Virus record (IMG/VR): IMGVR_UViG_3300033141_006329
Location: 62,001-126,000 of that record
Length of the DNA: 64,000 nt
Direction: 5' to 3' (one strand)
Shown: one piece after another, positions 1 through 64,000 of the stretch
Layout of the letters: each line of letters opens with the position of its first letter
How positions within the stretch are numbered: the stretch's first letter is position 1
Translations under genes and position numbers: made by a program
The notes under the pieces: generated by a model
The model's database searches: none
The model's input: only the letters and a program-made list of their open reading frames with translations
Told to the model about the DNA's origin: nothing

Positions 1-2992
1 TGATTCCAAAACCATGAGTCGAAGGTGTAGCGGCAGAACCATCAGAATCAACAGTCTTAACAACCGTATCCTCTAAACTAACTGCACCTGAAGAAACATC
101 AAAGTCAGCCGTTGCAAACGAAGCAACGCCCTTCTGTGAATCTGTAGCATCCTTAGCTGTAATTGTAACTGTAGTACCAGTGGCTGATGTATCAATACCT
201 TGTGCATCAGTACCTGCTATAGTTGCTTGATGTGATGAAAATGTAGCGGTTCCACTATCGCTAGCAATTGATTTGGCTACACTATTATCAAGACTAATAA
301 TACCAGTAGTATCATCAAAATCCTGAGATACAAATGTAGCAACACCCTTTGTAGAACCATCGGCTGCTGCATTATCGCCGGCAATACTAATATTATTATC
401 AGAAACTGTAGTTGTAATACCAGTTCCACCCGCAACAACAAGCGTTTCACCAAGAGAAACAGTATCATCATCACCGCTATCGCAATCTATTGTTATAACA
501 CTATTTGCAAGATTATCATTGGTAACACCACTAGATTTTATTCTAATGCCATCAGATCCATTAAACTCCAATCCATCAGCCGCATCTAATTTAACTTGTA
601 AATCATTACCATTTAAAGTAAGACCAGCATCTGCATCATAGTCGGCTTTAAATACATCACCGTCTCTCTGAACACCGTGACTACCAGATAAATCATCTAT
701 AGTATCTGTAGCAGCAATTGTTATCGTATCTGTATTAGGATCTGTTGTAATCACAATGTCATTACCTGCTGCAAATGTAAGTGTATCGGTTTCACCATCT
801 GCAACTACATTACTTTGTCCAGACACGGCAACGGTTTTAAATACATCTTTAGTAGCCTGAGTATCATAAATTTCCTCAAGGGCACCTTCCACTGTCGTAG
901 CAGTAAATTTAGCACTTGAATCTAATATTGGTATATCTTCAGCATTAACTTGATTTGCTCCTTCTCCCCAGTCGATTAAAGTATCATCAATACCATTTGC
1001 AACTAAAGAAACATTACCTGTAGTAACGGAGAAATGATTAGAATCAAACTTAGCAATACCTTTATTGCTATCACTTGCATCTTCACCTGCTATAGTAATA
1101 TCTGCACCAGCACCTGATGTGTCAATACCTTCTCCACCCTTAACACCAAAACCATGAGTTGAAGGTGTCGCAGCAGATCCGTCAGAAGCAACAGTTTTAA
1201 CAACCGTATCTTCTAAAGTTACTGCACCGGCTGCAACATCAAAATCACCACTATCAAATTGAGCTATACCCTTAACAGCAGTACTTGCATCAGAAGCTGT
1301 AATCGTAATTTTACCCGAAGAAGTTGTAGTTGCTATACCAGTTCCACCCTCTATATCAAGAGTTTCACCCAAACTTATATCATCTGTCCCTGCATCATCA
1401 GAAGTAACTGTGATGTGATCATTTGCCAATTCAGCATTAGCAACACCATCATCTTTTATAGTTACTACACCACCAGCAACACCAAAGTTATCACCGCTAA
1501 AACTAGCAATACCTTTATTAGATGTTGAAGCAGCTTCTCCCGAAACTGTGAGTGTATTTGCTTCATCGTCATAAGATATGTCTACACCATCACCTTCAAC
1601 CAATAATGATGATACTCTATCATCACATAACTCATCACTAAAGAATTTCTTAGTTCCTTCAGTTATGTCATCGGTTGTAGCATCGGCAGATATAACACCA
1701 GCAGTAACTTTAACAACACCAGTTCCTGATCCAATTGTAGCACCTGCAAATGTAGGACTCGATCCAGTAGCAATTGTTTGATCTAATCCATCCAGATTTC
1801 CAAATTCAGTAGTAGTAAGAGCATTTGCACCTATTGTAAATCCCGTAGCGGTCAAAACCTGTCCAGCATTCCAAGCTCCACTCAATCCTCTTGTACCATC
1901 TGCTCGTAAATATTGAGCATGATCATCATCAGCTAGTCCTTGTAATGAACCATGATCCTGCGTAGATCCAATATTAACCCAAGCTGTACCATTAAACTGA
2001 TAATTAGTATCTTCATCTTCTACCCAACAAGACATACCTTCCTCTACCGAATTAAAATTCCAAGTTCCATCATATATAGCTATATCATCTTCATGTCCAG
2101 CCCAATCGCCAGTAGCATTAGTCGAATCAACTATATATCTATCGCCTGTACTTTCTCCGCCTGGAGGGGTAGCCAAATCCTTATCCAAAACACTATCTTG
2201 CCAATCCAATCCATTCAACTGTGAAATAACATAACCTTTAGTAGCTACATCTGTATTATCATCAGGTGTTGCAACATTAGTTACTTTATTACCACTCATA
2301 GATTGATTACCAGAAAATGCTCTAGTACCGTCAACTAATATATATTGCGTATGGTCATCATCTCCTCTTCCAGTAAGAGTTCCATGATCCAACGAATAAT
2401 TTGCTTCTAAAAAAGTCCTATTAACAGCATCTCCACCATCTACTGGATTTGCTACGTTAGTAAGCTTTTTTGATCCCATTGACTGATCGCCAGTAAATGC
2501 TCTGGTTCCATCTGCCAATGTATATTGTGTATGGTCATCATCATCACGGCCAGTTAATGCGCCATGATCATCTGTACCTAGTAACTCACTTCTTCCTATT
2601 CTGCCTCTTGATACCTCTGCCCAATCTCCAACTGTATCCAGATATAAAAATCTTATTACATACCCTAATTTTAAATCAAACCCACCAGCTCCATTTATAC
2701 CATTTCCACTAGCAAGGGTAACATAATCTGTATCGCTACCACCCACTAAAGTAAGTTCTTGGCAATTTTCACCATCCGCAATTTGCGGGTTGCTGGTTAA
2801 TGTTATATTGCCACCATCAGTGGTGACTATAAGAGTATTACGATTTGGGATTATCTGGGCACTAGCTGCTGTTATTTGTAACGTATTGGGGTAACCCACA
2901 CTAGATTCTATCCAATCATAGAAATCTTGCTGGGTAGGTTTATCCCCCGCTTCAAATTTTGTTTTCAAATATGCAACATCTTTTACCGCCAT
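1..2992 (-). CDS. Large fibre-like virion structural protein, partial (runs off the left edge; not in ORF track)
   Basis: ATG at 2992 with GGAGG RBS. Hand translation [24 protein letters not shown]... stays open where read, and is in frame at position 2. Has three DHGxLxGxxDDDHxQY repeats, a DUF2793-like segment ([36 protein letters not shown]) and the ATPSTHxFGxKGG / GEDAS..NKGIA repeats shared with 11587..15282. Confidence 0.85.
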
Positions 2993-3013
2993 TTATTATA
3001 TTCCTCCCAAAGT

Positions 3014-3106
3014 TTACTGAATTATAAAATCATTTCCAATTATCCATGTTCCTATACCACCGGGTTGTGGATCATAGAAAAAATCATAATAATAAATATA
3101 TGCCAT
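3014..3106 (-). CDS. Small hypothetical protein (30 aa)
   Basis: MAYIYYYDFFYDPQPGGIGTWIIGNDFIIQ*; AGGAG RBS; fills the gap between two structural genes. Confidence 0.55.
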   Translation of the reverse strand: MAYIYYYDFFYDPQPGGIGTWIIGNDFIIQ

Positions 3107-3118
3107 TGTTAGTTTCTC

Positions 3119-3598
3119 CTATGTTGAGGCGATGTAATTAACTCTTATCCTATCAGTTGTTTCGGGTGCCGCATTAAATGTGACATCAGCTCCACTAATA
3201 GTATAATCGTTAGATGCGCCAGGTTCTAATAAAACACCATTCTTAAACACTTGTTCACTATCTGTGACAGGAGTACCTGTAAGCGTGAATAGCGTTCTAT
3301 TCCCATCAGGAACATGCACAGTTTCATCTCTAGTAACAACAACTGCGGGTTGCATAAAATTATCATCCACATAATTTTTGTTAGCGGCATCTGTTCCAGA
3401 AGATGGTGTAAGTACACTCACTATCTTATGATTACCCAAATTTAAATTGGCGGTCATTACAACACTACCGCCTCTTTGGATAAAATCCGGACCATTTGCT
3501 AATTTTGTCGTTACTATAGCTGCATCTGTAGCTACTTGTGCATTTGCTATGGTAACTTCCATTATCTGTTTGTTACCGCGTATTTTAACTACAGCCAT
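3119..3598 (-). CDS. Virion structural protein; short paralogue made of the N- and C-terminal modules of the 1231-aa fibre
   Basis: N-term MAVVKIRGNKQIMEVTIANAQ matches [21 protein letters not shown]; C-term SEQVFKNGVLL..G..NDYTISG..TF..AP.T.D matches the C-term of 11587..15282. Confidence 0.75.
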   Translation of the reverse strand: MAVVKIRGNKQIMEVTIANAQVATDAAIVTTKLANGPDFIQRGGSVVMTANLNLGNHKIVSVLTPSSGTDAANKNYVDDNFMQPAVVVTRDETVHVPDGNRTLFTLTGTPVTDSEQVFKNGVLLEPGASNDYTISGADVTFNAAPETTDRIRVNYIAST

Positions 3599-3660
3599 AA
3601 TTTCTACCTTTCTTTATCAAAGGGTTTTCTCTATCTCGGCTATATCACAAAGCACTGACT

Positions 3661-4305
3661 CTAAATCAATTCTGCGAGTATATCTTCTTTACTCTTCGGC
3701 TTCTTATTTCCTCTATTCTTATTATTTAAAACTTCTTCCAACAAAGAAGAATTATAACTTTTATTCTCTATCTTTTTATCTTCAATAACATTCTCAGAAA
3801 TCTCCTCTTGATCGTTCTCTTGGGTCTCCTCTGAAGTATTTTCTTTAACAGTCTCCGCTTCTATCTTTTCTTCTATCTTTTCTTTCGTTTTATCTTCCTC
3901 TTCCTTCTCTTCTGAAATCGTACTTATAACATTCTTAGAATTCTGTTTAATTTCTTTCTTATTCTCTTTTTGTGTTGTCTCTGATACAAGCTTTGTACCA
4001 ACACATAAATCTGTTTCCAGTTTCAGTTCACCTTCCCATGTATTGATGAAATATTTTCCCTCACCAATAACTTCTAAATTTGCACTATATATCTTTGTGA
4101 GGTCTAAGTATTCCTTATTTATCATCTTGGTTATGGGAGGAACAACGACTTTTACTTTATTCTCACCCTCTAATAATTCACCCTTAAAACTATATACTAC
4201 ATCTTCGTGGTAAACTCTAAACCAAAACTCTAAATCGTTAAACCCTATACCCTCAGTAGATACATCAAATAGAAGTATTTTTTTATTCCTTCCAATCGTT
4301 ATCAT
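3661..4305 (-). CDS. Hypothetical protein with Glu/Lys-rich low-complexity C-half
   Basis: 214-aa ORF, GGAG RBS, preceded by core motif at 4321. Confidence 0.6.
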   Translation of the reverse strand: MITIGRNKKILLFDVSTEGIGFNDLEFWFRVYHEDVVYSFKGELLEGENKVKVVVPPITKMINKEYLDLTKIYSANLEVIGEGKYFINTWEGELKLETDLCVGTKLVSETTQKENKKEIKQNSKNVISTISEEKEEEDKTKEKIEEKIEAETVKENTSEETQENDQEEISENVIEDKKIENKSYNSSLLEEVLNNKNRGNKKPKSKEDILAELI

Positions 4306-4322
4306 TATCTATCTCCTCTTTA

Positions 4323-4332
4323 TAGTTTGTCC
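4323..4332 (-). promoter_or_regulatory. Class 2 element (core only)
   Basis: GGACAAACTA. Confidence 0.5.
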
Positions 4333-4350
4333 GGACGAAAATAATAGTCT

Positions 4351-4557
4351 TTAGGTGATTGTTTCGATCAACGCTATTTTAACTTGAAAATCTTCTTTCT
4401 TTGTACTTATGATTTCTATAAGTTCTGCATCCACTTTTGGAAATTTGAATTTAGATGGTTTTCTATCACGATATACAACACCGCCACCACCAACTCCAAC
4501 TAATACATCTCTTCCTCTACAAATGACACCTTTAGTGGCTAACCCTATTCCACACAT
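4351..4557 (-). CDS. Hypothetical protein (probably virion-associated)
   Basis: 68-aa ORF; start overlaps upstream stop (TAATG). Confidence 0.55.
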   Translation of the reverse strand: MCGIGLATKGVICRGRDVLVGVGGGGVVYRDRKPSKFKFPKVDAELIEIISTKKEDFQVKIALIETIT

Positions 4558-5072
4558 TATATTTTAATAACCTTATAAGTTTTACATATCTTTTCTTCGT
4601 AGGTAGCTGTTATATGATATGTAGATATAACACCATCATCAGTTCCTACATCTGCTGCATCATCATAAATTCTAATCCTTCCACTAATAAGATTATCATA
4701 TGCATCATGCACAGCATTATCTATATAGAAATTCTCTTGAGTTAAACCTAATATTCTTATTATCAATTCTCGTAATGAATCAAAATCATTATTTTGAACC
4801 TTTATAGTATTCGCTTTACCCCAAGGAAAATAATCTTCATGATAAACAACCAAATACCAATTGCCAACATTGGGGGGAGTAAATGTAGCTCTATAATTTC
4901 CATGTCCTAATTCTGTAACAACAACAGTAATAGTCGAAGATACTTCATCACCATCTGGATCGTATAAAGTTCTGGTGAAATCATCATCCTCCAAATCTAT
5001 CACTGGATTATAATTCTCATCAGTAACTGTAAAATCTTCTTTTACAAGCTCTCCGGATCTAGCTAACAGCAT
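4557..5072 (-). CDS. Hypothetical protein, Ig-like beta-rich (probably structural)
   Basis: 171 aa; GNYRATFTPPNVGNWYLVV beta pattern; within structural module. Confidence 0.55.
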   Translation of the reverse strand: MLLARSGELVKEDFTVTDENYNPVIDLEDDDFTRTLYDPDGDEVSSTITVVVTELGHGNYRATFTPPNVGNWYLVVYHEDYFPWGKANTIKVQNNDFDSLRELIIRILGLTQENFYIDNAVHDAYDNLISGRIRIYDDAADVGTDDGVISTYHITATYEEKICKTYKVIKI

Positions 5073-5092
5073 CTATTTCTCTCCTCGGACTC

Positions 5093-5665
5093 TTAATGCT
5101 TAAATGTTATTACTCTGTTTATCTTGTCACTATTAAAAATAGCATCTGGGATCAATGCGGTTATACCCAATATCTTTGAATAATAACCTTTAAAAATTCC
5201 ATTGTAACAATCATCTATAAGTTCGGTGCAATATACTTCATCATCTCCTGATTCAAAATCAAAGTCATATTTCACTTTATTTCTTACCATTTCCTTTGCT
5301 GTAAATATAACATCTTGAATATCATTATTGGTAACTTTTCTAACCCTTACTATTGCAATATCATCGCACCTACAAAAATCTAATATATCCTCTTTCACAA
5401 CACCACAGCTAAGAGCATGAATAACTGTATCATTACCTATATATAATGCAGCATGACCCCAAAAACCTGGAGTTAATTTAGTATTAAGATAACCATGATA
5501 TCGTCTTAATAATATATCTCCCTTTTTCAGGGTATTCATTATAACTCTTATTTCATGTCCTTTAAGCTTGTGCAGTTCTGGTTTATACAGAAGGAATAAA
5601 GGTTTCTTAGATAAATATATATCTGCTGTGAGTTTAACGAAAAACTTTATAATTTTCTTAACCAT
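5093..5665 (-). CDS. YiiX/YebB-like permuted papain-like (NlpC/P60) amidase
   Basis: LKKGDILL..., WGHAALYIG, IHAL, YDFDF, VYCTELI (His before Cys, the permuted order). Confidence 0.8.
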   Translation of the reverse strand: MVKKIIKFFVKLTADIYLSKKPLFLLYKPELHKLKGHEIRVIMNTLKKGDILLRRYHGYLNTKLTPGFWGHAALYIGNDTVIHALSCGVVKEDILDFCRCDDIAIVRVRKVTNNDIQDVIFTAKEMVRNKVKYDFDFESGDDEVYCTELIDDCYNGIFKGYYSKILGITALIPDAIFNSDKINRVITFKH

Positions 5666-6371
5666 GATTTATTACTCCTCCATCCACACTATATATTGTG
5701 AATTTGTTATTATCTGTATTATACTCAGCATATGTTCTATTGTGAATCCAATCTCCTGAATTTACATATATTATATCACGATAGTGGTCTACTAGCTTTG
5801 GTAAATGTGTATGACCCAAAACTATATTTCTAAAACCTCTTTCCATATTACTTACAGTCGCTTCTTTTTCTACTTTAAGCACAAGGTCATTATAATACTT
5901 TTTCTGTTTTTTCATAGCGATTGAATGTAAAGTATTTCTAAAACAAGCTTGTAAATTAATACCAACTCTTTCGAGTAACCACTGTATACAATATAGAAAT
6001 CTTGCCCAATTAGAATAATCTCTTATGAATTCATCATATATTTGTCCGTGCATGAAGACGGTTTTTTTATTAAATATATATTCCTCAACTACCTTTACAT
6101 TCGGAAACAATTCTGCTAAATCTTCCTTTGAGGGATCATGATTTCCTATAACATATGTTACATCCATTATTTCTGATAATCGATTTATCGACCAAATGAA
6201 TTCCTCATTCTCATCCACTATATCAAAAAGTGATTTCTCCCATACATCTAATATATCACCATTCAAAACTAAACTATCAAATTCTTCTGACTCTAATAAA
6301 TTATTAAGCCTGTGATAATCATTGAATAAAGGATTACCTAAATGTGTATCTGATATAATAAGAATTTTCAT
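5658..6371 (-). CDS. Calcineurin-like metallophosphoesterase, LpxH-like (UDP-2,3-diacylglucosamine hydrolase family)
   Basis: SDTHLG, GDILD, GNHD, HG, GHTH, NSGDW motifs; start placed at MKIL (TAATG overlap at 6371). Confidence 0.8.
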   Translation of the reverse strand: MKILIISDTHLGNPLFNDYHRLNNLLESEEFDSLVLNGDILDVWEKSLFDIVDENEEFIWSINRLSEIMDVTYVIGNHDPSKEDLAELFPNVKVVEEYIFNKKTVFMHGQIYDEFIRDYSNWARFLYCIQWLLERVGINLQACFRNTLHSIAMKKQKKYYNDLVLKVEKEATVSNMERGFRNIVLGHTHLPKLVDHYRDIIYVNSGDWIHNRTYAEYNTDNNKFTIYSVDGGVINHG

Positions 6372-7264
6372 TATACACAATGCTCTCTATGAAATGTAAG
6401 CACACAAGCAACATGCCAATGATGATCATCATGATGATCACTTATATATGTTTTAATTATTGCTTTTAATCTCATTCCGTGTCCCAACTGATCCACATCT
6501 GAAGCTTGCAATCTTTTAAATCCATCCCCTAGTAATGGTATCCTATTTACAAAATTAGACAATGTAACTTCATATGCAAAAATATTATACCTACCATTCC
6601 CATAAGGTGCTGGAATTATATTCTCAAATTCTTTTGTAGTGGTATTCCAATCGGCATTCCAAAAAGCAACTGGTGCATTACCCGCATCATCATCTGGCAT
6701 ATAAACTAAACCACCTATAGATTCTGTCAAATCTCCTGTAATCTCTACTGTTCCATTCGTACCATCTGATGGAATTACTAAATATCCACCGTATAAATTA
6801 TAATCTGTTCCTGATCCAGATTGCCATTCTACAACTCTTGGTACAGCAATCATTGATATCTCATCAAATTCTGCATACTTCCAGATAATATACCCCTCAT
6901 GTAACCAAGTCTCGTTTTCAATACAATTAAAATCCAAATAGATAGAATCATTTGTAGAATCACCTATGATATGATCAAAATGAAAATCATGCCCACTTCC
7001 CACATCTGTAACATCGCTTGGATCATCGCCAGAACCTGTAAAATATGTTTTCATTCCTAATTGGCGAGATGTTTGATGTACCCTTGTTTTTCCCGATGCA
7101 TGATCTGTAACTGGTGCGCCTAAAATTGTATCTGTTATCCAAGTCTTATCTTCATTTATCGAATGCTCATTATTATTAGGGCATACAGTTGGTGCAGTTT
7201 GTCCCCACGTCTGAACATAAATTCCTTCTGTATTGCACCATACATTATACTTATATAAATCCAT
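6371..7264 (-). CDS. Hypothetical virion-module protein
   Basis: 297-aa acidic ORF with GGGG RBS in the structural operon. Confidence 0.6.
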   Translation of the reverse strand: MDLYKYNVWCNTEGIYVQTWGQTAPTVCPNNNEHSINEDKTWITDTILGAPVTDHASGKTRVHQTSRQLGMKTYFTGSGDDPSDVTDVGSGHDFHFDHIIGDSTNDSIYLDFNCIENETWLHEGYIIWKYAEFDEISMIAVPRVVEWQSGSGTDYNLYGGYLVIPSDGTNGTVEITGDLTESIGGLVYMPDDDAGNAPVAFWNADWNTTTKEFENIIPAPYGNGRYNIFAYEVTLSNFVNRIPLLGDGFKRLQASDVDQLGHGMRLKAIIKTYISDHHDDHHWHVACVLTFHREHCV

Positions 7265-7277
7265 TTTATCCCCTCTC

Positions 7278-8018
7278 CTATAAATAAAATTGCATCAGAA
7301 ATGAACTGATGTATATATCTTTGGTTCGAATACTACCTTTAACCCTAACATCAAATATGGCTTCTGCTGGTGGAACATTTGTCATAGTATCATCTGCAAG
7401 AACTACCCAGTCAGAACTAGATGTAGAAACTTCTGATATAACTGTATCGTGTGTAGTATCATACAATTGATAATATGCTATTAAACCAATTGCTGCTTTA
7501 ACTAAATATTTACAACCTGTAGGCACACCCACTATGGAAGATCCTCTATATATAAATTGTCTAACTGATATCCACGTAGTTGTCCTATATGTATTATGAT
7601 CCCTATCAGCAGCTCCCATATCTATAATAGTATCACCACCTCCATGAAAAACCGGAGATATTATCCAATGAAGATTGCCATCCTGACATTCCAATGTTTT
7701 GTGACCAGAAGTAGGTTTTGTGGGTACATCTGTATGTTCGTCTAATTCGTGATCAATAAATACACCATCTACATCTTCATACTCTGTTTCAAAATTAACG
7801 TGTCGTATACCATTTACTATTGATAAATCATTTGTTCCATCATTTATAGTTAACAAACCACCCAATACATAGGTATCTATATCTGTGGATGTGGATATAT
7901 CTATCTTGGTGAATAATTCAGTTAATTCGATCTGGGAAGAGGCCGGAATGCCAATCCCCAGATCGTTTATAAATAATTCGCTTGTCGTATCATTGATAGC
8001 AATTATTGTTGTTGCCAT
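7278..8018 (-). CDS. Virion structural protein (N-terminal domain shared with 8022..9449)
   Basis: IAIND...INDLGI...IND G...LS...G.R pattern matches IAIKDS...VEDLGI...INNG..NLS...GVR. Confidence 0.65.
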   Translation of the reverse strand: MATTIIAINDTTSELFINDLGIGIPASSQIELTELFTKIDISTSTDIDTYVLGGLLTINDGTNDLSIVNGIRHVNFETEYEDVDGVFIDHELDEHTDVPTKPTSGHKTLECQDGNLHWIISPVFHGGGDTIIDMGAADRDHNTYRTTTWISVRQFIYRGSSIVGVPTGCKYLVKAAIGLIAYYQLYDTTHDTVISEVSTSSSDWVVLADDTMTNVPPAEAIFDVRVKGSIRTKDIYISSFLMQFYL

Positions 8019-8021
8019 ATA

Positions 8022-9449
8022 TTAGTCTTTTCTCCATGCAATTTCTATCAATAAAACAGGATCAGTTACAGCCGAACTACATTCAACAAAACTTTGCAGA
8101 AAATCCCCAGCTGCTAAATCAACATCTATAGTGGTATCACCTGACCCTATGGTAGCAGATAATGCTAATGTTGAAATATTAGATATAACATCATTCTTAC
8201 GAATATGAAAATCTGCTGTCCCAGATGAATCTACCTGTACAGAAAGACTCACTATCGTGGCTGTTCGGACCATTCTGAGGCCGGAATTATTGGATAATAA
8301 TTGGCCCCCATAAAAGCCTAAATATTGGTTCTTAGAAGCACCACGCTTACCAAAGCATAACATCATGCGGTCTACTGAGAGCCATTTTGAACGGCTATCG
8401 TCGTAAGTGTAAAGGATACCATCTGTCTGGCGGGATAATTGGCCGGGCTGAAGGTCGGATGTTGGAACAGAGGATTGTGGCGTAAGTTCGAGCGGTGCGT
8501 AAGTGGATGTAGCATCGAGGATTACGGCTTTTGCATCGACAATTATTTTTCGGCCGACTCCTGGTCCTCCTTGATCGTATGCGCTGTCAAGATCTGGATT
8601 TTGCGATAGCAATGCTATATCAATATCACCAAGAACAGTTTCTAAATCGTCTCCTGCCTCGTTTCCAATGTTTATGTAAGCATTCTCAACATCTATGTAA
8701 TTGGCAGGATGTCTATGTGGTCCACTAAAATCAACATCCGCCATTTTTGTCCAACCAACGGAACCATGTGCAGGATCTGAATTGTAAATATATTGAGCTT
8801 GTCCTCCGTCTCCGTCATCATTCACATTTACTGCTGCATTGTCCAATTCTTGAGCTTGTTCTGTAAATTCCCCGCTGGTGGAATCAAAAACATATACGTC
8901 TTCATTAACATTAGCAAGATTAATAACGCGATCACCTTCCTGTGCGGTACTCTGCGCTACCCATTCGCTCGTTGAGTCCACATACAAATAATAGTTATCA
9001 TCATCTGTATCAAAATATACATCACCAATTTCCGGAGATCCTGGTGGTGTATCAGTTATATCTTCTACTCTATATAATACTGGGTCTATCCAATACTGGG
9101 TTATGTTTGGCACATTTGTAATATTGTCCCAATGGACTTCGCTGTCGCCTCCTACATTTAATTCATTTTTACTATAATAATTATCCTCAAGATATTCACC
9201 TTGTATAAAGGTTAGGTATCTTACCCCTGCCTCGGCTGATAGATTTTCTACTCCGTTATTTATTATTACATCACCATCTTCAACTACTTGTCGTAAAGAG
9301 TCGCTGCCAGCGAGTTCATCATATGAGAACCACTCTGATAAACTTTGACCATTCGTAGAATCTAATATCTCTATCCCTAAATCCTCTACCCAGATTCCAC
9401 TAGCGGTAGAATCTTTTATAGCAATTACGGTATACATAGGTACGGACAT
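8022..9449 (-). CDS. Virion structural/fibre-like protein
   Basis: 475 aa, acidic; TPPGSPEIGDVYFDT..YYLY motif; C-terminal domain paralogous to 10376..10837. Confidence 0.7.
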   Translation of the reverse strand: MSVPMYTVIAIKDSTASGIWVEDLGIEILDSTNGQSLSEWFSYDELAGSDSLRQVVEDGDVIINNGVENLSAEAGVRYLTFIQGEYLEDNYYSKNELNVGGDSEVHWDNITNVPNITQYWIDPVLYRVEDITDTPPGSPEIGDVYFDTDDDNYYLYVDSTSEWVAQSTAQEGDRVINLANVNEDVYVFDSTSGEFTEQAQELDNAAVNVNDDGDGGQAQYIYNSDPAHGSVGWTKMADVDFSGPHRHPANYIDVENAYINIGNEAGDDLETVLGDIDIALLSQNPDLDSAYDQGGPGVGRKIIVDAKAVILDATSTYAPLELTPQSSVPTSDLQPGQLSRQTDGILYTYDDSRSKWLSVDRMMLCFGKRGASKNQYLGFYGGQLLSNNSGLRMVRTATIVSLSVQVDSSGTADFHIRKNDVISNISTLALSATIGSGDTTIDVDLAAGDFLQSFVECSSAVTDPVLLIEIAWRKD

Positions 9450-9492
9450 CGTTAATACCTCCTAATCTTTCTTATTTTATACATCTCCATTT

Positions 9493-10389
9493 TTATTCAC
9501 CTACCTCGTTCTCTTTCTGCCTCGATCTCCATTCGTTTATTTCTTCTTCTGTTGCGTATTTATAATTTGGATATTCTTCAGATTTCAATCTATTCTTTAA
9601 TAGTTTTACTGATAATAACCCTTTAGATAAAAATTCTTTCATATAAGAATAGTATATACCATCAATAACTATAGCTTTGGCTTTCCCGTTCCTTCCACCT
9701 CTTCTAGTTTTTAGTATTTTATCTCTATATTCCTCAGATTCCCACATAACTTTTGTACATTTAGATCTGTTTTCCTTATATTCTTCTGTATTAAATACTA
9801 TTTTTCGAATTTCACTCATTCTAGACTTAAATTCTTCATCTTTCCACATATCTTGTAATTCTTTGGTTTTCTTTTCTCTGTATGTAGGATCTTCCCACAT
9901 ATCTGATAGAAGTTTACTTGCTCTCTTCTTGTGTTCACTTACAAATTCTGGATCTTCCCATAATATTTTAGCAGCTCTGCTATTTTGTCTTCTTCGTTTT
10001 TCAGTACAGATTGATCCAGAATTACCTTCTCCACCATCTGTTAGATTTAGAAGTGGTCCTTTACCTTGATCTTTTCTTCCTATTATTGCTATCATTGGTA
10101 TTTCGTAATCATCAAATGCTTCTCGTTCTGTTAAATTTTCTACATACTTAATCTGTATTGGTTCAAGTCCTAATCTCAAAAGTTTTTTAATCTTGGCATT
10201 CTTTGGGGTATTTTTCTCCAGTTTCTTTTTGTACATATGAGATTCTATTCTACAAGTACTACCCTTCCCTGCATAGAATGGTTCATAATCAAATTCGTAA
10301 GGCCCATACTTATACATACCTGGTTTCCTCGAATCCAAATATAAATAAATATAAAACCTACGTTCATCTTTGTTATTAGCTTGCATCAT
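9493..10389 (-). mobile_element. Free-standing GIY-YIG-like homing endonuclease
   Basis: FYIYLYLD...PFYAGKGS..RI..H...E core, NLTDGGEG linker, tandem W.D.E(Y/F) helical repeats; basic protein amid acidic structural genes. Confidence 0.75.
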
Positions 10390-10837
10390 ATCTCCATGCT
10401 ATTTCTACGCAAATTTCTGGAAAATTTGCTTTATCTCCAGTGTTATTAAAGTCTATCTCTGCTTGTATCCAATCACCTTTTTCTAATAATATACTCAGGT
10501 TATCTTCTACAGTTCCTGCTGCTCCTGTCAATTCCACAGTAGTCACATCTGTTCCTCCATTTTTCCTGATATTAAATTTGCAATTTGCAGTACCTTGCGT
10601 ATTTGCAGATACCGCTGTTATCATAGCATCTCTTATAAGTCTATACCCTGAGGTATTAGAAAAAACTTTTCCAGTCATAGCCATGTATCTCTTATAGGAT
10701 AAATTCTTATGATCTATCCCGAACGATATATTCTGCCTACCCACAGAGACCCAAGTATTTCTTGTTATATCCCAATAGTATAAATTACTATTATAAACTA
10801 AAGTTCTAGGCCCAATGTTTCTAGTATCTCGGAGCAT
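10376..10837 (-). CDS. Structural protein paralogous to the C-terminal domain of 8022..9449
   Basis: LYYWDITRNTWVSVGR..FG..SN.SG.R..R.A.I..S...G.A.F.IRKN...GD..Q...EIAWR aligns by eye. Confidence 0.7.
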   Translation of the reverse strand: MLRDTRNIGPRTLVYNSNLYYWDITRNTWVSVGRQNISFGIDHKNLSYKRYMAMTGKVFSNTSGYRLIRDAMITAVSANTQGTANCKFNIRKNGGTDVTTVELTGAAGTVEDNLSILLEKGDWIQAEIDFNNTGDKANFPEICVEIAWRYDAS

Positions 10838-10840
10838 TCC

Positions 10841-11521
10841 TTACTTCCCTGCCACATCTGTTGGTTTTCTATTAAAATCAAAAATATTCCCTAAAGTTTG
10901 TGAACCTTTCGCTGCCTCGTTCTCTTCATCATCTGGATCCAAATTGTAATCATACTCATAATCAGTTAACATCTCTATTATAAGTTTGTCCGTCTCGATT
11001 TGATACTGAGCTTGCTGCATATTAAACATTAGTTTGTTTATATTATTTTGAATACACATGGTTACAAAATCTCTGGATTTACCTTTGTATCTAAATCTCT
11101 TTATAACTTTTCTTAACTTCTTCATTCTTTTGGTGGTTAATTTTATTCGATGTCTACATTGATTTACATTGGATTTCGCCATAGCAATCAGTCTATCTAC
11201 AACGTTCGTTTTTAGTGCCTTATCGTCGTTTAAACAGTGTTCTAACCACCCCATAAGTATTTCTATTGCCACTTCTTTTTGATCGTGAATATTGTCTTTT
11301 ACATATCCTGTTTCATCGTATTCTTTTCTCTTCTCATCATCACTTAGAATTTTGTAGGCTTTTGTGATATCAATAAATTCAGGACTTTCTTTACCATCAT
11401 TATGATCTGGGTGATGTTCATTTGCAAGTTTTCTATATGCTTTCTTTATCTCTTCCTTTGTAGCATCTCGTTCAATACCGAGAATATCGTACAATGCCCT
11501 TACTTTTTTATTTGATTTCAT
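10841..11521 (-). CDS. J-domain (DnaJ-like) co-chaperone
   Basis: LYDILGI..DA..EEIKKAYRKLA..HHPD, F..I..AY.ILSD..KR..YD; no G/F or Zn-finger region. Confidence 0.85.
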   Translation of the reverse strand: MKSNKKVRALYDILGIERDATKEEIKKAYRKLANEHHPDHNDGKESPEFIDITKAYKILSDDEKRKEYDETGYVKDNIHDQKEVAIEILMGWLEHCLNDDKALKTNVVDRLIAMAKSNVNQCRHRIKLTTKRMKKLRKVIKRFRYKGKSRDFVTMCIQNNINKLMFNMQQAQYQIETDKLIIEMLTDYEYDYNLDPDDEENEAAKGSQTLGNIFDFNRKPTDVAGK

Positions 11522-11534
11522 TTTGCCCCTTTAT

Positions 11535-11568
11535 AAAAAAGTGGGAGAGCAGATAACCACTCTCCCAC
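11535..11568 (-). terminator. Rho-independent terminator after the 1231-aa fibre gene
   Basis: GTGGGAGAG-N10-CTCTCCCAC 9-bp stem followed by T6 on the minus strand. Confidence 0.8.
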
Positions 11569-11586
11569 AAACAATAAAAATAATGA

Positions 11587-14500
11587 TTAATTAGACGCCC
11601 AATAAGAAACGATAATTTGATCGCCTGTATCAGGAGCAGTAGCAAAAGTCATTGTGGACCCGGCCAATGTATAATCATTGCCTCCTCCGCTATTTTGGAG
11701 TAGTCCATTCAAATAAACTTGCTCAGATCCTGAGATCGGAGTGTAATCTACTGTGAAGTCAGTAATAATATCATTAGGTGACTCATTAACGCCTTCTCTA
11801 ATTACGAAACGTCTGACTAAGCCAGTTCCAGCACCTAGTCCGATGGTCAAAGTACCAGCAGAAACGTCTAAAGTTTTTGCAGCACCAACAGTAATATCAG
11901 AAGTCGCAATAGTACAACCATCAATTGTACCTGAGTCAATATCAACCTTAGTAATATTCACTTCACCAGTTCCATCAGGTGTTAAATTAATATCACCATT
12001 AGAATCTGTAGAAGTAATACTATTTCCATCTAATCCTAAATTATCAATAGCAACAACACCAGTACCCTTAGGAGTAATATTAATACTGATATTATCATCA
12101 GTACCGTCAGCTGATAAAGTCGTTCCAACTAAGGTCACACCAGCAGCTGTGACATTAGTATCAAATGTCGTAGATTTGCTTAATGTAGTCGTACATGTAG
12201 CAAATGCAGCAACGGTAGAATCTGTACTAAGATCCTGATTAATTATAGAATCATCTTCAACTGTTATAGTCTTAGCATCAGCAGAATATGTAATCGTACC
12301 AGAATAGCCATCACCAACTGTTAAACTTTCGTTCATAGTAAGTGTATTAGCTTGCGTAAGAGAAGTAATAGTAACATCTGTACCATCACCAATTGTAAGA
12401 TTCTCATTCAGTTCAAGAGTTCTCAAAGCATTTTGTGTATCAATTGCTAATTGAACTTTCTCTCCACCAGAACCCGTTAATTCTATATCCGTACCATCTA
12501 ATACTGCCAAATTTTCACTAAGATCTAAAGTCCTAGTTCCATCTTGTGTATCAATATTCAATGAGGCTGCTTCTCCGCCCGATGCGGTTAGTGTTAAATC
12601 CTGACCATCACCAAGAGTTAAATCTTCATTAAGGGTCAATATACGATCAACGCCACCAAGAGCAACTGTCATATCTTCGCCGTTAGAATCTGTAAGTTTA
12701 ACAACTTCATTACTTGATAACGAAGTATTTAAAACTCTACCATTTGTAGTACCATCAGGAACTTCGTCTAAATCAACTTGATTTTCACCTGAACCCCAAT
12801 CTATATGAGTAGTATCAATACCATCAGCTTTAAGTCTCAGAGTATCAGTATCGATTTCTATAGTATCATCATCAACAACGACTGCAAGTATTCCTGTAGT
12901 GTGACTAAGACCAGCACCCGCAACAGAAGCTTCTAATCTAATACCAGATGTGCCATTAAATTCTAAACCACCAGCAGCATCAAGATTAACTCCAATAGTA
13001 TCACTATTTAATGCAAGACCTGCAGATGTACTAAAATCTAATTGGAAATCATCTGTCACTCTCTTAACACCAAGACTGGCAGATAAACTAGAAGAACCAC
13101 TAGAAGACACTGTTACCGAGTCCCCGGCTGCACTAGTTGTAAGCGTAATATCAGTTCCCGCGACGAATGTTAATGTATCAGCTTCTGCATCAGCTACAAC
13201 ATTATCCTGTCCTGAAACTGCAACTGTTTTAAATGCAAATTTAGCTGCTTGTGTATCAAACAACTCTTCAAGAGCACCTTCGACTGTTGTAGCAGTAAAA
13301 TTATTAGTAGTATCTACAATAGGCATATCATCAGCGCCAACTTGTCCTGCACTAGTTCCCCAATCAATTAGTGTATCATCAATACCATCAGCTACCAATG
13401 AAATAGCACCACTTGTAGCTGAAAAATGATCAGAATTAAAAGATGCTACACCCTTAGCAGATGTACTAGCATCATCACCAGTAACTGTAATATCAGCACC
13501 AGCACCTGAAGTTGTTATACCAGTTCCACCCTTAATACCAAAACTATGAGTACTTGGAGTAGCCGTACCACTATCAGAAGCAACAGATTTTGTAACTGTA
13601 TCTTCCAAGCTAATAACACCAGAAGAATCATCAAAGTCAGCTGCTGTGAATGCAGCAACACCCTTTGTAGAACCATCGGCAGCAGCATTGTCACCAGTAA
13701 CGGTAATATCAGCACCAGCACCTGAAGTTGTTATACCCGTACCACCCTTAATACCAAAACTATGAGTACTAGGAGTTGCAGCATCACCATCAGAAGCAAC
13801 AGATTTTGCAACTGTGGTTTCAAGACTAACTTCACCAGAAGAAACATCAAAATCTTCAGCTAAGAACTTAGCAACACCCTTGTTAGCTGTACTTGCATCT
13901 TCACCAGCTATAGTAATTGCATCGCCAGAAACTGTAGTCGTTATTCCTTCACCTTCAGTAAATGTAAATGTATCACCCAAATCTACAGCTTGGCTTCCAC
14001 CACCTATAGCTCCACCAGCCATAGTAATAGTAGGAGTCAAGAGTTTAGCATTTGAAACACCATCATCAGCAAGAGTTACATCACCAGTTGTTACTACGAA
14101 ATGTGTAGAATCGAAAGTTGCAACACCCTTGTTGGTATCACTTGCATCTTCACCAGAAACAGTAATAGTATCAGCAGTAACAACAGTATTAATACCTTCA
14201 CCTGCTGCTATTGTAAGAGTATCTCCTAAATCTAAATCATTGGGAGTCCCACTCTCAGCATCTAAAGTAATATGATCATGAAGTATATGAGAGTTCAAAA
14301 TACCGTGAGGTTTTACAGCTAATTGATCACTAACAATACCTAACGTAGCATCATCATAATCAACACTTATAGTCTTATCAGGTGACGCACCAGAAAGAGT
14401 AAGACCATCGTTTGCAGTAAGATCAACTGAAAGAACACCAGTCGTAACCGACAAACCATCAGAAATCTTAACTTTTCCCCATTCAGATGTACTTGCATAA

Positions 14501-15282
14501 GGAATAGAAACAGCACCTGACATATTCCATACTTCGCCATCGCCATCCCATGTCCAAGATGCATCACATGCTCTACACATATGCGTTTCATTGTCCACCA
14601 AATCAGCAAATAATCTACTAAATCCAAAGTTAGTAGATCCTGGTAATGCCGTTGGGGGGGCTACCAGATCAGCTGCACTTGCTTCATACATATTTAAAAG
14701 AGTAGTAGGTGCAATTAAACATCTACCTGCCGTTTCAGCATCATCTACATAAATTTTTGTATCTTCAGCTATCGTATCTTGCCAAATAATTAAAACATTA
14801 TTAGTATCATCTATTGTACTGAGAGCACTCGTAGCAGCAGAAATTGCAATATCGCCTGCATCTATAGCAGTTTCTAAATTTGCTAAAGTAATATCAATAG
14901 TTCCACCAACTGCAACATTGCCATCCATTGTAAAAGTTTCAGTATTGGTTCCATCATTCAAATAAATAACATCACCTGCTACAAGATTACTTGAAAGTGT
15001 TAATACTTGAGCAGCATATATACCACCAGCTGCGCCACTTACTAACTGAGTTTCTGCAAAAACAACTTCTTTCCAAGCCTTACCCTGTGTTGCAAGATCC
15101 TGTAACTGCGAATAATTTATAGCATCGCCAGAATCTGTACCATTGGCAATATTTGTTATTTTATTACTATTGGCGTTTAAATCAGTTTTGGTAAGAGCAA
15201 TAGACGCACTATCATTAATCTGTGCATTTGTAATGGTACCTTCCATTATCTGGGTTGTACCGCGAATTTTTGTTACCGCCAT
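11587..15282 (-). CDS. Long fibre-like virion protein with internal repeats
   Basis: 1231 aa, D/G/S/T/A-rich; multiple ITV.GEDAS..NKGVA.F repeats; shares modules with 1..2992, 3119..3598 and 15520..15987. Confidence 0.8.
13475..13830 (-). repeat. Intragenic tandem duplication, 216-bp (72-aa) period
   Basis: TCACCAGTAAC...GCACCAGCACCTGAAGTTGTTATACC...CCCTTAATACCAAAACTATGAGTACT at 13475 and 13691. Confidence 0.85.
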
Positions 15283-15302
15283 TCTTTATTTCCTCCTTGG
15301 TT

Positions 15303-15515
15303 TTAGCGTTGTCTCGATATAAACTTCCTGAGCATCATCAGCTCGGTGTCATGTCTAAAACAACAACTATTAAAATATTTAATTCTCCACTCATCTTCTG
15401 ACAACTTCTCTTCCACAGACTCAAACTTAAATATTTTTCCTTCAACCTCTAATAACTTACATCCCTTCATTTTCATATATGCCGCCAAGCCAAGGTTATC
15501 TATCTCTAATTTCAT
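15303..15515 (-). CDS. Small hypothetical protein (DUF5659-like)
   Basis: Start moved to MKLEIDNLGLAAY (GGAG RBS); LAAY pattern. Confidence 0.55.
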   Translation of the reverse strand: MKLEIDNLGLAAYMKMKGCKLLEVEGKIFKFESVEEKLSEDEWRIKYFNSCCFRHDTELMMLRKFISRQR

Positions 15516-15519
15516 AGTC

Positions 15520-15987
15520 TTAAACTCCATGTTTCTTAAAATAATTAACTGTAAGGTCATCTCCATTGAGAGGTGCACCGTTCAAAATAAATCCATTGTC
15601 GCCATCCAACAAATAATCACGACCAGCGCCCTGATCGAGTCTAAGACCATTTAAAAATACTTCTAATGATGTTTCCACAAAATTATATAATGTTGTGAAC
15701 GTTTTATTCACACCGTCTATATCTCCGCTAGGATTCTCGCCAAATATATATTTAACAATTCCTCCATACCCTAAAATCTCTGATATTATCTTCTCTGCAC
15801 TCCATACATTAACATCTGTATCACCACCATCATTTATTCCCCCAAATTTAATGAGGTTCCCTTCCATATCCTTAATGCAAATAGCCTTCTCAACATTTGA
15901 AAAAACTATTTCACGCTTTATAAGATCACTTGCAATGACCTCACTGGATATTTTAGTTCTTAATAGAATTTTCGAAAAAACTGGCAT
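15520..15987 (-). CDS. Structural protein carrying the shared C-terminal module
   Basis: P.G.IDG.NKTFT...SLEVFLNGL.L..G...DY...AP..GD.L.VNY matches 3119 and 11587 C-termini. Confidence 0.7.
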   Translation of the reverse strand: MPVFSKILLRTKISSEVIASDLIKREIVFSNVEKAICIKDMEGNLIKFGGINDGGDTDVNVWSAEKIISEILGYGGIVKYIFGENPSGDIDGVNKTFTTLYNFVETSLEVFLNGLRLDQGAGRDYLLDGDNGFILNGAPLNGDDLTVNYFKKHGV

Positions 15988-16002
15988 TAGGTGGTCTCCT
16001 TT

Positions 16003-16188
16003 TTAGAATGTTCCACCGCCATCAAGACAGTCGTATCGTTTTTTTCTATTTCTTCCCAGACCCGAAAGTTCACACGTTGCATCTAAAAAACCATCTTTAG
16101 ATACAGGTGTCTTTGCCTTTTTAACTTTTGTTGATTTTAAATCTCGTCCTCCTATCATCTTACTCTTTTTACTCCTTGCTCGTCTCAT
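16003..16188 (-). CDS. Small basic hypothetical protein
   Basis: 61 aa, K/R-rich, GGAG RBS. Confidence 0.5.
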   Translation of the reverse strand: MRRARSKKSKMIGGRDLKSTKVKKAKTPVSKDGFLDATCELSGLGRNRKKRYDCLDGGGTF

Positions 16189-16218
16189 TGTTTATCTTCG
16201 CGGACTCATATTCTTTTT

Positions 16219-16228
16219 TAGTTTGTCC
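16219..16228 (-). promoter_or_regulatory. Class 2 element (core only) at the head of the structural module
   Basis: aaataaaaGGACAAACTAAAAA. Confidence 0.55.
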
Positions 16229-16230
16229 TT

Positions 16231-16524
16231 TTATTTCTTAGTTGACTTCTTCTTTTTTGGAACCTTGATCTTAACCGTTTGAACTTCTTCTATTTCTTCG
16301 AATTCATCTTCTTCTGGAACAGGTTCTCTGGTGTTTAATTCCGCCTCTAATACTTCTGTGGTCGCATTTGTTATCACTTCTCCATCAGTACGATCTTTCT
16401 GCGGACTATTAATGGCCTCAACTACTTGGTTATATGCTGCCACTTCTTCACCTGATAAACTTGTTCTTGCGAGAAAAATCTTCATGTTTGCTATTTGACC
16501 ATCTGTTAACATATACTTCTTCAT
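16231..16524 (-). CDS. Hypothetical protein
   Basis: 97-aa ORF with AGGAG-like RBS. Confidence 0.55.
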   Translation of the reverse strand: MKKYMLTDGQIANMKIFLARTSLSGEEVAAYNQVVEAINSPQKDRTDGEVITNATTEVLEAELNTREPVPEEDEFEEIEEVQTVKIKVPKKKKSTKK

Positions 16525-16587
16525 AATTATTCCCCTTCTTTTAAATTTGTTTTATAATTTGTCCTACCTAATTTTCGTTACTATTGG

Positions 16588-16779
16588 CTAATCCTTTATC
16601 TTATATGCTGTTACTTTTTGATACCCTTCAAAATCTAATCTTTTTCCCCTAATTACAGCCTCAATTATATATCCATTTTCTTTCCTGGTTGTAATTTCTT
16701 TTTCTGCACTCTCTTTATCTCTACAATCGGCTATATGAGATTCATCATAATAACTACTAATGATATAATACTTATCCAT
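16588..16779 (-). CDS. Hypothetical protein
   Basis: 63-aa ORF, GAGGAG RBS. Confidence 0.6.
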   Translation of the reverse strand: MDKYYIISSYYDESHIADCRDKESAEKEITTRKENGYIIEAVIRGKRLDFEGYQKVTAYKIKD

Positions 16780-16794
16780 TTTTTCTCCTCTAAT

Positions 16795-17589
16795 TTATTT
16801 ACCCAACCTTGCTTTCACTACATCCAGCTGAAAATCATAACAATGCAATCCTTTACATGAAAATGATAAAGGTCCAGGCACAACATCTAATTGATCTGCC
16901 ACGTATTCATTCAAGAGTGTAAAACCTCCCATATTTGTAGGAAATCCTGAAAATAGATCCCAGCTACGATACACAACATGAGTAGTTAATTGCCCATCAA
17001 TAACTTTGAAATCTAGCAATCTTAGGCAGGGTGTTGTTCCTCTTCTTGATTCATCTGATTCCAATGCTGTCCCACATTTTGGACAGATTTTAATACCCTT
17101 TTTATAATGATTATTACACCGTACACATTTCATGAATGGCCAGTTGTAGGCCAAGCAACTATCAGAATCGCCTATAACAATAGTACAATGCTCCTGTGAC
17201 AACCCGTGAGATTTAAAATGATCTATCATCCATTCCAACTGATTAGTATGACATAACTCATTACCACCCACTATATACGATGCATATTTATAATGTTCAT
17301 TTGATGCAAGAGTTGGATTCATAAGATAATCAGCAAAATAATTATTAATTTCCTCATCAGTTGTTGGTCTGGGTAAATTACTACCTTCTGGCATTGTAGG
17401 TGCTAACGGTTTTCGATGTGGATCGTGTATAAATCCTGAAACAAAATCAAATGATAATCTTTCTGCCCCTGCAAAACTACCTGATGTAATTTTATATTTT
17501 CTTCCATTGTTCCAAACTTCCCACAATAATCTATGCCAGGTATCATTCAGATCTGTCCCCTCAATAAAAACTGGTTTAAATTTATTCAT
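16795..17589 (-). CDS. thyA: Thymidylate synthase (ThyA family) with a CxxC..CxxC Zn-ribbon insertion
   Basis: PCLR catalytic Cys, YRSWDLFSGFPTN, LHCY motifs; start set at MNKFKPVFIEG (AGGAG RBS). Confidence 0.8.
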   Translation of the reverse strand: MNKFKPVFIEGTDLNDTWHRLLWEVWNNGRKYKITSGSFAGAERLSFDFVSGFIHDPHRKPLAPTMPEGSNLPRPTTDEEINNYFADYLMNPTLASNEHYKYASYIVGGNELCHTNQLEWMIDHFKSHGLSQEHCTIVIGDSDSCLAYNWPFMKCVRCNNHYKKGIKICPKCGTALESDESRRGTTPCLRLLDFKVIDGQLTTHVVYRSWDLFSGFPTNMGGFTLLNEYVADQLDVVPGPLSFSCKGLHCYDFQLDVVKARLGK

Positions 17590-17611
17590 ATTTTCTCCTA
17601 CTTTTAATGTT

Positions 17612-17785
17612 TTACCTATATGTAGCCCAATCGGGCTTTTCCATATCACCTGTATGTTCACCTTCTTGATGATTTTTACATTTCTTGTTTGAACAATACC
17701 ACCAATAATCACAGTCGGGATGTTTATCTATATCTGGCTGTGTTACAACTATATTATAACCACAATCTTTACAAACTCCTGTCAT
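17612..17785 (-). CDS. Small Zn-finger protein
   Basis: CKDC...CSNKKC; start shortened from the ORF track to avoid overlap. Confidence 0.55.
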   Translation of the reverse strand: MTGVCKDCGYNIVVTQPDIDKHPDCDYWWYCSNKKCKNHQEGEHTGDMEKPDWATYR

Positions 17786-17795
17786 CCAAGATCTA

Positions 17796-18050
17796 TTATC
17801 CTTTCGAATACTTGTACCCATCATTTTGCTCCTTATAATAATTCCTTCTATCATTGTTGACTACGTTTGATATAAATTCAAACGCTTTTTGCTTCTTCTC
17901 TTCATCTCTAACCCACTTCCTTAAATCAGTTGCCAACTCTTGATTTTCTTCCTCTATTGTTCTAGCATATTCTAACATAGCTTTTCTGGATGCTTCTGCA
18001 TATATATCGTCGTGGTATTTAGATTCTGGTCTCAGCGTAAAATACTTCAT
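17796..18050 (-). CDS. Hypothetical protein
   Basis: Start moved to MKYFTL; common small phage ORF pattern (A.R.AM..YA..I...N.ELA.DL). Confidence 0.55.
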   Translation of the reverse strand: MKYFTLRPESKYHDDIYAEASRKAMLEYARTIEEENQELATDLRKWVRDEEKKQKAFEFISNVVNNDRRNYYKEQNDGYKYSKG

Positions 18051-18079
18051 TTTTAATCCACATTGTCCTTTTGACATTA

Positions 18080-18376
18080 TTACCATATTCCTTTCATCAT
18101 ATTTGTTCGATCCTGCTCTGTTACATCTCTGTAACACATATAGGTAAAAATTCTTTCGCCCTTATCTATTGATATAGTTACTCTTTTTCCTTTTTCCTCA
18201 TCTTTAACATTAACAAAATCTAATACAATGGTTTGAAATGGTTCTAATATATTTGGTAGTTCCACTTTAAGGTTATCTGTATTAACTTCTTCCACTTTAC
18301 ACTTACAAAGATGATTATATATATCTTTATAAGCTTTATCGTACTTATCTGAAAATCCTTGTACTCCTGCCATCAT
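18080..18376 (-). CDS. Hypothetical protein
   Basis: 98 aa; AGGAGG RBS, directly downstream of the 18399 motif. Confidence 0.6.
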   Translation of the reverse strand: MMAGVQGFSDKYDKAYKDIYNHLCKCKVEEVNTDNLKVELPNILEPFQTIVLDFVNVKDEEKGKRVTISIDKGERIFTYMCYRDVTEQDRTNMMKGIW

Positions 18377-18398
18377 GTTCCCTCCTATTTTATATTTT

Positions 18399-18422
18399 TA
18401 GTTTGTCCAGTCATACTACTGG
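18399..18422 (-). promoter_or_regulatory. Class 1 element (dyad plus core)
   Basis: CCAGTAGTATGACTGGACAAACTA. Confidence 0.7.
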
Positions 18423-18427
18423 TTATT

Positions 18428-18805
18428 TCACTTTTTCCTTCTCTCCTCAATCTCTTTATCGATTTGTCTGATTTCTTCTCTGTATTTTTCTACACTTTTT
18501 CGGTATCTATCGCAATGTTCTCCTATGAATTTTACAGGGAAATCTGCATCATCTAATATAGCATCCTCTATACTATAGCCTTCTATTTTAATCTTCTGTC
18601 CTTTGCCTGTAATTATTCCACCACTCACATTATAATAAGGATCTTTGGAATGGTCTCTTTCTAATATTTCCAGATATCCATCATAATAAGCTGGCATTTC
18701 ATACACTGACATTATATCAATATTACCACCAATAGCACATTCTAATTCTCCAGAAGGATCGGCTTCCTGTAATTGTCGTATTAGTTCCTTAGTTTTCATC
18801 TTCAA
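18428..18805 (-). CDS. Hypothetical protein, paralogue A
   Basis: MKTKELIRQLQEADP..E.EC...YYDG.LEILERDHSKDPYYN..GGIIT. Confidence 0.7.
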   Translation of the reverse strand: MKMKTKELIRQLQEADPSGELECAIGGNIDIMSVYEMPAYYDGYLEILERDHSKDPYYNVSGGIITGKGQKIKIEGYSIEDAILDDADFPVKFIGEHCDRYRKSVEKYREEIRQIDKEIEERRKK

Positions 18806-19160
18806 TTTCCTTATTTATTTTTCTTATCTCTTCTCTCCAACATTCTACCTTCTTGTGATAATAATCATCATGGCTGAAATCACCTACAAATTTGACTGGT
18901 AAGTCGGGATTATTACATATGGCATCTTCTATTGAGAGTGGTCTTATTATAACTTTCATTCCCTCTTTTGTAATTATTCCGCCACATATGTTATAGTAAG
19001 GATCTTTGGAGTGGTCTCTTTCCAATATTTCAAGACAACCATCATGATACGCATCCTCTTTGTAAACATAATATATTGGAGTATTACAGCCTACAACACA
19101 TTCTGTCTCACCTTCAGGATCTGCTTCTTGTAATTGTTTTATTAATTCTTTTGTTTTCAT
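18789..19160 (-). CDS. Hypothetical protein, paralogue B
   Basis: Highly similar to 18428..18805 along its whole length. Confidence 0.7.
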   Translation of the reverse strand: MKTKELIKQLQEADPEGETECVVGCNTPIYYVYKEDAYHDGCLEILERDHSKDPYYNICGGIITKEGMKVIIRPLSIEDAICNNPDLPVKFVGDFSHDDYYHKKVECWREEIRKINKEIEDEN

Positions 19161-19208
19161 CTATGATTCCCTGGAGGGGAATTAACCCCTCCCCTATTAA
19201 TTATTTTA

Positions 19209-19571
19209 TTACTTTGAATTACCTATGGAATATTTATCAAATGCAAATGGTAATACTTCCAACTTAACTTTAAGTTTCTCAACCTTCTCAATTGTTAGTT
19301 TGGGCAATTCGACAGATATTATTCTATTCGGATCTACACCATCCACTTTACAGTTGAAAAAACCGTTTAATAATATATCACCTTTTTTAGGCGTTTCTGC
19401 CATAGTATTTACTATATTGATTTTAAGGCATTCGCCACCATCTATCTTGATGTTTTCAAATTCCTCAAATATAGGTAATCTACTAGTTACCTCTAATATT
19501 TTCTGAATTGCCTCTTTATCAAAATCCTTTTCCTCTAATTTTTTTACATAAGTTTCCATATCAAATCTCAT
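19209..19571 (-). CDS. Hypothetical protein
   Basis: 120-aa ORF in the minus-strand operon. Confidence 0.55.
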   Translation of the reverse strand: MRFDMETYVKKLEEKDFDKEAIQKILEVTSRLPIFEEFENIKIDGGECLKINIVNTMAETPKKGDILLNGFFNCKVDGVDPNRIISVELPKLTIEKVEKLKVKLEVLPFAFDKYSIGNSK

Positions 19572-19574
19572 AAT

Positions 19575-19895
19575 TTATTCTTCCTCTTCTTCGTCTGTAA
19601 GTGTTTCGCCTTCTGGTATATCTTCATCGGGTTCTACTTCAAATTGAACATCACCCTCAGTCTCTTTAACCTTAGCTATTAATTCTTCCTCACTTATTGT
19701 GATTCCTACTGCTGTTACAGAGTTATTCAGTTGGACTACAAATAATGATGCACCCTTATCATCTACAACAAGTGTACCATCCGGTTCAAACAGTTTGAAA
19801 ATATCATCTTTCTGTAATTGTCCTAACTCTACTGCTTTCCATGTGGCATCTTTCATTAGAACTTCTACTTTTCTTAATTTATCTTTTGATATCAT
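19575..19895 (-). CDS. Hypothetical protein with acidic tail
   Basis: 106-aa ORF with GAGG RBS. Confidence 0.55.
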   Translation of the reverse strand: MISKDKLRKVEVLMKDATWKAVELGQLQKDDIFKLFEPDGTLVVDDKGASLFVVQLNNSVTAVGITISEEELIAKVKETEGDVQFEVEPDEDIPEGETLTDEEEEE

Positions 19896-19898
19896 TTA

Positions 19899-20078
19899 TT
19901 ATTCCTCTACTTTCATAAATTTTTCAATGACTTCTTTCGAAATTGGTTTAGGATACACACAATATTTTGTCGATCCTGGAATCATATTTCCTATATTCTT
20001 TTTATCCTGCTCTGTGAGTATTACCATTATAGGCTCCTGCTCGCCACTATATACTTTATCGCCTACTTTAATTTTCAT
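19899..20078 (-). CDS. Small hypothetical protein (59 aa, not in ORF track)
   Basis: MKIKVGDKVYSGEQEPIMVILTEQDKKNIGNM...; GGAGG RBS. Confidence 0.65.
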   Translation of the reverse strand: MKIKVGDKVYSGEQEPIMVILTEQDKKNIGNMIPGSTKYCVYPKPISKEVIEKFMKVEE

Positions 20079-20349
20079 CTACCTCCCCTAAAATTCCATA
20101 AACTTCATTCATTAATAAGACCTTATAAATTACTCTATCAAGAATCATATCCATCCCTGCACTCCGATGAAACATTATAGTATCACCAACTTTAATATTT
20201 TCCACTTCCTCTCCTATAGATGTGACTACACCATATCCTTGTGGATCTTTGTTCACACCAGATGGTAATATAAGACCTCCATCTGTTATAGATTCTGGTT
20301 CAAATAATTTAACTGCTAATTTGTCTTTAACTGTTTGAATTGTTTTCAT
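20068..20349 (-). CDS. groES: Co-chaperonin GroES (Cpn10) family
   Basis: T.GGLILP mobile loop, G.V..IG, IKVGD.IMF, YKVL...EVYGIL. Confidence 0.8.
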   Translation of the reverse strand: MKTIQTVKDKLAVKLFEPESITDGGLILPSGVNKDPQGYGVVTSIGEEVENIKVGDTIMFHRSAGMDMILDRVIYKVLLMNEVYGILGEVDEN

Positions 20350-20369
20350 TTTTTTACCCCTCTTATTAA

Positions 20370-20636
20370 TTATTGTCGTCTATCAGAATAGTCCATATAA
20401 TCGTTTATTTCTTTTGCTTCATCTTCTGAGAATAATACCTTCCAACCATCACTAGATTTTGAACCTGAATATTCATTTAATCTGCCAAGTAATTTCGATA
20501 TTACTCCTACACTCTTACTGAGTCTATCTCTTCTACTAACAATGAATCCTCTCAATAGTTCCTTGTTAGCTAGGGTCCATTCTTCATCACCTTCCAATTT
20601 ACTTAAAATTTCTTCAAACTCTTGTTTCTCAATCAT
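20370..20636 (-). CDS. Hypothetical protein
   Basis: 88-aa ORF with AGGA RBS. Confidence 0.55.
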   Translation of the reverse strand: MIEKQEFEEILSKLEGDEEWTLANKELLRGFIVSRRDRLSKSVGVISKLLGRLNEYSGSKSSDGWKVLFSEDEAKEINDYMDYSDRRQ

Positions 20637-20654
20637 TTCTTTTCCTTTCTTGGA

Positions 20655-20936
20655 TTAACCTGCATCATACAATACGTCACCATTTTTATCTCTTGTTGGT
20701 TTAGCATCACTAGATAATGATTCATCCCATTCAAATTTTGGTCTAAAATCTCCGTCACCATCGGCATATAGTGCTACTTCTCTACTACTACCCATATTAC
20801 CCAAAGATTGCATATGTTCCAGCATTGCTAAAAAAGTAGGGACCCAACGATCTTTCATTGTGCATTCGATAGTAAACTTAGTATTACCATCCTCTTTTAA
20901 TTTTTCTACTATTTCTTCTATCTTTTTCTTCATCAT
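20655..20936 (-). CDS. Hypothetical phage protein
   Basis: 93 aa; M..LG..GSSR.V..YADGDGDFRP motif. Confidence 0.6.
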   Translation of the reverse strand: MMKKKIEEIVEKLKEDGNTKFTIECTMKDRWVPTFLAMLEHMQSLGNMGSSREVALYADGDGDFRPKFEWDESLSSDAKPTRDKNGDVLYDAG

Positions 20937-20948
20937 TTCTTTTTTCCT

Positions 20949-21221
20949 TTAACCAAATAATTCTGTTCTTATTCCTTCTAATATTTTATATATCGAATCG
21001 CACCGTTCATTAATTGTATTTGGACCGTTGTTTAAAATATCAATCAGGCTGGATGTCGCTACTTCCTTACATTCCTCAATTGGTAATATCTCATTATGAA
21101 TATCAGCAGATAGTATTAAAACATATCTTTTCAACTCATCTAATCTATCAATTGCCTCTTCCAATTTCTCATGTTTGGCGGTCTTTTTTGCTTCAATTTT
21201 TTCCGGTATTGTGGTAGCCAT
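20949..21221 (-). CDS. Helical hypothetical protein, tandem paralogue 1 of 3
   Basis: AI.RLDE...L.D.L..GP..I..R...I.K....IRT.LFG shared with the next two ORFs. Confidence 0.65.
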   Translation of the reverse strand: MATTIPEKIEAKKTAKHEKLEEAIDRLDELKRYVLILSADIHNEILPIEECKEVATSSLIDILNNGPNTINERCDSIYKILEGIRTELFG

Positions 21222-21239
21222 AATTTTATTTCTCCTTTC

Positions 21240-21506
21240 TTATCCAAACAATATTGTTCTTAATTCTTTAATCATTTTCAACATTTTACTTCTATGGGCG
21301 TCTAACTGCTCTGAACCTTTATCTAAAAAATCCATAAGATTTGACATTTTTTCTTCAACTACTTCATTCTCTAGTCTATCTTGACCTGTAATTTCTGCCA
21401 ATAACGAGTTTAATAGGTTTTCTGTCTCATCTAATCTGCAAATAGCAATGCTAATTGTCTCATGTTTTTTAGTATTATTGTCCTTCTTTACATCATTATC
21501 AATCAT
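21240..21506 (-). CDS. Helical hypothetical protein, tandem paralogue 2 of 3
   Basis: KHE....AICRLDE...LMDFLDKG....ELRTILFG. Confidence 0.65.
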   Translation of the reverse strand: MIDNDVKKDNNTKKHETISIAICRLDETENLLNSLLAEITGQDRLENEVVEEKMSNLMDFLDKGSEQLDAHRSKMLKMIKELRTILFG

Positions 21507-21520
21507 TTATTTCTCCTTTC

Positions 21521-21841
21521 TTAATCTCCGAATAGTACTGTTCGCACTTCGTTTATGATTTTACATATTGAAACACATCTGTCTCTAATTCTAACTGGGC
21601 CACCGTCTAAAACTCCTCTTAGACTCGGTTTTAGTCTTTCTTCTGAACTATCTTCATCTGCTGCAGGATTACAACAAACATCATCTAACAATCTTGAAAT
21701 AGCTCTTTCTACGTCATCCAATTCACAAATGGCATTGTCTAATTCCACATGTTTTTCTATCTGTTTTTTCTTACAATCCAGACCTTCTACAATTTCACAA
21801 TGTTCGGTCCCTCTTGCTGTCTTCATATTATATCCTGACAT
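21521..21841 (-). CDS. Helical hypothetical protein, tandem paralogue 3 of 3
   Basis: KH.ELDNAICELDD...LRGVLDGGP.RIRDRC..I.K...EVRTVLFG. Confidence 0.65.
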   Translation of the reverse strand: MSGYNMKTARGTEHCEIVEGLDCKKKQIEKHVELDNAICELDDVERAISRLLDDVCCNPAADEDSSEERLKPSLRGVLDGGPVRIRDRCVSICKIINEVRTVLFGD

Positions 21842-21844
21842 TTT

Positions 21845-23101
21845 TTATTTCTCCTTTTCATTGCAGGTATCTCTCCACATGTTGTTAATATTTTCCACCA
21901 TATCTATTACATTCAAACTATCATAACACGGCGAATGTCCTTCTACTGCATGAGGACATTCTGAATATTTATGTAAACAGCACGGTGCGCAATCTGCCTT
22001 AGCATCCGTCCATTCACATTTCTTATATGTCTCTAATCTTATATAGCCTGGAAATGGCCCGTATATCCCATAAGTAGGAATCCCTAATGCAGATGCTATA
22101 TGAATCAATCCTGTATCCACAGATACTACCATGTTAGATAAATATGTCATAGCAGCAGCATATCCCATATGTTTAGAATAAGGACTAAAATCAAAACACA
22201 TTTGAGGTTTATCTGACTTCCATATTAAATCAGCTATCTTAATCTTTTGATCTGGTGCATCAACAAATACTACTGGGATATCATGGGCAAGTATCTCATT
22301 CAAAACTTGTAATTGAAATTCTGGGCGAGGCGTTCTCATTATTGTATTTGCTCTCAATTGTAGGATCATAAACTTTTCTTTTAATTCCCACTTATTAAGA
22401 ATGCTCTGAACATATTGTAAATTGTTTTTATCTGGATTTTGTATTGGATATAGTTCATCTTCTGGTATATCTAAGTTCACCCATCGAGCCAATACTCTAT
22501 AAATATTTGTTGTTTCTGCTTCCTTACATTTTCCTATAATGCCATCAAAATGAATATGATAATCAGCTGAGATAAAAGGTATTTCAGTACATGGTGTAGG
22601 ATATAAATTATCTAAAAAATCCCAAGATTTAGAGAAGTGATGATGTCTTGCTGGATGTGCAAATGCTAATTTACAGTTAGGATAAAGTTTTTTGATGTAT
22701 CGAAGAATTGGTTGAACAAACATACTATCTCCCATTCCTCCTCCATATTGCCACATTAATAATCTCTTTCCATTGAGATCCTCACCATTCCAGGGTTTTA
22801 GATTTTTTGTAAATCTATTTGTTGCTTTAAATATCTTTGAATGATATCCGTCAATAAATGATAAAAGATCTATCATGTAGCGTCTATCTTTCTTTATCTT
22901 CAACGTGTAACCATCTGTAAATTCTAATACTCTTGTTTTTCTTGGTTGTGTTATAACCATTTCTGGTGGCCTATTCCTAAATTCATCTAGGGTATTTACC
23001 TGTACGTTTTTTATAATTTCTGTATCATCTAATTCGTACCCTAGTTCTCTTATAATATTATTAGGTAGTATTTTTGGCCCTGAATCTAATGGGGTTTTCA
23101 T
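21845..23101 (-). CDS. GT9-family (ADP-heptose-type) glycosyltransferase with N-terminal extension
   Basis: WNGEDLNGKRLL...GGGMGD; VVSVDTGLIHIASALGIPTYGIYGP; C-terminal CAPC...C...C. Confidence 0.8.
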   Translation of the reverse strand: MKTPLDSGPKILPNNIIRELGYELDDTEIIKNVQVNTLDEFRNRPPEMVITQPRKTRVLEFTDGYTLKIKKDRRYMIDLLSFIDGYHSKIFKATNRFTKNLKPWNGEDLNGKRLLMWQYGGGMGDSMFVQPILRYIKKLYPNCKLAFAHPARHHHFSKSWDFLDNLYPTPCTEIPFISADYHIHFDGIIGKCKEAETTNIYRVLARWVNLDIPEDELYPIQNPDKNNLQYVQSILNKWELKEKFMILQLRANTIMRTPRPEFQLQVLNEILAHDIPVVFVDAPDQKIKIADLIWKSDKPQMCFDFSPYSKHMGYAAAMTYLSNMVVSVDTGLIHIASALGIPTYGIYGPFPGYIRLETYKKCEWTDAKADCAPCCLHKYSECPHAVEGHSPCYDSLNVIDMVENINNMWRDTCNEKEK

Positions 23102-23104
23102 TTT

Positions 23105-23281
23105 TTATTTTTTACTCCTTCTTCTATTATTCCTAAAACCACAATTTGGACATTTTTTATAATCTCCAACTAGCTGACAATCGCAACTCATGCACCAATA
23201 TTTATGAGGCCGCGGAGTCATAGTTACTTCTCTATTCGACTTTTTAAAATCTGTATCTTCTCTATATTTTTCTTTATACAT
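23105..23281 (-). CDS. Small Zn-ribbon protein (58 aa, not in ORF track)
   Basis: MYKEKYRE...WCMSCDCQLVGDYKKCPNCG... Confidence 0.6.
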   Translation of the reverse strand: MYKEKYREDTDFKKSNREVTMTPRPHKYWCMSCDCQLVGDYKKCPNCGFRNNRRRSKK

Positions 23282-23282
23282 A

Positions 23283-23522
23283 TTAATCGTCTGTCACATC
23301 AAACATACTTTTTATATCGTCAATATTTAGTTTATTTAGATCTTCCTCTTCTTCATTATCTACTGCATTGTTTAATACACCTATTGCCGTGTCGAATAAA
23401 TATATGGCTGCTTCAGGTTCAGAACAATCTAATTCTCTACTAAGTTCGACGATATAAGTATAAACATCCATAGGTATTCCTATTGTCATTTCCATTACTT
23501 GCTCGAATTTTTCCTTTAACAT
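23283..23522 (-). CDS. Hypothetical protein
   Basis: 79 aa, GAGAGG RBS. Confidence 0.55.
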   Translation of the reverse strand: MLKEKFEQVMEMTIGIPMDVYTYIVELSRELDCSEPEAAIYLFDTAIGVLNNAVDNEEEEDLNKLNIDDIKSMFDVTDD

Positions 23523-23531
23523 ATCCTCTCC

Positions 23532-23951
23532 TTATAACATATCCGTTTCTCTTATTTTTTTAATTATTAGCAATGTTCCAATATTTTTATTATTACCTTC
23601 CACAAATCTATCAAAAAATATACTATCGAGAGGAACTAATAATTTCTCCATAGTTGCTGTGATGTCCATAACCATTTCAGATGCTGCACTGCTGCCTGCT
23701 TGTAGTCCAGGTAATTGCATTGTTATAAATATAATGATAGCATCAGATTTCTTAAATATTGTCTTATACATACAGATATATGTATCCTTCTTAAACTTGT
23801 GTAATACACCATCCTTCTCTGCTTGTCTGATAGCTTTTATTGGGCCAATATCGACATCAATATAATTACCACTAACTCTTGTTTGTACAAATAATTGCAG
23901 AATTTTATTCATTCCGGCCATGATTAGCTCCTTTCTCCATCCATTTTCCAT
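23532..23951 (-). CDS. Hypothetical protein
   Basis: 139-aa ORF; true start probably downstream at MIMAG/MNK. Confidence 0.55.
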   Translation of the reverse strand: MENGWRKELIMAGMNKILQLFVQTRVSGNYIDVDIGPIKAIRQAEKDGVLHKFKKDTYICMYKTIFKKSDAIIIFITMQLPGLQAGSSAASEMVMDITATMEKLLVPLDSIFFDRFVEGNNKNIGTLLIIKKIRETDML

Positions 23952-24942
23952 AGGTGAAATTTGTCTGACTCAATGCTATAGGTAGTTTACCAAAATCCTC
24001 CCCATATTTATTTCTATATATTTTAAGATTTAGAACTGAGGGATTTCGTTTGAAATATATATAATCTGATTCCTTCTTATCGTTGTCAGATAGTATTATA
24101 AAATTAGCAGCTGTTAATCTACATTGATCTAATACTGACGGAACTATATTATAATAGTTACAACCCAATACTGCTGCCCATATACACGAGTTCATTTTTA
24201 AGTCCTGTAACTCATGTGAATTTATTGCCACTAACAAATCAAAAATACCCTCACACAATACTATAGTATTTGTATCGCTTCTTGTAACACAAGTTTGTAT
24301 GCTATACATATCCTTAAAGAAATTATTATTGCTGAGGTTTATTTTTACATATCTAAATGATGAACTCGAATCTGTATTCCTCAATACTAAGATAGAACCA
24401 TTATTGCTAATAAACCCTACATAATTGTTCTCATAAAACTCTAGGAATCTTTGTCTATTTCCTAAATCTATATTATTATCCATTATAAATTTTCTAATGT
24501 TAAGAATTAAGCCTGGTATTTTATCAATATCTGTATCAAACCCCAAACGCCCCTTGAGATACTGTCTCTTAATCATGTATTTGTCCGTTTGTATGTCTGG
24601 GATTATGAATTTATTTTTCCTGAAACTTTTCTTATAATAGGAGTATTCTTTTCCCGCTGGTCGAAATTTTAACATATCTTCTGATATATAATCTTTAGGG
24701 TCTTCTCCAAGGATTCGTAAGAGTTTTATAAGTGTACCCTTGCAATCATCTGTTTTAAAACAATTATAGACTGGTAATTCGTTTGGATGATCAGGTATCT
24801 TTATATATAGATGTCCATGATTTTTCCTGGCATCTTTTTCGCAGATAGGACATCTGCATATTAGCTCATCTTTAGAGGCATTGAAATATGCTAAACCTGT
24901 CTTTTCTTTTAGGAGATCTTGGAGATTATTATAGTCTATCAT
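23905..24942 (-). CDS. DNA primase (Zn-finger plus TOPRIM, T4 gp61-like)
   Basis: CRCPIC...HLYI...YNCF...C Zn domain; VLCEGIFD and LSDND TOPRIM motifs. Confidence 0.8.
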   Translation of the reverse strand: MIDYNNLQDLLKEKTGLAYFNASKDELICRCPICEKDARKNHGHLYIKIPDHPNELPVYNCFKTDDCKGTLIKLLRILGEDPKDYISEDMLKFRPAGKEYSYYKKSFRKNKFIIPDIQTDKYMIKRQYLKGRLGFDTDIDKIPGLILNIRKFIMDNNIDLGNRQRFLEFYENNYVGFISNNGSILVLRNTDSSSSFRYVKINLSNNNFFKDMYSIQTCVTRSDTNTIVLCEGIFDLLVAINSHELQDLKMNSCIWAAVLGCNYYNIVPSVLDQCRLTAANFIILSDNDKKESDYIYFKRNPSVLNLKIYRNKYGEDFGKLPIALSQTNFTYGKWMEKGANHGRNE

Positions 24943-24945
24943 GAT

Positions 24946-25245
24946 TTAACCTATTGTGACCCTTGCACCACAAGTATAAAATCCCGCTTCATCTAGTTCC
25001 CCATACTGTAACAATACACTTATCCAGAAACTATCTTCATTTACATCTATTGGTCCAATAGAATAATCCATCAAATCGTTTTCTCCTAAATGTTTCTGCA
25101 ATTCTAAATCAACTTCGTCGGTAAGGGCCTCTAAGCACTCTTCGGTTGGTTGACTATTTTGAAATCCTCTAGCTATTTCTATGATGGTTTTTTCTATTTC
25201 GATTCCATCGTTTACACATCTACATAATATATCAAATACAGTCAT
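24946..25245 (-). CDS. Hypothetical protein
   Basis: 99 aa, AGGAG RBS. Confidence 0.55.
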   Translation of the reverse strand: MTVFDILCRCVNDGIEIEKTIIEIARGFQNSQPTEECLEALTDEVDLELQKHLGENDLMDYSIGPIDVNEDSFWISVLLQYGELDEAGFYTCGARVTIG

Positions 25246-25260
25246 CTTTTATTTCTCCTA

Positions 25261-26229
25261 TTATTTCTTAAGGGTTTGAAGTTGTCGTCCGAGTTTCACA
25301 GTCTTATACACCATTGCCATGAAGTGTACTGGGGGAATCATTGCTTCCATGTGTGAATTGGCATAATCATTAATTATAATTTTTGCCCAGACGGGAACAT
25401 TTGCATCGTAGAATAATTCCTGATATAAAGATCTATAATCTAACTCATTTGTCGTTAAATATTTTGTGAGATTGTTTATAGATTGGCTAACTATGGAGGC
25501 TTTGTTTTGAGTGATTCCTAAGAATGTTTCTGATAATAATGACCTGACGATCTTCTCTTTAGATTCTATATCTTTACCCTTTATTTGTAACTTTCCGCCT
25601 TCACTTCTTGACTGGAGCATGTTCACAATTTTTCTAATGTCAGGGTAGAGTGTAGAGATAACTCTGTCTAATGCAATTTTATCATACTCTATATTTTCCT
25701 TTTCTAATATGCCTATACACATCTTTTCTATATATTCTTTAGGAACTTTTTTAAACTCGAATCGCTGGCATCTTGACTGAAGAGGATCTAAGATTTTATA
25801 GAGATAGTTACAAGTGAGTATAAATCGACCATTGGCATGATAAGTCTCCATAATATTTCTCAGACAAGCCTGAGCAGCTTGGGACAAGTAATCTGCTTCA
25901 TCTATAAAAACTATTTTAGTACGAGATCCCCCGAATGTAGGAGTCTTTAGAAAATCTTCGATATGATTTCGAACCGCATCTATGCCTGTAGAAGATGAAC
26001 CATTCATATACATAACATCCATATTATCTGAAGTTAATTTTTTTATTAAAATTCTTGAAATAGCTGTCTTACCACTTCCCGGAGGCCCAAAAATTAGCAG
26101 ATGCGGAATCTCTTTTTCATTGATAAATTTCTCAAATATTTTTCTGTAATCATCGGGTAATACCATATTCTCTAATTTTGAGGGTCTATACTTCTCCACC
26201 CACAAGTAATTTTTTTCCATATTTTTCAT
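25261..26229 (-). CDS. Sliding-clamp loader AAA+ subunit (T4 gp44/RFC-small-like)
   Basis: LWVEKYRP, GPPGSGKT Walker A, IDEAD Walker B, SRC motif. Confidence 0.9.
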   Translation of the reverse strand: MKNMEKNYLWVEKYRPSKLENMVLPDDYRKIFEKFINEKEIPHLLIFGPPGSGKTAISRILIKKLTSDNMDVMYMNGSSSTGIDAVRNHIEDFLKTPTFGGSRTKIVFIDEADYLSQAAQACLRNIMETYHANGRFILTCNYLYKILDPLQSRCQRFEFKKVPKEYIEKMCIGILEKENIEYDKIALDRVISTLYPDIRKIVNMLQSRSEGGKLQIKGKDIESKEKIVRSLLSETFLGITQNKASIVSQSINNLTKYLTTNELDYRSLYQELFYDANVPVWAKIIINDYANSHMEAMIPPVHFMAMVYKTVKLGRQLQTLKK

Positions 26230-26247
26230 AGAACCCCTCCCCTATTA

Positions 26248-26312
26248 ATTATGCTTTAACGTTTTTAATTTGTCCAGTCGTATGTGTGGAGTTTTGATTT
26301 TAATATAATTTA
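26248..26312. repeat. 65-bp exact direct repeat, copy 1 (contains the regulatory element)
   Basis: ATTATGCTTTAACGTTTTTAATTTGTCCAGTCGTATGTGTGGAGTTTTGATTTTAATATAATTTA, identical at 27938..28002. Confidence 0.8.
26266..26289 (-). promoter_or_regulatory. Class 1 element upstream of clamp loader
   Basis: CCACACATACGACTGGACAAATTA. Confidence 0.7.
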
Positions 26313-26320
26313 TTCCTCCT

Positions 26321-26566
26321 TTAATATGGCATCCCTTCATTTGGATCTGTTTCTTGTATTGCATCATAATCTTCAAATGTTTCTTTTGTCTTACATTTTG
26401 GGCACCTATATGTAATCATCGGAATCCTACAATTCAAATCCCCTCGAAAACAATCATATTTTGTCCATTCTTTATAAATACGAGATTCTTCAGGTACTTT
26501 TATCTTACATTTTTTACAATAAACTTCTCCTGTAAAATACTCATCAAAAATGTAATCGAACTTCAT
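26321..26566 (-). CDS. Small Zn-ribbon protein
   Basis: CKKC...CPKC; GGAGG RBS. Confidence 0.6.
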   Translation of the reverse strand: MKFDYIFDEYFTGEVYCKKCKIKVPEESRIYKEWTKYDCFRGDLNCRIPMITYRCPKCKTKETFEDYDAIQETDPNEGMPY

Positions 26567-26638
26567 TTTTTACTTCCTCCCATATTTTGTCCAACTCTTC
26601 CATTCTAATTCCCCCCCTGGTTGTGATTTTATTCTTTT

Positions 26639-26662
26639 TAATTTGTCCAGTCATATGTGTGG
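26639..26662 (-). promoter_or_regulatory. Class 1 element upstream of Zn-ribbon ORF
   Basis: CCACACATATGACTGGACAAATTA. Confidence 0.7.
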
Positions 26663-26672
26663 AGTTTCAACT

Positions 26673-27920
26673 TTAATTTGCTCCAATATCCTTCCTGTAA
26701 TACATGCCCTCAAAATGTGTTTTTTCTATTGCTCTATTAGTTAATTCTGAGGCTAATTTTAAATTAGAAGCCTTAGCCACAACGCTATACACACGACCCC
26801 CATTTGTAATTATTTCTCCATCTACATATTTCGTACCAGCATGAAATATTTTTGCTTCGCTATCTTCTATTCCACTTATTTCAAATCCCTTCACACATTC
26901 TCCTGGATATCCGCTAGATACTGCTACTTGACAAATAGCACTTTCATCTGACCATTCAATATCTGTCCAACCTAACATCCGATTGGTACAATTATCCATT
27001 ACTCTAACTAAATCACTTTTCAGAAGCATTAAAATAACCTGCGCTTCAGGGTCTCCGAGCCTAACATTATATTCTAAAACATAAGGCTCATCATCTTTGA
27101 TCATCAGTCCTATATAAAGAACTCCTCTATAATCAATTTTGCTTTCTTTTAACCCTTTAATTGTTAGGTTTATTATATTCTTTTCAATTTTCTCAAATAG
27201 TTCAGGTGTAATTAAATCATGTGGACAATATGAACCCATTCCCCCAGTGTTCAATGCACCTTCATCGGAATTTAACTTTTTATAATCCTTGGCAATTGGC
27301 ATAATCTTTGCTGTCTGTCCATCAAAAAACATCATACATGACGCTTCAAATCCTTCTATAAAATCCTCTATTAGAATATTATCTCCAGCTTCTCCAAATC
27401 TTTTTTCTACCATTATTTCATTTAATGCATATATACCATCTGACTTATCATTGCATATATAAACACCTTTTCCTGCGGCTAATCCATCTGCTTTAATAAC
27501 ATACTTACCTGACTTATTTTCAATATATTTTTTAGCAGAGTTAATATTAGAAAAAGTCCTAAAACTAGATGTAGGGATTTCATTCTTACACATAAAAATC
27601 TTAGCAAATATCTTACTTGATTCCAACCGTGCAGCCTTCTTATTTGGTCCAAATATTTTTAAACCCCTTCTCTCAAACTCATCTACTATTCCTAGACTCA
27701 GAGGTAATTCGGGCCCAACTACAGTTAGATCTATTTTTTCTTCTAATGCGAATTCAGCAAGACTTCCTATATCTGAAATATCTCCTGGTACACATTTAGC
27801 ATGTTTACTTATTCCGGGGTTTCCAGGTATGCATATTATTTCTGGTTTTTGTGGACTCTGGGATAGTTTCCATGTAATAGCATGTTCTCGTCCTCCAGAT
27901 CCTATAACTAATATCTTCAT
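26673..27920 (-). CDS. purD: Phosphoribosylamine-glycine ligase
   Basis: GSGGREHA, VVGPE.PL..G..D.F, LESSK.FAK, VIKADGLAAGKGV, D.K......G.NTGGMG, EYNVRLGDPE, HAGT, GGRV, YYRKDIG. Confidence 0.95.
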   Translation of the reverse strand: MKILVIGSGGREHAITWKLSQSPQKPEIICIPGNPGISKHAKCVPGDISDIGSLAEFALEEKIDLTVVGPELPLSLGIVDEFERRGLKIFGPNKKAARLESSKIFAKIFMCKNEIPTSSFRTFSNINSAKKYIENKSGKYVIKADGLAAGKGVYICNDKSDGIYALNEIMVEKRFGEAGDNILIEDFIEGFEASCMMFFDGQTAKIMPIAKDYKKLNSDEGALNTGGMGSYCPHDLITPELFEKIEKNIINLTIKGLKESKIDYRGVLYIGLMIKDDEPYVLEYNVRLGDPEAQVILMLLKSDLVRVMDNCTNRMLGWTDIEWSDESAICQVAVSSGYPGECVKGFEISGIEDSEAKIFHAGTKYVDGEIITNGGRVYSVVAKASNLKLASELTNRAIEKTHFEGMYYRKDIGAN

Positions 27921-27937
27921 ATATAATCCCCTTTATT

Positions 27938-28002
27938 ATTATGCTTTAACGTTTTTAATTTGTCCAGTCGTATGTGTGGAGTTTTGATTTTAATATAATT
28001 TA
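27938..28002. repeat. 65-bp exact direct repeat, copy 2
   Basis: Identical to 26248..26312; offset 1690 bp. Confidence 0.8.
27956..27979 (-). promoter_or_regulatory. Class 1 element upstream of purD
   Basis: CCACACATACGACTGGACAAATTA. Confidence 0.7.
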
Positions 28003-28016
28003 ATCCTCTTTCTCCT

Positions 28017-28838
28017 TTATAAATTTTCTATTACTTTTGTCACTCTTATTGCACTATCAATATTGGTCTCAGCGTCGCCATTAAGGATATGCTTAAATTT
28101 CTCTACTGAGTTTTTCAGATATTCTGACCCATCGCCAGACGGTGAATGACTCAACCCATTATACATTTCTATAGTAACAGAGTCAATGTACCCATGATTA
28201 TATGTTACTCTCCCTTTCTCAAAAAAGAAAACAAATTCGAATTTATATTCTTTCATAGCATTTACTATTATATTTCCCATATCACCAACTATAACATCAT
28301 TGAAATAATTTGTATCTTTATCTTTAACAGATTTAAAACTCATCTTATCTACATCTGAAACTAAATCTATGACACTTAATACGTGGGAAGTAAGCAACCA
28401 ATTGCAGGATTCTTGGGGGTTTTCTACTATTTTACAACGGTGACAGGTTGTATATTTGAGTGGTCCTATTACATGATTTGTTAACCTTACTTGTTTTAAT
28501 ATATTTAATATAGGGGATGATTGCATTTGGTAATCTACATATAACTTTAATCCTTTTCTATTTGCTATATCTCTAAGTTCTTCAGCTTCTGCTGTGGTTT
28601 TTGCTATTGGTTTTTCCAGGAATACATGCTTACCAGCTTCTAAAGCTTTTTTAGCTATTTTGAAATGAGTAGGTATCGGGGTTGCTATAAAAACTGCTTC
28701 TATATCCTCTCTCAATAATATATTATCTAATGACTCTTCTTTCGTAGTGGTAATCAACTCAAAGTTTTTCTCTATGTAAGGGGTGAGAATATTCCCCCAC
28801 CTACCTGTGCCTATTAATGCTACTTTTATTTTATTCAT
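28017..28838 (-). CDS. Gfo/Idh/MocA-family NAD(P)-dependent oxidoreductase
   Basis: KVALIGTGRWG, VFIATP..THF..A..AL.AGKHVFLEKP. Confidence 0.85.
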   Translation of the reverse strand: MNKIKVALIGTGRWGNILTPYIEKNFELITTTKEESLDNILLREDIEAVFIATPIPTHFKIAKKALEAGKHVFLEKPIAKTTAEAEELRDIANRKGLKLYVDYQMQSSPILNILKQVRLTNHVIGPLKYTTCHRCKIVENPQESCNWLLTSHVLSVIDLVSDVDKMSFKSVKDKDTNYFNDVIVGDMGNIIVNAMKEYKFEFVFFFEKGRVTYNHGYIDSVTIEMYNGLSHSPSGDGSEYLKNSVEKFKHILNGDAETNIDSAIRVTKVIENL

Positions 28839-29743
28839 AATGTCTCCTTTAATTTTTCTTTGAAAAGATCAAATCTATTTTTAATACTATGATTTTCTAA
28901 TATAAATCTCATGGCCGAATTTCTTATTTTATCAAAATCATTTGGATTTTTCAATACCTCATCTAATTTGGAAAATAAATTATGTTTAGAAATTTCTATA
29001 TAATGTATATTTTTTCGAAAGCCCAATTTATCAAGATCGGGAGTTTCATTAGCTAACAAAAGTGAACCAGTAGCAGGAATTTCAAAATATTTACGAACCA
29101 CATAATCAAATTTTGACGAGGTAGTCAGACAGCAAAAATAAGTCCTTAAAGTTTTATAATAATCTATCCCTACTTTACTCTTATTTATATCTATTTTTGT
29201 ATAACCGGGATGTTTTAGGAATTCAATATGTTTATTATTCTGACTCAACGCAAAGTGTCTTAATGGATAGAAATTTTTATCAATGCAACCAGAAACTAAA
29301 CATTTCATAATTGGATTTTTATTAATATCAGAAAAAGAATGAGGAACAACAAAATGTGGAAACCATTGGTATTTATGGATAAACTCCGAATAATCTTTTC
29401 TAAATGCATAGTCATATGGACATAATATTAGATCTGCCCTTCTCATCATATTTTTGTAATTATTTTTAGTCTCATTGTTACCATGTATATCAGTATTATA
29501 AATTATTAATTTTTTATTCTTTGGGAGATTTAATAATCCTTTCATCAAATTTATTGCTCTTTTTCCATGTGGACACTTATATGTTATTATAATATCCTCA
29601 TTGATATCATGTGGATCATAATTATCAGCATAGACAATATTAAAACCAAATTCTTTTTTCAGCATCTCAAAAAAACAAATATATCTGCCTACTACTATAG
29701 GATTATCTTTAAATGTATTTGGTATTATAATTAATCCCTTCAT
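28835..29743 (-). CDS. GT-B glycosyltransferase (Glyco_trans_1_2/CgeB-like)
   Basis: VRKYFEIPATGSLLL...G.....HYI...IR......I...HS...R; paralogue of 31631..32542. Confidence 0.75.
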   Translation of the reverse strand: MKGLIIIPNTFKDNPIVVGRYICFFEMLKKEFGFNIVYADNYDPHDINEDIIITYKCPHGKRAINLMKGLLNLPKNKKLIIYNTDIHGNNETKNNYKNMMRRADLILCPYDYAFRKDYSEFIHKYQWFPHFVVPHSFSDINKNPIMKCLVSGCIDKNFYPLRHFALSQNNKHIEFLKHPGYTKIDINKSKVGIDYYKTLRTYFCCLTTSSKFDYVVRKYFEIPATGSLLLANETPDLDKLGFRKNIHYIEISKHNLFSKLDEVLKNPNDFDKIRNSAMRFILENHSIKNRFDLFKEKLKETL

Positions 29744-30883
29744 TTATTTCTTACCCTCGAAAATACTCTCATAAATAGTAGAAATTTCACAACCCATTCT
29801 ATTGCACCTTATACCCTTACTAAAGCATTTTTCATTACAACTAAATTCAGGATCATAATTTTTCATAATCATTTCTTTAAACTTCTCTAAATCGTCTGTA
29901 GCTTTTCCCAAACGACATTGGGGGGCTGTAGGTGTAGCTGCTGTTGAGCATTTGTATACATAACCATCAGCGCCATATGTGATCTGATAATAGCCGTAAG
30001 CGCATTTATTAAAGTTGAATTTGGTATCAATATCTGTAAACTCTGGTCCTGTATAGAATATGTACGGGCGCTCTTCTTTTGTCTCTGATAAATATTTCTT
30101 TAGTGCATCATAATATTGTTGAGAGCCTGTCACTTCTACTCTTTCTTTATATTCTCTTACTTCATCAAATGATTGATTGTAATTTGCAAATGGAATACTA
30201 AACCTGAGCGAGTCCACGCCTATATCTTTAGCAATTTTGACAATTTCTTGAAAATCCTCATGAGTACAACTGTGTGGTGAAATAAGATAACAAAGTCTGA
30301 TAGCATGTCCTTTATAGTTTTGAGACTTTCTTATGTATACAGCGTTCCTTATGCCTTTAACTATCTGATTAAATAATTCATAATTTTTTGAACCTTTAAC
30401 TTTGCACCATGATCTTGATGTTCCAGCATCTATACTTATAGATAAATAATCAGTAGGGTCAGAAATTCTATTCATTTCAGTAAGAACACCGTAATTATCC
30501 TCCAAATCTTTAAGCAAGATAGCATTGGTATGTATACCAAAATGATTATTATATTTTTTAGTCATTGCAAGAAAAGCCATAAAATAAGGATTTCCAAGTG
30601 GTTCTGTATAAGCGCCACCGTAGATATGATAAGGTATTTTGCCTTTTAATTTATCCATAAGCGATAGAGCATCTGCCTCCCAATGTCCCAACGCTTTATT
30701 GAATAATTTACCAGCACAATGACTACAATGCAACTGACAAGGCTGTTTATGATCGTTAGGCAAATGCACCTCCCATTGACGAGGCCAAACAAATTCTCCA
30801 GAGAACATTCTCTCAGGTTTATTATCTAAGTGTTTCATCAATTGTTTCCAGTAGAGGTATTCCTCAGGTCTCATATCAATCAT
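29744..30883 (-). CDS. Radical SAM protein with C-terminal Cys-rich (SPASM/twitch-like) domain
   Basis: CQLHCSHC (CxxxCxxC), GG.YTEP, TN, SIDAG; C-terminal C...GADG.VY.C...C...C...C. Confidence 0.8.
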   Translation of the reverse strand: MIDMRPEEYLYWKQLMKHLDNKPERMFSGEFVWPRQWEVHLPNDHKQPCQLHCSHCAGKLFNKALGHWEADALSLMDKLKGKIPYHIYGGAYTEPLGNPYFMAFLAMTKKYNNHFGIHTNAILLKDLEDNYGVLTEMNRISDPTDYLSISIDAGTSRSWCKVKGSKNYELFNQIVKGIRNAVYIRKSQNYKGHAIRLCYLISPHSCTHEDFQEIVKIAKDIGVDSLRFSIPFANYNQSFDEVREYKERVEVTGSQQYYDALKKYLSETKEERPYIFYTGPEFTDIDTKFNFNKCAYGYYQITYGADGYVYKCSTAATPTAPQCRLGKATDDLEKFKEMIMKNYDPEFSCNEKCFSKGIRCNRMGCEISTIYESIFEGKK

Positions 30884-30884
30884 T

Positions 30885-31634
30885 TTATTTATTCTCCTTT
30901 ATACAAAAATTATCTAATATCTGTTTATTAGCTGGTTTGCCTCTAAACGAATTGTTAAGATTTTTATCATGTATCATTTGTAACCAAAAAGGACTACCAT
31001 TTCTGATTTGTTCAACTGTGAATAATCCATTCATCTTCCAGTGAACTATTCTAAAACAAGTTTTTAGATAATTTTCTGTCAGTGGTTCTATGACTGTGAT
31101 GTAGGGGTTTGGAGGGCGGGGGTAATCCAAGGTTGTTATACCTTTATTTTTTATATTATATATAGTTCCATTTATAGGATTTAATAATCGCTCCTTTGGT
31201 GAAAATTCTTCTTGCATTATTTTTATATAATTTTTATTTAAAGCATCGTCGCAATCTAATCTGGAGGTTATAATCCAATTAGTTTCTGGATTTAATTGTT
31301 CTTTTATCTTATTTGAAAACCACTGATACATGGTGAATCTCTCATAGTTTTCATAATCTATGTATATAGGGATCATTCTATCATATTTTTCTAATAAATT
31401 TTTATTAGTATGATTCTCATCAAATAAAACCATCCATTTGAAATTTTTATTGGTCTGTCCTGCTATCGATGGATAACAATATTTATCGAAAAGCCTTAAT
31501 CGATGTTTAAACCATTCGTCTGTAGGCATATCTTCATGATTAGGTCTTTTAAGTTTTCTCCCTGTTATACATTTTGACCATTGCATGTAAACATTAAATT
31601 GCGTCAAAAGGAAATGTTCGAATTGTATACTCAT
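30885..31634 (-). CDS. Putative glycosyltransferase (GT-A, putative rhamnosyltransferase-like)
   Basis: HFLLTQFN, W..HRL.LF..YC.PSI..QTN.NF.W.VLFD, ITSRLDCDDAL. Confidence 0.7.
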   Translation of the reverse strand: MSIQFEHFLLTQFNVYMQWSKCITGRKLKRPNHEDMPTDEWFKHRLRLFDKYCYPSIAGQTNKNFKWMVLFDENHTNKNLLEKYDRMIPIYIDYENYERFTMYQWFSNKIKEQLNPETNWIITSRLDCDDALNKNYIKIMQEEFSPKERLLNPINGTIYNIKNKGITTLDYPRPPNPYITVIEPLTENYLKTCFRIVHWKMNGLFTVEQIRNGSPFWLQMIHDKNLNNSFRGKPANKQILDNFCIKENK

Positions 31635-32542
31635 AGTGTCTCCATCATTTTATTAAATATTTTTAAATTATTTTTTTCAGTAGAGTTTTCCAATACAAAT
31701 CTTCTTCCTTCTCTTCTAATATCTTCATATCTTTCAGGGTTCTTTAATACAGTATCTAATGTCTCGAAGAAATTATTTTTAGTAATTTGAATATAATGAA
31801 CTTTATTTTTGATACAAAAAAAATCCAAATCCGGAGTATATGTAGCCAATAATAATGATCCAGAGGCCATTATTTCAAAATATTTGCCTACCACAAAGTC
31901 CATTATTGTCGCAGTAGTAACACTACAAAAATATTTATTTAATTCTTGAGCATATTTAAACCCTACAGTAGAGCCTGGATTATCTGTTCTCCATCCTGAA
32001 TGTGGCAACACGACTATATTTTCAGTCTTATGCTTATATATATATTTCCTAATAGGATATAACCTTTGATTATAACGACCTGTAAATAAACATTTCATTA
32101 TAGGTTCTTTGTTTAATTCTAATTTGGAGTAATATTCCGAACTTGCAAATTGTGGGCAATTAACATATTTATCTATATAATCTGGAAATATTTTTGTGAA
32201 TGCAAAATCGTGAGGGTTTAATATTACGTCAGCTCTATCCATTAATTTTTTCAATTTTTTTACAAATTCAACATCACCTGGCCGATTACAACCGTGCAAG
32301 TCGATCATATATAGTATAAGCTTTTTATCTTTAGAAAGATTAATAAGCCCCTTATATAAATGAATTTCATCTGCTCGTGGTGTCCTGAAAACTAAAATAA
32401 TATTTTCTTCTACCTTACTTACGTCCCAGGTTTTTGTATATCCTATTCTGTAATCTAATAAATTCAGAAATGCTAAATATTTTTTTACTATAGGAAAACT
32501 CTCTTTATCTCTTAGAGGAATTAATATTAAACCTTTAGACAT
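31631..32542 (-). CDS. GT-B glycosyltransferase (Glyco_trans_1_2/CgeB-like)
   Basis: VVGKYFEIMASGSLLL...VHYI...YE.IR..GR.FV. Confidence 0.75.
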   Translation of the reverse strand: MSKGLILIPLRDKESFPIVKKYLAFLNLLDYRIGYTKTWDVSKVEENIILVFRTPRADEIHLYKGLINLSKDKKLILYMIDLHGCNRPGDVEFVKKLKKLMDRADVILNPHDFAFTKIFPDYIDKYVNCPQFASSEYYSKLELNKEPIMKCLFTGRYNQRLYPIRKYIYKHKTENIVVLPHSGWRTDNPGSTVGFKYAQELNKYFCSVTTATIMDFVVGKYFEIMASGSLLLATYTPDLDFFCIKNKVHYIQITKNNFFETLDTVLKNPERYEDIRREGRRFVLENSTEKNNLKIFNKMMETL

Positions 32543-32634
32543 ACGAATATCCTCCAGGTATACATTTGCTCCACCTCATAAAAAATATTAAACTGGGCTA
32601 AGATAAAATGTTCGAAATTTAGATTCATGATAAG

Positions 32635-32853
32635 TTATCCTGCAACCTTCTCTGGGTTTCCCAATTGTGTTTTTATAAATTCATTTAAAAGAGTGTTATG
32701 ATGTTTACACAAATGAAATGTTCTAGCAAGATCCACATGCTCTGATTTATCATCCATATAACACGCTTCAGTTATAACTATTTTCTTATCTCCATTATAT
32801 ATATCTAATTCTTTCCCACATACATCACAAAAATATTTGACTTCTTTACTCAT
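32635..32853 (-). CDS. Small Cys/His protein
   Basis: FCDVCG...HLCK.H motif. Confidence 0.55.
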   Translation of the reverse strand: MSKEVKYFCDVCGKELDIYNGDKKIVITEACYMDDKSEHVDLARTFHLCKHHNTLLNEFIKTQLGNPEKVAG

Positions 32854-32875
32854 TTATATACCCTCTCTAATTCGT

Positions 32876-34084
32876 TCATCCGACTATTTCCTTATATTTG
32901 ACAATAGTAATAATATCTCCAGTTATTAACCCTTCTATAGAATCACCAATCAAAACTACATTGTGTCCGTCCTCCAACTCAAAATTATAACTTTCCTTTA
33001 ATATCCCGAATCGCCCATAAACTTTTATCAATTCTGACATATCCACAGAACTTCCTATGTCAATCACGATATCGTCACCATCCTCTAATCCATTTGCATC
33101 GTCCTCTGTCAGAACATAATTATAAGCATCCTCATAATTCGCATCCACTCTAGTTACTTCTCCTGAAGTACTATCCATAATACTTAACATCAATTCGTCT
33201 GGGGCCAAATCATCAGAAGCTGGAACATAGTTAAATCCCGATGTAATCTGAAATACAATGTTCTTAGCTCTTGCAGGTAATTTTTGAACATCAAAAATTA
33301 AATGGGTCGGAATGGCTGCTTCCCACTCCATTTCTAGCGTTAAACGTGATTCGGAAAGATCATCTCCTCCATATTTTTCGCTACCATCTGTGATCCCCGT
33401 GAGCTTCACCATCGGGTGTATACTGAAAGGCCAACATAGTTTGGTCTGATTTATATTCTTTATTAATTTATTTCCTGCGGTAGTTTTATTCGCCCAATCT
33501 AAATCATAGTTTTCACCCGTATATAAATTATCATAATTATACAATACGAGTTCCTCCGGCAATACAAAATATCCTTCTATATTTGCTGGTCTTAAATATC
33601 TATCCAATCCTCCAAAAAACTGATAGGAAAGTACCCTGTAGTCTATGGCCTCATAAACTGACGATGCCCAAATGATTAATTCAAATCTACCTTTATATCT
33701 ATTCAGGACTGGACTTATAGATATATTATCATCTTCGTATATCTTATTCCTATTTAAATCACGACCTATAGTTGTCTCAAATTGTGGGTATCCATGTAAG
33801 AACCTTCCACCTTGTGGATCAGGTTCGAAATCCAAAGAAGGGTCAAATGTTACGAATGGGTATTGAGGACTGTGCTGTTCTCCTAAATTTTTTATCCTAT
33901 TATGGTAATGTACGACAGCTTTCTCATACGTAGCCATAACCACTTCCGTAGTTCTCGGAAAGAATTCTGTTCTGAAGAAATCTGCCATTCCTCTAAAGAA
34001 TGAACCCATCACGCCATTTATGTATGTATGGTGATATAGTTTTCTCTCTACTGTAGGTGCCATTTTAATCACCCATCCCTTCAA
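32876..34084 (-). CDS. Hypothetical protein, possibly tail completion/terminator-like
   Basis: 402 aa; YPF.T, SP....Y.G.FEL.IW pattern loosely recalls T4 gp15-like folds; function weakly supported. Confidence 0.45.
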   Translation of the reverse strand: MKGWVIKMAPTVERKLYHHTYINGVMGSFFRGMADFFRTEFFPRTTEVVMATYEKAVVHYHNRIKNLGEQHSPQYPFVTFDPSLDFEPDPQGGRFLHGYPQFETTIGRDLNRNKIYEDDNISISPVLNRYKGRFELIIWASSVYEAIDYRVLSYQFFGGLDRYLRPANIEGYFVLPEELVLYNYDNLYTGENYDLDWANKTTAGNKLIKNINQTKLCWPFSIHPMVKLTGITDGSEKYGGDDLSESRLTLEMEWEAAIPTHLIFDVQKLPARAKNIVFQITSGFNYVPASDDLAPDELMLSIMDSTSGEVTRVDANYEDAYNYVLTEDDANGLEDGDDIVIDIGSSVDMSELIKVYGRFGILKESYNFELEDGHNVVLIGDSIEGLITGDIITIVKYKEIVG

Positions 34085-34709
34085 CGATACTCCTTTTCAT
34101 ATCCTCAGAGTCATGATCAAGAAAAGAAACCTCTTCCACTCTATGCATTCCTTCTTCAAAATCCTCATAATATCTATCCAACGTATCCAGCCCATGTTGT
34201 GTGGCAAATTGTAGACCCATTGTGCGCAGAATGTTCACTCTGGATATATTATTATAACATCTTCTCTGAACAAAATAGAAAATCAAGTCATCAGCCAAAT
34301 CATACAATTTCCAGCCTAATATCAATAGATAATTATTGGAAGATTTTTTCTGATCTGCTATATGCAAGTCTAATTTCTCCTTAGAAAACTTTAATATATC
34401 TCTCTCATATAATCGATTAGTTCCTGTAAATTTAAATCTATAATCAAAGTTATCATCTTTTGTAGATTCCAGATGAAAAAATGTTTTACAGAATTTACAA
34501 TCCGTCAAATTCCTAAACATAGAAACCTTAACATCCCCAGACCTAATTATATTATGCTGAGTATCCACACCGAACTGTAATGCCGATGTTTGTTTATTGA
34601 ACAGAATTGTGAATGGTACAGGTGTTCCAGTTGGAAACGCTGTATATATTAAACCCCTATTAAGTGTGGGTATTAATCTTACTTTTAAATTATTAGTTTC
34701 GTTGTTCAT
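34065..34709 (-). CDS. Hypothetical protein
   Basis: 214-aa ORF, GAGG RBS. Confidence 0.6.
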   Translation of the reverse strand: MNNETNNLKVRLIPTLNRGLIYTAFPTGTPVPFTILFNKQTSALQFGVDTQHNIIRSGDVKVSMFRNLTDCKFCKTFFHLESTKDDNFDYRFKFTGTNRLYERDILKFSKEKLDLHIADQKKSSNNYLLILGWKLYDLADDLIFYFVQRRCYNNISRVNILRTMGLQFATQHGLDTLDRYYEDFEEGMHRVEEVSFLDHDSEDMKRSIVEGMGD

Positions 34710-34724
34710 CTTTTTTCCTCGACT

Positions 34725-36722
34725 TTAAAAATTATTTTCAATCACACTTTGAAGATCCACATCCTCAAAATTATTATCGCTTGGAATATCCTGCAATACT
34801 CTGGATTGACTTACGTCATCTTCCTCTTTAAGTAGTTTTGCTATCTTTAAAACTGACCTCCTATCCTTTAAAGTATTATCTATTTCCATTGCCCTTTTTA
34901 TTTTAAACATCTGGGCTGGGATATCTCTATGTTGCATAAATGCAGACACGTCCTCAAATTTTTTACAATTGTTCTTCAAATCACCCAATAAATATTCCTC
35001 AGCATATCCCTTTAAACATTCCAGAAATAATTTCATTTTCTCATCCATTTTTGTGACTGGCGCTTCCTTTATTACTTCTTTTTGTGTTTTCTGTTTGGGT
35101 TTACTTGGGGTTTTAGTTAATGCTGTCTTTATATCTTCTGGTAACAATATATCAGTATCTGGTTTATCTATTCCATGCTTTTCAAATATTGTATAAACCT
35201 CTTTAGTTGTAGTAAATTTCTTGGCTGGTGTACCTGTAATAATCTTAGCTATTCTATCATAGGAATTCTTAAACATCTTTAAATCTACTGCCAAGATACT
35301 ACCTAACGTTAGATCTGCATATTCTTTCTCTACTATATCAAGTACACCACAGGTTTTACATCTATTATATTCTATCTCTATTTCATCCTCAAATGATTTA
35401 TTTATATCCAACGAAAATAGGAAGGGTGCAAACAATATCCTCATCGTGTATAGTGTTCTTCTATATTCATCTACTACTTTCATATCAGCATCATTTGTAT
35501 CAATCCATGTAAAATATTTATTGACCAACATATCATATATAATATAGATAGATAATATTTCTTTGGATATCTCAAATAGTGGATCACCTTTACTTATAGA
35601 TTTATGAAATTTTATTATAGGTACTTTTTTGGCTGGGTATCCTTCACCTGTTACTAGAGCATGTTTTACACCATCTTTAATAGCCTTTATCATACCGTAT
35701 TGCATCAGATAATAACCCTCAGTATTACTATATTCCATCATGATATCATCGCTTATATTACAAGTTGAAGTTATCATATCTATAGGTGTAAATATTTTAA
35801 GATCTGATTTTTTATTTGAGGATATAAAAGAAGCTGACCATTCTCTCAGTCTGTTTATATCACAGTTAAGAAAATTATTAACAAAGGGTTTGGATGGATT
35901 GATTCTTTTTTCTTTTTTAGTACTATCACCAGAATCATCTGGAATATCAGGAAGTTCAATGTCCTCAAATGTATTACTGACTGTGCATAATTTATTGAAT
36001 TCAATCCCTGCATCTGCTGATTTATCATTTTCTACATCTTGTTCTTCTTCTATCTCATCCATAGAATTATCATATTCTTCTATCTCGAATTGTTCGGAAG
36101 AGGGTGGAGATTGTGAGATTGATAAGTTTCTCAGCTCTTTTGTTAACCTATCAAATCCGGCGGTTATATTGCTGTTAATCGTAGTTATTTTACCCATGAG
36201 CCTATTTAACGTTAGAATGGTTTTAGTACCCGTATCGACTGTTATGAAACTATTTGTATATTGTTTCATTAATTCAATCATTGTTTTAAAAGTTAGAAAA
36301 TCTACAGGTATAGTTAATTTTCCTACAGTAGAAACTGAATTAGTAACAATCATTGTAATAGCAGGTTTTCGATTCTCGTGATCATAGGCTAGATTGAATA
36401 ATAGTTCTGCCTTAGATTTCTTAAGGTATTTTACAACACTTACATTGCCACCTGTAATAAATGCTTGTTCTGGTCCTACCTTCATAAAATTTGTTACTTG
36501 ATTTATAAGATCATATATATGGTGTATACATAATGATGCTCTTATGGATTTATAACCCGTGCGAGGATCTAATATGGCTACAGTTAACATTGTAGGTTCA
36601 TAGCTTTCCCATTTATCATCTGATCGGATAACTGTACTAGTGCTCATTTTCATTGATATGGATGTTCGCGGATCAGTATACTCCATTAAATGATTTTGTA
36701 AAAACAAACTCTCTTTTTCCAA
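34725..36722 (-). CDS. Large hypothetical protein
   Basis: 665 aa; beta-rich N domain, acidic linker, helical C part; downstream of the 36765 motif. Confidence 0.7.
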   Translation of the reverse strand: MEKESLFLQNHLMEYTDPRTSISMKMSTSTVIRSDDKWESYEPTMLTVAILDPRTGYKSIRASLCIHHIYDLINQVTNFMKVGPEQAFITGGNVSVVKYLKKSKAELLFNLAYDHENRKPAITMIVTNSVSTVGKLTIPVDFLTFKTMIELMKQYTNSFITVDTGTKTILTLNRLMGKITTINSNITAGFDRLTKELRNLSISQSPPSSEQFEIEEYDNSMDEIEEEQDVENDKSADAGIEFNKLCTVSNTFEDIELPDIPDDSGDSTKKEKRINPSKPFVNNFLNCDINRLREWSASFISSNKKSDLKIFTPIDMITSTCNISDDIMMEYSNTEGYYLMQYGMIKAIKDGVKHALVTGEGYPAKKVPIIKFHKSISKGDPLFEISKEILSIYIIYDMLVNKYFTWIDTNDADMKVVDEYRRTLYTMRILFAPFLFSLDINKSFEDEIEIEYNRCKTCGVLDIVEKEYADLTLGSILAVDLKMFKNSYDRIAKIITGTPAKKFTTTKEVYTIFEKHGIDKPDTDILLPEDIKTALTKTPSKPKQKTQKEVIKEAPVTKMDEKMKLFLECLKGYAEEYLLGDLKNNCKKFEDVSAFMQHRDIPAQMFKIKRAMEIDNTLKDRRSVLKIAKLLKEEDDVSQSRVLQDIPSDNNFEDVDLQSVIENNF

Positions 36723-36763
36723 AGTCCTTCTCCTTTTAATTTTTTAGTGATGCTTTTATGTTT

Positions 36764-37117
36764 TTAGTTTGTCCAGTTGTATGAACGGTTATTTTCTATT
36801 AGATTTTTTAATAATCTCCTATGACAATTTCTATCACTCTTTTCCCAACACAACAGAGTAATCAATTCTCCATCATCACTTCTCTTCTTTAATTCTTTGA
36901 TCAGATTCTTCCTACTCTCCATCTCTTTTAAGTATCTCGTTTCATAATCATCCCAATCAATAGTCTTTGCCCTATAATCATTCAACAGTTCTATAGACGG
37001 CGCTAATTTCTTTAACCACTCATCATAATCATAGAAATTTTTAATCCATCTCATCACACAAATTCTTGTGCCATCATCTTCATTTTTTTCACTCATAATA
37101 CTTTTTGTTTTAATCAT
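36764..37117 (-). CDS. DUF488/YeaO-family protein
   Basis: DDG.RI.V.R, DEWLK.LAPS.EL, W..Y..RY..EM, ITLLC.E....CHR..L. Confidence 0.8.
   Translation of the reverse strand: MIKTKSIMSEKNEDDGTRICVMRWIKNFYDYDEWLKKLAPSIELLNDYRAKTIDWDDYETRYLKEMESRKNLIKELKKRSDDGELITLLCWEKSDRNCHRRLLKNLIENNRSYNWTN
36765..36788 (-). promoter_or_regulatory. Class 1 element upstream of 665-aa gene
   Basis: CCGTTCATACAACTGGACAAACTA. Confidence 0.65.
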
Positions 37118-37143
37118 TGATTCCCCTTTGATTTTATTCTTTT

Positions 37144-37167
37144 TAATTTGTCCAGTTGTTTGACTGG
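37144..37167 (-). promoter_or_regulatory. Class 1 element upstream of DUF488 gene
   Basis: CCAGTCAAACAACTGGACAAATTA. Confidence 0.7.
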
Positions 37168-37503
37168 TTATTCTTCTGTGGGTGGTAAGGGTCTTTTTAG
37201 TTTCACTTTATCGTCGATTACTTTGATAATTTTCCAGTTATCTTTAGTTTCTTGATATTGATCTTCCTCAATTCTACGTCGGATATTTTTCTCTGCTGTT
37301 TCCTGGTCCCAGTAGATTTCTATTTCTTCAGAGGAACCACCTAAATCACGATTCGATACATCCTCCCAATTAAGTATGGTAGCTTTATCATATTTCCATT
37401 TATAATTAAAATGGTACCATTTTCTAACCCATTTTAAAATTAGACCTGTTCCTTTTCTTTGTATTTTATAAAATCTTCCATTACTGACTATCTTATATAT
37501 CAT
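37168..37503 (-). CDS. Hypothetical protein
   Basis: 111 aa; GGAGG RBS within the 34-bp leader cassette. Confidence 0.6.
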   Translation of the reverse strand: MIYKIVSNGRFYKIQRKGTGLILKWVRKWYHFNYKWKYDKATILNWEDVSNRDLGGSSEEIEIYWDQETAEKNIRRRIEEDQYQETKDNWKIIKVIDDKVKLKRPLPPTEE

Positions 37504-37510
37504 TTTTAGT

Positions 37511-37544
37511 CCTCCTATATGATTTATGTTTTTAGTTTGTCCAG
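37511..37544 (-). repeat. 34-bp motif/leader/RBS cassette identical to 51891..51924
   Basis: CTGGACAAACTAAAAACATAAATCATATAGGAGG in both places (opposite strands). Confidence 0.85.
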
Positions 37545-37556
37545 TGTCGGAAGAGG
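37533..37556 (-). promoter_or_regulatory. Class 1 element upstream of 111-aa gene
   Basis: CCTCTTCCGACACTGGACAAACTA. Confidence 0.65.
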
Positions 37557-37594
37557 TGTATTATTTTATGAGGGTAATGAAACGGATAAAATAA

Positions 37595-37618
37595 CCACAC
37601 ATGTGACCGGACAAACTA
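37595..37618 (+). promoter_or_regulatory. Class 1 element pointing into the non-coding region (orphan)
   Basis: CCACACATGTGACCGGACAAACTA. Confidence 0.65.
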
Positions 37619-37684
37619 TTGTGTTTATGATTTATCATGTTTGATTTTCTAAGTCCATAGTTACTCATCTTTTATCAACTTCGT

Positions 37685-37885
37685 CTATTGGGATGTGAAC
37701 TATTGTTGAACGGATGATTATAACTGGTGGAGAAGAAAGGTCACTAACAATTCAGGTTTCCGTTGGAGGAAGGATCTTTGATCCTACGTTCAACAGGACA
37801 GTTTGAACATCAATTGCGATAGCAAGCACAATAAGCAAAAAAGAAAAGTATCATTCTAATGAAGGACTGGATAATAACCAGTCAT
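37685..37885 (+). ncRNA. Candidate structured non-coding RNA
   Basis: No ORF. TGTTGAACG (37704-12) pairs with CGTTCAACA (37787-95); outer stems GATGT/ACATC and CTATTG/CGATAG; GACTGG-N7-CCAGTC hairpin at 37865-83; motif at 37595 points into it. Confidence 0.4.
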
Positions 37886-38081
37886 TTCAACATGGAAATA
37901 TACAGGGGTCATATTGTGAGGAGAAAATTTGAGGATAACTTATTGAAATATTTATCATTGATTATAAAAAAGATATAAATAATATACTCCAAATTTTTGG
38001 TAAGGAAAAATCTTTTTTCCAAAAAACAAACACTTACAATCAAACCCTGATAAAAAACACTGGGTTGAAAAAAATCATACC

Positions 38082-38091
38082 GGACAAATTA
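38082..38091 (+). promoter_or_regulatory. Class 2 element (core only) in the non-coding region
   Basis: GGACAAATTA. Confidence 0.4.
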
Positions 38092-38354
38092 TTGAATTTG
38101 AATATAATAATTATGTCTCTTACGAGATTTACATGATTTGGATTTTCCCCATTCAAAATACTTTCAGTTTATTAGAATGGACTAAAAATTTAAAAGGTTA
38201 TTATATTTATCAAGTCCTTTTTTACCCGAGTTAGTTTGTATTCTCAAATATTCATATTTGAGGATAAAACTAGCTGAATAAATAATTATTAAAATACTAT
38301 ACGAAGTATGAAGAATAGCAAAAAAGAAAAGAATATAACCACTGTGTTAAGGTA

Positions 38355-38379
38355 TTGACAAGGTGATATAACTTGTCAA
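38355..38379. promoter_or_regulatory. Perfect 8-bp inverted repeat, operator-like
   Basis: TTGACAAG-N9-CTTGTCAA. Confidence 0.45.
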
Positions 38380-38466
38380 ATCTTTATACATTCTTAAATT
38401 ATAATATCCGATCTGAATGATTAAAAATCCTTGAACATTCTTAATTTGTAATACCCGATCTGAATG
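38378..38466. repeat. Imperfect tandem repeat, 47-bp period
   Basis: AAATCTTTATACATTCTTAAATTATAATATCCGATCTGAATG at 38378 versus AAATCCTTGAACATTCTTAATTTGTAATACCCGATCTGAATG at 38425 (6 mismatches in 42). Confidence 0.75.
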
Positions 38467-38832
38467 GATAAAACTTCCCGCCATCACTTTTTCTTTTTTC
38501 TTTTTGATGGGTTATTCTGATTTGCTTTATCTGATTCACCTCGTCGCCGAGGCAAATCGATTCTCTTTTCATAGGAGGTCTATCTCCGCCCATAAATATA
38601 AAAATAAACCTTCCATAATATAATTATAAAAAGAAATTCACATCCTCATTAACCCTTTCCCTCAATACCCAAATCAAAAATATCTAGCGCAAAATTATAA
38701 TGTTTTATCCTCAACAATTTGGGTCAATTTACTTACGGTTTTTTCGCCACAGCTTCTCAGTATCCTGAGCTACTATTCCCGCCGCGAAGGTAGAATATAA
38801 AGTTATTCGCGCCCCGCAAAAATGATGTGGAA

Positions 38833-38864
38833 CAAAGGGCATACGACAGATCGCATACCCTTTG
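38833..38864 (-). terminator. Stable hairpin downstream of the 131-aa gene (terminator-like)
   Basis: CAAAGGGTATGCGA-TCTG-TCGTATGCCCTTTG on the minus strand; U-tract weak. Confidence 0.55.
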
Positions 38865-38882
38865 CAACGAATTGAATATGTG

Positions 38883-39278
38883 TTATATTTCTTTTTGCAA
38901 GTCCTCAGAACCTTCCATTGGGACCTTACATTTAGAACACTTAGTTTCCATGCAGGGTTTTCCTTTTTCATGAGGGATTGTATTCCCACACTTAGGGCAA
39001 ACGCAAGAAACTATTTTCCCCTCACCTTTGGCAGGAAATCCTTGACCTTTCCCACCAGCTTCAACTAATGAACCTTCACTAATCCCTTTTAATTTTTTCA
39101 AAGTTTTTTTTGCAATATCTATTTTTCCTTGCCATCTTTGTCTACATCTCTCATGTCTACATTTAGATTTTTTCATAGTATACGTTGCTATCAGATTATT
39201 GACAGTTCTTATCTGGCTTTTAGTATAAATATCCTTAATACCTTCCTGTAAATTATCCAACCAATCTTTTGAAATCAT
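38883..39278 (-). CDS. Hypothetical protein with C-terminal double Zn-ribbon
   Basis: G.G.G.P....CVCPKCG..IPH.KG.PC....C.KC..PM. Confidence 0.65.
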
Positions 39279-39315
39279 TTTATCTCCTTATGTTATTCGA
39301 TTATATACTCTTTTA

Positions 39316-39325
39316 TAATTTGTCC
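39316..39325 (-). promoter_or_regulatory. Class 2 element upstream of 131-aa gene
   Basis: taagaGGACAAATTATAAAAG. Confidence 0.55.
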
Positions 39326-39327
39326 TC

Positions 39328-39591
39328 TTACTTATCTCCTACTTCTTTTTGTTTCCTCAATATTTCCCACTGCTTTAATGCGACTGGTTTCTTTGTCCAT
39401 TCATTAGGATTTCCTTCACTAGATGCTGCAAAAGTTATTTCCAATGTATGTTCCTCAATATTAACATTTGGTACACCAAATGCAGTATTATCATCAGTCT
39501 TGATATAGTTATCATCTAACCAATCCCATAAATCCTGTAGGGGAACTATTACCTTTCCTTCGTAGATTCTAGCCATTAAATTGTTACCCAA
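39328..39591 (-). CDS. Hypothetical protein
   Basis: 87-aa ORF; probable start at MARIYEG. Confidence 0.55.
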   Translation of the reverse strand: MGNNLMARIYEGKVIVPLQDLWDWLDDNYIKTDDNTAFGVPNVNIEEHTLEITFAASSEGNPNEWTKKPVALKQWEILRKQKEVGDK

Positions 39592-40652
39592 CCTCCCTTA
39601 ACTTTTCGTGTCTTCTTTAACTTTTTCTGTAGCCTTTGAAACTTCAAAGTATCATTGTTCCTAAGAGAATTACCTGGCTCTGTTGTTGCTATCTTTATAA
39701 TATCTTCAGAGGTATTAGTCCAGGTTCTATATTTTTTAACAAATTCTAAACCACTCCTTGCTATTGCTTCTCGTTCATCATCATGCTTCAAATAATATTC
39801 CACTGCATTATTTAGTGCTATTATATTCTTAAATTCTACAATGTCTCTTTTATCTTTCATGTCCATTAATTCTTCCATTTTTGGAATACGTTTGGTTAGA
39901 ACCATTGATCCACACGCCATGCAATTCCATAATCTCAAAGATGTATAACCAGGATAATTTCCTCTACTGATGTTTAATACCAATTTACTTTGTGAACATA
40001 TTTTTCTGAATTCATCGGGTTCGACAAAACTAGTATAGTGGGGTCCAAAGAATTTTACATTGTAGTTTTTCTTCCTTAAAAAATCATAAATAGTGGTCCT
40101 CTCAGGATCAGCTGCACCTATAAAAATTACATCATATTTCTTTTTAGTTAGTTCTGGATAATATTTATCAGGATCTGTTCCATCGAATACATGATAAACT
40201 GGCATTTGTGCACTATTGCTCCAGAGCAAAGCAGTTCCATACCCAGTAGCACTTCTATATGCACAAAATCTTGAAGACTCAAATAATGATTTATTTTTAA
40301 AATGGGAATATACATCAGGCATCCAAAAATATAATCTGCAATTCATTTTGGACATTTGAAAAGTATGTAAAGGTATACCATTACCCTTCATTATTATAAT
40401 TAGATCACAAGTTCTAGATAGTTCCATAACATTATTTATAACAGCACTAATATTCCTTTTAAGAGCAGTTCTATAATCTAATCTTATAACTTCACTTACT
40501 GAATCCAATCTTTCCATATGATTTGCAAATGGTATGGATGATGATGCTGGATTATTAAATACCCCTGCGAATCCTACTTTTAAGGGTAATTGTAAGGGAT
40601 TTTCTACCTCTATATCTCTACCTAAAATACTTGGAGTTACTTTCCTGATCAT
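39576..40652 (-). CDS. CgeB-like GT-B glycosyltransferase (Glyco_trans_1_2)
   Basis: YDVIFIG...ER, SK.VLNISR, SLRLWNCMACGS.VLT, YYL.HD.ERE.IA..G. Confidence 0.8.
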   Translation of the reverse strand: MIRKVTPSILGRDIEVENPLQLPLKVGFAGVFNNPASSSIPFANHMERLDSVSEVIRLDYRTALKRNISAVINNVMELSRTCDLIIIMKGNGIPLHTFQMSKMNCRLYFWMPDVYSHFKNKSLFESSRFCAYRSATGYGTALLWSNSAQMPVYHVFDGTDPDKYYPELTKKKYDVIFIGAADPERTTIYDFLRKKNYNVKFFGPHYTSFVEPDEFRKICSQSKLVLNISRGNYPGYTSLRLWNCMACGSMVLTKRIPKMEELMDMKDKRDIVEFKNIIALNNAVEYYLKHDDEREAIARSGLEFVKKYRTWTNTSEDIIKIATTEPGNSLRNNDTLKFQRLQKKLKKTRKVKGGWVTI

Positions 40653-41578
40653 ATTTCTAACTCCACAGTTGCACAGAGAGGAGCATCTTTTGAACCTGCT
40701 TTATCTTTATGTTTCCTTAAAAATCTAATCATCTTGTCAGGATCTTTTTTGGTAGCATAATATATTCTCCTGTTCTCTAATCTATATTGACCGTTTATCC
40801 ATTTGTCCTTTTTAACGTGGCTGACGGGATGATATAAGTGGTTAATAGTCCAGGGGAACATATCATAAGATTTAAACATATGAGATGCTCTAAGGGCCAT
40901 CTCGTTGTCTATACCTCCGAGTTCTTGGAACCCCTCATTGGCACCTCCCATCTCCCAATAAGCAGTTTTATTATAATACAAAATTCCCCCCTCAGCCATA
41001 CCCCGGGTAGGTTTAGATACTCGTATCTTCTTGCTGAATGTTTCATCCCAGTATACTATTTCAGACCAAGCAAAGAACCATCGTTTCACCTTATTCTTTG
41101 GTCGTTTTTTAGCAAATTTATATAGCTCAGTAAAGTAGTTTAAATCCACACAAATATCTCCTTCTCCCATCAACAAATGCCCAGTCTTAGCATTTCTTAC
41201 TCCTACATTGAAAAGCCACCCCTTATTAAAAATGGGATATCTGACTAATATTTTTGTTATGTTTTTATTTGCAGGAATTCTTATATTATTAGAATATAGA
41301 GGAAGTGTAGGATCTAGCATTTGTTCTACGATTATAAGATGTATATTTTGGGGTATTACTCGTACTATAGATTCTAAGTTCCTAAGTCGATATTCGAATC
41401 CGTCATTATTCATATTGCATACGGGTATAATGAAATCCATATTGAGATTAATTTTCCCCCCATATATTCTATTATATTCATCCACTGAGGGATGGTCGGT
41501 TTTCACGTTTATATGTTTTAGAAGCCCAAGTTCTGATACACAGACTTTTCCGCATACTTTACATTCTATTTTAGCCAT
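40649..41578 (-). CDS. GT-A glycosyltransferase (GT2/GT7C-like) with N-terminal C2H2-type Zn finger
   Basis: CKVCGK..S..GL..HI....H; FIIPV, FNKGWLFNVG, EGD, GG.NE.F...GG.D.E. Confidence 0.75.
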   Translation of the reverse strand: MAKIECKVCGKVCVSELGLLKHINVKTDHPSVDEYNRIYGGKINLNMDFIIPVCNMNNDGFEYRLRNLESIVRVIPQNIHLIIVEQMLDPTLPLYSNNIRIPANKNITKILVRYPIFNKGWLFNVGVRNAKTGHLLMGEGDICVDLNYFTELYKFAKKRPKNKVKRWFFAWSEIVYWDETFSKKIRVSKPTRGMAEGGILYYNKTAYWEMGGANEGFQELGGIDNEMALRASHMFKSYDMFPWTINHLYHPVSHVKKDKWINGQYRLENRRIYYATKKDPDKMIRFLRKHKDKAGSKDAPLCATVELEI

Positions 41579-42483
41579 TTTTTCTCCTCCAATATTTCAA
41601 ATACCTTTTTAGGTGTTGTTGTTTTATAATCCAGATCATCAAGAAATGTACACTTGGTCTTAAAAGGATTTTCTTTTACACGGTGTCTTATATTCTCATG
41701 TCCCCACAGAATTGTTGGAGTTCCCAGTAAATTTGATAAGATAGGTAATGAAGATTGACTCCCTATAGTAACCTTAGTCCGTCTCATAATTTCAATTGTT
41801 AAACCTATATCAGACAGATCATTTAGAGTTTCAACATATTTTTCTAATACTATAAAATTAGGATTTCTTGGAGGATGAACTATAGTCGGAGAAATGCCAG
41901 CTATAAATACTATATATTTTTCACTCTTACTAAACAAGTTGAATAAATCATACCAATATTCATCAGGCCAATTCCTATCAATATCTACACTCCTTAAATC
42001 CATTCTTTTTCTTGGGCATAATACTACAGGAATTTTATCCTTGTTTTTCTCTATAAATATATCTGCGAGTTTTTTATTAGCTGAGTGAGGTGTAAAATTG
42101 AAGTCCATTTTATCAAATGGAAAAATATTCCTTTTATTTCCTTTAGGTGGCTCGATTAATTTATGATGAGGAAATTCTTTTCTGATCTTGTCTATAATCA
42201 TCTGATACTTTTCATCAGGGAAAAAATCTAGACGATACATATTTGGTCTGTATATGTTATAGTCACCATTAATTGTAATAGTCATAATTCCATCTACAGC
42301 ACCATAATACAAATCACTACGTTCTTTCCTAGTAACAACAATAACATTTTTTTCAGGGTAGGTCTTTTTGAACCATCTCACATACCCACAAAATCGAATT
42401 AGTTCCCATCCCAATTCTCCAAAAAATGCGAATACTACTTTTTCTTGTTTTAATAACAATCTTAAATATTCTGATCTGATCAT
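41566..42483 (-). CDS. GT-B glycosyltransferase, GT9-like
   Basis: FFGELGWEL N-motif; TIGSQSSLPILSNLLGTPTILWG C-motif. Confidence 0.6.
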   Translation of the reverse strand: MIRSEYLRLLLKQEKVVFAFFGELGWELIRFCGYVRWFKKTYPEKNVIVVTRKERSDLYYGAVDGIMTITINGDYNIYRPNMYRLDFFPDEKYQMIIDKIRKEFPHHKLIEPPKGNKRNIFPFDKMDFNFTPHSANKKLADIFIEKNKDKIPVVLCPRKRMDLRSVDIDRNWPDEYWYDLFNLFSKSEKYIVFIAGISPTIVHPPRNPNFIVLEKYVETLNDLSDIGLTIEIMRRTKVTIGSQSSLPILSNLLGTPTILWGHENIRHRVKENPFKTKCTFLDDLDYKTTTPKKVFEILEEKKWLK

Positions 42484-44258
42484 AATCGATTTATTAACTC
42501 CTCAAATATTTCCGGTATTGGTAGTTTGGGTTTTGTAGAATGCACAGCTACTCTAGCCATTGAATCCGACCGATTTATATCCAGAGAATTTGAACTATGA
42601 TCAATCACAATAGAATTCTTTTTCAAAGCCCAGCAGATATGAACAGCATCAGAATCAGATGGCACAATAACTAAACTACAAGTATTTAAAATACCAGCAG
42701 CTACAGGATCAGATACATTATTTATTATCTTAATATTTTTCCTAATTTTAAATCTCTCAATCTGGGCAGGGTCTAACCTAGTTGTCTCTCCACCCATAGA
42801 TAATAATAAAATAGTATTAGCTCGATCATTAGCTAATCTGGAACATACAATACTCAAATCTTTCCATATAGTATGTTTATCATTTTTACAAGTAGATATA
42901 ATTATGGCTGTAGTTTGAGGATGTATATATCCCTTATAAGGAGTAAAATTACAGTAGGGTTCAGGTACATGTTCAATACACGGATCTACAACTGAATAAT
43001 TTTTCTCTGCTGTGTATTTACTTAAGTTGAGAGGTTCTATAATATCTAAATCCTTAGGTAATTTTATATTATAACTACTGGTAGTTTTTATTATATTAGG
43101 ACCATACTTACAAAAATTTGTCATTCCGTTGTGAAAATCATCTATCTTATATACCTTATCCACCATAGAATTTCGTATCAAAGAAACCGCAGGATTTAAT
43201 ACATCATTTGTTACTATATCTACAGAACCATATTTTTTATATATCCCTTTTATAAGAGGAGTTATATTCAGTAATGCCTTTGTATCAGAATTAACAACCA
43301 ATAATATCCTAAAATTTTTATCGAATTCCAATTCTCCATTTTTAAATGTTATTTCAGTTATATCACCCATGTCTTCTTCTTCGGTTTCTATACTATCGAT
43401 ATCATCATCCATAGAATATAAATTTATCTTTGCCCGTCTTTTAAGTTTCCAATAAGGCAGTAAATCTTTACCTCTTCTCATACATCCTATTTTCGAAGCA
43501 TCACCCCACTCAACACTATAATTACTAGGTATGAATATGGAATGTTCTGTTTTCTTTTTAAACTGAGCAACATTTTTAAGATCTCTATCTTCTAGATTAT
43601 TTGTATCTCGCCTTTTTCTTAAACATAGACCTTTATTTTTTACTGAAATTCGTTCCTCAAGACCGGTGGCTTTTAATTGATTTATGAGATGTAGTCGTGA
43701 ATATTCTGAAAATAATTCCTCTTCCAACCCACATTCTAATTCCACTATATGTTTAACTTTTGCTATAACTATAGGACTGTATATGTTTTTCTTTTTTTGC
43801 CATTCTATTCTTTTAATCCTGGAAAAATAAGCACTATGAAATTTACTATCATTTTTTAAAATTTTAAGAGGATTACTTGAATCATCAAACATGGTGGGAA
43901 CAGTTATGAATTCCTTCTCCCAATCTATGCCTAAGAATTCCTTTGCTATAATTTGATGAGGGCTCATGATAGTCCAACCATCTGTTATGACGACTGTTGC
44001 AAAAGGATAATCTGTAGCTATTTGTTTAAGAAGTGTATTGATAGTTAAAGAATAATTATAGGCGGTGGATTGTATAGACATAATATTTTCAGATTCTTCA
44101 GGTATACAATGTTTTATTTTATTTGTGGATCTTCCCATCATACATACATGCATATCACATTCAATTAGTTTATGAGCAAAAACCGTAGGTAACATAGATA
44201 TAAAATCTGGCCTACATTCATCGCTATTAATACCTACGACGGCGTGGATAACTTCCAT
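42480..44258 (-). CDS. Two-domain glycosyltransferase (GT-A-like N half plus GT9-like C half)
   Basis: N: VVITDG, GLEEEL; C: NITPLIKGI.KKY..VDIV, GIL..CSLVIVPSDS..VHI..AL.K. Confidence 0.6.
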   Translation of the reverse strand: MEVIHAVVGINSDECRPDFISMLPTVFAHKLIECDMHVCMMGRSTNKIKHCIPEESENIMSIQSTAYNYSLTINTLLKQIATDYPFATVVITDGWTIMSPHQIIAKEFLGIDWEKEFITVPTMFDDSSNPLKILKNDSKFHSAYFSRIKRIEWQKKKNIYSPIVIAKVKHIVELECGLEEELFSEYSRLHLINQLKATGLEERISVKNKGLCLRKRRDTNNLEDRDLKNVAQFKKKTEHSIFIPSNYSVEWGDASKIGCMRRGKDLLPYWKLKRRAKINLYSMDDDIDSIETEEEDMGDITEITFKNGELEFDKNFRILLVVNSDTKALLNITPLIKGIYKKYGSVDIVTNDVLNPAVSLIRNSMVDKVYKIDDFHNGMTNFCKYGPNIIKTTSSYNIKLPKDLDIIEPLNLSKYTAEKNYSVVDPCIEHVPEPYCNFTPYKGYIHPQTTAIIISTCKNDKHTIWKDLSIVCSRLANDRANTILLLSMGGETTRLDPAQIERFKIRKNIKIINNVSDPVAAGILNTCSLVIVPSDSDAVHICWALKKNSIVIDHSSNSLDINRSDSMARVAVHSTKPKLPIPEIFEELINRL

Positions 44259-44267
44259 AATTTCTCC

Positions 44268-45182
44268 TTACCAAACTGTGGCGGCGGTTAAATGTTTATA
44301 TTTGTCATATATTTGCTTTGCGGATAAATTCCTAAGAGATAGTTCTTTATCTTCTAGGGTATGTTTTGTTCTTCTATATACGTCAGGACCTTGTCTTGTA
44401 AGAACATTACACATAGACGATTGTAGGACTTCCCCAACATGAAGGACGAGAGGATCATCATCTTTTGGGGGTTTGACCCCAGCTACGAAATTAATAATTC
44501 CCTTACGTCTTTTTATCATGAACCAGCTGGTTGAATCTTGTTTTTTGTAACAATTATAAGTTTTTACAAGCTCTTCAGATTCCCATTCTAACATCAGTAA
44601 CTGATTGTAATCAAAGAACCAAAAACAACTGCCCCCTCCCCAGGAACTGGAAATACAACCGAACTCTTCACCATCTACATTAAAGGTATAATTGTTGGTC
44701 ATTGGATTATCACGAGCTATTTTTGGTATACCCCCTGGTGCTTTTACAATATAATGGGTGTTAGGTTCTAAGGTTTTTAATTCTTGATGTGCATTCAGGA
44801 AATATTTATCCCAGCCCCTTCCAAGAATAACATCGTTATCTATAAGAACATAATAATCATTCATTGTTTCTGTCTTTGTGAGATGACGGACGTCGTGGGC
44901 GGTTTTCATCATTTGTGTCCACCTATGAAATGATGATGCTTTGCCAAAACAATTATTGAGAGAAGTAGAGGTATCATAGGAATAATATTTAATTTTTCCA
45001 TCCTTTAATAATTTTGCGAATATAGCAAATCTTTCAGGGGATGGTAAGGATAAGTTATCAAAAACGTAAATATCTATATCGCGGAATAATGAGGTTGTTG
45101 TGAGGATAGATTCTATAGTTTTTTGTGTTAATACTGATCTGTCTCTTGCTGTCAACATCACTGATAATCTGTTATTAATCAT
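44268..45182 (-). CDS. GT2-like glycosyltransferase
   Basis: LSVMLTARDR..LT.KTIESI, VFDN.S, YYVLIDNDVIL (DxD); start moved to MINNRL (GAGGGG RBS). Confidence 0.7.
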   Translation of the reverse strand: MINNRLSVMLTARDRSVLTQKTIESILTTTSLFRDIDIYVFDNLSLPSPERFAIFAKLLKDGKIKYYSYDTSTSLNNCFGKASSFHRWTQMMKTAHDVRHLTKTETMNDYYVLIDNDVILGRGWDKYFLNAHQELKTLEPNTHYIVKAPGGIPKIARDNPMTNNYTFNVDGEEFGCISSSWGGGSCFWFFDYNQLLMLEWESEELVKTYNCYKKQDSTSWFMIKRRKGIINFVAGVKPPKDDDPLVLHVGEVLQSSMCNVLTRQGPDVYRRTKHTLEDKELSLRNLSAKQIYDKYKHLTAATVW

Positions 45183-45212
45183 ATAGTCCCCCTCGTTCAT
45201 TTTTAATGTTTT

Positions 45213-45222
45213 TAGTTTGTCC
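45213..45222 (-). promoter_or_regulatory. Class 2 element upstream of the GT2 operon
   Basis: gaataaaGGACAAACTAAAAAC. Confidence 0.55.
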
Positions 45223-45251
45223 TTTATTCCATAAAAAGTTCCAGAGAAAAC

Positions 45252-45275
45252 CCACACCATCAAGCGGACAAATTA
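45252..45275 (+). promoter_or_regulatory. Class 1 element at the strand switch, upstream of the GT9-queC-hldE operon
   Basis: CCACACCATCAAGCGGACAAATTA. Confidence 0.7.
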
Positions 45276-45372
45276 AAAACGTGATAAATTAGAAATAATA
45301 TGTGGCATCTGGATTTTTTGATTACAAAGAGGACAAACATATAAAGAAACATTTTAAAGAAAGGGGCAAAAT

Positions 45373-46635
45373 GTGAGGAAACCAAATAAATCTAGTATAA
45401 AAAATAAAATGGGGATTAACCCCAACGAACTACGAAAGGTAAACACAGTAAAAGAATTAATATCAAAGCCACCATTTTTTATTCTTGCCAAAGTAGTGAC
45501 GGGCTGTTCAATAGGCGGAGGCCCAAATGGGCGGGCAGTTAAATTAGAAAAGGGAAGTGTCGTAACAATGGCATTAGGAGCATTCTTCACAGCTTCTAGA
45601 TCAAAAGACCGCAGGGTCCTCTTGAAGCCATATAAGAGGAAATTCGCAGATGTATTCAAAAGATATTATGGTCAAAATCTCGATGGTAAAAATATATTGT
45701 TCCTGAGGGGCGGCGGCTTTGGAGATTTGTTATTTCTTCAACCCATAATGAAAGAACTAAAAAGATTATATCCTACCTGCACAATTACGGTAGCATGTTT
45801 TACAAGATTTATCGATATATTATCAAGTTTCCCAGAAGGTCTTATAGATTACGTTACGCCCGTACCTGTCAATTTAGAAGTCTTAAAATTCAATGATTAT
45901 CACTTTATTGTAGAGGGCATCATAGAACGATGTACAGCCGCTGAAAAAGAAGTTTGTTATGACTTAATGGCGCAAGCTTCAGGTTTAGATATAGATTTCT
46001 CTTCTATGGATCAGATAATAGAATTAGTTCCTGACAAAAAACTCGTGAAAGAACTATCTCCAATTCTTCCAGGTAATTTTGTAGTAGTTCAAGCCAGAGC
46101 ATCTTCACCGATACGCATGATGCCAGATTCCGCGTGGGCCTCTATTATCAAGAAGATAGGTGCCCTTGGGAAGAAAGTTGTATTGTTAGATAGACCTGAA
46201 AATGAGAAATTATATACAGACTTTATAGAGCATAATGATCTTAAAGATATTGCAATAAATTTAGCAAGTAAGTGCCTGACAATTAATCATGCGATAGCTA
46301 TTGCGAGTATGTCGGATGGAGTTGTGTGTATAGACAGTGCCTTTTCGCACATAGGAGCAGCACTAGGAAAGCCAGTATTAGGTCTTTACGGTGCATTTAA
46401 AGGTGAACTGCGTATGAAGTATTATAAGAATGCTGATTGGGTTCAAGGCGAACCTACATGTAAAAAAGGTAAACCTTGTGCAGCACATCATGAAAGAAAG
46501 TTCAAATGCGAATCCTTCAAAGCAAAAGGATATCCAGATTGTATGGCAAATATAGATGAGGACGAAGTCATGGAAAAATTCAAAAAATTATTTATAAAAG
46601 AAGAGGAGACAACTGATGGAAGAGACGACGTATAG
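45373..46635 (+). CDS. GT9-family (ADP-heptose-type) glycosyltransferase, paralogue of 21845..23101
   Basis: GQNLDGKNILFLRGGGFGDLLF; VCIDSAFSHIGAALGKPVLGLYG; C-terminal C...PC..H...C...C. Confidence 0.8.
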   Translation: MRKPNKSSIKNKMGINPNELRKVNTVKELISKPPFFILAKVVTGCSIGGGPNGRAVKLEKGSVVTMALGAFFTASRSKDRRVLLKPYKRKFADVFKRYYGQNLDGKNILFLRGGGFGDLLFLQPIMKELKRLYPTCTITVACFTRFIDILSSFPEGLIDYVTPVPVNLEVLKFNDYHFIVEGIIERCTAAEKEVCYDLMAQASGLDIDFSSMDQIIELVPDKKLVKELSPILPGNFVVVQARASSPIRMMPDSAWASIIKKIGALGKKVVLLDRPENEKLYTDFIEHNDLKDIAINLASKCLTINHAIAIASMSDGVVCIDSAFSHIGAALGKPVLGLYGAFKGELRMKYYKNADWVQGEPTCKKGKPCAAHHERKFKCESFKAKGYPDCMANIDEDEVMEKFKKLFIKEEETTDGRDDV

Positions 46636-46855
46636 GGAATTTTTAGAAAGGTTTAAAATAGAGTTTGGGGATTTTATAAGACTCGCAGAGACAGGAAAAA
46701 CAGTTCGTTATTCTGCCCTGAAAGCTAGGAAAAAATCAATTCAACTAAGAAATATGTTAAAGGATTTTAGGGGCTATTCATTAACAAACGATAAGAGGAT
46801 ATCCGAAATATTATCCGAAGCCAAAATAAAGATTAGGTCGGAGGTAACAGGCTAA
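46616..46855 (+). CDS. Histone H1-like (Hc1-type) small basic protein
   Basis: A.KARK.S..L...LK.FR..SL motif. Confidence 0.55.
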   Translation: MEETTYREFLERFKIEFGDFIRLAETGKTVRYSALKARKKSIQLRNMLKDFRGYSLTNDKRISEILSEAKIKIRSEVTG

Positions 46856-47502
46856 TGAATAAATTAAATAACAACCTAGAATATTGGGAAGGCAGGCATC
46901 ACGATATGACTAATGAGCGTATAGTGGGCCGTATCGACTGGACCCGAGCAGAATATTATAAAGAGTTAGCTAGATGGTCATCCATAATAGAACCGCTCCT
47001 ATCACAAGTACAGCTCCCACGATCATCTAACAATAGTACCGTTCTCGACATTGGTTGTGGAGTAGGCAGATGGGTTCCGCTTCTATCAAAATATTTTACA
47101 GATTATTATGGGTGTGATATCACAGATAATGCTATAGAAAAAACACGAAAAGCCGTAGCTGATACAGGACTAAACTATGTAGTTGAGAAGATAGTAGATA
47201 ATGTGTTACCCTTTAAAAATATAAAATTCGATCTAGTATGGACATGTGTAGTCCTCCAGCACATTGTTGATAAAGAATTATTAGAATACTATGCACAACA
47301 GATATCCTATGCAGTAAAGCCAGAGGGTTATTTATTAATTACAGAAAATATAGCTGAATGTAAGGATAGTCATTATATGAATTTTCGATCAGAATCTTAT
47401 TACAAAGAATTATTTACAAGTGTAGGATTCAATATAATAGATACTAAATACATAGAAGAAAGAGAACAACATGCTTCGATGCTGTTCAGGAAGGAGGCAT
47501 AA
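46855..47502 (+). CDS. Class I SAM-dependent methyltransferase
   Basis: VLDIGCGVGR, GCDI, FDLVW...VLQHI, LKPxG-like VKPEG. Confidence 0.85.
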   Translation: MNKLNNNLEYWEGRHHDMTNERIVGRIDWTRAEYYKELARWSSIIEPLLSQVQLPRSSNNSTVLDIGCGVGRWVPLLSKYFTDYYGCDITDNAIEKTRKAVADTGLNYVVEKIVDNVLPFKNIKFDLVWTCVVLQHIVDKELLEYYAQQISYAVKPEGYLLITENIAECKDSHYMNFRSESYYKELFTSVGFNIIDTKYIEEREQHASMLFRKEA

Positions 47503-47504
47503 TT

Positions 47505-48290
47505 ATGTCAAATATAGTAATATTGTTCAGTGCAGGTATTGACTCGTTTCTCACAGATGATCATTTTAAACAACGTAGAATTCCTGTTAAGAAGCTTTAT
47601 TTTGATTTGAACTCTGTTTACACATCACCAGAAAAATCTCTATTACAAAGTATATATGATGATGTAGAATACCATTCATTATTAAATGTTGCTAGTATTG
47701 AAGAAGAGAATATGAATGTACCAAATAGAAATATAATGTTAGCAACAATGGCCAAGTCTCTTTATCCTCAAACAGATGAAATATATCTAAATGAAATGAG
47801 AGACGATAGAGGGCTAGATAGTAATAAAGATTTATTCTCAATGTACTCTCATGTTCTAAGTATGAGTTCGGGTTATAAAGTAGAAATAAAAAGTCTGTTC
47901 TGGGATATTGAGAAGAGTGAGGCTATAAAACAGTATATGGAATATGGTAGAAGTAAGATATCATTGATCACACATACCTTTTCTTGTTTTGGAGATAATC
48001 TAACCCGCAGAGTTCCTGAAGTTTCTGTCTATGAATCAAGAGCAGATGATTTTGCATATGTATCAACTATACCTTTACAAGTACCAGTTTGTATGAAGTG
48101 TAAAGCCTGTTTTCGAAAAGCTTGTGCTCTGACGATGGGTAATATTTATATACCGTTTAAGAATATGAACATGGTTGACGAATATGAAGAGAATATAGGT
48201 TCTCTGGATAATTATCCTAATCGAAAAAAATCAGTGAGAAATTATATAAAATTTATGAGGCAATATGGAAAAGAAAATTTCACCCTATAG
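47505..48290 (+). CDS. queC: 7-cyano-7-deazaguanine synthase QueC-like
   Basis: LFSAGIDS PP-loop, VPNRN, K.EAI, TFSC, CMKCKAC.RK. Confidence 0.7.
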   Translation: MSNIVILFSAGIDSFLTDDHFKQRRIPVKKLYFDLNSVYTSPEKSLLQSIYDDVEYHSLLNVASIEEENMNVPNRNIMLATMAKSLYPQTDEIYLNEMRDDRGLDSNKDLFSMYSHVLSMSSGYKVEIKSLFWDIEKSEAIKQYMEYGRSKISLITHTFSCFGDNLTRRVPEVSVYESRADDFAYVSTIPLQVPVCMKCKACFRKACALTMGNIYIPFKNMNMVDEYEENIGSLDNYPNRKKSVRNYIKFMRQYGKENFTL

Positions 48291-48804
48291 GATATTTACA
48301 GAATGGCTACTAAACCCTTGCCCAGATGCTGAATTATCTGGAGATGTGATTAAAGCTATTAATCCCAGGACAGTGATATGTATGTTTGGAAAAATTGGGG
48401 GCCTCACTATATTCTTGAATGATCACTTTAATAACTTTAGTGTTATGAACTTGGATCCTTTAGAGTTTTATCAATTCCTTAAGAGTCTCGTAAAAAAATA
48501 TAAAATTAAGAAATGGGACTTTTCATATTTTCCTACAATGAAGCGAGATAAAACCATATCAGAGATCCAAATGAAACTTCCTCATCTCAAGAAAAGTGAG
48601 ATCATCTATCTATTAGAACAATGTAAGAGTGATGAGGATTATGATTCCTTCTGTGAGAGTCTGGGAATTAGAAAGAACCCTAAAATAAAGAAAATTAAAA
48701 AGAAAGGTAAAAAAAATAAAAAGCTAATCGTGTCTACCTTCGGTGATAGTATGATAAAAAATATTAGAACTATGGATGATTGGATAGATTGCTTTGGTAT
48801 GTAA
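48265..48804 (+). CDS. Hypothetical protein (possibly small clamp-loader subunit, gp62-like)
   Basis: 179 aa helical, Lys-rich tail; family assignment weak. Confidence 0.45.
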   Translation: MEKKISPYRIFTEWLLNPCPDAELSGDVIKAINPRTVICMFGKIGGLTIFLNDHFNNFSVMNLDPLEFYQFLKSLVKKYKIKKWDFSYFPTMKRDKTISEIQMKLPHLKKSEIIYLLEQCKSDEDYDSFCESLGIRKNPKIKKIKKKGKKNKKLIVSTFGDSMIKNIRTMDDWIDCFGM

Positions 48805-50261
48805 GGAGGAACAATATGAAAGACATAACTAAATATTTAGAACTATTCAAAAATAAAAGTATTCTTGTACTTGGGGATTTAATGGTTGATGAATATCAAT
48901 GGTGTAAGACTCGAAAAATTTCCCAAGAGGCTCCGGTTCCTGTTGTTAATTTATATAATACAGAATTAAGATTAGGTGGAGCAGGAAATGTCATTAATAA
49001 TATCAGAAGTTTAGGTGGGAATGTTACTGCTGTTGGTACAATTGGAAGCGATATAGAGGGCGATTGGATAATGGATGAGCTGGAAAGAATAGGGGCCGAT
49101 AGCATGGGAGTATTTGTGGATTATAATAAACCCACCATAAAGAAAACTCGAATAATTGCAGGAACCCAACAGATAGTTCGTATAGATAGAGAAGATACAA
49201 AATGCATATCTCCAGATTTAGTTGATGAAATGTTTAAGTTTATGACAGACAATATAGAAGAGTGGGATGCTATATTAATTTCAGATTATGCCAAAGGAAC
49301 TATACTTAATTACCTCGCGATAAATACAATAGGATGGGCAAATGCTAATAATAAATTGGTTATTGTAGATCCTAAAGGTAAAGATTTTTCCAGATATTTT
49401 AATGCTAGTGTTCTTACTCCTAATAGCGAGGAAGTAAAAGAGGCTTACGGGAGTGGCGATATATACAATCTTGGATATAAAATATTTAATGATTTGAAAT
49501 TGTCTCATGGATTACTTGTAACTTTGGGCAAGGATGGAGCCTGGGCATTCACTGAACATAATCAAAAAATAATAAAAACAGATGCTAAAAAAGTTGCAGA
49601 TGTTTCAGGGGCTGGTGATACAATGATAGCAGCATTAACATTAGCAATGTCTTGTGGTATGGATATTTACGATGCATCTAAATTTGCAAACATGGCTGCT
49701 GGAATTTCAGTGGGTAAATTGGGAACATCAACAGTTACTCCAGATGAAATACTAAGTAATGTAAATAGTCTTATAAGTAATGGTAAGCTGAGATCTAGAA
49801 AAGATATTATTAATACTGTTAAGGATCATAGAACAGTTGATAAAAAAATAGCTTTTACGAATGGTTGTTTCGATCTGCTACATGTGGGTCATATTAAGTT
49901 GTTAGAGGAAGCTAAATCATTCGCAGACATTCTGGTAGTGGGTATAAACTCAGATAAATCTATACGACGATTAAAGGGAAGGGATAGACCATTTGTAATA
50001 CAGGAAGAAAGAGCCAAAATTTTATCGGCATTAGAGTATGTGGATTATGTAGTAATTTTTGATGAGGATACACCATCATTATTAATAGAATCTATAAAAC
50101 CAGATATCCTAGTAAAGGGTTCTGATTATATAATAAGTGATATTGCAGGTTCCAATTTCGTAATAGAAAATGGAGGATCTGTTAAATTGGTAGAATTGTT
50201 AGAACATAAATCAACATCAAATATTATTAATTTGGTTAAGAAAGAAGGAGAAATAAGATGA
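48780..50261 (+). CDS. hldE: Bifunctional heptose-7-phosphate kinase / heptose-1-phosphate adenylyltransferase
   Basis: LGDLMVD.Y, ISQEAPVPV, GGAGNV, SDYAKG, VDPKG, TPN, DVSGAGDT; C-terminal FTNGCFDLLHVGH, VGINSD.S..RLKG..RP, STS. Confidence 0.95.
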   Translation: MDRLLWYVRRNNMKDITKYLELFKNKSILVLGDLMVDEYQWCKTRKISQEAPVPVVNLYNTELRLGGAGNVINNIRSLGGNVTAVGTIGSDIEGDWIMDELERIGADSMGVFVDYNKPTIKKTRIIAGTQQIVRIDREDTKCISPDLVDEMFKFMTDNIEEWDAILISDYAKGTILNYLAINTIGWANANNKLVIVDPKGKDFSRYFNASVLTPNSEEVKEAYGSGDIYNLGYKIFNDLKLSHGLLVTLGKDGAWAFTEHNQKIIKTDAKKVADVSGAGDTMIAALTLAMSCGMDIYDASKFANMAAGISVGKLGTSTVTPDEILSNVNSLISNGKLRSRKDIINTVKDHRTVDKKIAFTNGCFDLLHVGHIKLLEEAKSFADILVVGINSDKSIRRLKGRDRPFVIQEERAKILSALEYVDYVVIFDEDTPSLLIESIKPDILVKGSDYIISDIAGSNFVIENGGSVKLVELLEHKSTSNIINLVKKEGEIR

Positions 50262-50563
50262 AAGTATTATATTTGGATTTATATTTCAAGTTGCCCGATG
50301 ATTTTAAGGGAGGCATTAATAATGCATTAAGAGAATTGATAAAATATAGAGAATCTAAAGGATTATCAGGAGCTTTTATAACTATTGATGATACAGATTC
50401 GCCCAAAGAAGAGAAGATTATCGAAGAAGCACATACAGACATATTGTGGGAGAAATTTTTAGAAAAAACAAAAGATGACAATATTAATATTATTGGGCGT
50501 GGTAGCTGTAATCATTGGGGTGGTAAAAAGTGGATAAATTTAGATGATGAAGGAGAGGATTAA
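50258..50563 (+). CDS. Hypothetical protein
   Basis: 101 aa; ATGA overlap with hldE. Confidence 0.55.
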   Translation: MKVLYLDLYFKLPDDFKGGINNALRELIKYRESKGLSGAFITIDDTDSPKEEKIIEEAHTDILWEKFLEKTKDDNINIIGRGSCNHWGGKKWINLDDEGED

Positions 50564-50566
50564 AAA

Positions 50567-50983
50567 ATGAGAAAACAATTTTGTGTAATATGTATAATGT
50601 TAATATTATTAATAGTTACGTCGAGCATCAGTTGCGCCAAACTAAATGTAATTTCACCAGAAGTGCTAGTCAATGTATACCAAAAAAACCCTGTCAGAGG
50701 TGATTTAATTTACAGGGATAATCTTATTACTCTAAGGGCGGAGGTAGTAGGTATAAATAAACCTGCTAAAGATGTTATCTTTTTGGATATAGGTTATAGT
50801 ATATTATGTTTTTTTGATATTAAAGAAGAGTGGGCTGTATCACAATTAGAAATAGGAGATAAGATTTTGATTGAGGGATTTTTTATGGGTTGTTATAATG
50901 GTATGTTTGTCATCGAAAAATCAAAAATATTGGAAGAGGATAGTTATGAACCAGGACCAATATTAGAGAAAGAGGATTTATAG
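50567..50983 (+). CDS. Exported OB-fold (tRNA_anti-like) protein, possible lipoprotein
   Basis: Hydrophobic signal ending ISC; Y..N....D..Y....I.L...V..I; GD.I.I.G...G. Confidence 0.6.
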   Translation: MRKQFCVICIMLILLIVTSSISCAKLNVISPEVLVNVYQKNPVRGDLIYRDNLITLRAEVVGINKPAKDVIFLDIGYSILCFFDIKEEWAVSQLEIGDKILIEGFFMGCYNGMFVIEKSKILEEDSYEPGPILEKEDL

Positions 50984-50985
50984 GT

Positions 50986-51612
50986 ATGAAATTGATGTCA
51001 TATGATATAGAAATTGCAAATGAGATAAAGGACGTTCCTGGGGGATGGGGGAATAATTGGGGCATGGGATTAGGGTCTGTAATAGTTTACTCTTACGATG
51101 AGGATAAGTATTACGAATACTTACACAACGCATCACGGGACGAGATAAAAGCAAAACTAAACGGCAACAGAGTTATAACTTTCAATGGCCTCAATTTTGA
51201 CTCAAAGGTACTTCTAGGAAACAAACGAATCCTAAGTCCAGGCCCTACAGAGTTCTCAGTTACTGTTACATCTGAGGACGGGGCAACATCATGGGTAGAA
51301 TTTGATATATTCACACATTGTCTAAAAGATATTAATAGATGTCAGACCCTTCTAGAATCCACCAGAAAAAGATCTAGAGGTGGGAATAAATTAGATGACT
51401 ATGCATTGAATACATTAGGAGAAGAATTTGGGAAAACAGGTCATGGTAAGGACGCACCAATTATGTATAAAAATGGAGAATATGAGAAACTCATAGAATA
51501 TAATCGACAAGATGTACTTATAACCAAACTATTATTTGACTTCGCTAGAAAGAATGGTTATCTTATTAATGGTTATGGTAAGAGAGTTAATATACAAATG
51601 AGGAGAAGTTAG
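50986..51612 (+). CDS. RNase H-like DEDD 3'-5' exonuclease (YprB/RNase_H_2-like)
   Basis: YDIEI, TFNG..FD, FDI, KLD..A..TLG..K.G.G..A...Y..G....L..YN..DV. Confidence 0.8.
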   Translation: MKLMSYDIEIANEIKDVPGGWGNNWGMGLGSVIVYSYDEDKYYEYLHNASRDEIKAKLNGNRVITFNGLNFDSKVLLGNKRILSPGPTEFSVTVTSEDGATSWVEFDIFTHCLKDINRCQTLLESTRKRSRGGNKLDDYALNTLGEEFGKTGHGKDAPIMYKNGEYEKLIEYNRQDVLITKLLFDFARKNGYLINGYGKRVNIQMRRS

Positions 51613-51629
51613 ATAGCATCATCAAAAAC

Positions 51630-51653
51630 CCACCACAACAACTGGACAAATTA
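51630..51653 (+). promoter_or_regulatory. Class 1 element
   Basis: CCACCACAACAACTGGACAAATTA. Confidence 0.7.
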
Positions 51654-51685
51654 AAAACAATTAAAGCATATAGGAGGACTAAATT

Positions 51686-51874
51686 ATGACAGTATATGAA
51701 GAAGCTATTGTTAAATCTCGGGTAGAAACTGCCGAAAATAGAATACGTGCTATTCATAATGAAAGGGAATCACAAAAGATTTTTGGTAAAAAGAATTATC
51801 TGTCTTATGATAGTAAAAATTTTATAAATATGATTAATTTGTTTAGAAATAAGTTTAAAGATATATCTATATAA
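51686..51874 (+). CDS. Small hypothetical protein
   Basis: 62 aa; GGAGG RBS behind the 51630 motif. Confidence 0.5.
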   Translation: MTVYEEAIVKSRVETAENRIRAIHNERESQKIFGKKNYLSYDSKNFINMINLFRNKFKDISI

Positions 51875-51878
51875 AAAT

Positions 51879-51902
51879 CCGGCCTAGTAACTGGACAAAC
51901 TA
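51879..51902 (+). promoter_or_regulatory. Class 1 element upstream of ASCH/polB
   Basis: CCGGCCTAGTAACTGGACAAACTA. Confidence 0.7.
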
Positions 51903-51932
51903 AAAACATAAATCATATAGGAGGGGATAAAA

Positions 51933-52250
51933 ATGAATAGAGCAATGCAAGCTATTTTAATAGCAGGAACAAAAATGAAAGAAGATGTTTTATATGGGAG
52001 AAAGAAAATAACCATTAGAGAAGGTCATAAAGACTATACTGGGGGCCCAGTACTGATAGGATGTGATTTACTAAATTGGGCTACGCGGAAAAAAATAATT
52101 AGTGTGAGATATACCACAGTAGGTGAAGTTACAAATAAGGAGTGCATGGATGATGGAATTGGTGCTAATTTAAATTTAATGATAGAGCTTCAAAAATATT
52201 ATCCAAATCTCACAATGGATTCACCTGTAACTGTAATTAGGTGGGAATAG
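51933..52250 (+). CDS. ASCH-domain protein
   Basis: G.K.ITIR.G, V....V.EVT..E...DG, VTVI.W. Confidence 0.7.
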   Translation: MNRAMQAILIAGTKMKEDVLYGRKKITIREGHKDYTGGPVLIGCDLLNWATRKKIISVRYTTVGEVTNKECMDDGIGANLNLMIELQKYYPNLTMDSPVTVIRWE

Positions 52251-52254
52251 CCCA

Positions 52255-53040
52255 GTGAATGAAAAAGAATCCATAGATATTATCCTAGAAAAATCTAAAG
52301 TAATACAAGATGTCCTGAATAATGAATTAATAACCCAGTTTGCTAAGTTACATAATATACCAGACAAATATAATAAATTCTATATGAAGCAAGAGATTGT
52401 AGCGAAACGAGGATATTTTCTAGATGTTAAAAAGAAGTATGCACTATGGATAGTTAATAAGGAAGGAGTTCCTGTCAATGAATATGAAATAAAAGGACTA
52501 GTAACAAGACGTTCTGATTATCCAAGACTGACCAAAGAGAGACTAGTCACTATATTTGATCTATTATTAAAACATGATAAAATCTCATTCAAAAAAATAT
52601 CAGAGTATATAAAAGAGACCGAATTTGAAATAAGAGATCGTATAGCTAAAGGTGATAAATCAATAGCTAAACCTGTATCATATTCTAAAGATATTGCCCA
52701 ATATAAAAAATTACCAGAACAGATTATAGGTATGGAATTATGGAATACATTAGAGTACAAACACTTTGTTGTGGGCACTAAGGGTTATAGATTCAGAATT
52801 AAAGGTGTAGATACTTATACTGCACCAGAGAAAATCAAAAGAAAACTAAATAAAATAAAAGATGTTAAATGGATAGTATTACCTTATGACGAAGAGAAGC
52901 TGCCAGATTATTACGTTATAGATATCGATGCCATGTTGGAATTTGCTTGGACTAAAAGAGTAGATGAGTTACTCAAGCCTATAATTAGTAGGGTTAGTAA
53001 AAGAGAGAAATTTAAAAATAAAAAATTGACAACGTTTTAG
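52255..53040 (+). CDS. Family B DNA polymerase, C-terminal subunit (palm remainder plus thumb)
   Basis: KQEIV..RG.F..KKKYA, EIKGL..RRSD; GTG start. Confidence 0.85.
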   Translation: MNEKESIDIILEKSKVIQDVLNNELITQFAKLHNIPDKYNKFYMKQEIVAKRGYFLDVKKKYALWIVNKEGVPVNEYEIKGLVTRRSDYPRLTKERLVTIFDLLLKHDKISFKKISEYIKETEFEIRDRIAKGDKSIAKPVSYSKDIAQYKKLPEQIIGMELWNTLEYKHFVVGTKGYRFRIKGVDTYTAPEKIKRKLNKIKDVKWIVLPYDEEKLPDYYVIDIDAMLEFAWTKRVDELLKPIISRVSKREKFKNKKLTTF

Positions 53041-53048
53041 GGGGTTAT

Positions 53049-55577
53049 ATGAAGACATCAAAATTTAGCAACTGCACTAGTTGCCCACTACTAAATCAGA
53101 TTATGGTTCACGGCGAAACAAATGTACCACATGATCTAAGTTTAGTTAAATTATTGATATTAGCAGAAGCCCCTGCTACAAAGGAAGTTGAGTTAGGGTT
53201 ACCTTTAAAGGGTAAAGCCGGTAAAGGATTTCGCAGTAGATTTGAGTCGTCATGTTTGGATACCGTTCCTTATTTTATAAACAATGTAGTCATGTGTGCA
53301 AATCTATATAAAGATCCAGTAACAGGTCGAATTAAAACAGATAATCCACCCTCAGAAGCCGTTGATTGTTGTAAGCCGAATTGGGAAGCATTAGTTAAAA
53401 TTCTACAGCCAGAATATATATTGATAATGGGAGGAACAACTCAAGAAGTATTTGGTATAACAGGAACTATATCAGATTCGAGAGGAAAACTATACCCATA
53501 CCCTGGTGATACTTCAGGAATGAAAACCATACCAAAAGTTTTTCTAACATTCCATCCATCATATATAACTAGAGGAACTGCTCCTAAACATAAGATAGAA
53601 CAATTCAATGAAGATTTCGATACATTATATGAAATGATAACCGGAATCTCAGAGAAACAAGAAAAGAAAAAGACCCAGCGAGCAAAACTAAGTATGACTA
53701 AGCCCTATACATATTCACTACCAAAATGGATCAGAGAAGATGATGTATCTTTGATAGATATACAAAAACACCCAAAGTCAAACACCATTGTATATATATT
53801 CAGAGATAAAGATAATAATAGAAAATACCACACAGATAAATCGGGCGAATATTATTACTATAGAACTGAGGGTAAATTAGGAGATTCACCTGTACTAATA
53901 CCTGTATCTGAAACTGAACTCGTACTGAATAAACCTATATATAATAAACATGAAGCACGATATGAATCTGATAATAAACTGGCACATAAACACTCTATAG
54001 ACTATTACATACAAAGAAAAAATCCTGAAATAAATATACCACTGGTAAAACTATTTTTCGATATAGAAATATATAGTGGTGGATCTTTAGAATTTCCAGA
54101 TCCTAAAGTTGGACCGAAACCTATAAATGCTATATCATTTAAGATAGGAGAAAATCCTGTAAATGTATATTTAGTAAATCCTACAAACCTAATAAAAAAA
54201 GAAGACGTATATAATATAGAAGATAAATTAAAGGATATTAGAACAGATTTTGAAGTTAGTATATTTGATACGGAGAAAAAGTTATTAGAAGCATTTTGCA
54301 AATTAATAAAGACATCAGAACCAGACCTATTAATGACTTGGAATGGTACAGGATTTGATATTCCCTATATTTATAATAGATTAAAAAAGAATTCTATAGA
54401 TCCATCATCTATGTCGCCGTTAGGTTGTACACATATTAATGTACATAGATTTGGAGATATTACTATAATGGGTACCTACCATTTGGATATGTTAGAAGCA
54501 TATAAAGATTTGACAGAAAATAAAAAAGAAACCTATGCTTTGGGTGCAATAGCTGTTGATGAATTGGGAGAAGGAAAAGTAGAATTTGAAGGATCATTGG
54601 ATTTAATATATGAAAAAGATATAGAAAGATTTATCAAATATAGTGGACAAGATACTAATCTATTATATGAGTTAGATGTGAAGAAGGGACATGCCGATTT
54701 AAAAAATGAGTTAAGAAGGGTATGTTCTAGCAATTGGAAAGGAACGGAATCTACAACAGGATTATTGGATCCTTTAGTTATATCGTATGCAAAAAATAAA
54801 GGGATGGTTATTAGAAATTCTGAAATGCATAAATCAAATGAGAAACTTAAGGGTGCATATGTGAAAGTTCCGAACCCTGGTATATATAAATGGTTAGTAG
54901 ATTTTGATTATAGCTCCCTCTATCCTAGTACTATTATATCCTTAAATATAGGTCCAGATACACTCATAGGTAAAATAGATCCTGAGATTGCCAAACATTA
55001 TATATATGGTCGTAAAATTCCTGATAAAGTTGAAGTGAATATAACCCCTATGAATACCTATGATTCAAGGTTTAAAACTATGACTAAAGATGAATTTATA
55101 AAATGGGTAGAGTACAACAATGCTATAGTGAGTATAGTAGGTACAATATTTATGGGCCATGATAAGAAAATTTCATTTATGTCTGAGATTTGTTCATTGT
55201 TATTAGGTACTAGGGCAAAATTAAAAGATAAGATGAACAAAGCAAAGGAAGAGAATGATCCTATATGGAAATTGTTTTATAACCAGCAATGGGCGTATAA
55301 AATTCTTGCCAACTCTCTATATGGAGTTTTGGGTACCTTTTCATTCAGATTATTTAAGTTGGATTTAGCTAAAACTATTACAGGGACAGCACAAGAGGCT
55401 TTGAAGTTTGCTATGCACCATACATCAAAGTATATGAAGACAGGGGAGAAAACTGTAGATTTGGATTATATTGATGGGGATTTTGATAGGGATATACCTT
55501 ACGTAATATACGGAGATACAGATAGTAATTTTATAAATATTGCAGAATATCTTATTAATCAAAATATTAATATATAA
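53049..55577 (+). CDS. polB: Family-4 UDG-like domain fused to family B DNA polymerase (exonuclease plus palm motifs A-C), lacking the C-terminus
   Basis: C..CPL, AEAP, G.AG, NVV.C, FHPSY (UDG4); FDIE, WNG..FDIPY, Y.L..., Y...D (exo); DYSSLYPS, KILANSLYG, YGDTDS, then stop 16 aa later. Confidence 0.9.
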   Translation: MKTSKFSNCTSCPLLNQIMVHGETNVPHDLSLVKLLILAEAPATKEVELGLPLKGKAGKGFRSRFESSCLDTVPYFINNVVMCANLYKDPVTGRIKTDNPPSEAVDCCKPNWEALVKILQPEYILIMGGTTQEVFGITGTISDSRGKLYPYPGDTSGMKTIPKVFLTFHPSYITRGTAPKHKIEQFNEDFDTLYEMITGISEKQEKKKTQRAKLSMTKPYTYSLPKWIREDDVSLIDIQKHPKSNTIVYIFRDKDNNRKYHTDKSGEYYYYRTEGKLGDSPVLIPVSETELVLNKPIYNKHEARYESDNKLAHKHSIDYYIQRKNPEINIPLVKLFFDIEIYSGGSLEFPDPKVGPKPINAISFKIGENPVNVYLVNPTNLIKKEDVYNIEDKLKDIRTDFEVSIFDTEKKLLEAFCKLIKTSEPDLLMTWNGTGFDIPYIYNRLKKNSIDPSSMSPLGCTHINVHRFGDITIMGTYHLDMLEAYKDLTENKKETYALGAIAVDELGEGKVEFEGSLDLIYEKDIERFIKYSGQDTNLLYELDVKKGHADLKNELRRVCSSNWKGTESTTGLLDPLVISYAKNKGMVIRNSEMHKSNEKLKGAYVKVPNPGIYKWLVDFDYSSLYPSTIISLNIGPDTLIGKIDPEIAKHYIYGRKIPDKVEVNITPMNTYDSRFKTMTKDEFIKWVEYNNAIVSIVGTIFMGHDKKISFMSEICSLLLGTRAKLKDKMNKAKEENDPIWKLFYNQQWAYKILANSLYGVLGTFSFRLFKLDLAKTITGTAQEALKFAMHHTSKYMKTGEKTVDLDYIDGDFDRDIPYVIYGDTDSNFINIAEYLINQNINI

Positions 55578-55591
55578 TCAATGAGAATAAT

Positions 55592-55615
55592 CCACACGTG
55601 TGAGTGGACAAATTA
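55592..55615 (+). promoter_or_regulatory. Class 1 element upstream of queE-TGT-helicase operon
   Basis: CCACACGTGTGAGTGGACAAATTA. Confidence 0.7.
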
Positions 55616-55639
55616 GAAACAATAAGAGGAGGGAATATC

Positions 55640-55876
55640 ATGTTTAGGGTTATTTATGTTGATATGGACATGAGAGAAAAAACAGATTTAAACATGGCGG
55701 AATCAGAACAAGGCGAACATCATGTGCCACATGTACAAGACTATATTATATTGCAAAAATCTGACTATCATGTAAGATATATGGTTAGAGAAGTTGTACG
55801 TGTATATGAGGGGGTAAAACAAACAGTATATGTAAAATTAATAGATGACAAAGTACATCCTGGAAAATTTGAATAA
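55640..55876 (+). CDS. Hypothetical protein
   Basis: Start moved to MFRVIY (GGAGG RBS). Confidence 0.6.
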   Translation: MFRVIYVDMDMREKTDLNMAESEQGEHHVPHVQDYIILQKSDYHVRYMVREVVRVYEGVKQTVYVKLIDDKVHPGKFE

Positions 55877-55892
55877 TAAGGAGGGATTAACC

Positions 55893-56639
55893 ATGACTAG
55901 AGTAGTAGAACATTTTGAATCTATACAAGGAGAAGGACCATATGCAGGAACACCTTCTTACTTTATACGATTGTCTGGATGCATTTTAAAGTGTCCGTTC
56001 TGTGATTCAAAATTCGCATGGAGTAAAGACGCAGGCGAACCTTTAAAAGATATAAATATAAATATACCTGAACAGTATGAACATATTGTAGTATCTGGAG
56101 GAGAACCGTTTATACATATGGGTGATCCAGAGTTTATATCACTTATGCAAAAATATGGTAAAACAAAAAGAATATCATTTGAGACTACTGCTATACAATC
56201 CTTAGATCAATTTCCATCAAGTATCATTATTACTATATATAAATCATTGCGAAAACTCAAATTCCCTGTAGATTTTAAACACCCAGCATATATCATATCT
56301 CCAAAACTTGGAAAAGAATCGTATCCAAAAGGTATTAGCGAAAACGATATATTTATCCATTACCAATTAGAACAAGAATATTCAGATATAACCAAGAAAA
56401 ATGTATTTTATAAAATTATATTTGAGGAATCTAAATATAGTATAATAAAAGCATTTATCAACCAAATTCCATCATGGTTTTTAGACAATGTGTATATAAT
56501 GCCAATGACACCTATACCATACAATCATGATGAGTACATAAAAAATTGTAAATCAACAGTAGAATTTTGTAAAGAAATAGGAATTAGATATACGCCTAGA
56601 ATTCACATAGATATCTATGGTGTCAGACAAGGCGTTTAG
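55893..56639 (+). CDS. queE: 7-carboxy-7-deazaguanine synthase QueE (radical SAM)
   Basis: F.SIQGEG...G.P..FIRL.GC.L.C.FCDS, VVSGGEP, ET, SPK, MP, PR.H. Confidence 0.85.
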   Translation: MTRVVEHFESIQGEGPYAGTPSYFIRLSGCILKCPFCDSKFAWSKDAGEPLKDININIPEQYEHIVVSGGEPFIHMGDPEFISLMQKYGKTKRISFETTAIQSLDQFPSSIIITIYKSLRKLKFPVDFKHPAYIISPKLGKESYPKGISENDIFIHYQLEQEYSDITKKNVFYKIIFEESKYSIIKAFINQIPSWFLDNVYIMPMTPIPYNHDEYIKNCKSTVEFCKEIGIRYTPRIHIDIYGVRQGV

Positions 56640-56648
56640 GAGGAAAAA

Positions 56649-58034
56649 TTGAAAAAATCAGGATTTGTAGCAGCCGGGCTACCCGCGTTACGGCAGCATT
56701 TAAATTGTATACTAAAGCATAACCCAGAGCATTTCACCGAGAAAGCTCTGAACGATTTCTTATTAGAGAATTGTAACAAATTTCTAACCAGCATCGGTAT
56801 AAGTATCGATAAAAAGAAGCCAGATGATATGGCAATATTTAAGAGGTATCAACGAAAATTTGATAGCTTTAAGAATACTGGATTTTTGAATAATTGTGAT
56901 ATAATGATTGATTCCGCAGGGTTTCAATTTCAAATTGGGGTATTGCCAAAAAGTTTTGTCCCTAAATTTATTGATGGTTATCACGATTTTCTTATAAATA
57001 ATTATGGGAGATATTCTCAAGCTTTTGTATTCGATCCAGTTCCAGGTGCTACTAAATCCATTATAGATTCCTACAAAGAAATGAAAGATTTAAATATGAT
57101 GTCTTATCAAAAAGCCGCCAATTTACCCGCCCATGTAAAGAGGTCTATGATGTATATACATCACTTCCGTACTCCAAAGATAAATAAATTATTTAAGGAA
57201 ATGTTATTTGAACATAATTTAGCAGATGGTTTTGGTAGCTTTGCAACAGGAGGATTGGTTTCCTTTCTATCTAGTTCTCAGGGAAATCCTCCCTGTAATA
57301 TGTATGTTATCCCACTCATAGATATATTAACATATGCTCTTAAAAATGGTCTAAAATCGCTCAGATTTCACGTTCTAGGCGATAGTGATTGGAAGTCGGT
57401 ATTATTCCATAAGTTCATAGAAAGACACGTTAAAGAAGTACATGACATCGATATAGAGGTGACATACGATAGTACAACAATACAAAAAACATTTATGATG
57501 GGTAGGTATTTATTTGTTCCATCTTATAAAGATAAATCTATATGGAAAATGTTTCTTAAATCAGATGGTCTACACATGAGATGGAAAGATGAGGGAAGTG
57601 TTTTAGATTATTACTATAAATTAATGGGAAATATATCTGATGAATATGGATTTAAAAAATTGAATCCACAAGATGATCCCATTTATATAAATAATGGTAT
57701 AAAGACTCATAGAGTAGCATATGCTTTTGCCATATTACATGTATTAAAATTGTTTAGAGTCTGTAGTGAATGGTGTGAGGATTATGTAGATCAATTATAT
57801 CCCCTCTATCAGAATGGACAAATTACAAAGTTTGATACTGAAGTAGAAAATATAATGTTAAAGTTTAACAATGGGAAGTTATCAAACGCCATAAGCGGTA
57901 GAACATCTGCGACATACAATTCATTAAAAATGATAGAAAATTTAGATATAGATTATTGTAATTATCTAGTGGATAGATATATGTCGATAGATGAGGCTGC
58001 GTCACTAAAAAATTATAAAGAGTCCACATTTTAG
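56649..58034 (+). CDS. Divergent TGT-fold protein, DpdA-like (candidate DNA deazaguanine transglycosylase)
   Basis: IDSAGFQ (cf. TGT DSGG(F/Y)Q), FD, YIHH, ATGGLV, FHVLG, YDSTT in TGT order; between queE and helicase. Confidence 0.6.
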   Translation: MKKSGFVAAGLPALRQHLNCILKHNPEHFTEKALNDFLLENCNKFLTSIGISIDKKKPDDMAIFKRYQRKFDSFKNTGFLNNCDIMIDSAGFQFQIGVLPKSFVPKFIDGYHDFLINNYGRYSQAFVFDPVPGATKSIIDSYKEMKDLNMMSYQKAANLPAHVKRSMMYIHHFRTPKINKLFKEMLFEHNLADGFGSFATGGLVSFLSSSQGNPPCNMYVIPLIDILTYALKNGLKSLRFHVLGDSDWKSVLFHKFIERHVKEVHDIDIEVTYDSTTIQKTFMMGRYLFVPSYKDKSIWKMFLKSDGLHMRWKDEGSVLDYYYKLMGNISDEYGFKKLNPQDDPIYINNGIKTHRVAYAFAILHVLKLFRVCSEWCEDYVDQLYPLYQNGQITKFDTEVENIMLKFNNGKLSNAISGRTSATYNSLKMIENLDIDYCNYLVDRYMSIDEAASLKNYKESTF

Positions 58035-58045
58035 GAGGTGATTTT

Positions 58046-59542
58046 TTGATCGGAGAGTTTTTTATAGATACTTGTATATCGTTAGGTTGTTCTGTAAACG
58101 ATGATGATGCTAAGTTACTAGAGGTTATACAATCCATATTATCCTGGCATAAGAAAGAAACACAAAAGGATGATGTGCCTATAGAATTTTTAGATAAGGT
58201 TGAATTGGCAAATTATCTAATAAACTACCGTATGAATAATAAACCATTTGATTTTAAAAGTATGGTTTACGGGTTGAAAAATGGAAAGTTAAAAAACCTT
58301 ATTCCTATAGTAGAGAATAGTAAGACAGAGATTGCAGAGGAAGAGTTGGAAAAGATCAGTAGTTTCATATATTCTAAGAAGAAATTATGCGATATGATCA
58401 CAGGCAGAAATAACATCCAAGAATTATTAACAGATGTAGAAACAGGGAATTATATAGATGATGATGAGATATGTGAAAGATGGGAACATCAAATAACGAA
58501 TAGTTATACTCAAATAACAGAGATAAATAGAATAGAGGCTGTTAAGGATGTTGCTTCTTTGGATTTATTAAACGATGAATACGATGAAGTTGAAAGATCA
58601 ATACGAGAGAGATATTCATCTAAGAATGTAATAAAAACAGGATATAAATCAGTGGATAATCTTTTACCAGCAAAGGGATTTGAGAGAGGTCGATTGTATG
58701 TTATTGGCGGTACTTCAGGTATAGGGAAATCTAACTTCATGATTAATCTAATTGTAAATGCAATAAGTCAAGGAGATCCAGATCCAGATGCTATTTATTT
58801 ATATTTAACAGGAGAGAATTTAATAGGAGAGTCCTTAGAGAGGACATATTGTTGTTTCACCAGAACTCCTCATAAAAATATGGTTGATAGTATTTTAAAT
58901 GATCCCACATTCTCACTAAAAAAAGAAATAACAAACATCCTGACAAGTAAATCCTCTAATATTCATATGAAATATATAAAGCCTGATATAACAACATCCT
59001 TTGATGTTGCAGCATTAATAGCCGATGTCAATTCAAAAGGAAATCTAAAAGCTGTATATTTAGACTATTTAGATCTGACATGTAGTGGTTATAAAATAGA
59101 TGATATTAGATTAGATATAGGTCGAGCATGTAGAGCATATAAAAACCTTGCAGTTGATTATAAAATACCATTCATAACAGCTACTCAGCTTAATAGAAGT
59201 GGGTATGATAAAGAGCTAGAACCTAGTCTGATATCTATGAGCGAATCTATGAAAAAAGTTCATGACTCTGATTTTGTATTATTCTTACAACCACCAACCG
59301 AGTCAGTAATGTCAATACCATTTAACGGATCTACAAAATCTTTTAAGAAGGTAAAAATGACAGTTTTAAAAAATCGCAACGGGGAAGTTGGTGCATCTAC
59401 TAATATAGTTAGTAACATACGACTGGGTGATAAGAAGATTTTTGATTATTCAATGGAAGAAGAACCTGAAACCAGAATTGATATTGTAGACACAAATATA
59501 GTGGACGAAAATTATGATGAATATACTAATAATGTTTGGTAA
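58046..59542 (+). CDS. Replicative DnaB-like helicase (T4 gp41-like)
   Basis: GGTSGIGKS Walker A, GE, LDYLD, TATQLNR.G, SES, K.R.G. Confidence 0.9.
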   Translation: MIGEFFIDTCISLGCSVNDDDAKLLEVIQSILSWHKKETQKDDVPIEFLDKVELANYLINYRMNNKPFDFKSMVYGLKNGKLKNLIPIVENSKTEIAEEELEKISSFIYSKKKLCDMITGRNNIQELLTDVETGNYIDDDEICERWEHQITNSYTQITEINRIEAVKDVASLDLLNDEYDEVERSIRERYSSKNVIKTGYKSVDNLLPAKGFERGRLYVIGGTSGIGKSNFMINLIVNAISQGDPDPDAIYLYLTGENLIGESLERTYCCFTRTPHKNMVDSILNDPTFSLKKEITNILTSKSSNIHMKYIKPDITTSFDVAALIADVNSKGNLKAVYLDYLDLTCSGYKIDDIRLDIGRACRAYKNLAVDYKIPFITATQLNRSGYDKELEPSLISMSESMKKVHDSDFVLFLQPPTESVMSIPFNGSTKSFKKVKMTVLKNRNGEVGASTNIVSNIRLGDKKIFDYSMEEEPETRIDIVDTNIVDENYDEYTNNVW

Positions 59543-59564
59543 TTTCTGTGATGAAAATTAGAAA

Positions 59565-59574
59565 GGACAAATTT
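59565..59574 (+). promoter_or_regulatory. Class 2 variant upstream of acidic protein
   Basis: GGACAAATTT. Confidence 0.4.
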
Positions 59575-59634
59575 AAAAGAGAGCGATAATTAGGTAATTC
59601 CTAAAGGGTATATAAAAGAAAAAAGGAGAAAGAA

Positions 59635-60162
59635 ATGAGTAACGATAAGGATTATATTAAGTTTTTAGAAGAATCTGTTGCAGTACAGAAATATAAGGCA
59701 CCCTGTGATAAGGTAGTTAATTGGAAGGGTGAAGGAAAATTAAATTCAAGTCTCGATGGAGATATTGATTATTTAGTTAAGAAAATTACTAAGGGTGATA
59801 AACCCGAAGATAAAGCTATTCAATCAGAATCTAAAACTGGGAGTGATTCTCCCTTATCTATATTAGAGAAAGAATTAGATGAAGCAGATGAAGAATTAGA
59901 TGCTAAAGATATAGAAAAAGATCTCGAAAAAGATATGGAAGCTGATAAGGACATAGCTGAAGAAGGTTGTAAAGGCATAGACGAAACCATAGATTTATCC
60001 AATGTTGAGAGTGATATATTATCTAGGCTTATTTCTGAAATGGATGCTATGGATAGTTTTGAAGATGAAGACATGATTGATACAGGAATGGGTGATGATT
60101 ATGTTGACGATGAATTAGATACGGAGGCGTTACCCGCTGAGGATGATTATCTGGGTATCTAA
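59635..60162 (+). CDS. Highly acidic protein (possible prohead core/scaffold component)
   Basis: 175 aa, D/E-rich; near the portal. Confidence 0.55.
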   Translation: MSNDKDYIKFLEESVAVQKYKAPCDKVVNWKGEGKLNSSLDGDIDYLVKKITKGDKPEDKAIQSESKTGSDSPLSILEKELDEADEELDAKDIEKDLEKDMEADKDIAEEGCKGIDETIDLSNVESDILSRLISEMDAMDSFEDEDMIDTGMGDDYVDDELDTEALPAEDDYLGI

Positions 60163-60194
60163 TATACGCCTCGTGCAGAGGCATTTCGCTACCG

Positions 60195-60231
60195 AAAAGG
60201 GTTCGTCATTTTACAACGACGGGCCCTTTTT
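60195..60231 (+). terminator. Rho-independent (possibly bidirectional) terminator
   Basis: AAAAGGGTTCGTC-N10-GACGGGCCCTTTTT; extra hairpin GCCTC-GTGCA-GAGGC at 60168..60182. Confidence 0.75.
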
Positions 60232-60261
60232 AATTATAATTCAACAGGAAGGGGCTAAAAA

Positions 60262-60519
60262 ATGTTAGAAGTATTTTTGAAGGATCCGGGAATAATTTTT
60301 ACGAAGAACAACGGAAAGGTTGTCAGAACACCGATCAAATTTTATATAAAGGAATCCGAGAAACTTTTATATGAATCAATGATAAGGGCAAGTTCCATAA
60401 ATAATTTTGAGATAACTGAGATAGATGAGGTTCCCAATAAATCAAAAGGGAATGTTCCAAATCTATCGAAAATTAAACCAAAATCAGACATCAATCTAGA
60501 ATTTAAAGTGAAGGGTTAA
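60262..60519 (+). CDS. Hypothetical protein
   Basis: 85 aa, GGAAGGGG RBS. Confidence 0.55.
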   Translation: MLEVFLKDPGIIFTKNNGKVVRTPIKFYIKESEKLLYESMIRASSINNFEITEIDEVPNKSKGNVPNLSKIKPKSDINLEFKVKG

Positions 60520-60523
60520 TCAT

Positions 60524-60994
60524 ATGTATAAATTCATATTCTATTTGAAGGATAATAAAAACATTGTGATAACCTCTAAAACTAATAATACATCTATAAA
60601 AGATTATGTTGATAAAATAGCAGATATCATGGTAGGTACCGAGTTAACAAAGTTCGAAACAGAAACAGATGTCCTTATGTTAAAACCCTTAGATTTAATG
60701 GGTGTACATATAGTATTAGATACAAAGTCCGAATCATCTTTCACTCCTATTGATTATTCAGAGGGTATAATAGACGAACCAAATCTACAAGCCGTAATAC
60801 CTGATATAGACTTGAGTGATGTAGGTGTTGATGTGGAAAAAGAAGCAGAAGAAACTTTAGATGAGTTTGCCGACACTATAGACAAAATTGTAGAGACAAA
60901 AATAGAACCAGAAGTAGAAGTTGAAGCAAATGAAGAGGAAATAAAAGAAGATCCTGCAGAAGAGGAGGAGACAGATGATAATACTTCTGATTAA
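60524..60994 (+). CDS. Hypothetical protein with acidic tail
   Basis: 156-aa ORF. Confidence 0.55.
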   Translation: MYKFIFYLKDNKNIVITSKTNNTSIKDYVDKIADIMVGTELTKFETETDVLMLKPLDLMGVHIVLDTKSESSFTPIDYSEGIIDEPNLQAVIPDIDLSDVGVDVEKEAEETLDEFADTIDKIVETKIEPEVEVEANEEEIKEDPAEEEETDDNTSD

Positions 60995-61421
60995 TGCCTG
61001 GTTACTTCTGTTCTTTATTATGTTATATACGGTATTGGATCGTAATATCAAATTAAAAAATAGGACGGATGTATTTGACCGATATGGAGAACTTTTGGTA
61101 ATAATGGATAGATCGAAAGAGTTAGCATATCAGAAAGTTTTTCAGGATCATGTATTGACCTATTCTTTTTCAGGATTTAAAGTGAACAAGGAAGAACTGG
61201 ATTTATTTCAATCAATATATATAAAGACTCTTTTTACATTCTGTGGTCCAAAGGTGATAGAAGATTTGAAAATATTACATGGGGATATAGATTCTGTTTG
61301 TGCAATACTTGTAAATGATTTTATTCAAAGGATAAAGCAAGATGAAACGAATATAACAGGCAGGATGTTAGAGGCTGAAAAAAATAAAGAAGAGGAAGGA
61401 GGCGTAACGAATAATGGCTAG
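60975..61421 (+). CDS. Hypothetical membrane protein
   Basis: N-terminal hydrophobic helix. Confidence 0.6.
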   Translation: MIILLINAWLLLFFIMLYTVLDRNIKLKNRTDVFDRYGELLVIMDRSKELAYQKVFQDHVLTYSFSGFKVNKEELDLFQSIYIKTLFTFCGPKVIEDLKILHGDIDSVCAILVNDFIQRIKQDETNITGRMLEAEKNKEEEGGVTNNG

Positions 61422-63387
61422 AAAAACTAAAGCTCCCAAGAAAATTAGGGCTAAGAAAACAGGTGCAATCAAGAAAGCGTTTGATACATTCAAAAATAAA
61501 GTACTGAAAACACCTGACAACAAATCCTTAGATAATGTTGATGTAGTATTATCAAGGGTATCTGATAGTATTGTCAATAAGGATTCTCTAAACCAAGCAG
61601 AATTAGTTAGGAAAGTTTTCTCTGATACTATAAATAGTGATGTGTTTAAAAACACTTCCTCAGATATGGTTTTTTCTCCAGAAACAATTGGTCGATTGAT
61701 GAGATATAGCAACGCAGAAGAAATATGTGATATGCTTCCATATTGTGCCAGGGCATTAAAAATAATAGCAAATGAAACTATAGCCCCAGATAAAGTAACT
61801 AAAGAAAGCCTACAATTTTTACAAACAAAAACCTTTGATGCTAGTGATCAAAAATCATTAACAAATGTCCGAGCTATAAATGAGGTTTTGAAAATTGAAG
61901 ATTATATGTATACCTTAATTTACGAAACCCTAAAACTCGGAGATCAATTTGTAGAGATATGTGATTATAAATCTAAAGAGGTTCCGATAACTCAATCCTT
62001 ACTCAGTGAAGAAACTAACCGAATGGAAGAATCCGTAGTGACAATGAGCGAAGTAGATGTAACTCTTAAGGGACATGCAATGAATGAGTTTGGAAAAGTT
62101 GTGGAAGAAAGTCAATCCATGAGAATAAGACCTACCATAATCGAAGATACAAATAGTGCAAGTACAATTCCCATAGAAAATGTAAGACTGATAATCCACG
62201 ATCCCAGATATATAATAAAGTTACAATCCAATAGGTTCAAAATGTGTTTAGGATATTTAGTATTACCTAGACCTAGTGATGGCGGCGGATCAAATGGTAT
62301 ACCAGGTGCAAGTTGCGGTAGTTCTACAGGATCTTCAGGGTTACAATTTTATGGATCACACAGTATGCGACCAATGACAGGTATAGATAGATTATATTCA
62401 GAAATAATAACATCTATAAAGAAAAAGTTAGGAACCAAAGAATTATCGATTCAGAAAAAAGAAATATTGGATATGTTAACCAGAGTTGTTAAGGAATATG
62501 ATGCTCAGGAAAATCTCCAATTTAATATAAGATATGTCCCACCAGAAAGAATGGAACATTTCAATATAGAAAGTAGAAGGTTTTTTCCATACGGTGAAGG
62601 AATATTTTATAAATCCTCATTCTCAGCTAAATTATTGGCAGTATTTGAAACGGCATTGGTAATAAAAAGAGTATCTGACTCTAGTGATAAAAGGGTAATA
62701 TATGTAGAATCCGGTTTACCCAGAAATGTAAGGAATCTGATCGAAGAACTTAAAGAGTCAATGCAGAAGAGGAAATTTAGTATGGATACTATGGGTAATA
62801 TAAGTAGTGTTGTATCAATGATTACAAGCTATGAAACCTATTATATTCCTCAAAAACAAGGCAAGCGATATGTAGAGTTTGATCAAATCCCATCCAATAT
62901 AAATATAAGAGATTTACATGACGAACTAAAAACCTTTAGAGATCAATTAATATCATCATTAGATGTACCACCTGCATTTGTTAATGTTGATGAAAATACA
63001 CCAAATAAGAATGCCCTATCACACGAGTCAATGTTATTCGCAAAAACTATTGTAGGATATCAAGATCAATTGTCAAGACCAGTGCAAGGCTTATTTTCAA
63101 AAATATATAAGCTGGTGCATGATCAGAAGATACCTTTAGGTATAAATATAACCTTCTTTCCTCCAAGGATGTTGGAAATAGAGAGGGATGCGGAACATAA
63201 TGAGACTGTAGTTAGATTAATCAATGCTTTAGCTGAAGTTGGTATTGATAAAGAATATCTCAAGAGGAAGTATTTATCTATTGACTGGGTCGAACATGAA
63301 GAATATAAGACTAAATCCGAATTAGAGAATAAAACAGAGGGTGAGAAGAAGGATGAAGAAGGTGGAGGTTTTGGTGGTGGATATTAA
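61414..63387 (+). CDS. Portal protein (T4 gp20-like)
   Basis: A..IIA.ET..PD, LK.GD.F.E, L...E.ALVI.R...S.DKRV.Y..SG, YYIP..QG, L.VP; position upstream of core/protease genes. Confidence 0.8.
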   Translation: MARKTKAPKKIRAKKTGAIKKAFDTFKNKVLKTPDNKSLDNVDVVLSRVSDSIVNKDSLNQAELVRKVFSDTINSDVFKNTSSDMVFSPETIGRLMRYSNAEEICDMLPYCARALKIIANETIAPDKVTKESLQFLQTKTFDASDQKSLTNVRAINEVLKIEDYMYTLIYETLKLGDQFVEICDYKSKEVPITQSLLSEETNRMEESVVTMSEVDVTLKGHAMNEFGKVVEESQSMRIRPTIIEDTNSASTIPIENVRLIIHDPRYIIKLQSNRFKMCLGYLVLPRPSDGGGSNGIPGASCGSSTGSSGLQFYGSHSMRPMTGIDRLYSEIITSIKKKLGTKELSIQKKEILDMLTRVVKEYDAQENLQFNIRYVPPERMEHFNIESRRFFPYGEGIFYKSSFSAKLLAVFETALVIKRVSDSSDKRVIYVESGLPRNVRNLIEELKESMQKRKFSMDTMGNISSVVSMITSYETYYIPQKQGKRYVEFDQIPSNINIRDLHDELKTFRDQLISSLDVPPAFVNVDENTPNKNALSHESMLFAKTIVGYQDQLSRPVQGLFSKIYKLVHDQKIPLGINITFFPPRMLEIERDAEHNETVVRLINALAEVGIDKEYLKRKYLSIDWVEHEEYKTKSELENKTEGEKKDEEGGGFGGGY

Positions 63388-63412
63388 CAGGAAACTACTG
63401 TTAAATAAGGCA

Positions 63413-63422
63413 GGACAAACTA
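63413..63422 (+). promoter_or_regulatory. Class 2 element upstream of prohead core gene
   Basis: GGACAAACTATAAAC. Confidence 0.55.
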
Positions 63423-63444
63423 TAAACAATAGAAGGAGAAATAA

Positions 63445-63897
63445 ATGAGACTTTACGATCTGTTGGAAGATATCCTGCTTTACACTGAACAGGAACAAGA
63501 AGATCCACCCGAAGAACAAGAGGCTCCAGATGAGGAAGCTCAAGCGGAACCTCCTGCAGAGGAATATGAAGAAGAACCCGCAGCGGGTGGGGATGAATTT
63601 GGAGAACCAGAAGTATCTCCTGAAGAAACAATCACAATCATAGATAAGGCATATAGACTTAAGAAGATATATTCGCGGCTAATAGCCCTATCTCGTATAT
63701 TAGATTATGAAACAGATCCTAAATTAGAGGAAATTAGAGATAAGACCTTGGAAGCTATAGACCTCTTTCATATCATCGTTTCAAATTTCGATAGTTTTAA
63801 GGATAAGTTAGACAATATAATAGATGGATTTTATAAATTTTTAGAGAAAGCGACAGAAGAGCTGGATAAATTAACGAAGGAAACGAAGGAAGAATAG
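63445..63897 (+). CDS. Acidic prohead core-like protein
   Basis: E/P/A-rich N half, helical C half; between portal and putative protease. Confidence 0.55.
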   Translation: MRLYDLLEDILLYTEQEQEDPPEEQEAPDEEAQAEPPAEEYEEEPAAGGDEFGEPEVSPEETITIIDKAYRLKKIYSRLIALSRILDYETDPKLEEIRDKTLEAIDLFHIIVSNFDSFKDKLDNIIDGFYKFLEKATEELDKLTKETKEE

Positions 63898-63906
63898 GAG
63901 AGAGAT

Positions 63907-64000
63907 ATGTATATAATTTCTGAAGCATCAAGTGTAAGAACAATTCCTAAGAAATTAAAATCACTGAAAGAAGGTAGAATCCGATTGAAAGTTGGTCTTC
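63907..64000 (+). CDS. Partial ORF, probably prohead protease (gp21-like)
   Basis: MYIISEASSV...; GGAG RBS; inferred mainly from T4-like gene order. Confidence 0.4.
   Translation, partial: MYIISEASSVRTIPKKLKSLKEGRIRLKVGL

Follow-up and report, generated by a model that had tools for sequence, protein, structure and literature searches.

There is a precedent for heptose on DNA: a metagenomic phage cluster is reported to make heptosyl-5hmC DNA (Pyle et al., bioRxiv 10.1101/2023.12.21.572611). The BAHT enzymes (TibC, Aah, BimC) act on protein, and they are the only enzymes otherwise known to bear the Cys4 finger described below (PMC4358343), which counts against a reading with DNA as acceptor. 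Clusters combining HldE-like and glycosyltransferase genes occur in cyanophages and jumbo phages, where LPS remodelling is the usual interpretation; they are so annotated in P-SSM2, S-SSM7 and S-CAM1 and are discussed in PMC7824862. In T4, both DNA glucosyltransferases lie within the replication block, with beta-gt next to gene 42, a layout to which the locus described here corresponds.

The window (the whole stretch of DNA analysed, 64,000 nucleotides) belongs to a jumbo phage of ~306 kb (contig 306,137 bp). That this phage makes its own activated heptose is well supported; it also carries two unusual heptose-transferring enzymes, whose acceptor may be phage DNA or proteins rather than the host outer membrane. 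The possibility, raised by the sequence-only reading, that the contig is a host-chromosome chimera is not borne out: the region is bordered by primase, clamp loader, UDG-PolB and DnaB genes and a fibre gene, and its GC content is uniform at ~32%. The features that matter are as follows.

11587 to 15282, minus strand: acidic fibre protein, 1231 aa, 23% Ser+Thr, YadA-stalk motif; solely a candidate protein acceptor
16795 to 17712, minus: thymidylate-synthase (TS)-like enzyme with Zn-ribbon insert and short C-terminus (PF00303)
21845 to 23101, minus: predicted GT9 heptosyltransferase, paralogue 1 (PF01075, 28.2 bits; architecture as paralogue 2; pI 6.9)
28017 to 32542, minus: second sugar block, comprising GFO/IDH/MocA oxidoreductase, Glyco_trans_1_2, radical SAM, Rhamno_transf and Glyco_trans_1_2 (Pfam, NCBIfam)
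39576 to 40652, minus: GT-B glycosyltransferase (Glyco_trans_1_2), 358 aa (PF13524, 74.7 bits)
40649 to 41578, minus: GT-A-like protein, 309 aa (weak Glyco_transf_7C match; kept in relatives)
41566 to 42483, minus: GT9-like GT-B protein, 305 aa, no extra domains
42480 to 44258, minus: two-domain protein, 592 aa, GT2-like N-half and GT9-like C-half
44268 to 45263, minus: GT2-like (GT-A) glycosyltransferase, 331 aa (ESM Atlas 0.98, TM 0.84 to a viral GT2 cluster)
45373 to 46635, plus: predicted GT9 heptosyltransferase, paralogue 2 (PF01075, 51.2 bits; N-domain 1-~100 and Cys4(+His) finger)
46616 to 46855, plus: basic Hc1 (histone H1)-like protein, 79 aa (weak PF07432 match; family alignment)
46855 to 47502, plus: SAM-dependent methyltransferase, missing at the equivalent position in most relatives
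47505 to 48290, plus: QueC-like PP-loop ATPase (PF06508, 28.7 bits; TIGR00364), conserved in the GT9 operon
48265 to 48804, plus: basic 179-aa protein, no family match, conserved in synteny after the QueC-like gene
48816 to 50261, plus: HldE, bifunctional heptose-7-P kinase / heptose-1-P adenylyltransferase (PfkB and CTP_transf_like domains)

The donor half of the system is the firmer one. HldE is complete: it covers positions 4-473 of the 475 of the bifunctional model NF008454 (443.6 bits), matches the kinase-domain model TIGR02198 with 321.7 bits and the adenylyltransferase-domain model TIGR02199 with 192.7 bits, above the curated cut-off, and both GAGD and HxGH can be read in its translation. 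(On the 306-kb contig the gene was called from the ATG at 48816; a TTG at 48780 is another possible start.) GmhA and GmhB are, as first read, absent from the window, and searching further for them and for HldD was only partly rewarded: the same phage encodes a GmhB-like HAD phosphatase at G000 211709-212287 (NF006506, 146.9 bits, E 4e-43; DxDGV and CxH...CxCRKP motifs intact), while neither SIS/GmhA nor an epimerase/HldD was found in the 223 kb of the contig that were searched. HldE would phosphorylate D-glycero-D-manno-heptose-7-P and the phosphatase would then remove the 7-phosphate, both well-supported steps; the isomerase step would be supplied by the host or by the remaining ~83 kb of the contig. 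Both soluble GT9 paralogues would use the resulting donor, to judge by family features and gene linkage. HldE-domain-II-like nucleotidyltransferases (E 3e-27 and 8e-25 to that domain) lie near family members in L093 (adjacent), L094 and L107, a PfkB kinase beside the GT9 in L099/L100, and a GmhA-like SIS_2 gene beside it in L094. Because HldE is complete, a GmhB-like gene is present, and such neighbours recur in several independent phage lineages, a phage-made nucleotide-heptose is well supported as the donor of the GT9 pair.

Both paralogues pass the PF01075 gathering score and align with each other over 392 aa (27% identity, BLASTP E 5e-46), the V-N-T-x-x-E-x-x-x-(R/K)-P-P stretch included. 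They share a small, beta-rich extra N-domain of ~100 residues and retain two WaaC-type features, the catalytic Asp (in GGxGD) and the donor motif D-x-x-x-x-H; D118, D321 and H326 are present in 161-164 of 175 sampled family members. Twenty homologues all have the finger residues C363, C369, H372, C379 and C390, and paralogue 1 retains the GGGD...D...H and CCHCC signature. An AF2 model of paralogue 2 (pLDDT 87.8) retrieves 3tov (Z 24.5), WaaF (24.0) and TibC (21.9). The earlier lead to TibC and Aah was a good one: profile comparison of paralogue 2 with TibC (hhalign, E 1.9e-6) aligns the four Cys one-to-one with C339, C342, C358 and C370 of the TibC iron finger and the catalytic Asp with TibC D110 (PMC4358343), and a local HH...CP..K...C pattern is common to both. 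The full HldE and the GT9 pair with their shared N-domain and Cys cluster are confirmed, and the interpretation that the phage makes ADP-heptose and GT9 enzymes use it is supported. Of the three acceptors that the sequence-only reading considered (fibres, LPS and DNA), LPS is the weakest for the two finger-bearing enzymes.

The finger invites comparison with protein O-heptosylation: the two GT9s might put heptose, BAHT-style, on Ser/Thr of phage proteins (the Ser/Thr-rich fibre, capsid proteins) or of a replication-associated or host protein, with the other glycosyltransferases extending the protein glycan, as in virion glycosylation of mycobacteriophages and giant viruses. Only with BAHT entries does the alignment to the model begin as early as residue ~33, and so take in part of the N-domain; the island enzymes are all soluble; and the fibre gene lies 6.5 kb off on the same strand. 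In one distant member, L094, the block (GT9, a GT9+GT2+methyltransferase fusion, nucleotidyltransferase and the GmhA-like gene) sits inside a head-neck module, between portal/MuF/protease/major-head-like genes and neck/sheath genes; this placement counts against DNA. Finger and head-module context favour protein. However, in most lineages replisome operons rather than structural modules house the gene; no autotransporter-like or repeat substrate gene adjoins either paralogue; the N-domain taken by itself does not significantly resemble the TibC barrel, scoring highest with GINS/SH3-like domains (Z 5.2); a helix replaces the TibC thumb; and donor motif and core fold are nearer WaaC/WaaF, a PDB profile search finding WaaF (3e-14) and not TibC. 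We regard a protein acceptor as rather unlikely.

The same nearness to WaaF, WaaC and OpsX, the nearest matches of the catalytic core in sequence and structure, speaks for host LPS. The GT9, GT-B and GT-A enzymes with HldE and GmhB would form a phage-borne, waa-like line with lipid A-Kdo of the inner membrane as its substrate, serving superinfection exclusion or keeping progeny from being trapped. Peripheral enzymes of GT9, GT4-like and GT2-like type, accompanied by heptose-nucleotide genes, do resemble bacterial core-oligosaccharide clusters, down to the lack of Wzx, Wzy and WaaL, and early expression would fit remodelling of the surface. Yet scores against the NCBIfam LPS heptosyltransferase equivalogs are 58.8 (cut-off 134.6) and 41.8 (cut-off 185.3), LPS heptosyltransferases have neither the N-domain nor the finger, and one would not expect a surface-glycan enzyme to be conserved as an insertion separating DnaB from primase, or as the first gene of a PolB operon. 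We consider LPS an improbable acceptor.

It is gene order that points to DNA. The finger-bearing GT9s belong to a phage family that is both large, with 381 clusters at E<=1e-30, and undescribed (paralogue 2 has no tblastn match at E<=1e-5 in the deposited phage collection); in most lineages its genes sit among DNA-replication genes, either within replisome operons (DnaB-x-GT9-primase) or heading a PolB operon. Five contigs, the most divergent at 45% identity, strictly share the order DnaB - small ORF - GT9 - 334-aa ORF, and all of them except L113 have a TS-like gene ~4 kb upstream; L108 has DnaB - x - GT9 - Toprim primase. In L106 the orthologue of paralogue 1 (59% identical) is followed by two tiny ORFs (~550 bp) and then the TS-like gene. 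This conserved position in replisome operons favours DNA as acceptor, and the basic character of the paralogue-2 family (pI 8.9-9.5), the lack of predicted transmembrane helices in the island proteins, the nine-contig gene order with UDG-PolB given below and the heptosyl-5hmC precedent are counted on the same side. The full proposal, offered tentatively, is a cytoplasmic heptosylation system acting on the phage's own DNA, which, going by conserved gene order, would be the likeliest acceptor. Heptose would go onto a hydroxymethyl-pyrimidine made via the neighbouring TS-like enzyme, and a genome so modified would be shielded against host nucleases. The TS-like enzyme, whose alignment stops at TS residue ~220 of 264, is a candidate dUMP hydroxymethylase. 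It may equally be no more than the thymidylate synthase of the phage, since it has the dUMP-type Asn at the position of the T4 gp42 Asp and is the sole TS homologue in the 223 kb searched, in which ThyX was likewise not found. Several observations weigh against DNA: a TET/JBP enzyme was looked for and not found; neither PDB search lists T4 beta-GT among its 50 best structural matches; and HldE has no counterpart at the equivalent locus in most relatives. We know of no GT9 enzyme acting on DNA.

Could the base be a 7-deazaguanine rather than a pyrimidine? A deazapurine intermediate, a DNA base or another small molecule would then be the substrate of paralogue 2, working with the QueC-like, QueE-like and 179-aa proteins. 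In nine contigs of the window's clade the order GT9 - Hc1-like - QueC-like - 179-aa ... UDG-PolB - QueE-like is kept, the Hc1-like ORF, which here overlaps the GT9 stop codon, directly following and adjoining the GT9; a QueE-like radical-SAM protein is encoded at 55845, and QueD is found at G000 5601-5942. But similarity to QueC and QueE is weak, the set is missing in the DnaB-GT9 lineages, a TGT/DpdA homologue was sought and not found, and glycosylated deazaguanine is not known in DNA; we consider this highly improbable.

The island is larger than the "up to four GT9" first noted: about eleven glycosyltransferase domains, at least nine of them besides the GT9 pair, and no island protein with a predicted transmembrane helix. 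Of the two additional GT9-like domains then proposed, the 305-aa protein (conserved in relatives) is near viral "GT9" clusters (ESM Atlas features 0.98, TM 0.81-0.83), and the 592-aa protein is near viral PF01075/PF00535 clusters (features 0.95), its residues 303-592 having TM 0.69 to a bacterial GT9 cluster; but neither ORF has a Pfam/NCBIfam match even at E<=5 or resembles the GT9 paralogues significantly by BLASTP or profile comparison, so that this part is only partly upheld. The remaining ~nine domains, with the methyltransferase, oxidoreductase and radical-SAM enzyme, would extend the heptose glycan or build a separate one. To our knowledge no DNA glycan needs nearly as many glycosyltransferase domains as about eleven, a further point against DNA.

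How does the locus compare with known systems? With BAHT enzymes (PDB 4RAP/4RB4; PMC4358343) the phage enzymes share the GT9 GT-B core, the position of the catalytic Asp, the Cys4 metal finger as an insertion ahead of the C-terminal helix, an N-terminal extra domain of ~100 residues and, as predicted, a soluble, cytoplasmic state and ADP-heptose as donor. They lack the beta-hairpin thumb, and a dodecamer ring is therefore not expected; their donor motif is that of WaaC instead of TibC P300...W305; their N-domain is not demonstrably a flattened barrel; and they lie in replication operons, with no autotransporter substrate gene. WaaC, WaaF and WaaQ share the GGxGD and DxxxxH motifs and give the core its best matches, but differ in the extra domain, the finger and gene context, and the phage enzymes score far below the equivalog cut-offs. 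T4, with its alpha- and beta-glucosyltransferases and gene 42 dCMP hydroxymethylase, likewise has two GT-B enzymes in a replication block, one beside a TS-family enzyme, though of other GT families. The heptosyl-5hmC cluster shares heptose on DNA and a phage-made sugar-nucleotide; here a modification of DNA is proposed. The cyanomyovirus and jumbo-phage clusters (Iyer et al. 2021, PMC7824862), whose functions are predicted, share a phage PfkB kinase, a HIGH-motif nucleotidyltransferase, several paralogous glycosyltransferases and sometimes a SIS isomerase; here HldE is fused, near-equivalog and bifunctional, and linked to the replisome, not to a hypervariable island. The "Moraphage" lineage of large aquatic phages (PMC12619734) is alike in general traits: genomes that reach 307 kb, replication genes of T4 type, several glycosyltransferase families in the core set, and freshwater or groundwater sources; the HldE relatives here point to Desulfuromonadales and Campylobacterota rather than Bacteroidota.

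What do the two GT9 enzymes of this phage glycosylate, and with which sugar? The genes referred to below include the following.

16795-17712, TS-like protein with a zinc-ribbon insert at about residues 195-217
21845-23101 (-), GT9 paralogue 1 (PF01075, 28.2 bits)
44268-45263, GT2-like glycosyltransferase
45373-46635 (+), GT9 paralogue 2 (PF01075, 51.2 bits)
48816-50261, HldE, with an upstream TTG at 48780 (matches to NF008454, TIGR02198 and TIGR02199)

Both GT9 paralogues exceed the PF01075 gathering cut-off of 22 bits, and nothing else in the whole record matches PF01075. They are 27% identical over 392 residues (E 5e-46), in an alignment that spans an N-terminal V-N-T..E...(R/K)-P-P stretch and a C-terminal Cys cluster, which bears out the sequence-only reading of two related GT9 enzymes with a common N-domain and Cys cluster. 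When every ORF in the 223-kb record was searched with a profile made from an alignment of 20 full-length homologues, these two proteins were likewise the only ones returned. Residues invariant in that alignment (numbered as in paralogue 2) are G114, G115, G117, D118, Q240, A243, R248, D321, H326, C363, C369, H372, C379 and C390. The AlphaFold model (pLDDT 87.8) has a GT9 GT-B fold at residues ~100-412, with structural similarity to 3TOV (Z 24.5), WaaF (1psw; 24.0), TibC (21.9) and WaaC (2h1h; 21.6). Features of the WaaC/WaaF type are in place: a catalytic Asp after the first strand (D118) and a D-x-x-x-x-H donor motif (D321, H326). A profile search of PDB sequences matched WaaF (3e-14) and WaaC; the same search did not find TibC. 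The best NCBIfam scores fall below the LPS heptosyltransferase equivalog cut-offs (58.8 vs 134.6 for TIGR02195, 41.8 vs 185.3 for TIGR02193).

Among entries of the Swiss-Prot AlphaFold library, the bacterial autotransporter heptosyltransferases (BAHT) BimC, BAHTCr, TibC and Aah are alone in aligning from residue ~33, within the N-domain; every alignment to an LPS enzyme begins at ~100. Modelled alone (pLDDT 76.7), the N-domain gives only weak GINS-B/SH3-like matches (E>=0.08, Z<=5.2); its match lists do not include TibC. Because they combine a WaaC/WaaF-like core and donor site with a BAHT-type metal finger and a BAHT-sized extra N-domain, the finger-bearing enzymes are a distinct GT9 clade. 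To our knowledge, the Cys4 metal finger has so far been known only from virulence-associated protein heptosyltransferases.

The donor side of the mechanism is well supported. HldE had been read as complete and bifunctional, and the searches largely agree: the protein aligns end to end with NF008454 (443.6 bits, below the full-length equivalog cut-off of 521); its N-terminal PfkB-type kinase domain, putatively of the RfaE-I type, covers 313/315 positions of TIGR02198 (E 4.5e-96; 321.7 bits against a curated cut-off of 345); its C-terminal RfaE-II adenylyltransferase domain scores 192.7 bits with TIGR02199, above the cut-off of 181.5; and the translation carries the GAGD motif of the kinase and the HVGH motif of the adenylyltransferase. 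The closest cellular HldE proteins (43-46% identity) come from Desulfuromonadales/Geobacteraceae and Campylobacterota; deposited phages with HldE-like genes are mainly cyanomyoviruses and huge metagenomic phages. A record-wide search for gmhA, gmhB and hldD succeeded for gmhB only. GmhB, earlier noted as missing from the window, does lie outside it, as a GmhB-like HAD-IIIA phosphatase at positions 211709-212287 of the whole record (best family NF006506, heptose 1,7-bisphosphate 7-phosphatase; 146.9 bits, E 4e-43), its catalytic DxDGV motif and CxH...CxCRKP zinc loop both intact; Pfam models and a phage GmhA-like query found neither a SIS-family isomerase (GmhA) nor an epimerase (HldD) in the 223 kb.

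The neighbourhoods of family members (25 contigs sampled, with neighbours labelled by the window's own proteins) bear on the donor as well. In one contig (L093) an HldE-domain-II-like nucleotidyltransferase (E 3e-27) lies directly 3' of a GT9-GT9 fusion; in another (L094) a nucleotidyltransferase (E 8e-25 to HldE domain II) and a GmhA-like SIS_2 gene are near the GT9 gene; in L099/L100 the neighbour is a PfkB kinase similar to domain I of HldE; L107 has a nucleotidyltransferase, and the window its fused HldE. Linkage of heptose-nucleotide genes in independent lineages therefore supports a nucleotide-heptose donor. Most close relatives lack HldE at the equivalent locus and presumably rely on the host. 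It is likely that the phage makes ADP-heptose, and the GT9 paralogues probably use it.

Might the heptose region be a piece of host chromosome? The record comprises bases 3-223372 of a 306,137-bp JGI contig (3300033141|Ga0366833_1000001), and bases 62001-126000 of the record are the window. GC content is even over the entire record (about 0.30-0.37), and phage genes bracket the heptose region: a 1231-aa fibre (11587-15282), a gp44-like clamp loader, a DNA primase, a UDG-PolB fusion and a DnaB-type helicase. With uniform GC and phage replication genes on both sides, a host-chromosome chimera is rejected for this region. In IMG/VR the record is listed as a provirus, cut from 306,137 bp to 223,370 bases; since the gene content is that of a jumbo phage, the cut may not mark a true prophage boundary, and a free phage genome may instead have been trimmed too far. 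The moraphages (PMC12619734; up to 307 kb) are alike in size, in T4-like replication genes and in having several conserved glycosyltransferases. Other genes of the region include a full-length PurD (phosphoribosylamine-glycine ligase; 26673-27920, TIGR00877 502.6 bits) between the clamp loader and the sugar genes, a GroES/Cpn10-like co-chaperonin (20068-20349; PF00166, 42 bits) and two adjoining ~124-aa paralogous ORFs (18428-19160) with near-identical N-termini (MK(M)KTKELI(R/K)QLQEADP...).

The acceptor is a more speculative matter, on which conserved gene order bears. Nine contigs of the window's clade keep five glycosyltransferase genes followed by GT9, the Hc1-like gene (for a 79-aa basic protein), a QueC-like gene and a 179-aa ORF, and then, further along, a 261-aa ORF, UDG-PolB and a QueE-like gene. 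The order DnaB - 155-aa - GT9 - 334-aa is kept in five contigs of a second lineage (that of L096), down to 45% identity, with RNR downstream and, except in L113, a TS-like gene ~4 kb upstream. L108 has DnaB - 116-aa - GT9 - Toprim primase, and in L106 ~550 bp separate a 59%-identical orthologue of paralogue 1 from the counterpart (an orthologue) of the TS-like gene in the window. The arrangement mirrors that of T4, whose two DNA glucosyltransferases are both in the replication block: beta-gt directly adjoins gene 42, which encodes a dCMP hydroxymethylase of the TS family, and is 1.7 kb away from gene 43; alpha-gt adjoins gene 47. In the window, paralogue 1 is linked to the TS-like gene, primase and clamp loader, and paralogue 2 heads the PolB operon. 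Because gene order is conserved in this way, DNA is a plausible acceptor, tentatively proposed and somewhat short of an even chance. The replisome-linked GT9s would then put heptose derived from ADP-heptose on 5-hydroxymethyl-uracil or another modified base of phage DNA; that they are the first GT9 DNA heptosyltransferases, acting on such a base, is a bolder proposition and rather doubtful.

Some features of these operons can be noted in passing. UDG-PolB is a single ORF (53049-55577) encoding a family-B DNA polymerase with an N-terminal uracil-DNA-glycosylase-superfamily domain; the conserved ~261-aa ORF always precedes it, and one relative's copy of that ORF has a weak PolB match. Directly downstream of paralogue 1 are three tandem paralogous proteins of 90, 88 and 106 aa (20949-21841), all ending R-T-x-L-F-G and without family matches. 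MAFFT hinted at a motif common to these and the Hc1-like protein; hhalign gave a probability of 0.1%, and homology was rejected. A complex prediction for paralogue 2 with its Hc1-like neighbour scored 0.00, which is no answer and speaks neither way.

One contig is an exception to the replisome association: in L094, portal/MuF/protease/head genes on one side and neck/sheath genes on the other flank the GT9 gene, a fusion of GT9, GT2 and methyltransferase domains, and the heptose genes. This head-module context favours protein O-heptosylation, as do the BAHT-type finger of the GT9 paralogues and the soluble multi-glycosyltransferase island (zero predicted membrane helices in its proteins) with a Ser/Thr-rich fibre nearby. 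A protein acceptor is rated somewhat less likely than DNA.

DNA heptosylation would call for a hydroxyl on a base, and the TS-like enzyme is a possible source. It is the sole TS homologue in the 223-kb record, in which no ThyX was found, and it retains the dUMP-binding residues, including Asn where gp42 has Asp. The protein stops about 42 residues short of the bacterial TS end; since the TS C-terminus is required for the hydride-transfer step, the enzyme may be a hydroxymethylase. (Archaeal-type TS is likewise short.) No TET/JBP enzyme was found here. In other phage lineages, too, TS-like homologues repeatedly turn up close to members of the GT9 family. The phage also has a partial 7-deazaguanine (preQ0) set, comprising a QueC-like PP-loop ATPase (47505-48290), a QueE-like radical-SAM protein next to PolB (55845-56639) and a clear QueD (PTPS, 112 bits; positions 5601-5942 of the whole record); PF01702 detected no TGT/DpdA. 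The phage DNA may be modified with deazaguanine, or the set may supply queuosine synthesis in the host; a deazapurine-linked role for the GT9s themselves is very improbable.

Between 28 and 46.6 kb lie about eleven glycosyltransferase domains, together with a GFO/IDH/MocA oxidoreductase, a radical-SAM enzyme and a methyltransferase. Two further GT9-like domains had been proposed here, at 41566-42483 and 42480-44258, and the proposal stands in part: ESM Atlas features and predicted structure place both ORFs with viral PF01075-bearing clusters, and in the Atlas the 592-aa protein (42480-44258) has a GT2-like and a GT9-like half; HMM and BLAST searches, PF01075 included, do not support either, and both are too remote for the 20-homologue profile. 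Their predicted GT9-like nature is a good lead. The conventional reading of such clusters is remodelling of the LPS/LOS core (PMC7824862; PMC10747093). For the finger-bearing GT9s an LPS/LOS acceptor is improbable; it may still apply to the other enzymes of the island (plain GT9-like, GT2-like and GT-B), and this large conserved block may be a second system that DNA heptosylation does not explain.

The island has other peculiarities. It contains a DUF488-N3a gene (36764-37117; 'active DUF488-N3 subclade', 87 bits) and, in its middle, ~1.2 kb without an ORF >50 aa (37504-38728), where no tRNA was found; an Rfam scan of the ORF-poor stretch (36.7-39.7 kb) found no family, and a scan of 36.5-51 kb for sigma-70 promoters and terminators gave matches no better than shuffles. 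The window has a homing-endonuclease-like ORF (9493-10389; phrog_314), and two relatives (L005, L007) have HNH or I-TevI-like genes elsewhere in the island; the varied positions of these genes in relatives make the island a target of mobile endonucleases.

How prevalent is the family? When 1.84 billion cluster representatives were searched exhaustively with a profile, 381 clusters reached E<=1e-30 and 2582 reached E<=1e-10. Among 175 sampled members, D118 and D321 are present in 164, H326 in 161 and all four Cys in 131; those without the full set are mostly fragments. GT9-GT9 fusion proteins occur (P0027, 841 aa; L093 1170-3695). The 849-aa GT9+GT2+methyltransferase protein (L094 5069-7618) unites a domain set that corresponds to the window's separate 592-aa protein and 215-aa methyltransferase. 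In the DnaB-linked subfamily (P0130) the C-terminus is extended by 200 residues, a stretch for which no homologue shows a Pfam domain. A tblastn search of the deposited phage collection with paralogue 2 gave no match at E<=1e-5; neither P0140, another member, nor paralogue 1 brought up any viral contig when used for contig scans, and the diverse family alignment was too divergent for a locus scan. One member (P0110, 411 aa; L098 221-1456) is in an apparently bacterial chromosome (aldolase, FGGY kinase, AraC, GH42, folP, gyrA), so the GT9 family is not exclusively viral.

Phage heptose-nucleotide genes with glycosyltransferase clusters are of an already known kind; they have, as far as we know, been labelled 'LPS genes' for twenty years and never tested. 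What this locus adds is that part of such 'LPS' machinery is a distinct, large, mostly viral GT9 family fixed in replisome operons. That family (its size, BAHT-type metal site and replisome-operon fixation) appears undescribed in the literature and collections searched. If the acceptor is DNA, phage DNA hypermodification would gain an additional enzyme family and another sugar route, new to it and widespread in uncultured phages (hundreds of 50%-identity clusters), with a bearing on restriction/CRISPR evasion and on enzymatic DNA-labelling tools; if it is protein, phages would have their first BAHT-like system, and with it a way to glycosylate virions in the cytoplasm.

Comparison with TibC (the ETEC H10407 sequence) defines both likeness and difference. 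By hhalign the phage GT9 profile matches TibC over 306 columns (89.7% probability, E 1.9e-6), pairing D118 with the catalytic base D110 and C363, C369, C379 and C390 exactly with C339, C342, C358 and C370, the iron-finger ligands of TibC (PMC4358343); a local HH...CP..K...C pattern is common to both. The phage N-domain equals in size the N-terminal flattened beta-barrel of TibC (1-97), and Foldseek and hhalign reach into it for BAHT only. The two differ as follows: 1) TibC P300/W305 pair with phage D321/H326, the WaaC-type donor motif; 2) where TibC has the beta-hairpin thumb of its dodecamer ring, the phage model has a predicted helix (275-287); 3) BAHT genes lie directly upstream of an autotransporter with Ser-rich repeats (in ETEC, tibC overlaps tibA), whereas the phage GT9s are followed by the Hc1-like protein or the three ~90-aa paralogues, with no autotransporter gene downstream of either. 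T4 beta-GT and alpha-GT are not among the best 50 listed matches in the Foldseek or VIA-align structural searches, and for the T4 DNA glucosyltransferases only the analogy of gene order holds. A metagenomic phage cluster that includes a T4-beta-GT-like enzyme has yielded heptosyl-5hmC DNA (Pyle et al., bioRxiv 10.1101/2023.12.21.572611); the modified base proposed here would be a heptose analogue of base J or glucosyl-hmC.

What the first reader, a model, noticed from the sequence alone, without database searches (positions are those of the whole stretch)
21845..47502. About ten glycosyltransferases of at least four families in one phage segment
Seen: 21845, 28835, 30885, 31631, 39576, 40649, 41566, 42480 (two domains), 44268 and 45373, plus a methyltransferase. 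They form three clusters interleaved with core replication genes, several preceded by the phage-specific motif, so they look like domesticated phage genes rather than one captured host locus. There are no flippase, Wzy or other membrane export genes, which argues against a serotype-conversion cassette and for a cytoplasmic substrate such as virion protein or DNA (inference).
Basis: partly seen in the sequence, partly recalled or inferred. Interest (0 to 1): 0.6.

Follow-up and report, generated by a model that had tools for sequence, protein, structure and literature searches.

The report
Conserved glycosyltransferase module in jumbo phage
An uncultured phage of about 306 kb carries ten sugar-adding enzyme genes plus sugar-activating genes that are inherited together with its DNA-replication genes, so the phage builds its own, probably heptose-containing, glycan on a target (virion protein, DNA or host envelope) that is still unknown.

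Summary
All ten loci encode glycosyltransferases (GTs), 11 GT domains in at least four families: four GT9-like domains, three PF13524/GT4-like, one PF11316, and three or four GT-A. Sugar-pathway genes accompany them: an HldE-like heptose kinase/adenylyltransferase, a GFO/IDH/MocA dehydrogenase, a radical-SAM enzyme and a methyltransferase.

The window lies in a 223-kb IMG/VR record of a 306,137-bp JGI contig. It resembles the recently described "moraphage" lineage, whose authors already noted four core GT orthogroups.

The six-gene block 39576-46635 keeps its gene order in at least four related phages. Its proteins diverge about as much as PolB (35-55% identity against 52%), and their nearest homologues are almost all viral. 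None of the ten GTs has a predicted transmembrane segment, and no protein in the 223 kb looks like a flippase or polymerase. "Domesticated phage genes" is therefore supported.

The target is not settled.
- Virion proteins are favoured (about 0.4). The five-GT operon has a late-type promoter motif, and the 420-aa GT9s carry TibC-like accessory features.
- DNA (about 0.2) and host envelope (about 0.25) remain live.

Ten or more GTs in a phage is not unprecedented: one cyanophage has 13.

The parts
21845..23101 (-). GT9 paralogue 1 (418 aa). It lies downstream of clamp loader and primase, with no motif of its own.
   Evidence: PF01075, 28.2 bits. It is 27% identical over its full length to 45373-46635. 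Orthologues at 59% identity lie on the same 46.5-kb contig as L008. No promoter motif lies between it and 26275.
28017..28838 (-). GFO/IDH/MocA-type NAD(P) sugar dehydrogenase (accessory cluster 2).
   Evidence: PF01408, E 1.6e-19. Weak NCBIfam hits to xylose, inositol and UDP-GlcNAc 3-dehydrogenases.
28835..29743 (-). PF13524 (GT4/CgeB-like) GT, cluster 2.
   Evidence: It is 42% identical to 31631-32542.
29744..30883 (-). Radical-SAM enzyme inside cluster 2. Its role as a sugar modifier is inferred.
   Evidence: PF04055. The orthologue next to GT2/Rhamno_transf in relatives also shows a weak B12-binding hit.
30885..31634 (-). PF11316 'putative rhamnosyl transferase' GT.
   Evidence: E 4.7e-17. 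It is 46% identical to an L005 gene.
31631..32542 (-). PF13524 GT, paralogue of 28835.
39576..40652 (-). PF13524 GT, last GT gene of the five-GT operon (core; a small ORF, 39328-39591, follows).
   Evidence: E 9e-21. It is 51% identical in L005 and L008.
40649..41578 (-). GT-A (GT2/GT7-like) with a conserved N-terminal C2H2-like zinc-finger motif.
41566..42483 (-). Short GT9-like GT (305 aa).
42480..44258 (-). Two-domain protein (592 aa). The C-terminal half is GT9-like. The N-terminal half is tentatively GT-A.
44268..45200 (-). Lineage-specific GT-A with an invariant DND motif. First gene of the five-GT operon.
45214..45274 (.). Divergent promoter-like region. A late-type GGACAAACT motif (45214-45222, minus strand) faces the five-GT operon. 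A motif with a CCACAC box (45266-45274, plus strand) and a variant at 45331 face the GT9 gene.
   Evidence: GGACAAA copies face both sides of the same intergenic region in L008; L005 and L022 each have an exact copy on the five-GT side and only variant copies facing GT9.
45373..46635 (+). GT9 paralogue 2 (420 aa). It has a WaaF-like catalytic core, an extra N-terminal domain of about 105 aa and a conserved Cys4/His motif.
46616..46855 (+). 79-aa basic protein, possibly histone H1/Hc1-like. It is the best-conserved gene of the block.
   Evidence: 64-65% identity in L005 and L008. It holds the only Hc1 match in the genome, which is below threshold (E 0.0075).
46855..47502 (+). SAM-dependent methyltransferase (accessory; absent in L005, L008 and L022).
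47505..48290 (+). Divergent QueC-like PP-loop ATPase, conserved beside GT9 in all relatives.
   Evidence: PF06508, 28.7 bits. TIGR00364, E 4.6e-6..
48265..48804 (+). Conserved 179-aa protein of unknown function.
   Evidence: 50-56% identity in L005 and L008. No family hit.
48780..50261 (+). HldE-like bifunctional heptose-7-P kinase / heptose-1-P adenylyltransferase (accessory).
   Evidence: NF008454, E 7e-133, full length. Domain II scores 192.7 bits against a cut-off of 181.5. phrog_7878. Absent in L005 and L008.
16795..17712 (-). Divergent thymidylate-synthase homologue. It is context for the DNA-modification rival, not shown to belong to the module.

Best explanation
The segment encodes the phage's own soluble, cytoplasmic glycan-building system.

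A core of six GT genes sits at a divergent promoter region next to the replication genes. On one side is the five-gene operon 45200->39576. On the other is the 420-aa GT9 at 45373. A second 420-aa GT9 lies at 21845.

This core is inherited vertically in a lineage of jumbo phages of about 200-307 kb that resemble moraphages. Accessory genes vary between relatives: the sugar-modifying cluster 28017-32542, the methyltransferase, and HldE.

Inferred mechanism:
- HldE tops up ADP-heptose, with the host supplying the isomerase and phosphatase steps.
- The four GT9-type domains add heptose.
- The GT-A and GT4-like enzymes add other sugars. Some of these are oxidised, rearranged or methylated by the dehydrogenase, radical-SAM enzyme and methyltransferase.
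- The result is an oligosaccharide of several residues.

The most likely acceptor is a phage structural protein, for example the Ser/Thr-rich repeat fibres encoded in the same window. It would be glycosylated in the cytoplasm before assembly, as in mycobacteriophages and giant viruses.

Shown: the GT identities, the conservation, the absence of exporters, and the motif classes. Inferred: the heptose donor, a single common glycan, the timing, and the acceptor.
For: - GT assignments.
- HldE.
- Vertical inheritance and synteny.
- Viral nearest neighbours.
- Soluble proteins and no exporters.
- Timing. The five-GT operon is headed by a GGACAAACT motif without the upstream CCACAC box. This is the form found before the tail sheath, baseplate hub and 1914-aa protein genes. 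L005, L008 and L022 each keep an exact GGACAAA copy on the five-GT side of the same intergenic region.
- Architecture of the 420-aa GT9 family. It has an extra N-terminal domain of about 105 aa and a conserved C-x5-C-x2-H...C...C motif near the C-terminus. This recalls TibC, the cytoplasmic protein O-heptosyltransferase, which has an N-terminal beta-barrel (residues 1-97) and a four-Cys iron finger (PMC4358343).
- TibC gives the longest structural alignment: 293 residues, model 66-412 against TibC 9-393, Z 22.1, compared with Z 24.3 for WaaF.
- A BFVD entry from an uncultured phage is named 'Glycosyltransferase Aah/TibC'.
- Candidate substrates lie in the window: S/T/G/D-rich repeat fibre-like proteins at 1-2992 and 11587-15282.
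- Precedent: virion glycosylation in mycobacteriophages, as cited in PMC12619734.
Against: - No direct evidence of any glycoprotein.
- By sequence the GT9 catalytic domain is closest to LPS heptosyltransferase II (profile E 1.4e-21). TibC is not found at E<=10. The spacing of the Cys motif differs from TibC's.
- GT9 45373 carries the replication-type motif with the CCACAC box. GT9 21845 and cluster 2 lie in operons headed by that motif, so not all GTs look late.
- That the two motif forms are temporal classes is inferred from downstream gene functions only.
- The GTs lie beside replication genes, not inside the structural module.
- HldE is missing in relatives, so heptose supply by the phage is not essential.
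Confidence: 0.4

Rival explanations
1. DNA hypermodification. Some or all of the GTs put sugars, including heptose, on modified bases of the phage DNA after replication to evade restriction. The base precursors would come from the divergent thymidylate-synthase homologue, from a 7-deazaguanine pathway, or from both.
For: - GT9 45373 opens the operon that runs through an H1/Hc1-like protein, a QueC-like enzyme, an exonuclease and PolB. It has the same CCACAC-box motif as the clamp-loader and purD genes.
- The GT9 + small basic protein + QueC-like unit is conserved in every relative seen.
- QueD is present (112 bits) beside two radical-SAM genes. A QueE-like radical-SAM gene lies next to PolB.
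- The ThyA homologue at 16795-17712 keeps the catalytic Cys and the dUMP-type Asn. It matches only the core of the family and ends about 40 positions early.
- The GT-A at 40649 has a conserved C2H2-like zinc finger.
- Phage GT-B enzymes combined with heptose-activating enzymes are known to make mono- and di-heptosyl 5hmC in DNA (bioRxiv 10.1101/2023.12.21.572611).
Against: - Ten GTs is far more than any described DNA glycosylation pathway uses. Those read here use one to a few sugars.
- No TGT/DpdA and no GTP cyclohydrolase I was found in the 223 kb.
- No Tet/JBP hit was found, but that search's controls did not ring either.
- The ThyA homologue may simply make dTMP.
- T4 beta-glucosyltransferase is not among the top 50 structural matches of the GT9 model.
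- The five-GT operon has the structural-gene type of motif.
Confidence: 0.2
2. Host-envelope remodelling. The GTs act on host lipid-linked acceptors (lipid A-core or undecaprenyl-linked glycans) at the inner face of the membrane. Host transporters export the product. This changes the cell surface during infection, for superinfection exclusion or to keep progeny from readsorbing. It is the usual reading of cyanophage 'LPS' gene clusters.
For: - The GT9 catalytic domains are closest in sequence and structure to WaaF, WaaC and a Veillonella GT9.
- HldE is the LPS-core heptose activation enzyme.
- By established knowledge of the LPS pathway, core GTs need no dedicated exporter.
- Cyanomyoviruses with up to 13 GTs plus KDO and NDP-sugar genes are interpreted this way (PMC12801897).
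- Most of the GTs are basic, with pI 8.7-9.5, as peripheral membrane GTs often are.
Against: - The genes are core and syntenic, and they diverge like PolB. Surface-modifying genes are typically found in variable islands.
- Homologues are nearly all viral and never seen in a waa- or O-antigen-like locus.
- No equivalog-level match to any LPS heptosyltransferase (58.8 bits against a cut-off of 134.6).
- The extra N-terminal domain and the Cys motif are absent from WaaC and WaaF.
- No initiating phosphoglycosyl transferase and no membrane protein of that kind.
Confidence: 0.25
3. Not one system. The three clusters serve unrelated purposes, for example one DNA-directed GT9 unit, one late glycan operon, and an accessory sugar-metabolism island acquired separately. 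The count of ten is a by-product of a very large genome.
For: - Cluster 2, the methyltransferase and HldE are absent or moved in relatives.
- The clusters lie behind different motif forms.
- A further, unrelated GT lies elsewhere: a TreT-like trehalose synthase at G000 213077-214282.
Against: - In L005 and on the P0011 contig, cluster-2-type genes abut the five-GT operon directly. This suggests functional linkage.
- GT9-type domains occur in clusters 1 and 3. They could share HldE's product.
Confidence: 0.15

Closest known systems
'Moraphages', a lineage of large aquatic phages (Perez-Hernandez et al., Arch Virol 2025, PMC12619734)
   Same: Genome size: up to 307 kb there, and a 306,137-bp contig here. 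A homologue of the 44268 protein lies on a 307,088-bp contig. There are DnaJ-domain proteins and a possible H1/Hc1-like protein. Replication genes are only distantly T4-like. The paper reports four putative GT orthogroups among those it examined when describing the core genome.
   Different: The paper only lists the GT orthogroups and cites generic roles. It gives no family assignment, synteny, heptose link or promoter analysis. I could not place this genome in their tree because their sequences were not on hand. This phage may instead be nearer the marine-sediment 'ERM' phages they mention. One marine-sediment run holds 18% of the sampled words.
Cyanomyovirus cell-envelope/'LPS' gene clusters (P-SSM2, S-SCSM1, S-SCSM2R; PMC12801897)
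   Same: Ten or more GTs of several families, plus sugar-nucleotide enzymes, in one large marine phage and without exporters. S-SCSM2R has 13 GTs in at least seven families.
   Different: No detectable sequence relation: tblastn of the GT9 and of the 592-aa protein against 50,697 phage records found nothing. The GT families differ: GT9-rich here, and GT10, GT11, GT25 and others there. Here the genes are core, syntenic and next to replication genes.
BAHT family of protein O-heptosyltransferases (TibC/Aah; PMC4358343)
   Same: A GT9-type GT-B core presumed to use ADP-heptose. Similar length: 420 aa here against 406 aa for TibC. An extra N-terminal domain of about 100 residues. A four-Cys metal-finger-like insertion near the C-terminus. 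Soluble and cytoplasmic. Z 22.1 over 293 residues.
   Different: No detectable sequence similarity to TibC, whereas WaaF scores E 1.4e-21. The Cys spacing differs and a conserved His is added. [quoted passage not shown] There is no autotransporter substrate.
Phage DNA glycosylation gene clusters (Pyle et al. 2024; T-even alpha/beta-GT; RB69/DLP3 arabinosyl-5hoC, PMC13326640)
   Same: Phage GTs paired with sugar-activating enzymes. Heptose and Kdo can be put on DNA. There is an association with thymidylate-synthase homologues and replication genes.
   Different: Those pathways use one to three GTs of T4-beta-GT-like GT-B or JGT/TarP-like GT-A type. They lie beside a C5-methyltransferase plus 5mYOX, or beside a ThyA homologue. 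Here there are ten GTs, mostly GT9 and PF13524, and the ThyA homologue lies about 4 kb from the nearest GT.
Virion glycosylation in mycobacteriophages and giant viruses (Freeman et al. 2023, as cited in PMC12619734; the PBCV-1 capsid GT appears as a structural match)
   Same: Virus-encoded soluble GTs act in the cytoplasm on structural proteins. Giant viruses use many GTs and methyltransferases to build complex glycans.
   Different: Mycobacteriophages use two to four GTs placed next to structural genes. No heptose system is described there. Nothing here shows glycoprotein directly.

Membership tests
Pfam PF01075 / CAZy GT9 (heptosyltransferase family) | Significant match to the family model | tested here: met
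   45373: 51.2 bits. 21845: 28.2 bits. The cut-off is 22. 41566 matches through a profile-profile comparison (95%). 42480 C-terminal half: 61%, E 8e-5.
Pfam PF01075 / CAZy GT9 (heptosyltransferase family) | GT-B fold closest to solved GT9 enzymes | tested here: met
   Model pLDDT 89.8. VIA Z 24.4 (3tov), 24.3 (WaaF) and 21.7 (WaaC). The next unrelated GT-B scores Z 13.
LPS heptosyltransferase I/II/III (WaaC/WaaF/WaaQ equivalogs) | Score above NCBIfam equivalog cut-off | tested here: not met
   The best is TIGR02195 at 58.8 bits against a cut-off of 134.6. All others are lower.
Pfam PF01075 / CAZy GT9 (heptosyltransferase family) | Use of ADP-heptose as donor | not testable with these tools
   Inferred from family membership and the co-located HldE.
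BAHT (TibC/Aah) protein heptosyltransferases | Detectable sequence relation to TibC/Aah | tested here: not met
   The profile of 26 homologues finds WaaF, 3tov and WaaC but not TibC at E<=10.
BAHT (TibC/Aah) protein heptosyltransferases | N-terminal beta-barrel of about 97 aa before the catalytic domain | tested here: inconclusive
   An extra domain of about 105 aa, with five short strands, precedes the GGGxGD motif. The VIA alignment to TibC starts at model residue 66 against TibC residue 9. The domain was not folded and searched alone.
BAHT (TibC/Aah) protein heptosyltransferases | Four-Cys iron finger inserted in the C-lobe | tested here: inconclusive
   C363, C369 and H372 are invariant. 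C379 and C389 are present in all the representatives examined, although their alignment columns fall in a gapped stretch. The spacing differs from TibC's C339/C342/C358/C370. The metal is unknown.
HldE (bifunctional heptose-7-P kinase / heptose-1-P adenylyltransferase) | Both domains in one protein with family-level scores | tested here: met
   NF008454 covers positions 4-473 of 475 at E 7e-133. Its 443.6 bits are below the 521 equivalog cut-off. Domain II scores 192.7 against 181.5. Domain I scores 321.7 against 345.
Serotype-conversion / O-antigen or EPS locus | Flippase, polymerase, ABC permease or initiating phosphoglycosyl transferase nearby | tested here: not met
   The hydrophobicity scan of all 324 ORFs of the 223-kb record found none with the 6 to 12 segments expected of such proteins. 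The last 83 kb of the JGI contig were not seen.
Serotype-conversion / O-antigen or EPS locus | Nearest homologues form a syntenic cellular locus | tested here: not met
   The contexts of homologues are phage replication modules or small-ORF viral-like contigs. A scan of bacterial genomes could not be run.
Phage DNA-glycosylation gene cluster | GT next to a base-hydroxylating or hydroxymethylating enzyme (ThyA homologue, or C5-MT + 5mYOX) | tested here: inconclusive
   A divergent ThyA homologue lies about 4 kb from GT9 21845. There was no Tet_JBP hit, but that search's controls were silent. C5-MT was not searched.
Phage 7-deazaguanine DNA modification system | DpdA/TGT transglycosylase together with FolE, QueD, QueE and QueC | tested here: not met
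   QueD is present. QueE-like and QueC-like genes are weak. No TGT and no GTP cyclohydrolase I was found in the 223 kb. Divergent DpdA, or genes in the unseen 83 kb, are not excluded.
Moraphage lineage | Genome of 200-307 kb with DnaJ, an H1-like protein and several core GT orthogroups | tested here: met
   The H1-like hit is weak only.
Moraphage lineage | Placement inside the clade in MCP, TerL and PolB trees | not tested

The most novel reading that the evidence does not exclude
The conserved unit of GT9 + small basic DNA-binding-like protein + divergent QueC-like enzyme, helped by the other GTs and HldE, builds a heptose-containing glycan directly on a modified base of the phage DNA. The base would be a 7-deazaguanine derivative or 5-hydroxymethyluracil. 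This would be a new class of DNA hypermodification made by GT9-type enzymes.
Probability: 0.1. Interest if true: 0.85.

Novelty: new variant of a known kind. Interest (0 to 1): 0.5.

Why it matters
Phage-encoded glycosylation is known in three forms: DNA, virion proteins and host surface. For environmental jumbo phages the target is almost never known.

Here the GT genes are not a variable island. They are a core, syntenic module that has co-diverged with the DNA polymerase across a whole lineage, which implies an important role in the phage's own life cycle.

The module is GT9-rich and comes with an HldE gene. The two large GT9s carry accessory features reminiscent of cytoplasmic protein heptosyltransferases. 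That gives concrete, cheap experiments: co-expression with fibre proteins, nucleoside MS, and metal analysis.

If virions or DNA prove to be heptosylated, it would extend heptose biology beyond LPS and autotransporters. It would also matter for phage immune evasion and receptor masking.

Tried and rejected
- Megablast of both GT regions against 50,697 phage records: no match.
- tblastn of GT9 45373 and of the 592-aa protein against the same collection: no match.
- PHROGs: no hit at E<=0.001 for nine of the ten GTs; 40649 has one borderline hit (E 0.00096) to a family of unknown function.
- NCBIfam: only weak sub-threshold hits for the GTs.
- The search for related loci in viral contigs: nothing for the GT9, and one remote locus, L004, for 39576 that was not followed.
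- Sequence and profile searches of PDB for 41566, 42480, 44268 and 40649: uninformative.
- hhalign of the 42480 N-terminal half against the 40649 family: no relation.
- Reaching the 83 kb of the JGI contig beyond the IMG/VR record failed. The record is not held for the genome search, and an exact-protein look-up of a terminal ORF found nothing.
- tRNA and Rfam scans of the window and of the 1.3-kb gap: nothing.
- The Tet_JBP search is uninformative because its controls did not ring.
- Considered and rejected: a classical temperate-phage serotype-conversion cassette. There is no Wzx, Wzy or Gtr-type membrane protein, and the genes are core to a lytic-looking jumbo phage.
- Considered and rejected: recent capture from a host. 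GC and GC3 are ameliorated and the nearest neighbours are viral.
- Not run: complex prediction, because no binding claim is made, and read laying. No other genetic code was used.

Full report
**What the window is.** The window is bases 62,001-126,000 of a 223,370-bp IMG/VR record labelled 'provirus', which CheckV rates 71% complete. The same genes lie on a 306,137-bp JGI metagenome contig, at nearly the same coordinates. The IMG/VR record is therefore the first 223 kb of that contig, and its last ORFs still look phage-like. GC content is about 33%. No cultured phage is close: megablast finds nothing. PolB is about 30% identical to PolB of T4-like and other large phages, and the portal protein is only weakly like those of jumbo phages. 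One marine-sediment run holds 18% of the sampled words of the GT region. Three features fit the 'moraphage' lineage described in 2025: the size, DnaJ-domain proteins and a possible H1/Hc1-like protein. That paper reports genomes up to 307 kb, predicted Bacteroidota hosts, and four putative GT orthogroups among the orthogroups examined for its core genome (PMC12619734). A homologue of one GT studied here sits on a 307,088-bp contig. I could not test placement in their trees.

**The observation.** All ten loci are intact ORFs.
- Six pass Pfam's curated cut-offs: two GT9, three PF13524 and one PF11316.
- 40649-41578 is a GT-A. It has 341 representative homologues, and a third of the 60 scanned hit Glyco_transf_7C or GT2 models. 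Its orthologues keep an N-terminal C2H2-like zinc-finger motif.
- 41566-42483 is a short GT9-like protein (hhalign 95% against the GT9 profile; Atlas TM 0.81 to viral 'GT9' clusters).
- 44268-45263 probably starts at the ATG at 45200. It belongs to a family of only 19 proteins in 5.8 billion. It folds with pLDDT 88.8 into a GT-A (406 Foldseek PDB hits at E<=1e-3; Atlas GT2 clusters). It has an invariant DND motif.
- 42480-44258 has a GT9-like C-terminal half with moderate support. The GT-A reading of its N-terminal half rests only on language-model and Atlas evidence.
- 21845 and 45373 are full-length paralogues (27% identity), as are 28835 and 31631 (42%).

That makes ten genes, eleven domains and at least four families. 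No other GT9 or GT2 Pfam match exists in the 223 kb. A TreT-like GT4 lies in the structural region.

**Companion genes.**
- 48780-50261 is a full-length HldE-like enzyme (E 7e-133; the adenylyltransferase domain is above its cut-off).
- 28017 is a GFO/IDH/MocA dehydrogenase, 29744 a radical-SAM enzyme and 46855 a SAM methyltransferase.
- No recognisable GmhA or GmhB was seen among the proteins scanned. The 179-aa ORF between the QueC-like gene and HldE has no family hit.

**No export machinery.** A hydrophobicity scan of all 324 ORFs found no protein with the many membrane spans of Wzx, Wzy, WaaL, ABC permeases or initiating transferases. None of the GTs has a segment above the threshold. Their GC and GC3 lie close to the genome's range (most within one SD, all within about 2.5 SD).

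**Conservation.** Orthologues of GT9 45373 (38-55% identity) lie on contigs of 26-98 kb. In L005, L008 and L022, and on the contig of P0011, the gene order is the same. One side reads PF13524 GT, GT-A, short GT9, 592-662-aa protein, GT-A. The other side, transcribed divergently, reads GT9, small basic protein, QueC-like, 18x-aa protein and onward to PolB. Identities of the GTs (35-55%) equal that of PolB (52%). In L010 (PolB 39%) only the GT-A + GT9 + small protein + QueC-like unit remains. GT9 21845 also has orthologues, including one at 59% on the L008 contig. Three elements are accessory:
- Cluster 28017-32542. A related set abuts the five-GT operon in L005, and it is absent in L022.
- purD.
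- The methyltransferase and HldE.

More distant GT9 homologues also sit among small ORFs with other GTs or methyltransferases, not in cellular waa or O-antigen loci. One is filed under an Asgard MAG, probably through binning.

**Promoter-like motifs.** GGACAAAYT occurs 23 times in the window against 1.4 expected and 50 times in the record, mostly 20-110 nt upstream of starts. Two forms separate.
- One has an upstream CCACAC box and reads ...ACTGGACAAATTAAAAAC. It stands before the clamp-loader, purD, DUF488 and 665-aa genes, and before GT9 45373.
- The other lacks the box and reads ...ATAAAGGACAAACTATAAAC or ...CTAAAAAC. It stands before the tail sheath, the baseplate hub, the 1914-aa protein and other structural-region genes.

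The five-GT operon is headed by the second form (45214-45222). GT9 45373 also has a variant of the second form at 45331. L005, L008 and L022 keep an exact GGACAAA copy on the five-GT side of the same intergenic region; L008 also has exact copies facing GT9, and L005 and L022 have only variant copies there. Reading the two forms as early/middle and late classes is my inference.

**The large GT9s.**
- The model of 45373 (pLDDT 89.8) is a GT9 fold. VIA Z is 24.4 (3tov), 24.3 (WaaF), 22.1 (TibC) and 21.7 (WaaC), and the next family scores 13.
- By sequence profile WaaF is clearly closest (E 1.4e-21), and TibC is not detected.
- The family nevertheless has two things that WaaC and WaaF lack and that TibC has in analogous places. 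One is an extra N-terminal domain of about 105 residues. The other is a conserved four-Cys (plus His) motif near the C-terminus (TibC features from PMC4358343).
- TibC gives the longest alignment and reaches into the N-terminal domain.
- BFVD holds an uncultured-phage protein named 'Aah/TibC' among the matches.

This is a resemblance in architecture, not membership.

**Leads toward DNA.**
- A divergent ThyA homologue (16795-17712) keeps the catalytic Cys and the Asn. It matches only the core of the family, has a zinc-ribbon insert and ends early.
- QueD is present beside two radical-SAM genes. A QueE-like gene lies next to PolB, and the QueC-like gene lies next to GT9.
- No TGT/DpdA and no FolE was found in the 223 kb.
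- Phage GTs are known to put heptose, Kdo and other sugars on 5hmC and arabinose chains on 5hoC.

**Weighing the explanations.** It is well supported (about 0.85) that this is a phage-inherited, soluble, multi-enzyme glycan-building module. The acceptor is open.
- Virion proteins, 0.4. In favour: the late-type motif on the five-GT operon, the TibC-like accessories, S/T-rich repeat fibre-like proteins in the same window, and precedents in mycobacteriophages and giant viruses.
- Host envelope, 0.25. In favour: the WaaF-like cores, HldE, and the fact that no exporter is needed.
- DNA, 0.2.
- Several unrelated functions, 0.15.

**Novelty.** Large GT sets in phages are known. One cyanophage has 13 GTs, and the moraphage paper already flags GT orthogroups. 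New here are the family assignments, the GT9-rich composition together with HldE, the conserved synteny and co-divergence with PolB, the split between core and accessory genes, the two motif forms, and the TibC-like features.

**Limits.** There is no experimental evidence. 83 kb of the genome was not seen. The temporal classes are inferred. The N-terminal domain of the GT9 was not folded alone. Read laying and complex prediction were not used. Only table 11 was used.

Noticed in passing
window 37504-38882: A stretch of about 1.3 kb with no ORF above 50 aa, between two gene blocks. It carries two GGACAAAYT copies pointing the opposite way (37609+, 38082+). No tRNA and no Rfam match above noise.
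   Followed up: partly
window 53049-55577 (+): The family-B DNA polymerase carries an N-terminal uracil-DNA-glycosylase-like domain. PF03167 appears in the precomputed Pfam lists for this gene and for its orthologues in L005, L010 and L022.
   Followed up: no
G000 5556-7812 (outside window); window 47505-48290 and 55845-56639: A partial 7-deazaguanine gene set. QueD (112 bits, with a 100-aa N-terminal extension) lies beside two radical-SAM genes. A QueE-like radical-SAM gene lies next to PolB. A divergent QueC-like gene lies next to GT9. No TGT/DpdA or FolE was found in the 223 kb.
   Followed up: partly
window 16795-17712 (-): A divergent thymidylate-synthase homologue. The catalytic Cys and Asn are kept. 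It has a zinc-ribbon insert at residues 195-217, and only model positions 144-226 match. The ORF ends about 40 positions before the end of the family model. It may be a hydroxymethylase-type enzyme or a split gene.
   Followed up: partly
window 1-2992 (-, starts upstream of the window) and 11587-15282 (-): Two large paralogous fibre-like proteins (1051 and 1231 aa), rich in Ser, Thr, Gly and Asp, with internal tandem modules 35-52% identical. Smaller proteins at 3119-3598 and 15520-15987 share their end segments.
   Followed up: partly
G000 212281-214282 (outside window): A TreT-like trehalose synthase (PF21269, E 1e-49, plus Glycos_transf_1) lies next to an M24 methionine-aminopeptidase-like gene. 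Both are in the structural region and follow a late-type motif.
   Followed up: no
whole record; window 26275, 27965, 36774, 45266 and others: Two forms of a GGACAAAYT promoter-like motif, with or without an upstream CCACAC box, separate replication-type from structural-type genes. The core GGACAAA recurs in related phages.
   Followed up: yes
window 20068-21841; G000 143-155 kb and 185-191 kb: Long arrays of small (about 90-150 aa) paralogous ORFs in tandem, with no family assignment.
   Followed up: no
whole record: IMG/VR calls the record a 'provirus' and ends it at 223 kb. The JGI contig runs to 306 kb, and the ORFs at the cut still look phage-like. The trimming is probably an artefact.
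   Followed up: partly
window 36764-37117 (-): A DUF488-N3a ('active subclade') protein with its own CCACAC-box motif, between the GT cluster and the 665-aa gene.
   Followed up: no
window 26673-27920 (-): A complete purD (GARS, all three domains, E 2e-69). It is an accessory metabolic gene with its own replication-type motif and is absent from relative L022.
   Followed up: no
protein P0208 (homologue of 21845-23101): A 49%-identical GT9 homologue on a 5-kb contig is filed in NCBI under a Candidatus Heimdallarchaeaceae MAG. It is probably a viral contig binned with a sediment archaeon.
   Followed up: no

What the first reader, a model, noticed from the sequence alone, without database searches (positions are those of the whole stretch)
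26248..28002. purD plus Zn-ribbon gene flanked by an exact 65-bp direct repeat: a promoter-bounded cassette
Seen: identical 65-bp repeats 1690 bp apart bracket purD and the 81-aa ORF, and a third partial copy (about 26636-26668) lies between those genes. Each repeat contains the class 1 element. Established: repeated promoter cassettes (PeSLs) mediate modular gene shuffling in T4-type phages. Inference: recombination between repeats can excise, amplify or insert the cassette, giving a route for auxiliary gene capture.
Basis: partly seen in the sequence, partly recalled or inferred. Interest (0 to 1): 0.6.

Follow-up and report, generated by a model that had tools for sequence, protein, structure and literature searches.

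The report
Duplicated promoter-like element flanking phage purD
In a large T4-type phage genome from a metagenome, the regulatory region in front of a core replication gene has been copied exactly in front of a purine-synthesis gene (purD), which fits a known way for phages to shuffle genes, but no movement of the unit could be observed.

Summary
An exact 65-bp direct repeat lies at 26248-26312 and 27938-28002, 1690 bp apart, with a partial third copy at 26612-26694.

All genes here are on the minus strand, so each copy sits just upstream of a start codon: clamp loader, an 81-aa Cys-rich ORFan, and purD.

The repeats belong to a genome-wide family of promoter-like elements. The core GGACAAAYTANARA occurs 37 times, at least 29 of them within 60 nt upstream of a start on the same strand. 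About 17 "class 1" members add an A-tract and a CC box.

The clamp-loader copy is ancestral, because relatives keep an element at that position. The purD copy is a recent duplicate or a gene-conversion product.

purD and the ORFan form the proximal end of a 6.6-kb insertion. In most relatives the same junction is a 50-90-nt spacer. The sister purD in related phages lies in a different slot and has no repeats.

Sequence on the two sides of the invariant core shows different relationships among family members, which points to recombination within the core.

This resembles PeSL-type modular shuffling, but the elements have no stem-loop or terminator, so they are not PeSLs. Excision, circles or amplification could not be tested because no sequencing runs were listed.

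Host-gene capture through these repeats is not supported. The finding is moderately interesting: a new variant of a known kind.

The parts
27938..28002 (-). Exact 65-bp repeat, copy upstream of purD. It is a class 1 promoter-like element whose 17-nt core (sense ACTGGACAAATTAAAAA) lies at 27952-27968. It contains a sigma70-like TGGACA-17-CATAAT.
26248..26312 (-). Exact 65-bp repeat, copy upstream of the clamp-loader gene (core at 26262-26278). This is the ancestral copy, because an element is conserved at this position in relatives L005, L010, L011, L013 and L017.
26612..26694 (-). Third, partial and mosaic copy upstream of the 81-aa ORF (core at 26635-26651). Its upstream half resembles the 65-bp copies (23/30). 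Its downstream 11-12 nt are identical to the element at window 37129-37156.
26673..27920 (-). purD (phosphoribosylamine-glycine ligase, 415 aa), full length. Its own ribosome-binding region (27921-27937) lies outside the repeat and resembles that of the purD in relative L007.
26321..26566 (-). 81-aa Cys-rich ORFan, a putative zinc ribbon. No homologue was found other than itself.
26544..26603 (-). 19-codon mini-ORF with a strong G-rich SD. It lies between the third element and the 81-aa ORF and overlaps that ORF's start in another frame.
25261..26229 (-). Clamp-loader (gp44/RFC-like AAA+) gene, a core gene served by the left repeat.
26321..32853 (-). 6.6-kb block absent from the same junction in relatives. 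In order of transcription it holds a 72-aa ORF, a glycosyltransferase, a rhamnosyltransferase-like gene, a radical SAM gene, a glycosyltransferase, a GFO/IDH/MocA oxidoreductase, purD and the 81-aa ORF. Only its last two genes carry elements.

Best explanation
The two 65-bp repeats are two copies of one complete intergenic regulatory region. That region belongs to a clade-specific family of promoter-like elements, with an A-tract, a CC box, a fixed 11-nt gap from the CC onward, and then ACTGGACAAAYTAAAAA. The elements lie 11-56 nt upstream of start codons throughout this T4-type jumbo phage. The copy in front of the clamp-loader gene is the ancestral one. The copy in front of purD is a recent duplicate or a gene-conversion product. 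As a result purD, and with a related element the 81-aa ORFan, is read from the same signal as a core replication gene, which makes sense for an enzyme that feeds purine nucleotide supply. The arrangement element-purD-element'-ORFan-element-clamp loader most likely arose by homologous recombination between dispersed elements, with the phage's own RecA/UvsX-like recombinase available. That recombination would have stacked 'element + gene' modules directly upstream of the resident clamp-loader element, in a junction that is a hotspot for insertions in this phage clade. The same direct repeats make deletion or looping-out of the 1690-bp unit possible. What is shown: the repeat, the element family, the conservation at this position, the variable slot, the mosaicism, and the different purD slots. 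What is inferred: promoter function, recombination as the cause, and any present-day mobility.
For: The repeat is exact, and its homology spans the whole intergenic region. It is the longest near-exact pair in the element family. Other family pairs share only chance-level identity outside the core (median 12/30 and 10/30), so function alone does not explain 65/65 identity. The family has 17 strong class 1 members with none in a shuffled genome. The core occurs 37 times, at least 29 within 60 nt upstream of a start on the same strand, and core-derived 8-mers are the main non-SD words upstream of genes. An element is conserved upstream of the clamp loader in relatives at 52-69% protein identity. 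In relatives the ~394-aa gene (207-421 aa range for its neighbours) abuts the clamp loader with 50-90 nt between them. In L011 a 557-aa gene fills the slot, in L043 an unrelated ORFan does, and here 6.6 kb does. The same stacking is seen upstream of the core ~690-aa gene, at 36777, 37156 and 37545, where ORFans carry elements. Mosaic pairs exist: the Zn-ORF copy and the element at genome 61325 share only the upstream half with the 65-bp copies, while the elements at 37545 and 51890 share only the downstream half, through to the ATG. In L005 two elements 4 kb apart are 36/39 identical, including positions that are not conserved across the family, which indicates homogenisation within a genome. 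purD is monophyletic with phage L007's purD but lies in another slot. Five more distant relatives lack purD. A RecA-like recombinase is present.
Against: No molecule with a single repeat, a circle or a tandem amplification was seen, and no reads were available. No close relative (above 72% clamp-loader identity) exists in the collections to show a presence/absence polymorphism bounded by the element. Five of the seven inserted genes carry no element, so most of the 6.6-kb block entered some other way. Relatives hold purD without repeats. Promoter function is unproven. The family has no consistent sigma70 -35/-10, no sigma factor was detected in the 223-kb record, and in a few genes the core lies only 11-15 nt from the ATG, which is tight for a transcription start ahead of the SD.
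Confidence: 0.55

Rival explanations
1. Co-regulation only. purD arrived with the 6.6-kb block by illegitimate recombination. Its upstream region was later overwritten by ectopic gene conversion from the clamp-loader region 1.7 kb away, or was selected for identity. On this view the repeats are not, and never were, the boundaries of a mobile unit.
For: The rest of the inserted block has no elements. Elements are homogenised within a genome in L005. purD's own ribosome-binding region lies outside the repeat and matches that of L007. No excision products were seen.
Against: Element + ORFan modules are stacked directly upstream of two different ancestral core-gene elements, and the mosaic halves are joined at the core. 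Both patterns are what element-to-element crossover predicts. Gene conversion is itself recombination between the elements, so this rival differs only in whether genes move along with them.
Confidence: 0.25
2. The element acts at the RNA level, for example as an mRNA processing site or a translational operator just 5' of the SD, rather than as a promoter. The repeats would then be duplicated leader sequences.
For: The distance to the start codon is short and variable (11-56 nt). The family has no consistent sigma70 hexamers. No sigma factor was found.
Against: There is no predicted structure better than shuffles and no Rfam family match. The putative CCAGT/ACTGG stem shows no covariation: the right arm is invariant and the left arm varies freely. 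The A-tract and fixed spacing are typical of DNA-level recognition. Back-to-back divergent copies at 45222(-) and 45266(+) sit where leftward and rightward gene blocks diverge.
Confidence: 0.12
3. Assembly artefact. A 65-bp repeat made the metagenome assembler place the purD-ORFan segment here, when in fact it belongs elsewhere or to another strain.
For: The sequence is a metagenome contig. The repeat is long enough to confuse small k-mers. No reads could be checked.
Against: Homology continues beyond the exact 65 nt with mismatches and indels, which is unlike a collapsed or duplicated assembly node. The segment would still need an element at both ends wherever it truly lies. GC and GC3 of purD and the ORFan match their neighbours. 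The only other contig on record is the 306-kb source contig of the same record.
Confidence: 0.05

Closest known systems
PeSLs (promoter-early stem-loops) of T4-type phages RB49/phi1, PST and nt-1 (Arbiol et al. 2010, PMC2839356; Comeau et al. 2014, PMC4122927)
   Same: [quoted passage not shown] Both have an AT-rich upstream part, are placed in front of ORFans and accessory genes in variable regions of a T4-type genome, show chimeric or mosaic copies, and form direct repeats flanking one or two genes.
   Different: There is no stem-loop or terminator here. The family consensus is not the sigma70 consensus. The elements also serve core genes, where they are conserved across relatives. Mini-circles and indels between near-identical phages, which are the experimental basis of the PeSL model, have not been observed here.
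T4 promoter classes: middle promoters with an upstream MotA box plus a -10, and late promoters with TATAAATA only
   Same: A shared -10-like A/T-rich core (TAWAAA) occurs either with an upstream box (class 1, mostly replication-region genes) or without one (GGACAAACTATAAA, for example near the capsid gene and large structural genes). This comparison rests on established T4 knowledge and is an inference.
   Different: The sequences differ (GGACAAAY precedes the core, and a CC box replaces the MotA box). No gp55, MotA or AsiA homologue was sought or shown, and no transcription data exist.
Viral purD auxiliary metabolic genes reported from metagenomes, e.g. two purD genes in CPR viruses (PMC12647753)
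   Same: A lone purD sits in a phage genome. The clamp-loader relatives of this phage are deposited as 'Candidatus Peribacteraceae' MAG contigs.
   Different: The host here is unknown. No other pur gene (purN, purM/L, purC) was found in the 223-kb record. The reported cases say nothing about flanking repeats.

Membership tests
PeSL (promoter-early stem-loop) cassettes | Repeated intergenic motif, mostly immediately upstream of ORFans or accessory genes in hyperplastic regions | tested here: met
   There are 17 strong class 1 members and 37 cores, at least 29 of them upstream of starts. Copies precede the ORFans at 26321-26566, 36764-37117 and 37168-37503 inside blocks absent from relatives. 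Copies also precede core genes.
PeSL (promoter-early stem-loop) cassettes | [quoted passage not shown] | tested here: inconclusive
   The two 65-bp copies have TGGACA-17-CATAAT (10/12) and an A-rich upstream part. Other family members have no -10 at that spacing. The number of promoter-like hits in the region is not above that in shuffles (15 vs 12.8).
PeSL (promoter-early stem-loop) cassettes | Stable stem-loop acting as a terminator or attenuator | tested here: not met
   No terminator-like sites were found in 25800-28400. The minimum free energies of the three intergenic regions and of the repeat equal those of shuffles (z from -0.28 to 0.73).
PeSL (promoter-early stem-loop) cassettes | Recombination between copies: chimeric motifs, and indels bounded by motifs between related genomes | tested here: inconclusive
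   Mosaic halves are joined at the core, and the slot is variable. No relative is close enough to show an indel bounded by the element.
PeSL (promoter-early stem-loop) cassettes | Mini-circles or deletion junctions detectable in DNA | not testable with these tools
   The look-up of sequencing runs listed no run.
T4-type phage | Gp23-type major capsid protein and a T4-like replication and recombination set | tested here: met
   PF07068 Gp23 scores 99.9 bits. There is a gp44/RFC-like clamp loader with a weak Gp44_lid hit, a primase PHROG and a RecA-family protein at 64.5 bits.
PurD (GAR synthetase) | GARS_N, GARS_A (ATP-grasp) and GARS_C domains, full length | tested here: met
   The domains score 132.9, 233.7 and 93.7 bits against cut-offs of 29.5, 27 and 34.8. 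Residues 1-413 align to solved PurD 2yw2 at E 5e-110.
PurD (GAR synthetase) | Catalytic activity, and a role during infection | not testable with these tools
   This needs an enzyme assay or complementation of a purD mutant.
Zinc-ribbon proteins | Two CxxC knuckles forming a zinc site, and a family match | tested here: inconclusive
   C17xxC20 and C55xxC58 are read directly from the sequence. Pfam Zn_Ribbon_TF scores 24 bits, below the cut-off of 29. There are no homologues. The Atlas look-alikes are small Zn-ribbon-like hypothetical proteins, and the Atlas model has pLDDT 0.54.
Known purine-related leader RNAs (riboswitches, purD motif) in Rfam | Match to a covariance model upstream of purD | tested here: not met
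   There were no matches at E<=1 in 25500-28600 on either strand.

The most novel reading that the evidence does not exclude
In an uncultivated clade of T4-type jumbo phages, possibly infecting CPR bacteria, a clade-specific promoter class without any stem-loop serves as the portable homology for moving 'promoter + gene' modules. This includes the metabolic gene purD, which moves between slots around the replication genes. If so, PeSL-type shuffling is a general property of dispersed phage promoters and not of one composite motif.
Probability: 0.3. Interest if true: 0.5.

Novelty: new variant of a known kind. Interest (0 to 1): 0.35.

Why it matters
If recombination between these elements is confirmed, it would extend promoter-mediated modular shuffling, so far documented in cultured T4-like coliphages, Yersinia phages and vibriophages, to a distant jumbo-phage clade known only from metagenomes. 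It would also show that the terminator stem-loop is dispensable and that a metabolic gene, not only ORFans, can be repositioned in this way. The analysis also defines a conserved and previously undescribed regulatory motif (GGACAAAYTAWAAA, with an upstream A-tract and CC box in class 1). No paper in the held library contains it. It could be used to annotate transcription units in this clade. As it stands, the finding is a well-documented but expected kind of phage genome architecture.

Tried and rejected
- **Read evidence.** The look-up of sequencing runs on 25800-28400 listed no run, so junction, circle and coverage tests could not be done and read laying was not used.
- **Close relatives.** Single-protein scans of viral contigs with the clamp loader and with purD found none. 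Exact-pattern scans for the element in metagenome and viral contigs also found none. The nearest phage record by DNA is a trivial 108-nt hit in Staphylococcus phages.
- **Hairpin idea (CCAGT-N6-ACTGG).** Rejected: the right arm is invariant, the left arm varies without compensation, and the folds equal shuffles.
- **Riboswitch or known RNA family upstream of purD.** None found.
- **Sigma70 promoter reading for the whole family.** Rejected: only the two exact copies have a -10 at 17 nt.
- **Phage sigma factor.** No Sigma70_r2 or Sigma70_r4 domain was found in the record.
- **Homologues of the 81-aa ORF.** None by word search or PHROGs. It is unrelated to the gene after purD in L007 and to the nearby 72-aa Cys ORF.
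- **Recent capture of purD from a host.** Rejected: the nearest cellular purDs are 51-53% identical, the sister is a phage purD, and the composition is ameliorated.
- **purD tree.** The careful tree did not finish in time, so the quick tree (SH-aLRT only) was used.

Full report
**1. The observation**

The window is bases 62001-126000 of a 223,370-bp IMG/VR virus record with 33% G+C. The record is itself cut from a 306,137-bp contig of JGI metagenome 3300033141.

An exact 65-nt direct repeat lies at 26248-26312 and 27938-28002, 1690 nt apart, and cannot be extended by a single base on either side. With mismatches and one or two indels, the homology covers 83-87 nt at 93-94%. That span runs from the stop codon of the upstream gene to the Shine-Dalgarno (SD) sequence of the downstream gene, so it is the whole intergenic region.

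A third, partial copy lies at 26612-26694. Its 28-nt core has one mismatch. No such match occurs in shuffled sequence.

All genes here are on the minus strand. The three copies are therefore the upstream regions of three genes:
- purD (26673-27920);
- an 81-aa Cys-rich ORF (26321-26566);
- a gp44/RFC-like clamp-loader gene (25261-26229).

purD is full length. Its three GARS domains score far above the Pfam cut-offs, and it aligns end to end with solved PurD structures.

The 81-aa ORF has two CxxC pairs and a zinc-ribbon Pfam hit below threshold. It has no homologue in the 5.8-billion-protein word search other than itself and no PHROG match. Its Atlas look-alikes are only weak zinc-ribbon-like hits.

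**2. What the repeated element is**

The repeat contains a 17-nt core, which reads ACTGGACAAATTAAAAA on the gene strand. A profile built from the core and its flanks finds 17 strong members in the genome and none in a shuffled genome.

The class 1 consensus is an A-tract, then CC, then 11 nt from the CC onward, then ACTGGACAAAYTAAAAA. The shorter core GGACAAAYTANARA occurs 37 times. At least 29 of these lie within 60 nt upstream of a called start codon on the same strand. My gene calls were crude, so the true number is higher. Words derived from the core are the main non-SD words enriched upstream of genes.

Copies without the upstream box, often reading GGACAAACTATAAA, lie near the Gp23-type capsid gene and large structural genes. 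Class 1 copies cluster in the replication region. Two copies lie back to back at 45222(-) and 45266(+), where the leftward and rightward gene blocks diverge.

The two exact copies also contain a sigma70-like TGGACA-17-CATAAT (10 of 12 positions). Other family members have no -10 at that spacing.

Several tests came back negative:
- no terminator-like stem-loop was found;
- folds are no better than shuffles;
- there is no Rfam match;
- there is no covariation in the putative CCAGT/ACTGG stem.

The element is not mentioned in the held literature. I read it as a clade-specific promoter or 5' regulatory signal. Promoter function is an inference, and an RNA-level role is not excluded.

**3. Comparison with relatives**

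Clamp-loader homologues at 52-72% identity lead to related phage contigs. Their conserved backbone, in gene order, is:
- a gene of about 690 aa;
- a gene of about 211 aa;
- a gene of about 394 aa;
- a 50-90-nt spacer;
- the clamp loader;
- a primase-like gene;
- a gene of about 130 aa.

This backbone is seen in L005, L010, L013, L017/L023 and the contig carrying P0126.

Here the three upstream genes lie at 36722-32876 and the clamp loader starts at 26229. So 26321-32853 is a 6.6-kb insertion in that junction. It holds a 72-aa ORF, two glycosyltransferases, a rhamnosyltransferase-like gene, a radical SAM gene, a GFO/IDH/MocA oxidoreductase, purD and the ORFan. None of these except purD has a counterpart in the relatives' loci.

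The slot is variable in other phages too. L011 has a 557-aa gene there. The closest relative, L043 (72% clamp-loader identity), has an unrelated ORFan there and no element.

An element is retained immediately upstream of the clamp loader in L005/L006, L010, L011, L013 and L017. The left repeat is therefore the ancestral clamp-loader element, and the purD copy is the derived one.

The motif family fades in L017's genome (two matches) and is absent from three more distant relatives.

**4. History of purD**

The best purD hit is P0002, at 57% identity, and it lies on phage contigs L007-L009. The next hits, at 51-53%, lie in cellular contexts. In a quick maximum-likelihood tree the two phage purDs are sisters, with SH-aLRT 100 on an internal branch of 0.36. 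The careful search did not finish, so there is no bootstrap.

In L007 and in the contig of P0126, purD lies in a different slot, after the primase-like and ~130-aa genes. The gaps there are 9-15 nt upstream and 2-15 nt downstream, and there are no repeats. In L013 that slot holds rpiB and thyA. In L005 and in this genome it holds other genes.

Five more distant relatives' records of 152-277 kb, one of them complete, have no purD.

The 17 nt between the repeat and the purD start resemble the L007 purD ribosome-binding region. purD's G+C and GC3 match its neighbours.

These results lead to three conclusions:
- purD is an old accessory gene of this phage clade;
- it occupies different slots in different lineages;
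- the 65-nt identity is much younger than the gene.

Capture of purD from a host through these repeats is therefore not supported. No purN, purM/L or purC was found in the record. Viral purD genes have been reported before, including in CPR viruses.

**5. Evidence for recombination between elements**

Outside the invariant core, family members are no more alike than chance, with median identities of 12/30 upstream and 10/30 downstream. The exceptions form a mosaic pattern:

| Pair | Upstream 30 nt | Downstream 30 nt |
|---|---|---|
| purD copy vs clamp-loader copy | 30/30 | 20/30 ungapped (more with one indel) |
| ORFan copy vs the 65-bp copies | 23/30 | 10-11/30 |
| Element at genome 61325 vs the 65-bp copies | 22/30 | 11/30 |
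| Elements at 37545 vs 51890 | 10/30 | 22/30 (a gapped BLAST match of 51 nt at 92% extends this similarity through the SD to the ATG) |

In addition, the ORFan copy's first 11-12 downstream nt equal those of the element at 37156.

Different histories on the two sides of a shared core are what crossovers within the core would produce. In L005 the elements of the ~690-aa gene and of the clamp loader, 4 kb apart, are 36/39 identical, including spacer positions that vary freely in this genome. This indicates homogenisation within a genome.

'Element + ORFan' modules are stacked directly upstream of two ancestral core-gene elements, those of the clamp loader and of the ~690-aa gene at 36777. The phage encodes a RecA/UvsX-family protein.

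**6. Interpretation**

The most likely account (confidence about 0.55) has three parts. The repeats are copies of a promoter-like region. Recombination between dispersed copies, either a crossover that carried purD and the ORFan in, or conversion after they arrived, produced the present arrangement. As a result purD is driven by the same signal as a replication gene.

The direct repeats would allow loss or looping-out of the 1690-bp unit by homologous recombination. That is a capability and has not been observed.

The rivals are:
- conversion for co-regulation without any gene mobility (0.25);
- an RNA-level role for the element (0.12), which does not affect the recombination argument;
- an assembly artefact (0.05).

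The artefact is disfavoured by the imperfect homology beyond the exact 65 nt, and because the segment would need flanking elements wherever it truly lies.

**7. Relation to known systems**

The closest known system is the PeSL cassette of T4-type phages. PeSLs combine a strong sigma70-like early promoter with a terminator stem-loop, lie mostly upstream of ORFans in hyperplastic regions, and recombine to give indels, chimeric motifs and mini-circles.

This genome is T4-type by its capsid protein and replication genes. Its elements share the placement, the modularity and the mosaicism of PeSLs. However, the stem-loop feature was tested and not met, the sigma70 consensus does not hold for the family, and circles or indels could not be tested. 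So this works like a PeSL system, as an inference, but is not a member of that family.

**8. Limits**

- No reads, long reads or transcript data were available.
- Relatives are distant, at 72% clamp-loader identity or less.
- The purD tree is a quick tree.
- Gene calls used for the genome-wide counts were made by a simple script.
- The host is unknown. The 'Candidatus Peribacteraceae' labels on relatives' proteins are only a lead.

Noticed in passing
window 26544-26603 (-): A 19-codon mini-ORF (MEELDKIWEEVKNEVRLHF) with a strong G-rich SD lies between the third element and the 81-aa ORF. It overlaps that ORF's start in another frame and could be a leader peptide or translational coupling device.
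   Followed up: partly
window 28017-32853 (-): An operon-like block is absent from all relatives' loci at this junction: a 72-aa Cys ORF, two glycosyltransferases, a rhamnosyltransferase-like gene, a radical SAM enzyme and a GFO/IDH/MocA oxidoreductase. It may be a sugar-modification cluster. It has no promoter-like elements inside it.
   Followed up: partly
window 45222 (-) and 45266 (+): Two promoter-like cores lie back to back, 44 nt apart, at the point where the leftward and rightward gene blocks diverge. This is a likely bidirectional control region.
   Followed up: no
window 36764-37545 (-): Three class 1 elements lie 379 and 389 nt apart, each preceding a small ORFan (117 and 111 aa) or the core ~690-aa gene. 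This is a second stack of 'element + ORFan' modules. Relatives L005 and L011 instead carry a gene with a faint hit to the I-TevI DNA-binding domain in this slot.
   Followed up: partly
window 20949-21841 (-): Three consecutive 88-106-aa ORFs look like diverged tandem paralogues, sharing a KH..AI.RLDE motif and a C-terminal RT.LFG. The neighbouring 93-aa ORF (20068-20349) carries a Cpn10/GroES Pfam hit in the source's gene table.
   Followed up: partly
window 1-1300 and 13100-14250: Several diverged repeats of 100-420 nt (72-85% identity) lie in and near genes related to tail-fibre-like proteins (Laminin_G_3/BclA_C in relatives). They probably reflect repeated fibre domains.
   Followed up: no
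genome G000:C1 156317-156366, 156596-156659, 157905-157968 (outside the window): Exact or near-exact repeats of 50-64 nt form the coding 3' ends of three neighbouring minus-strand genes (100, 149 and 324 aa). This is a shared C-terminal module, not a promoter element. A separate 640-nt repeat family at 86% identity lies at 130610-132859.
   Followed up: partly
whole record; relatives P0127 and P0128: IMG/VR labels the 223-kb record 'provirus', although it is cut from a 306-kb contig with a Gp23-type capsid gene. The clamp-loader relatives are deposited as 'Candidatus Peribacteraceae' (CPR) MAG contigs, which may hint at the host or may reflect mis-binning. A lone purD with no other pur gene in the record is unexplained.
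   Followed up: no
window 24946-25245 (-): A 99-aa ORFan is inserted between the clamp-loader and primase-like genes. In L005, L011 and L013 those two genes abut or overlap.
   Followed up: partly
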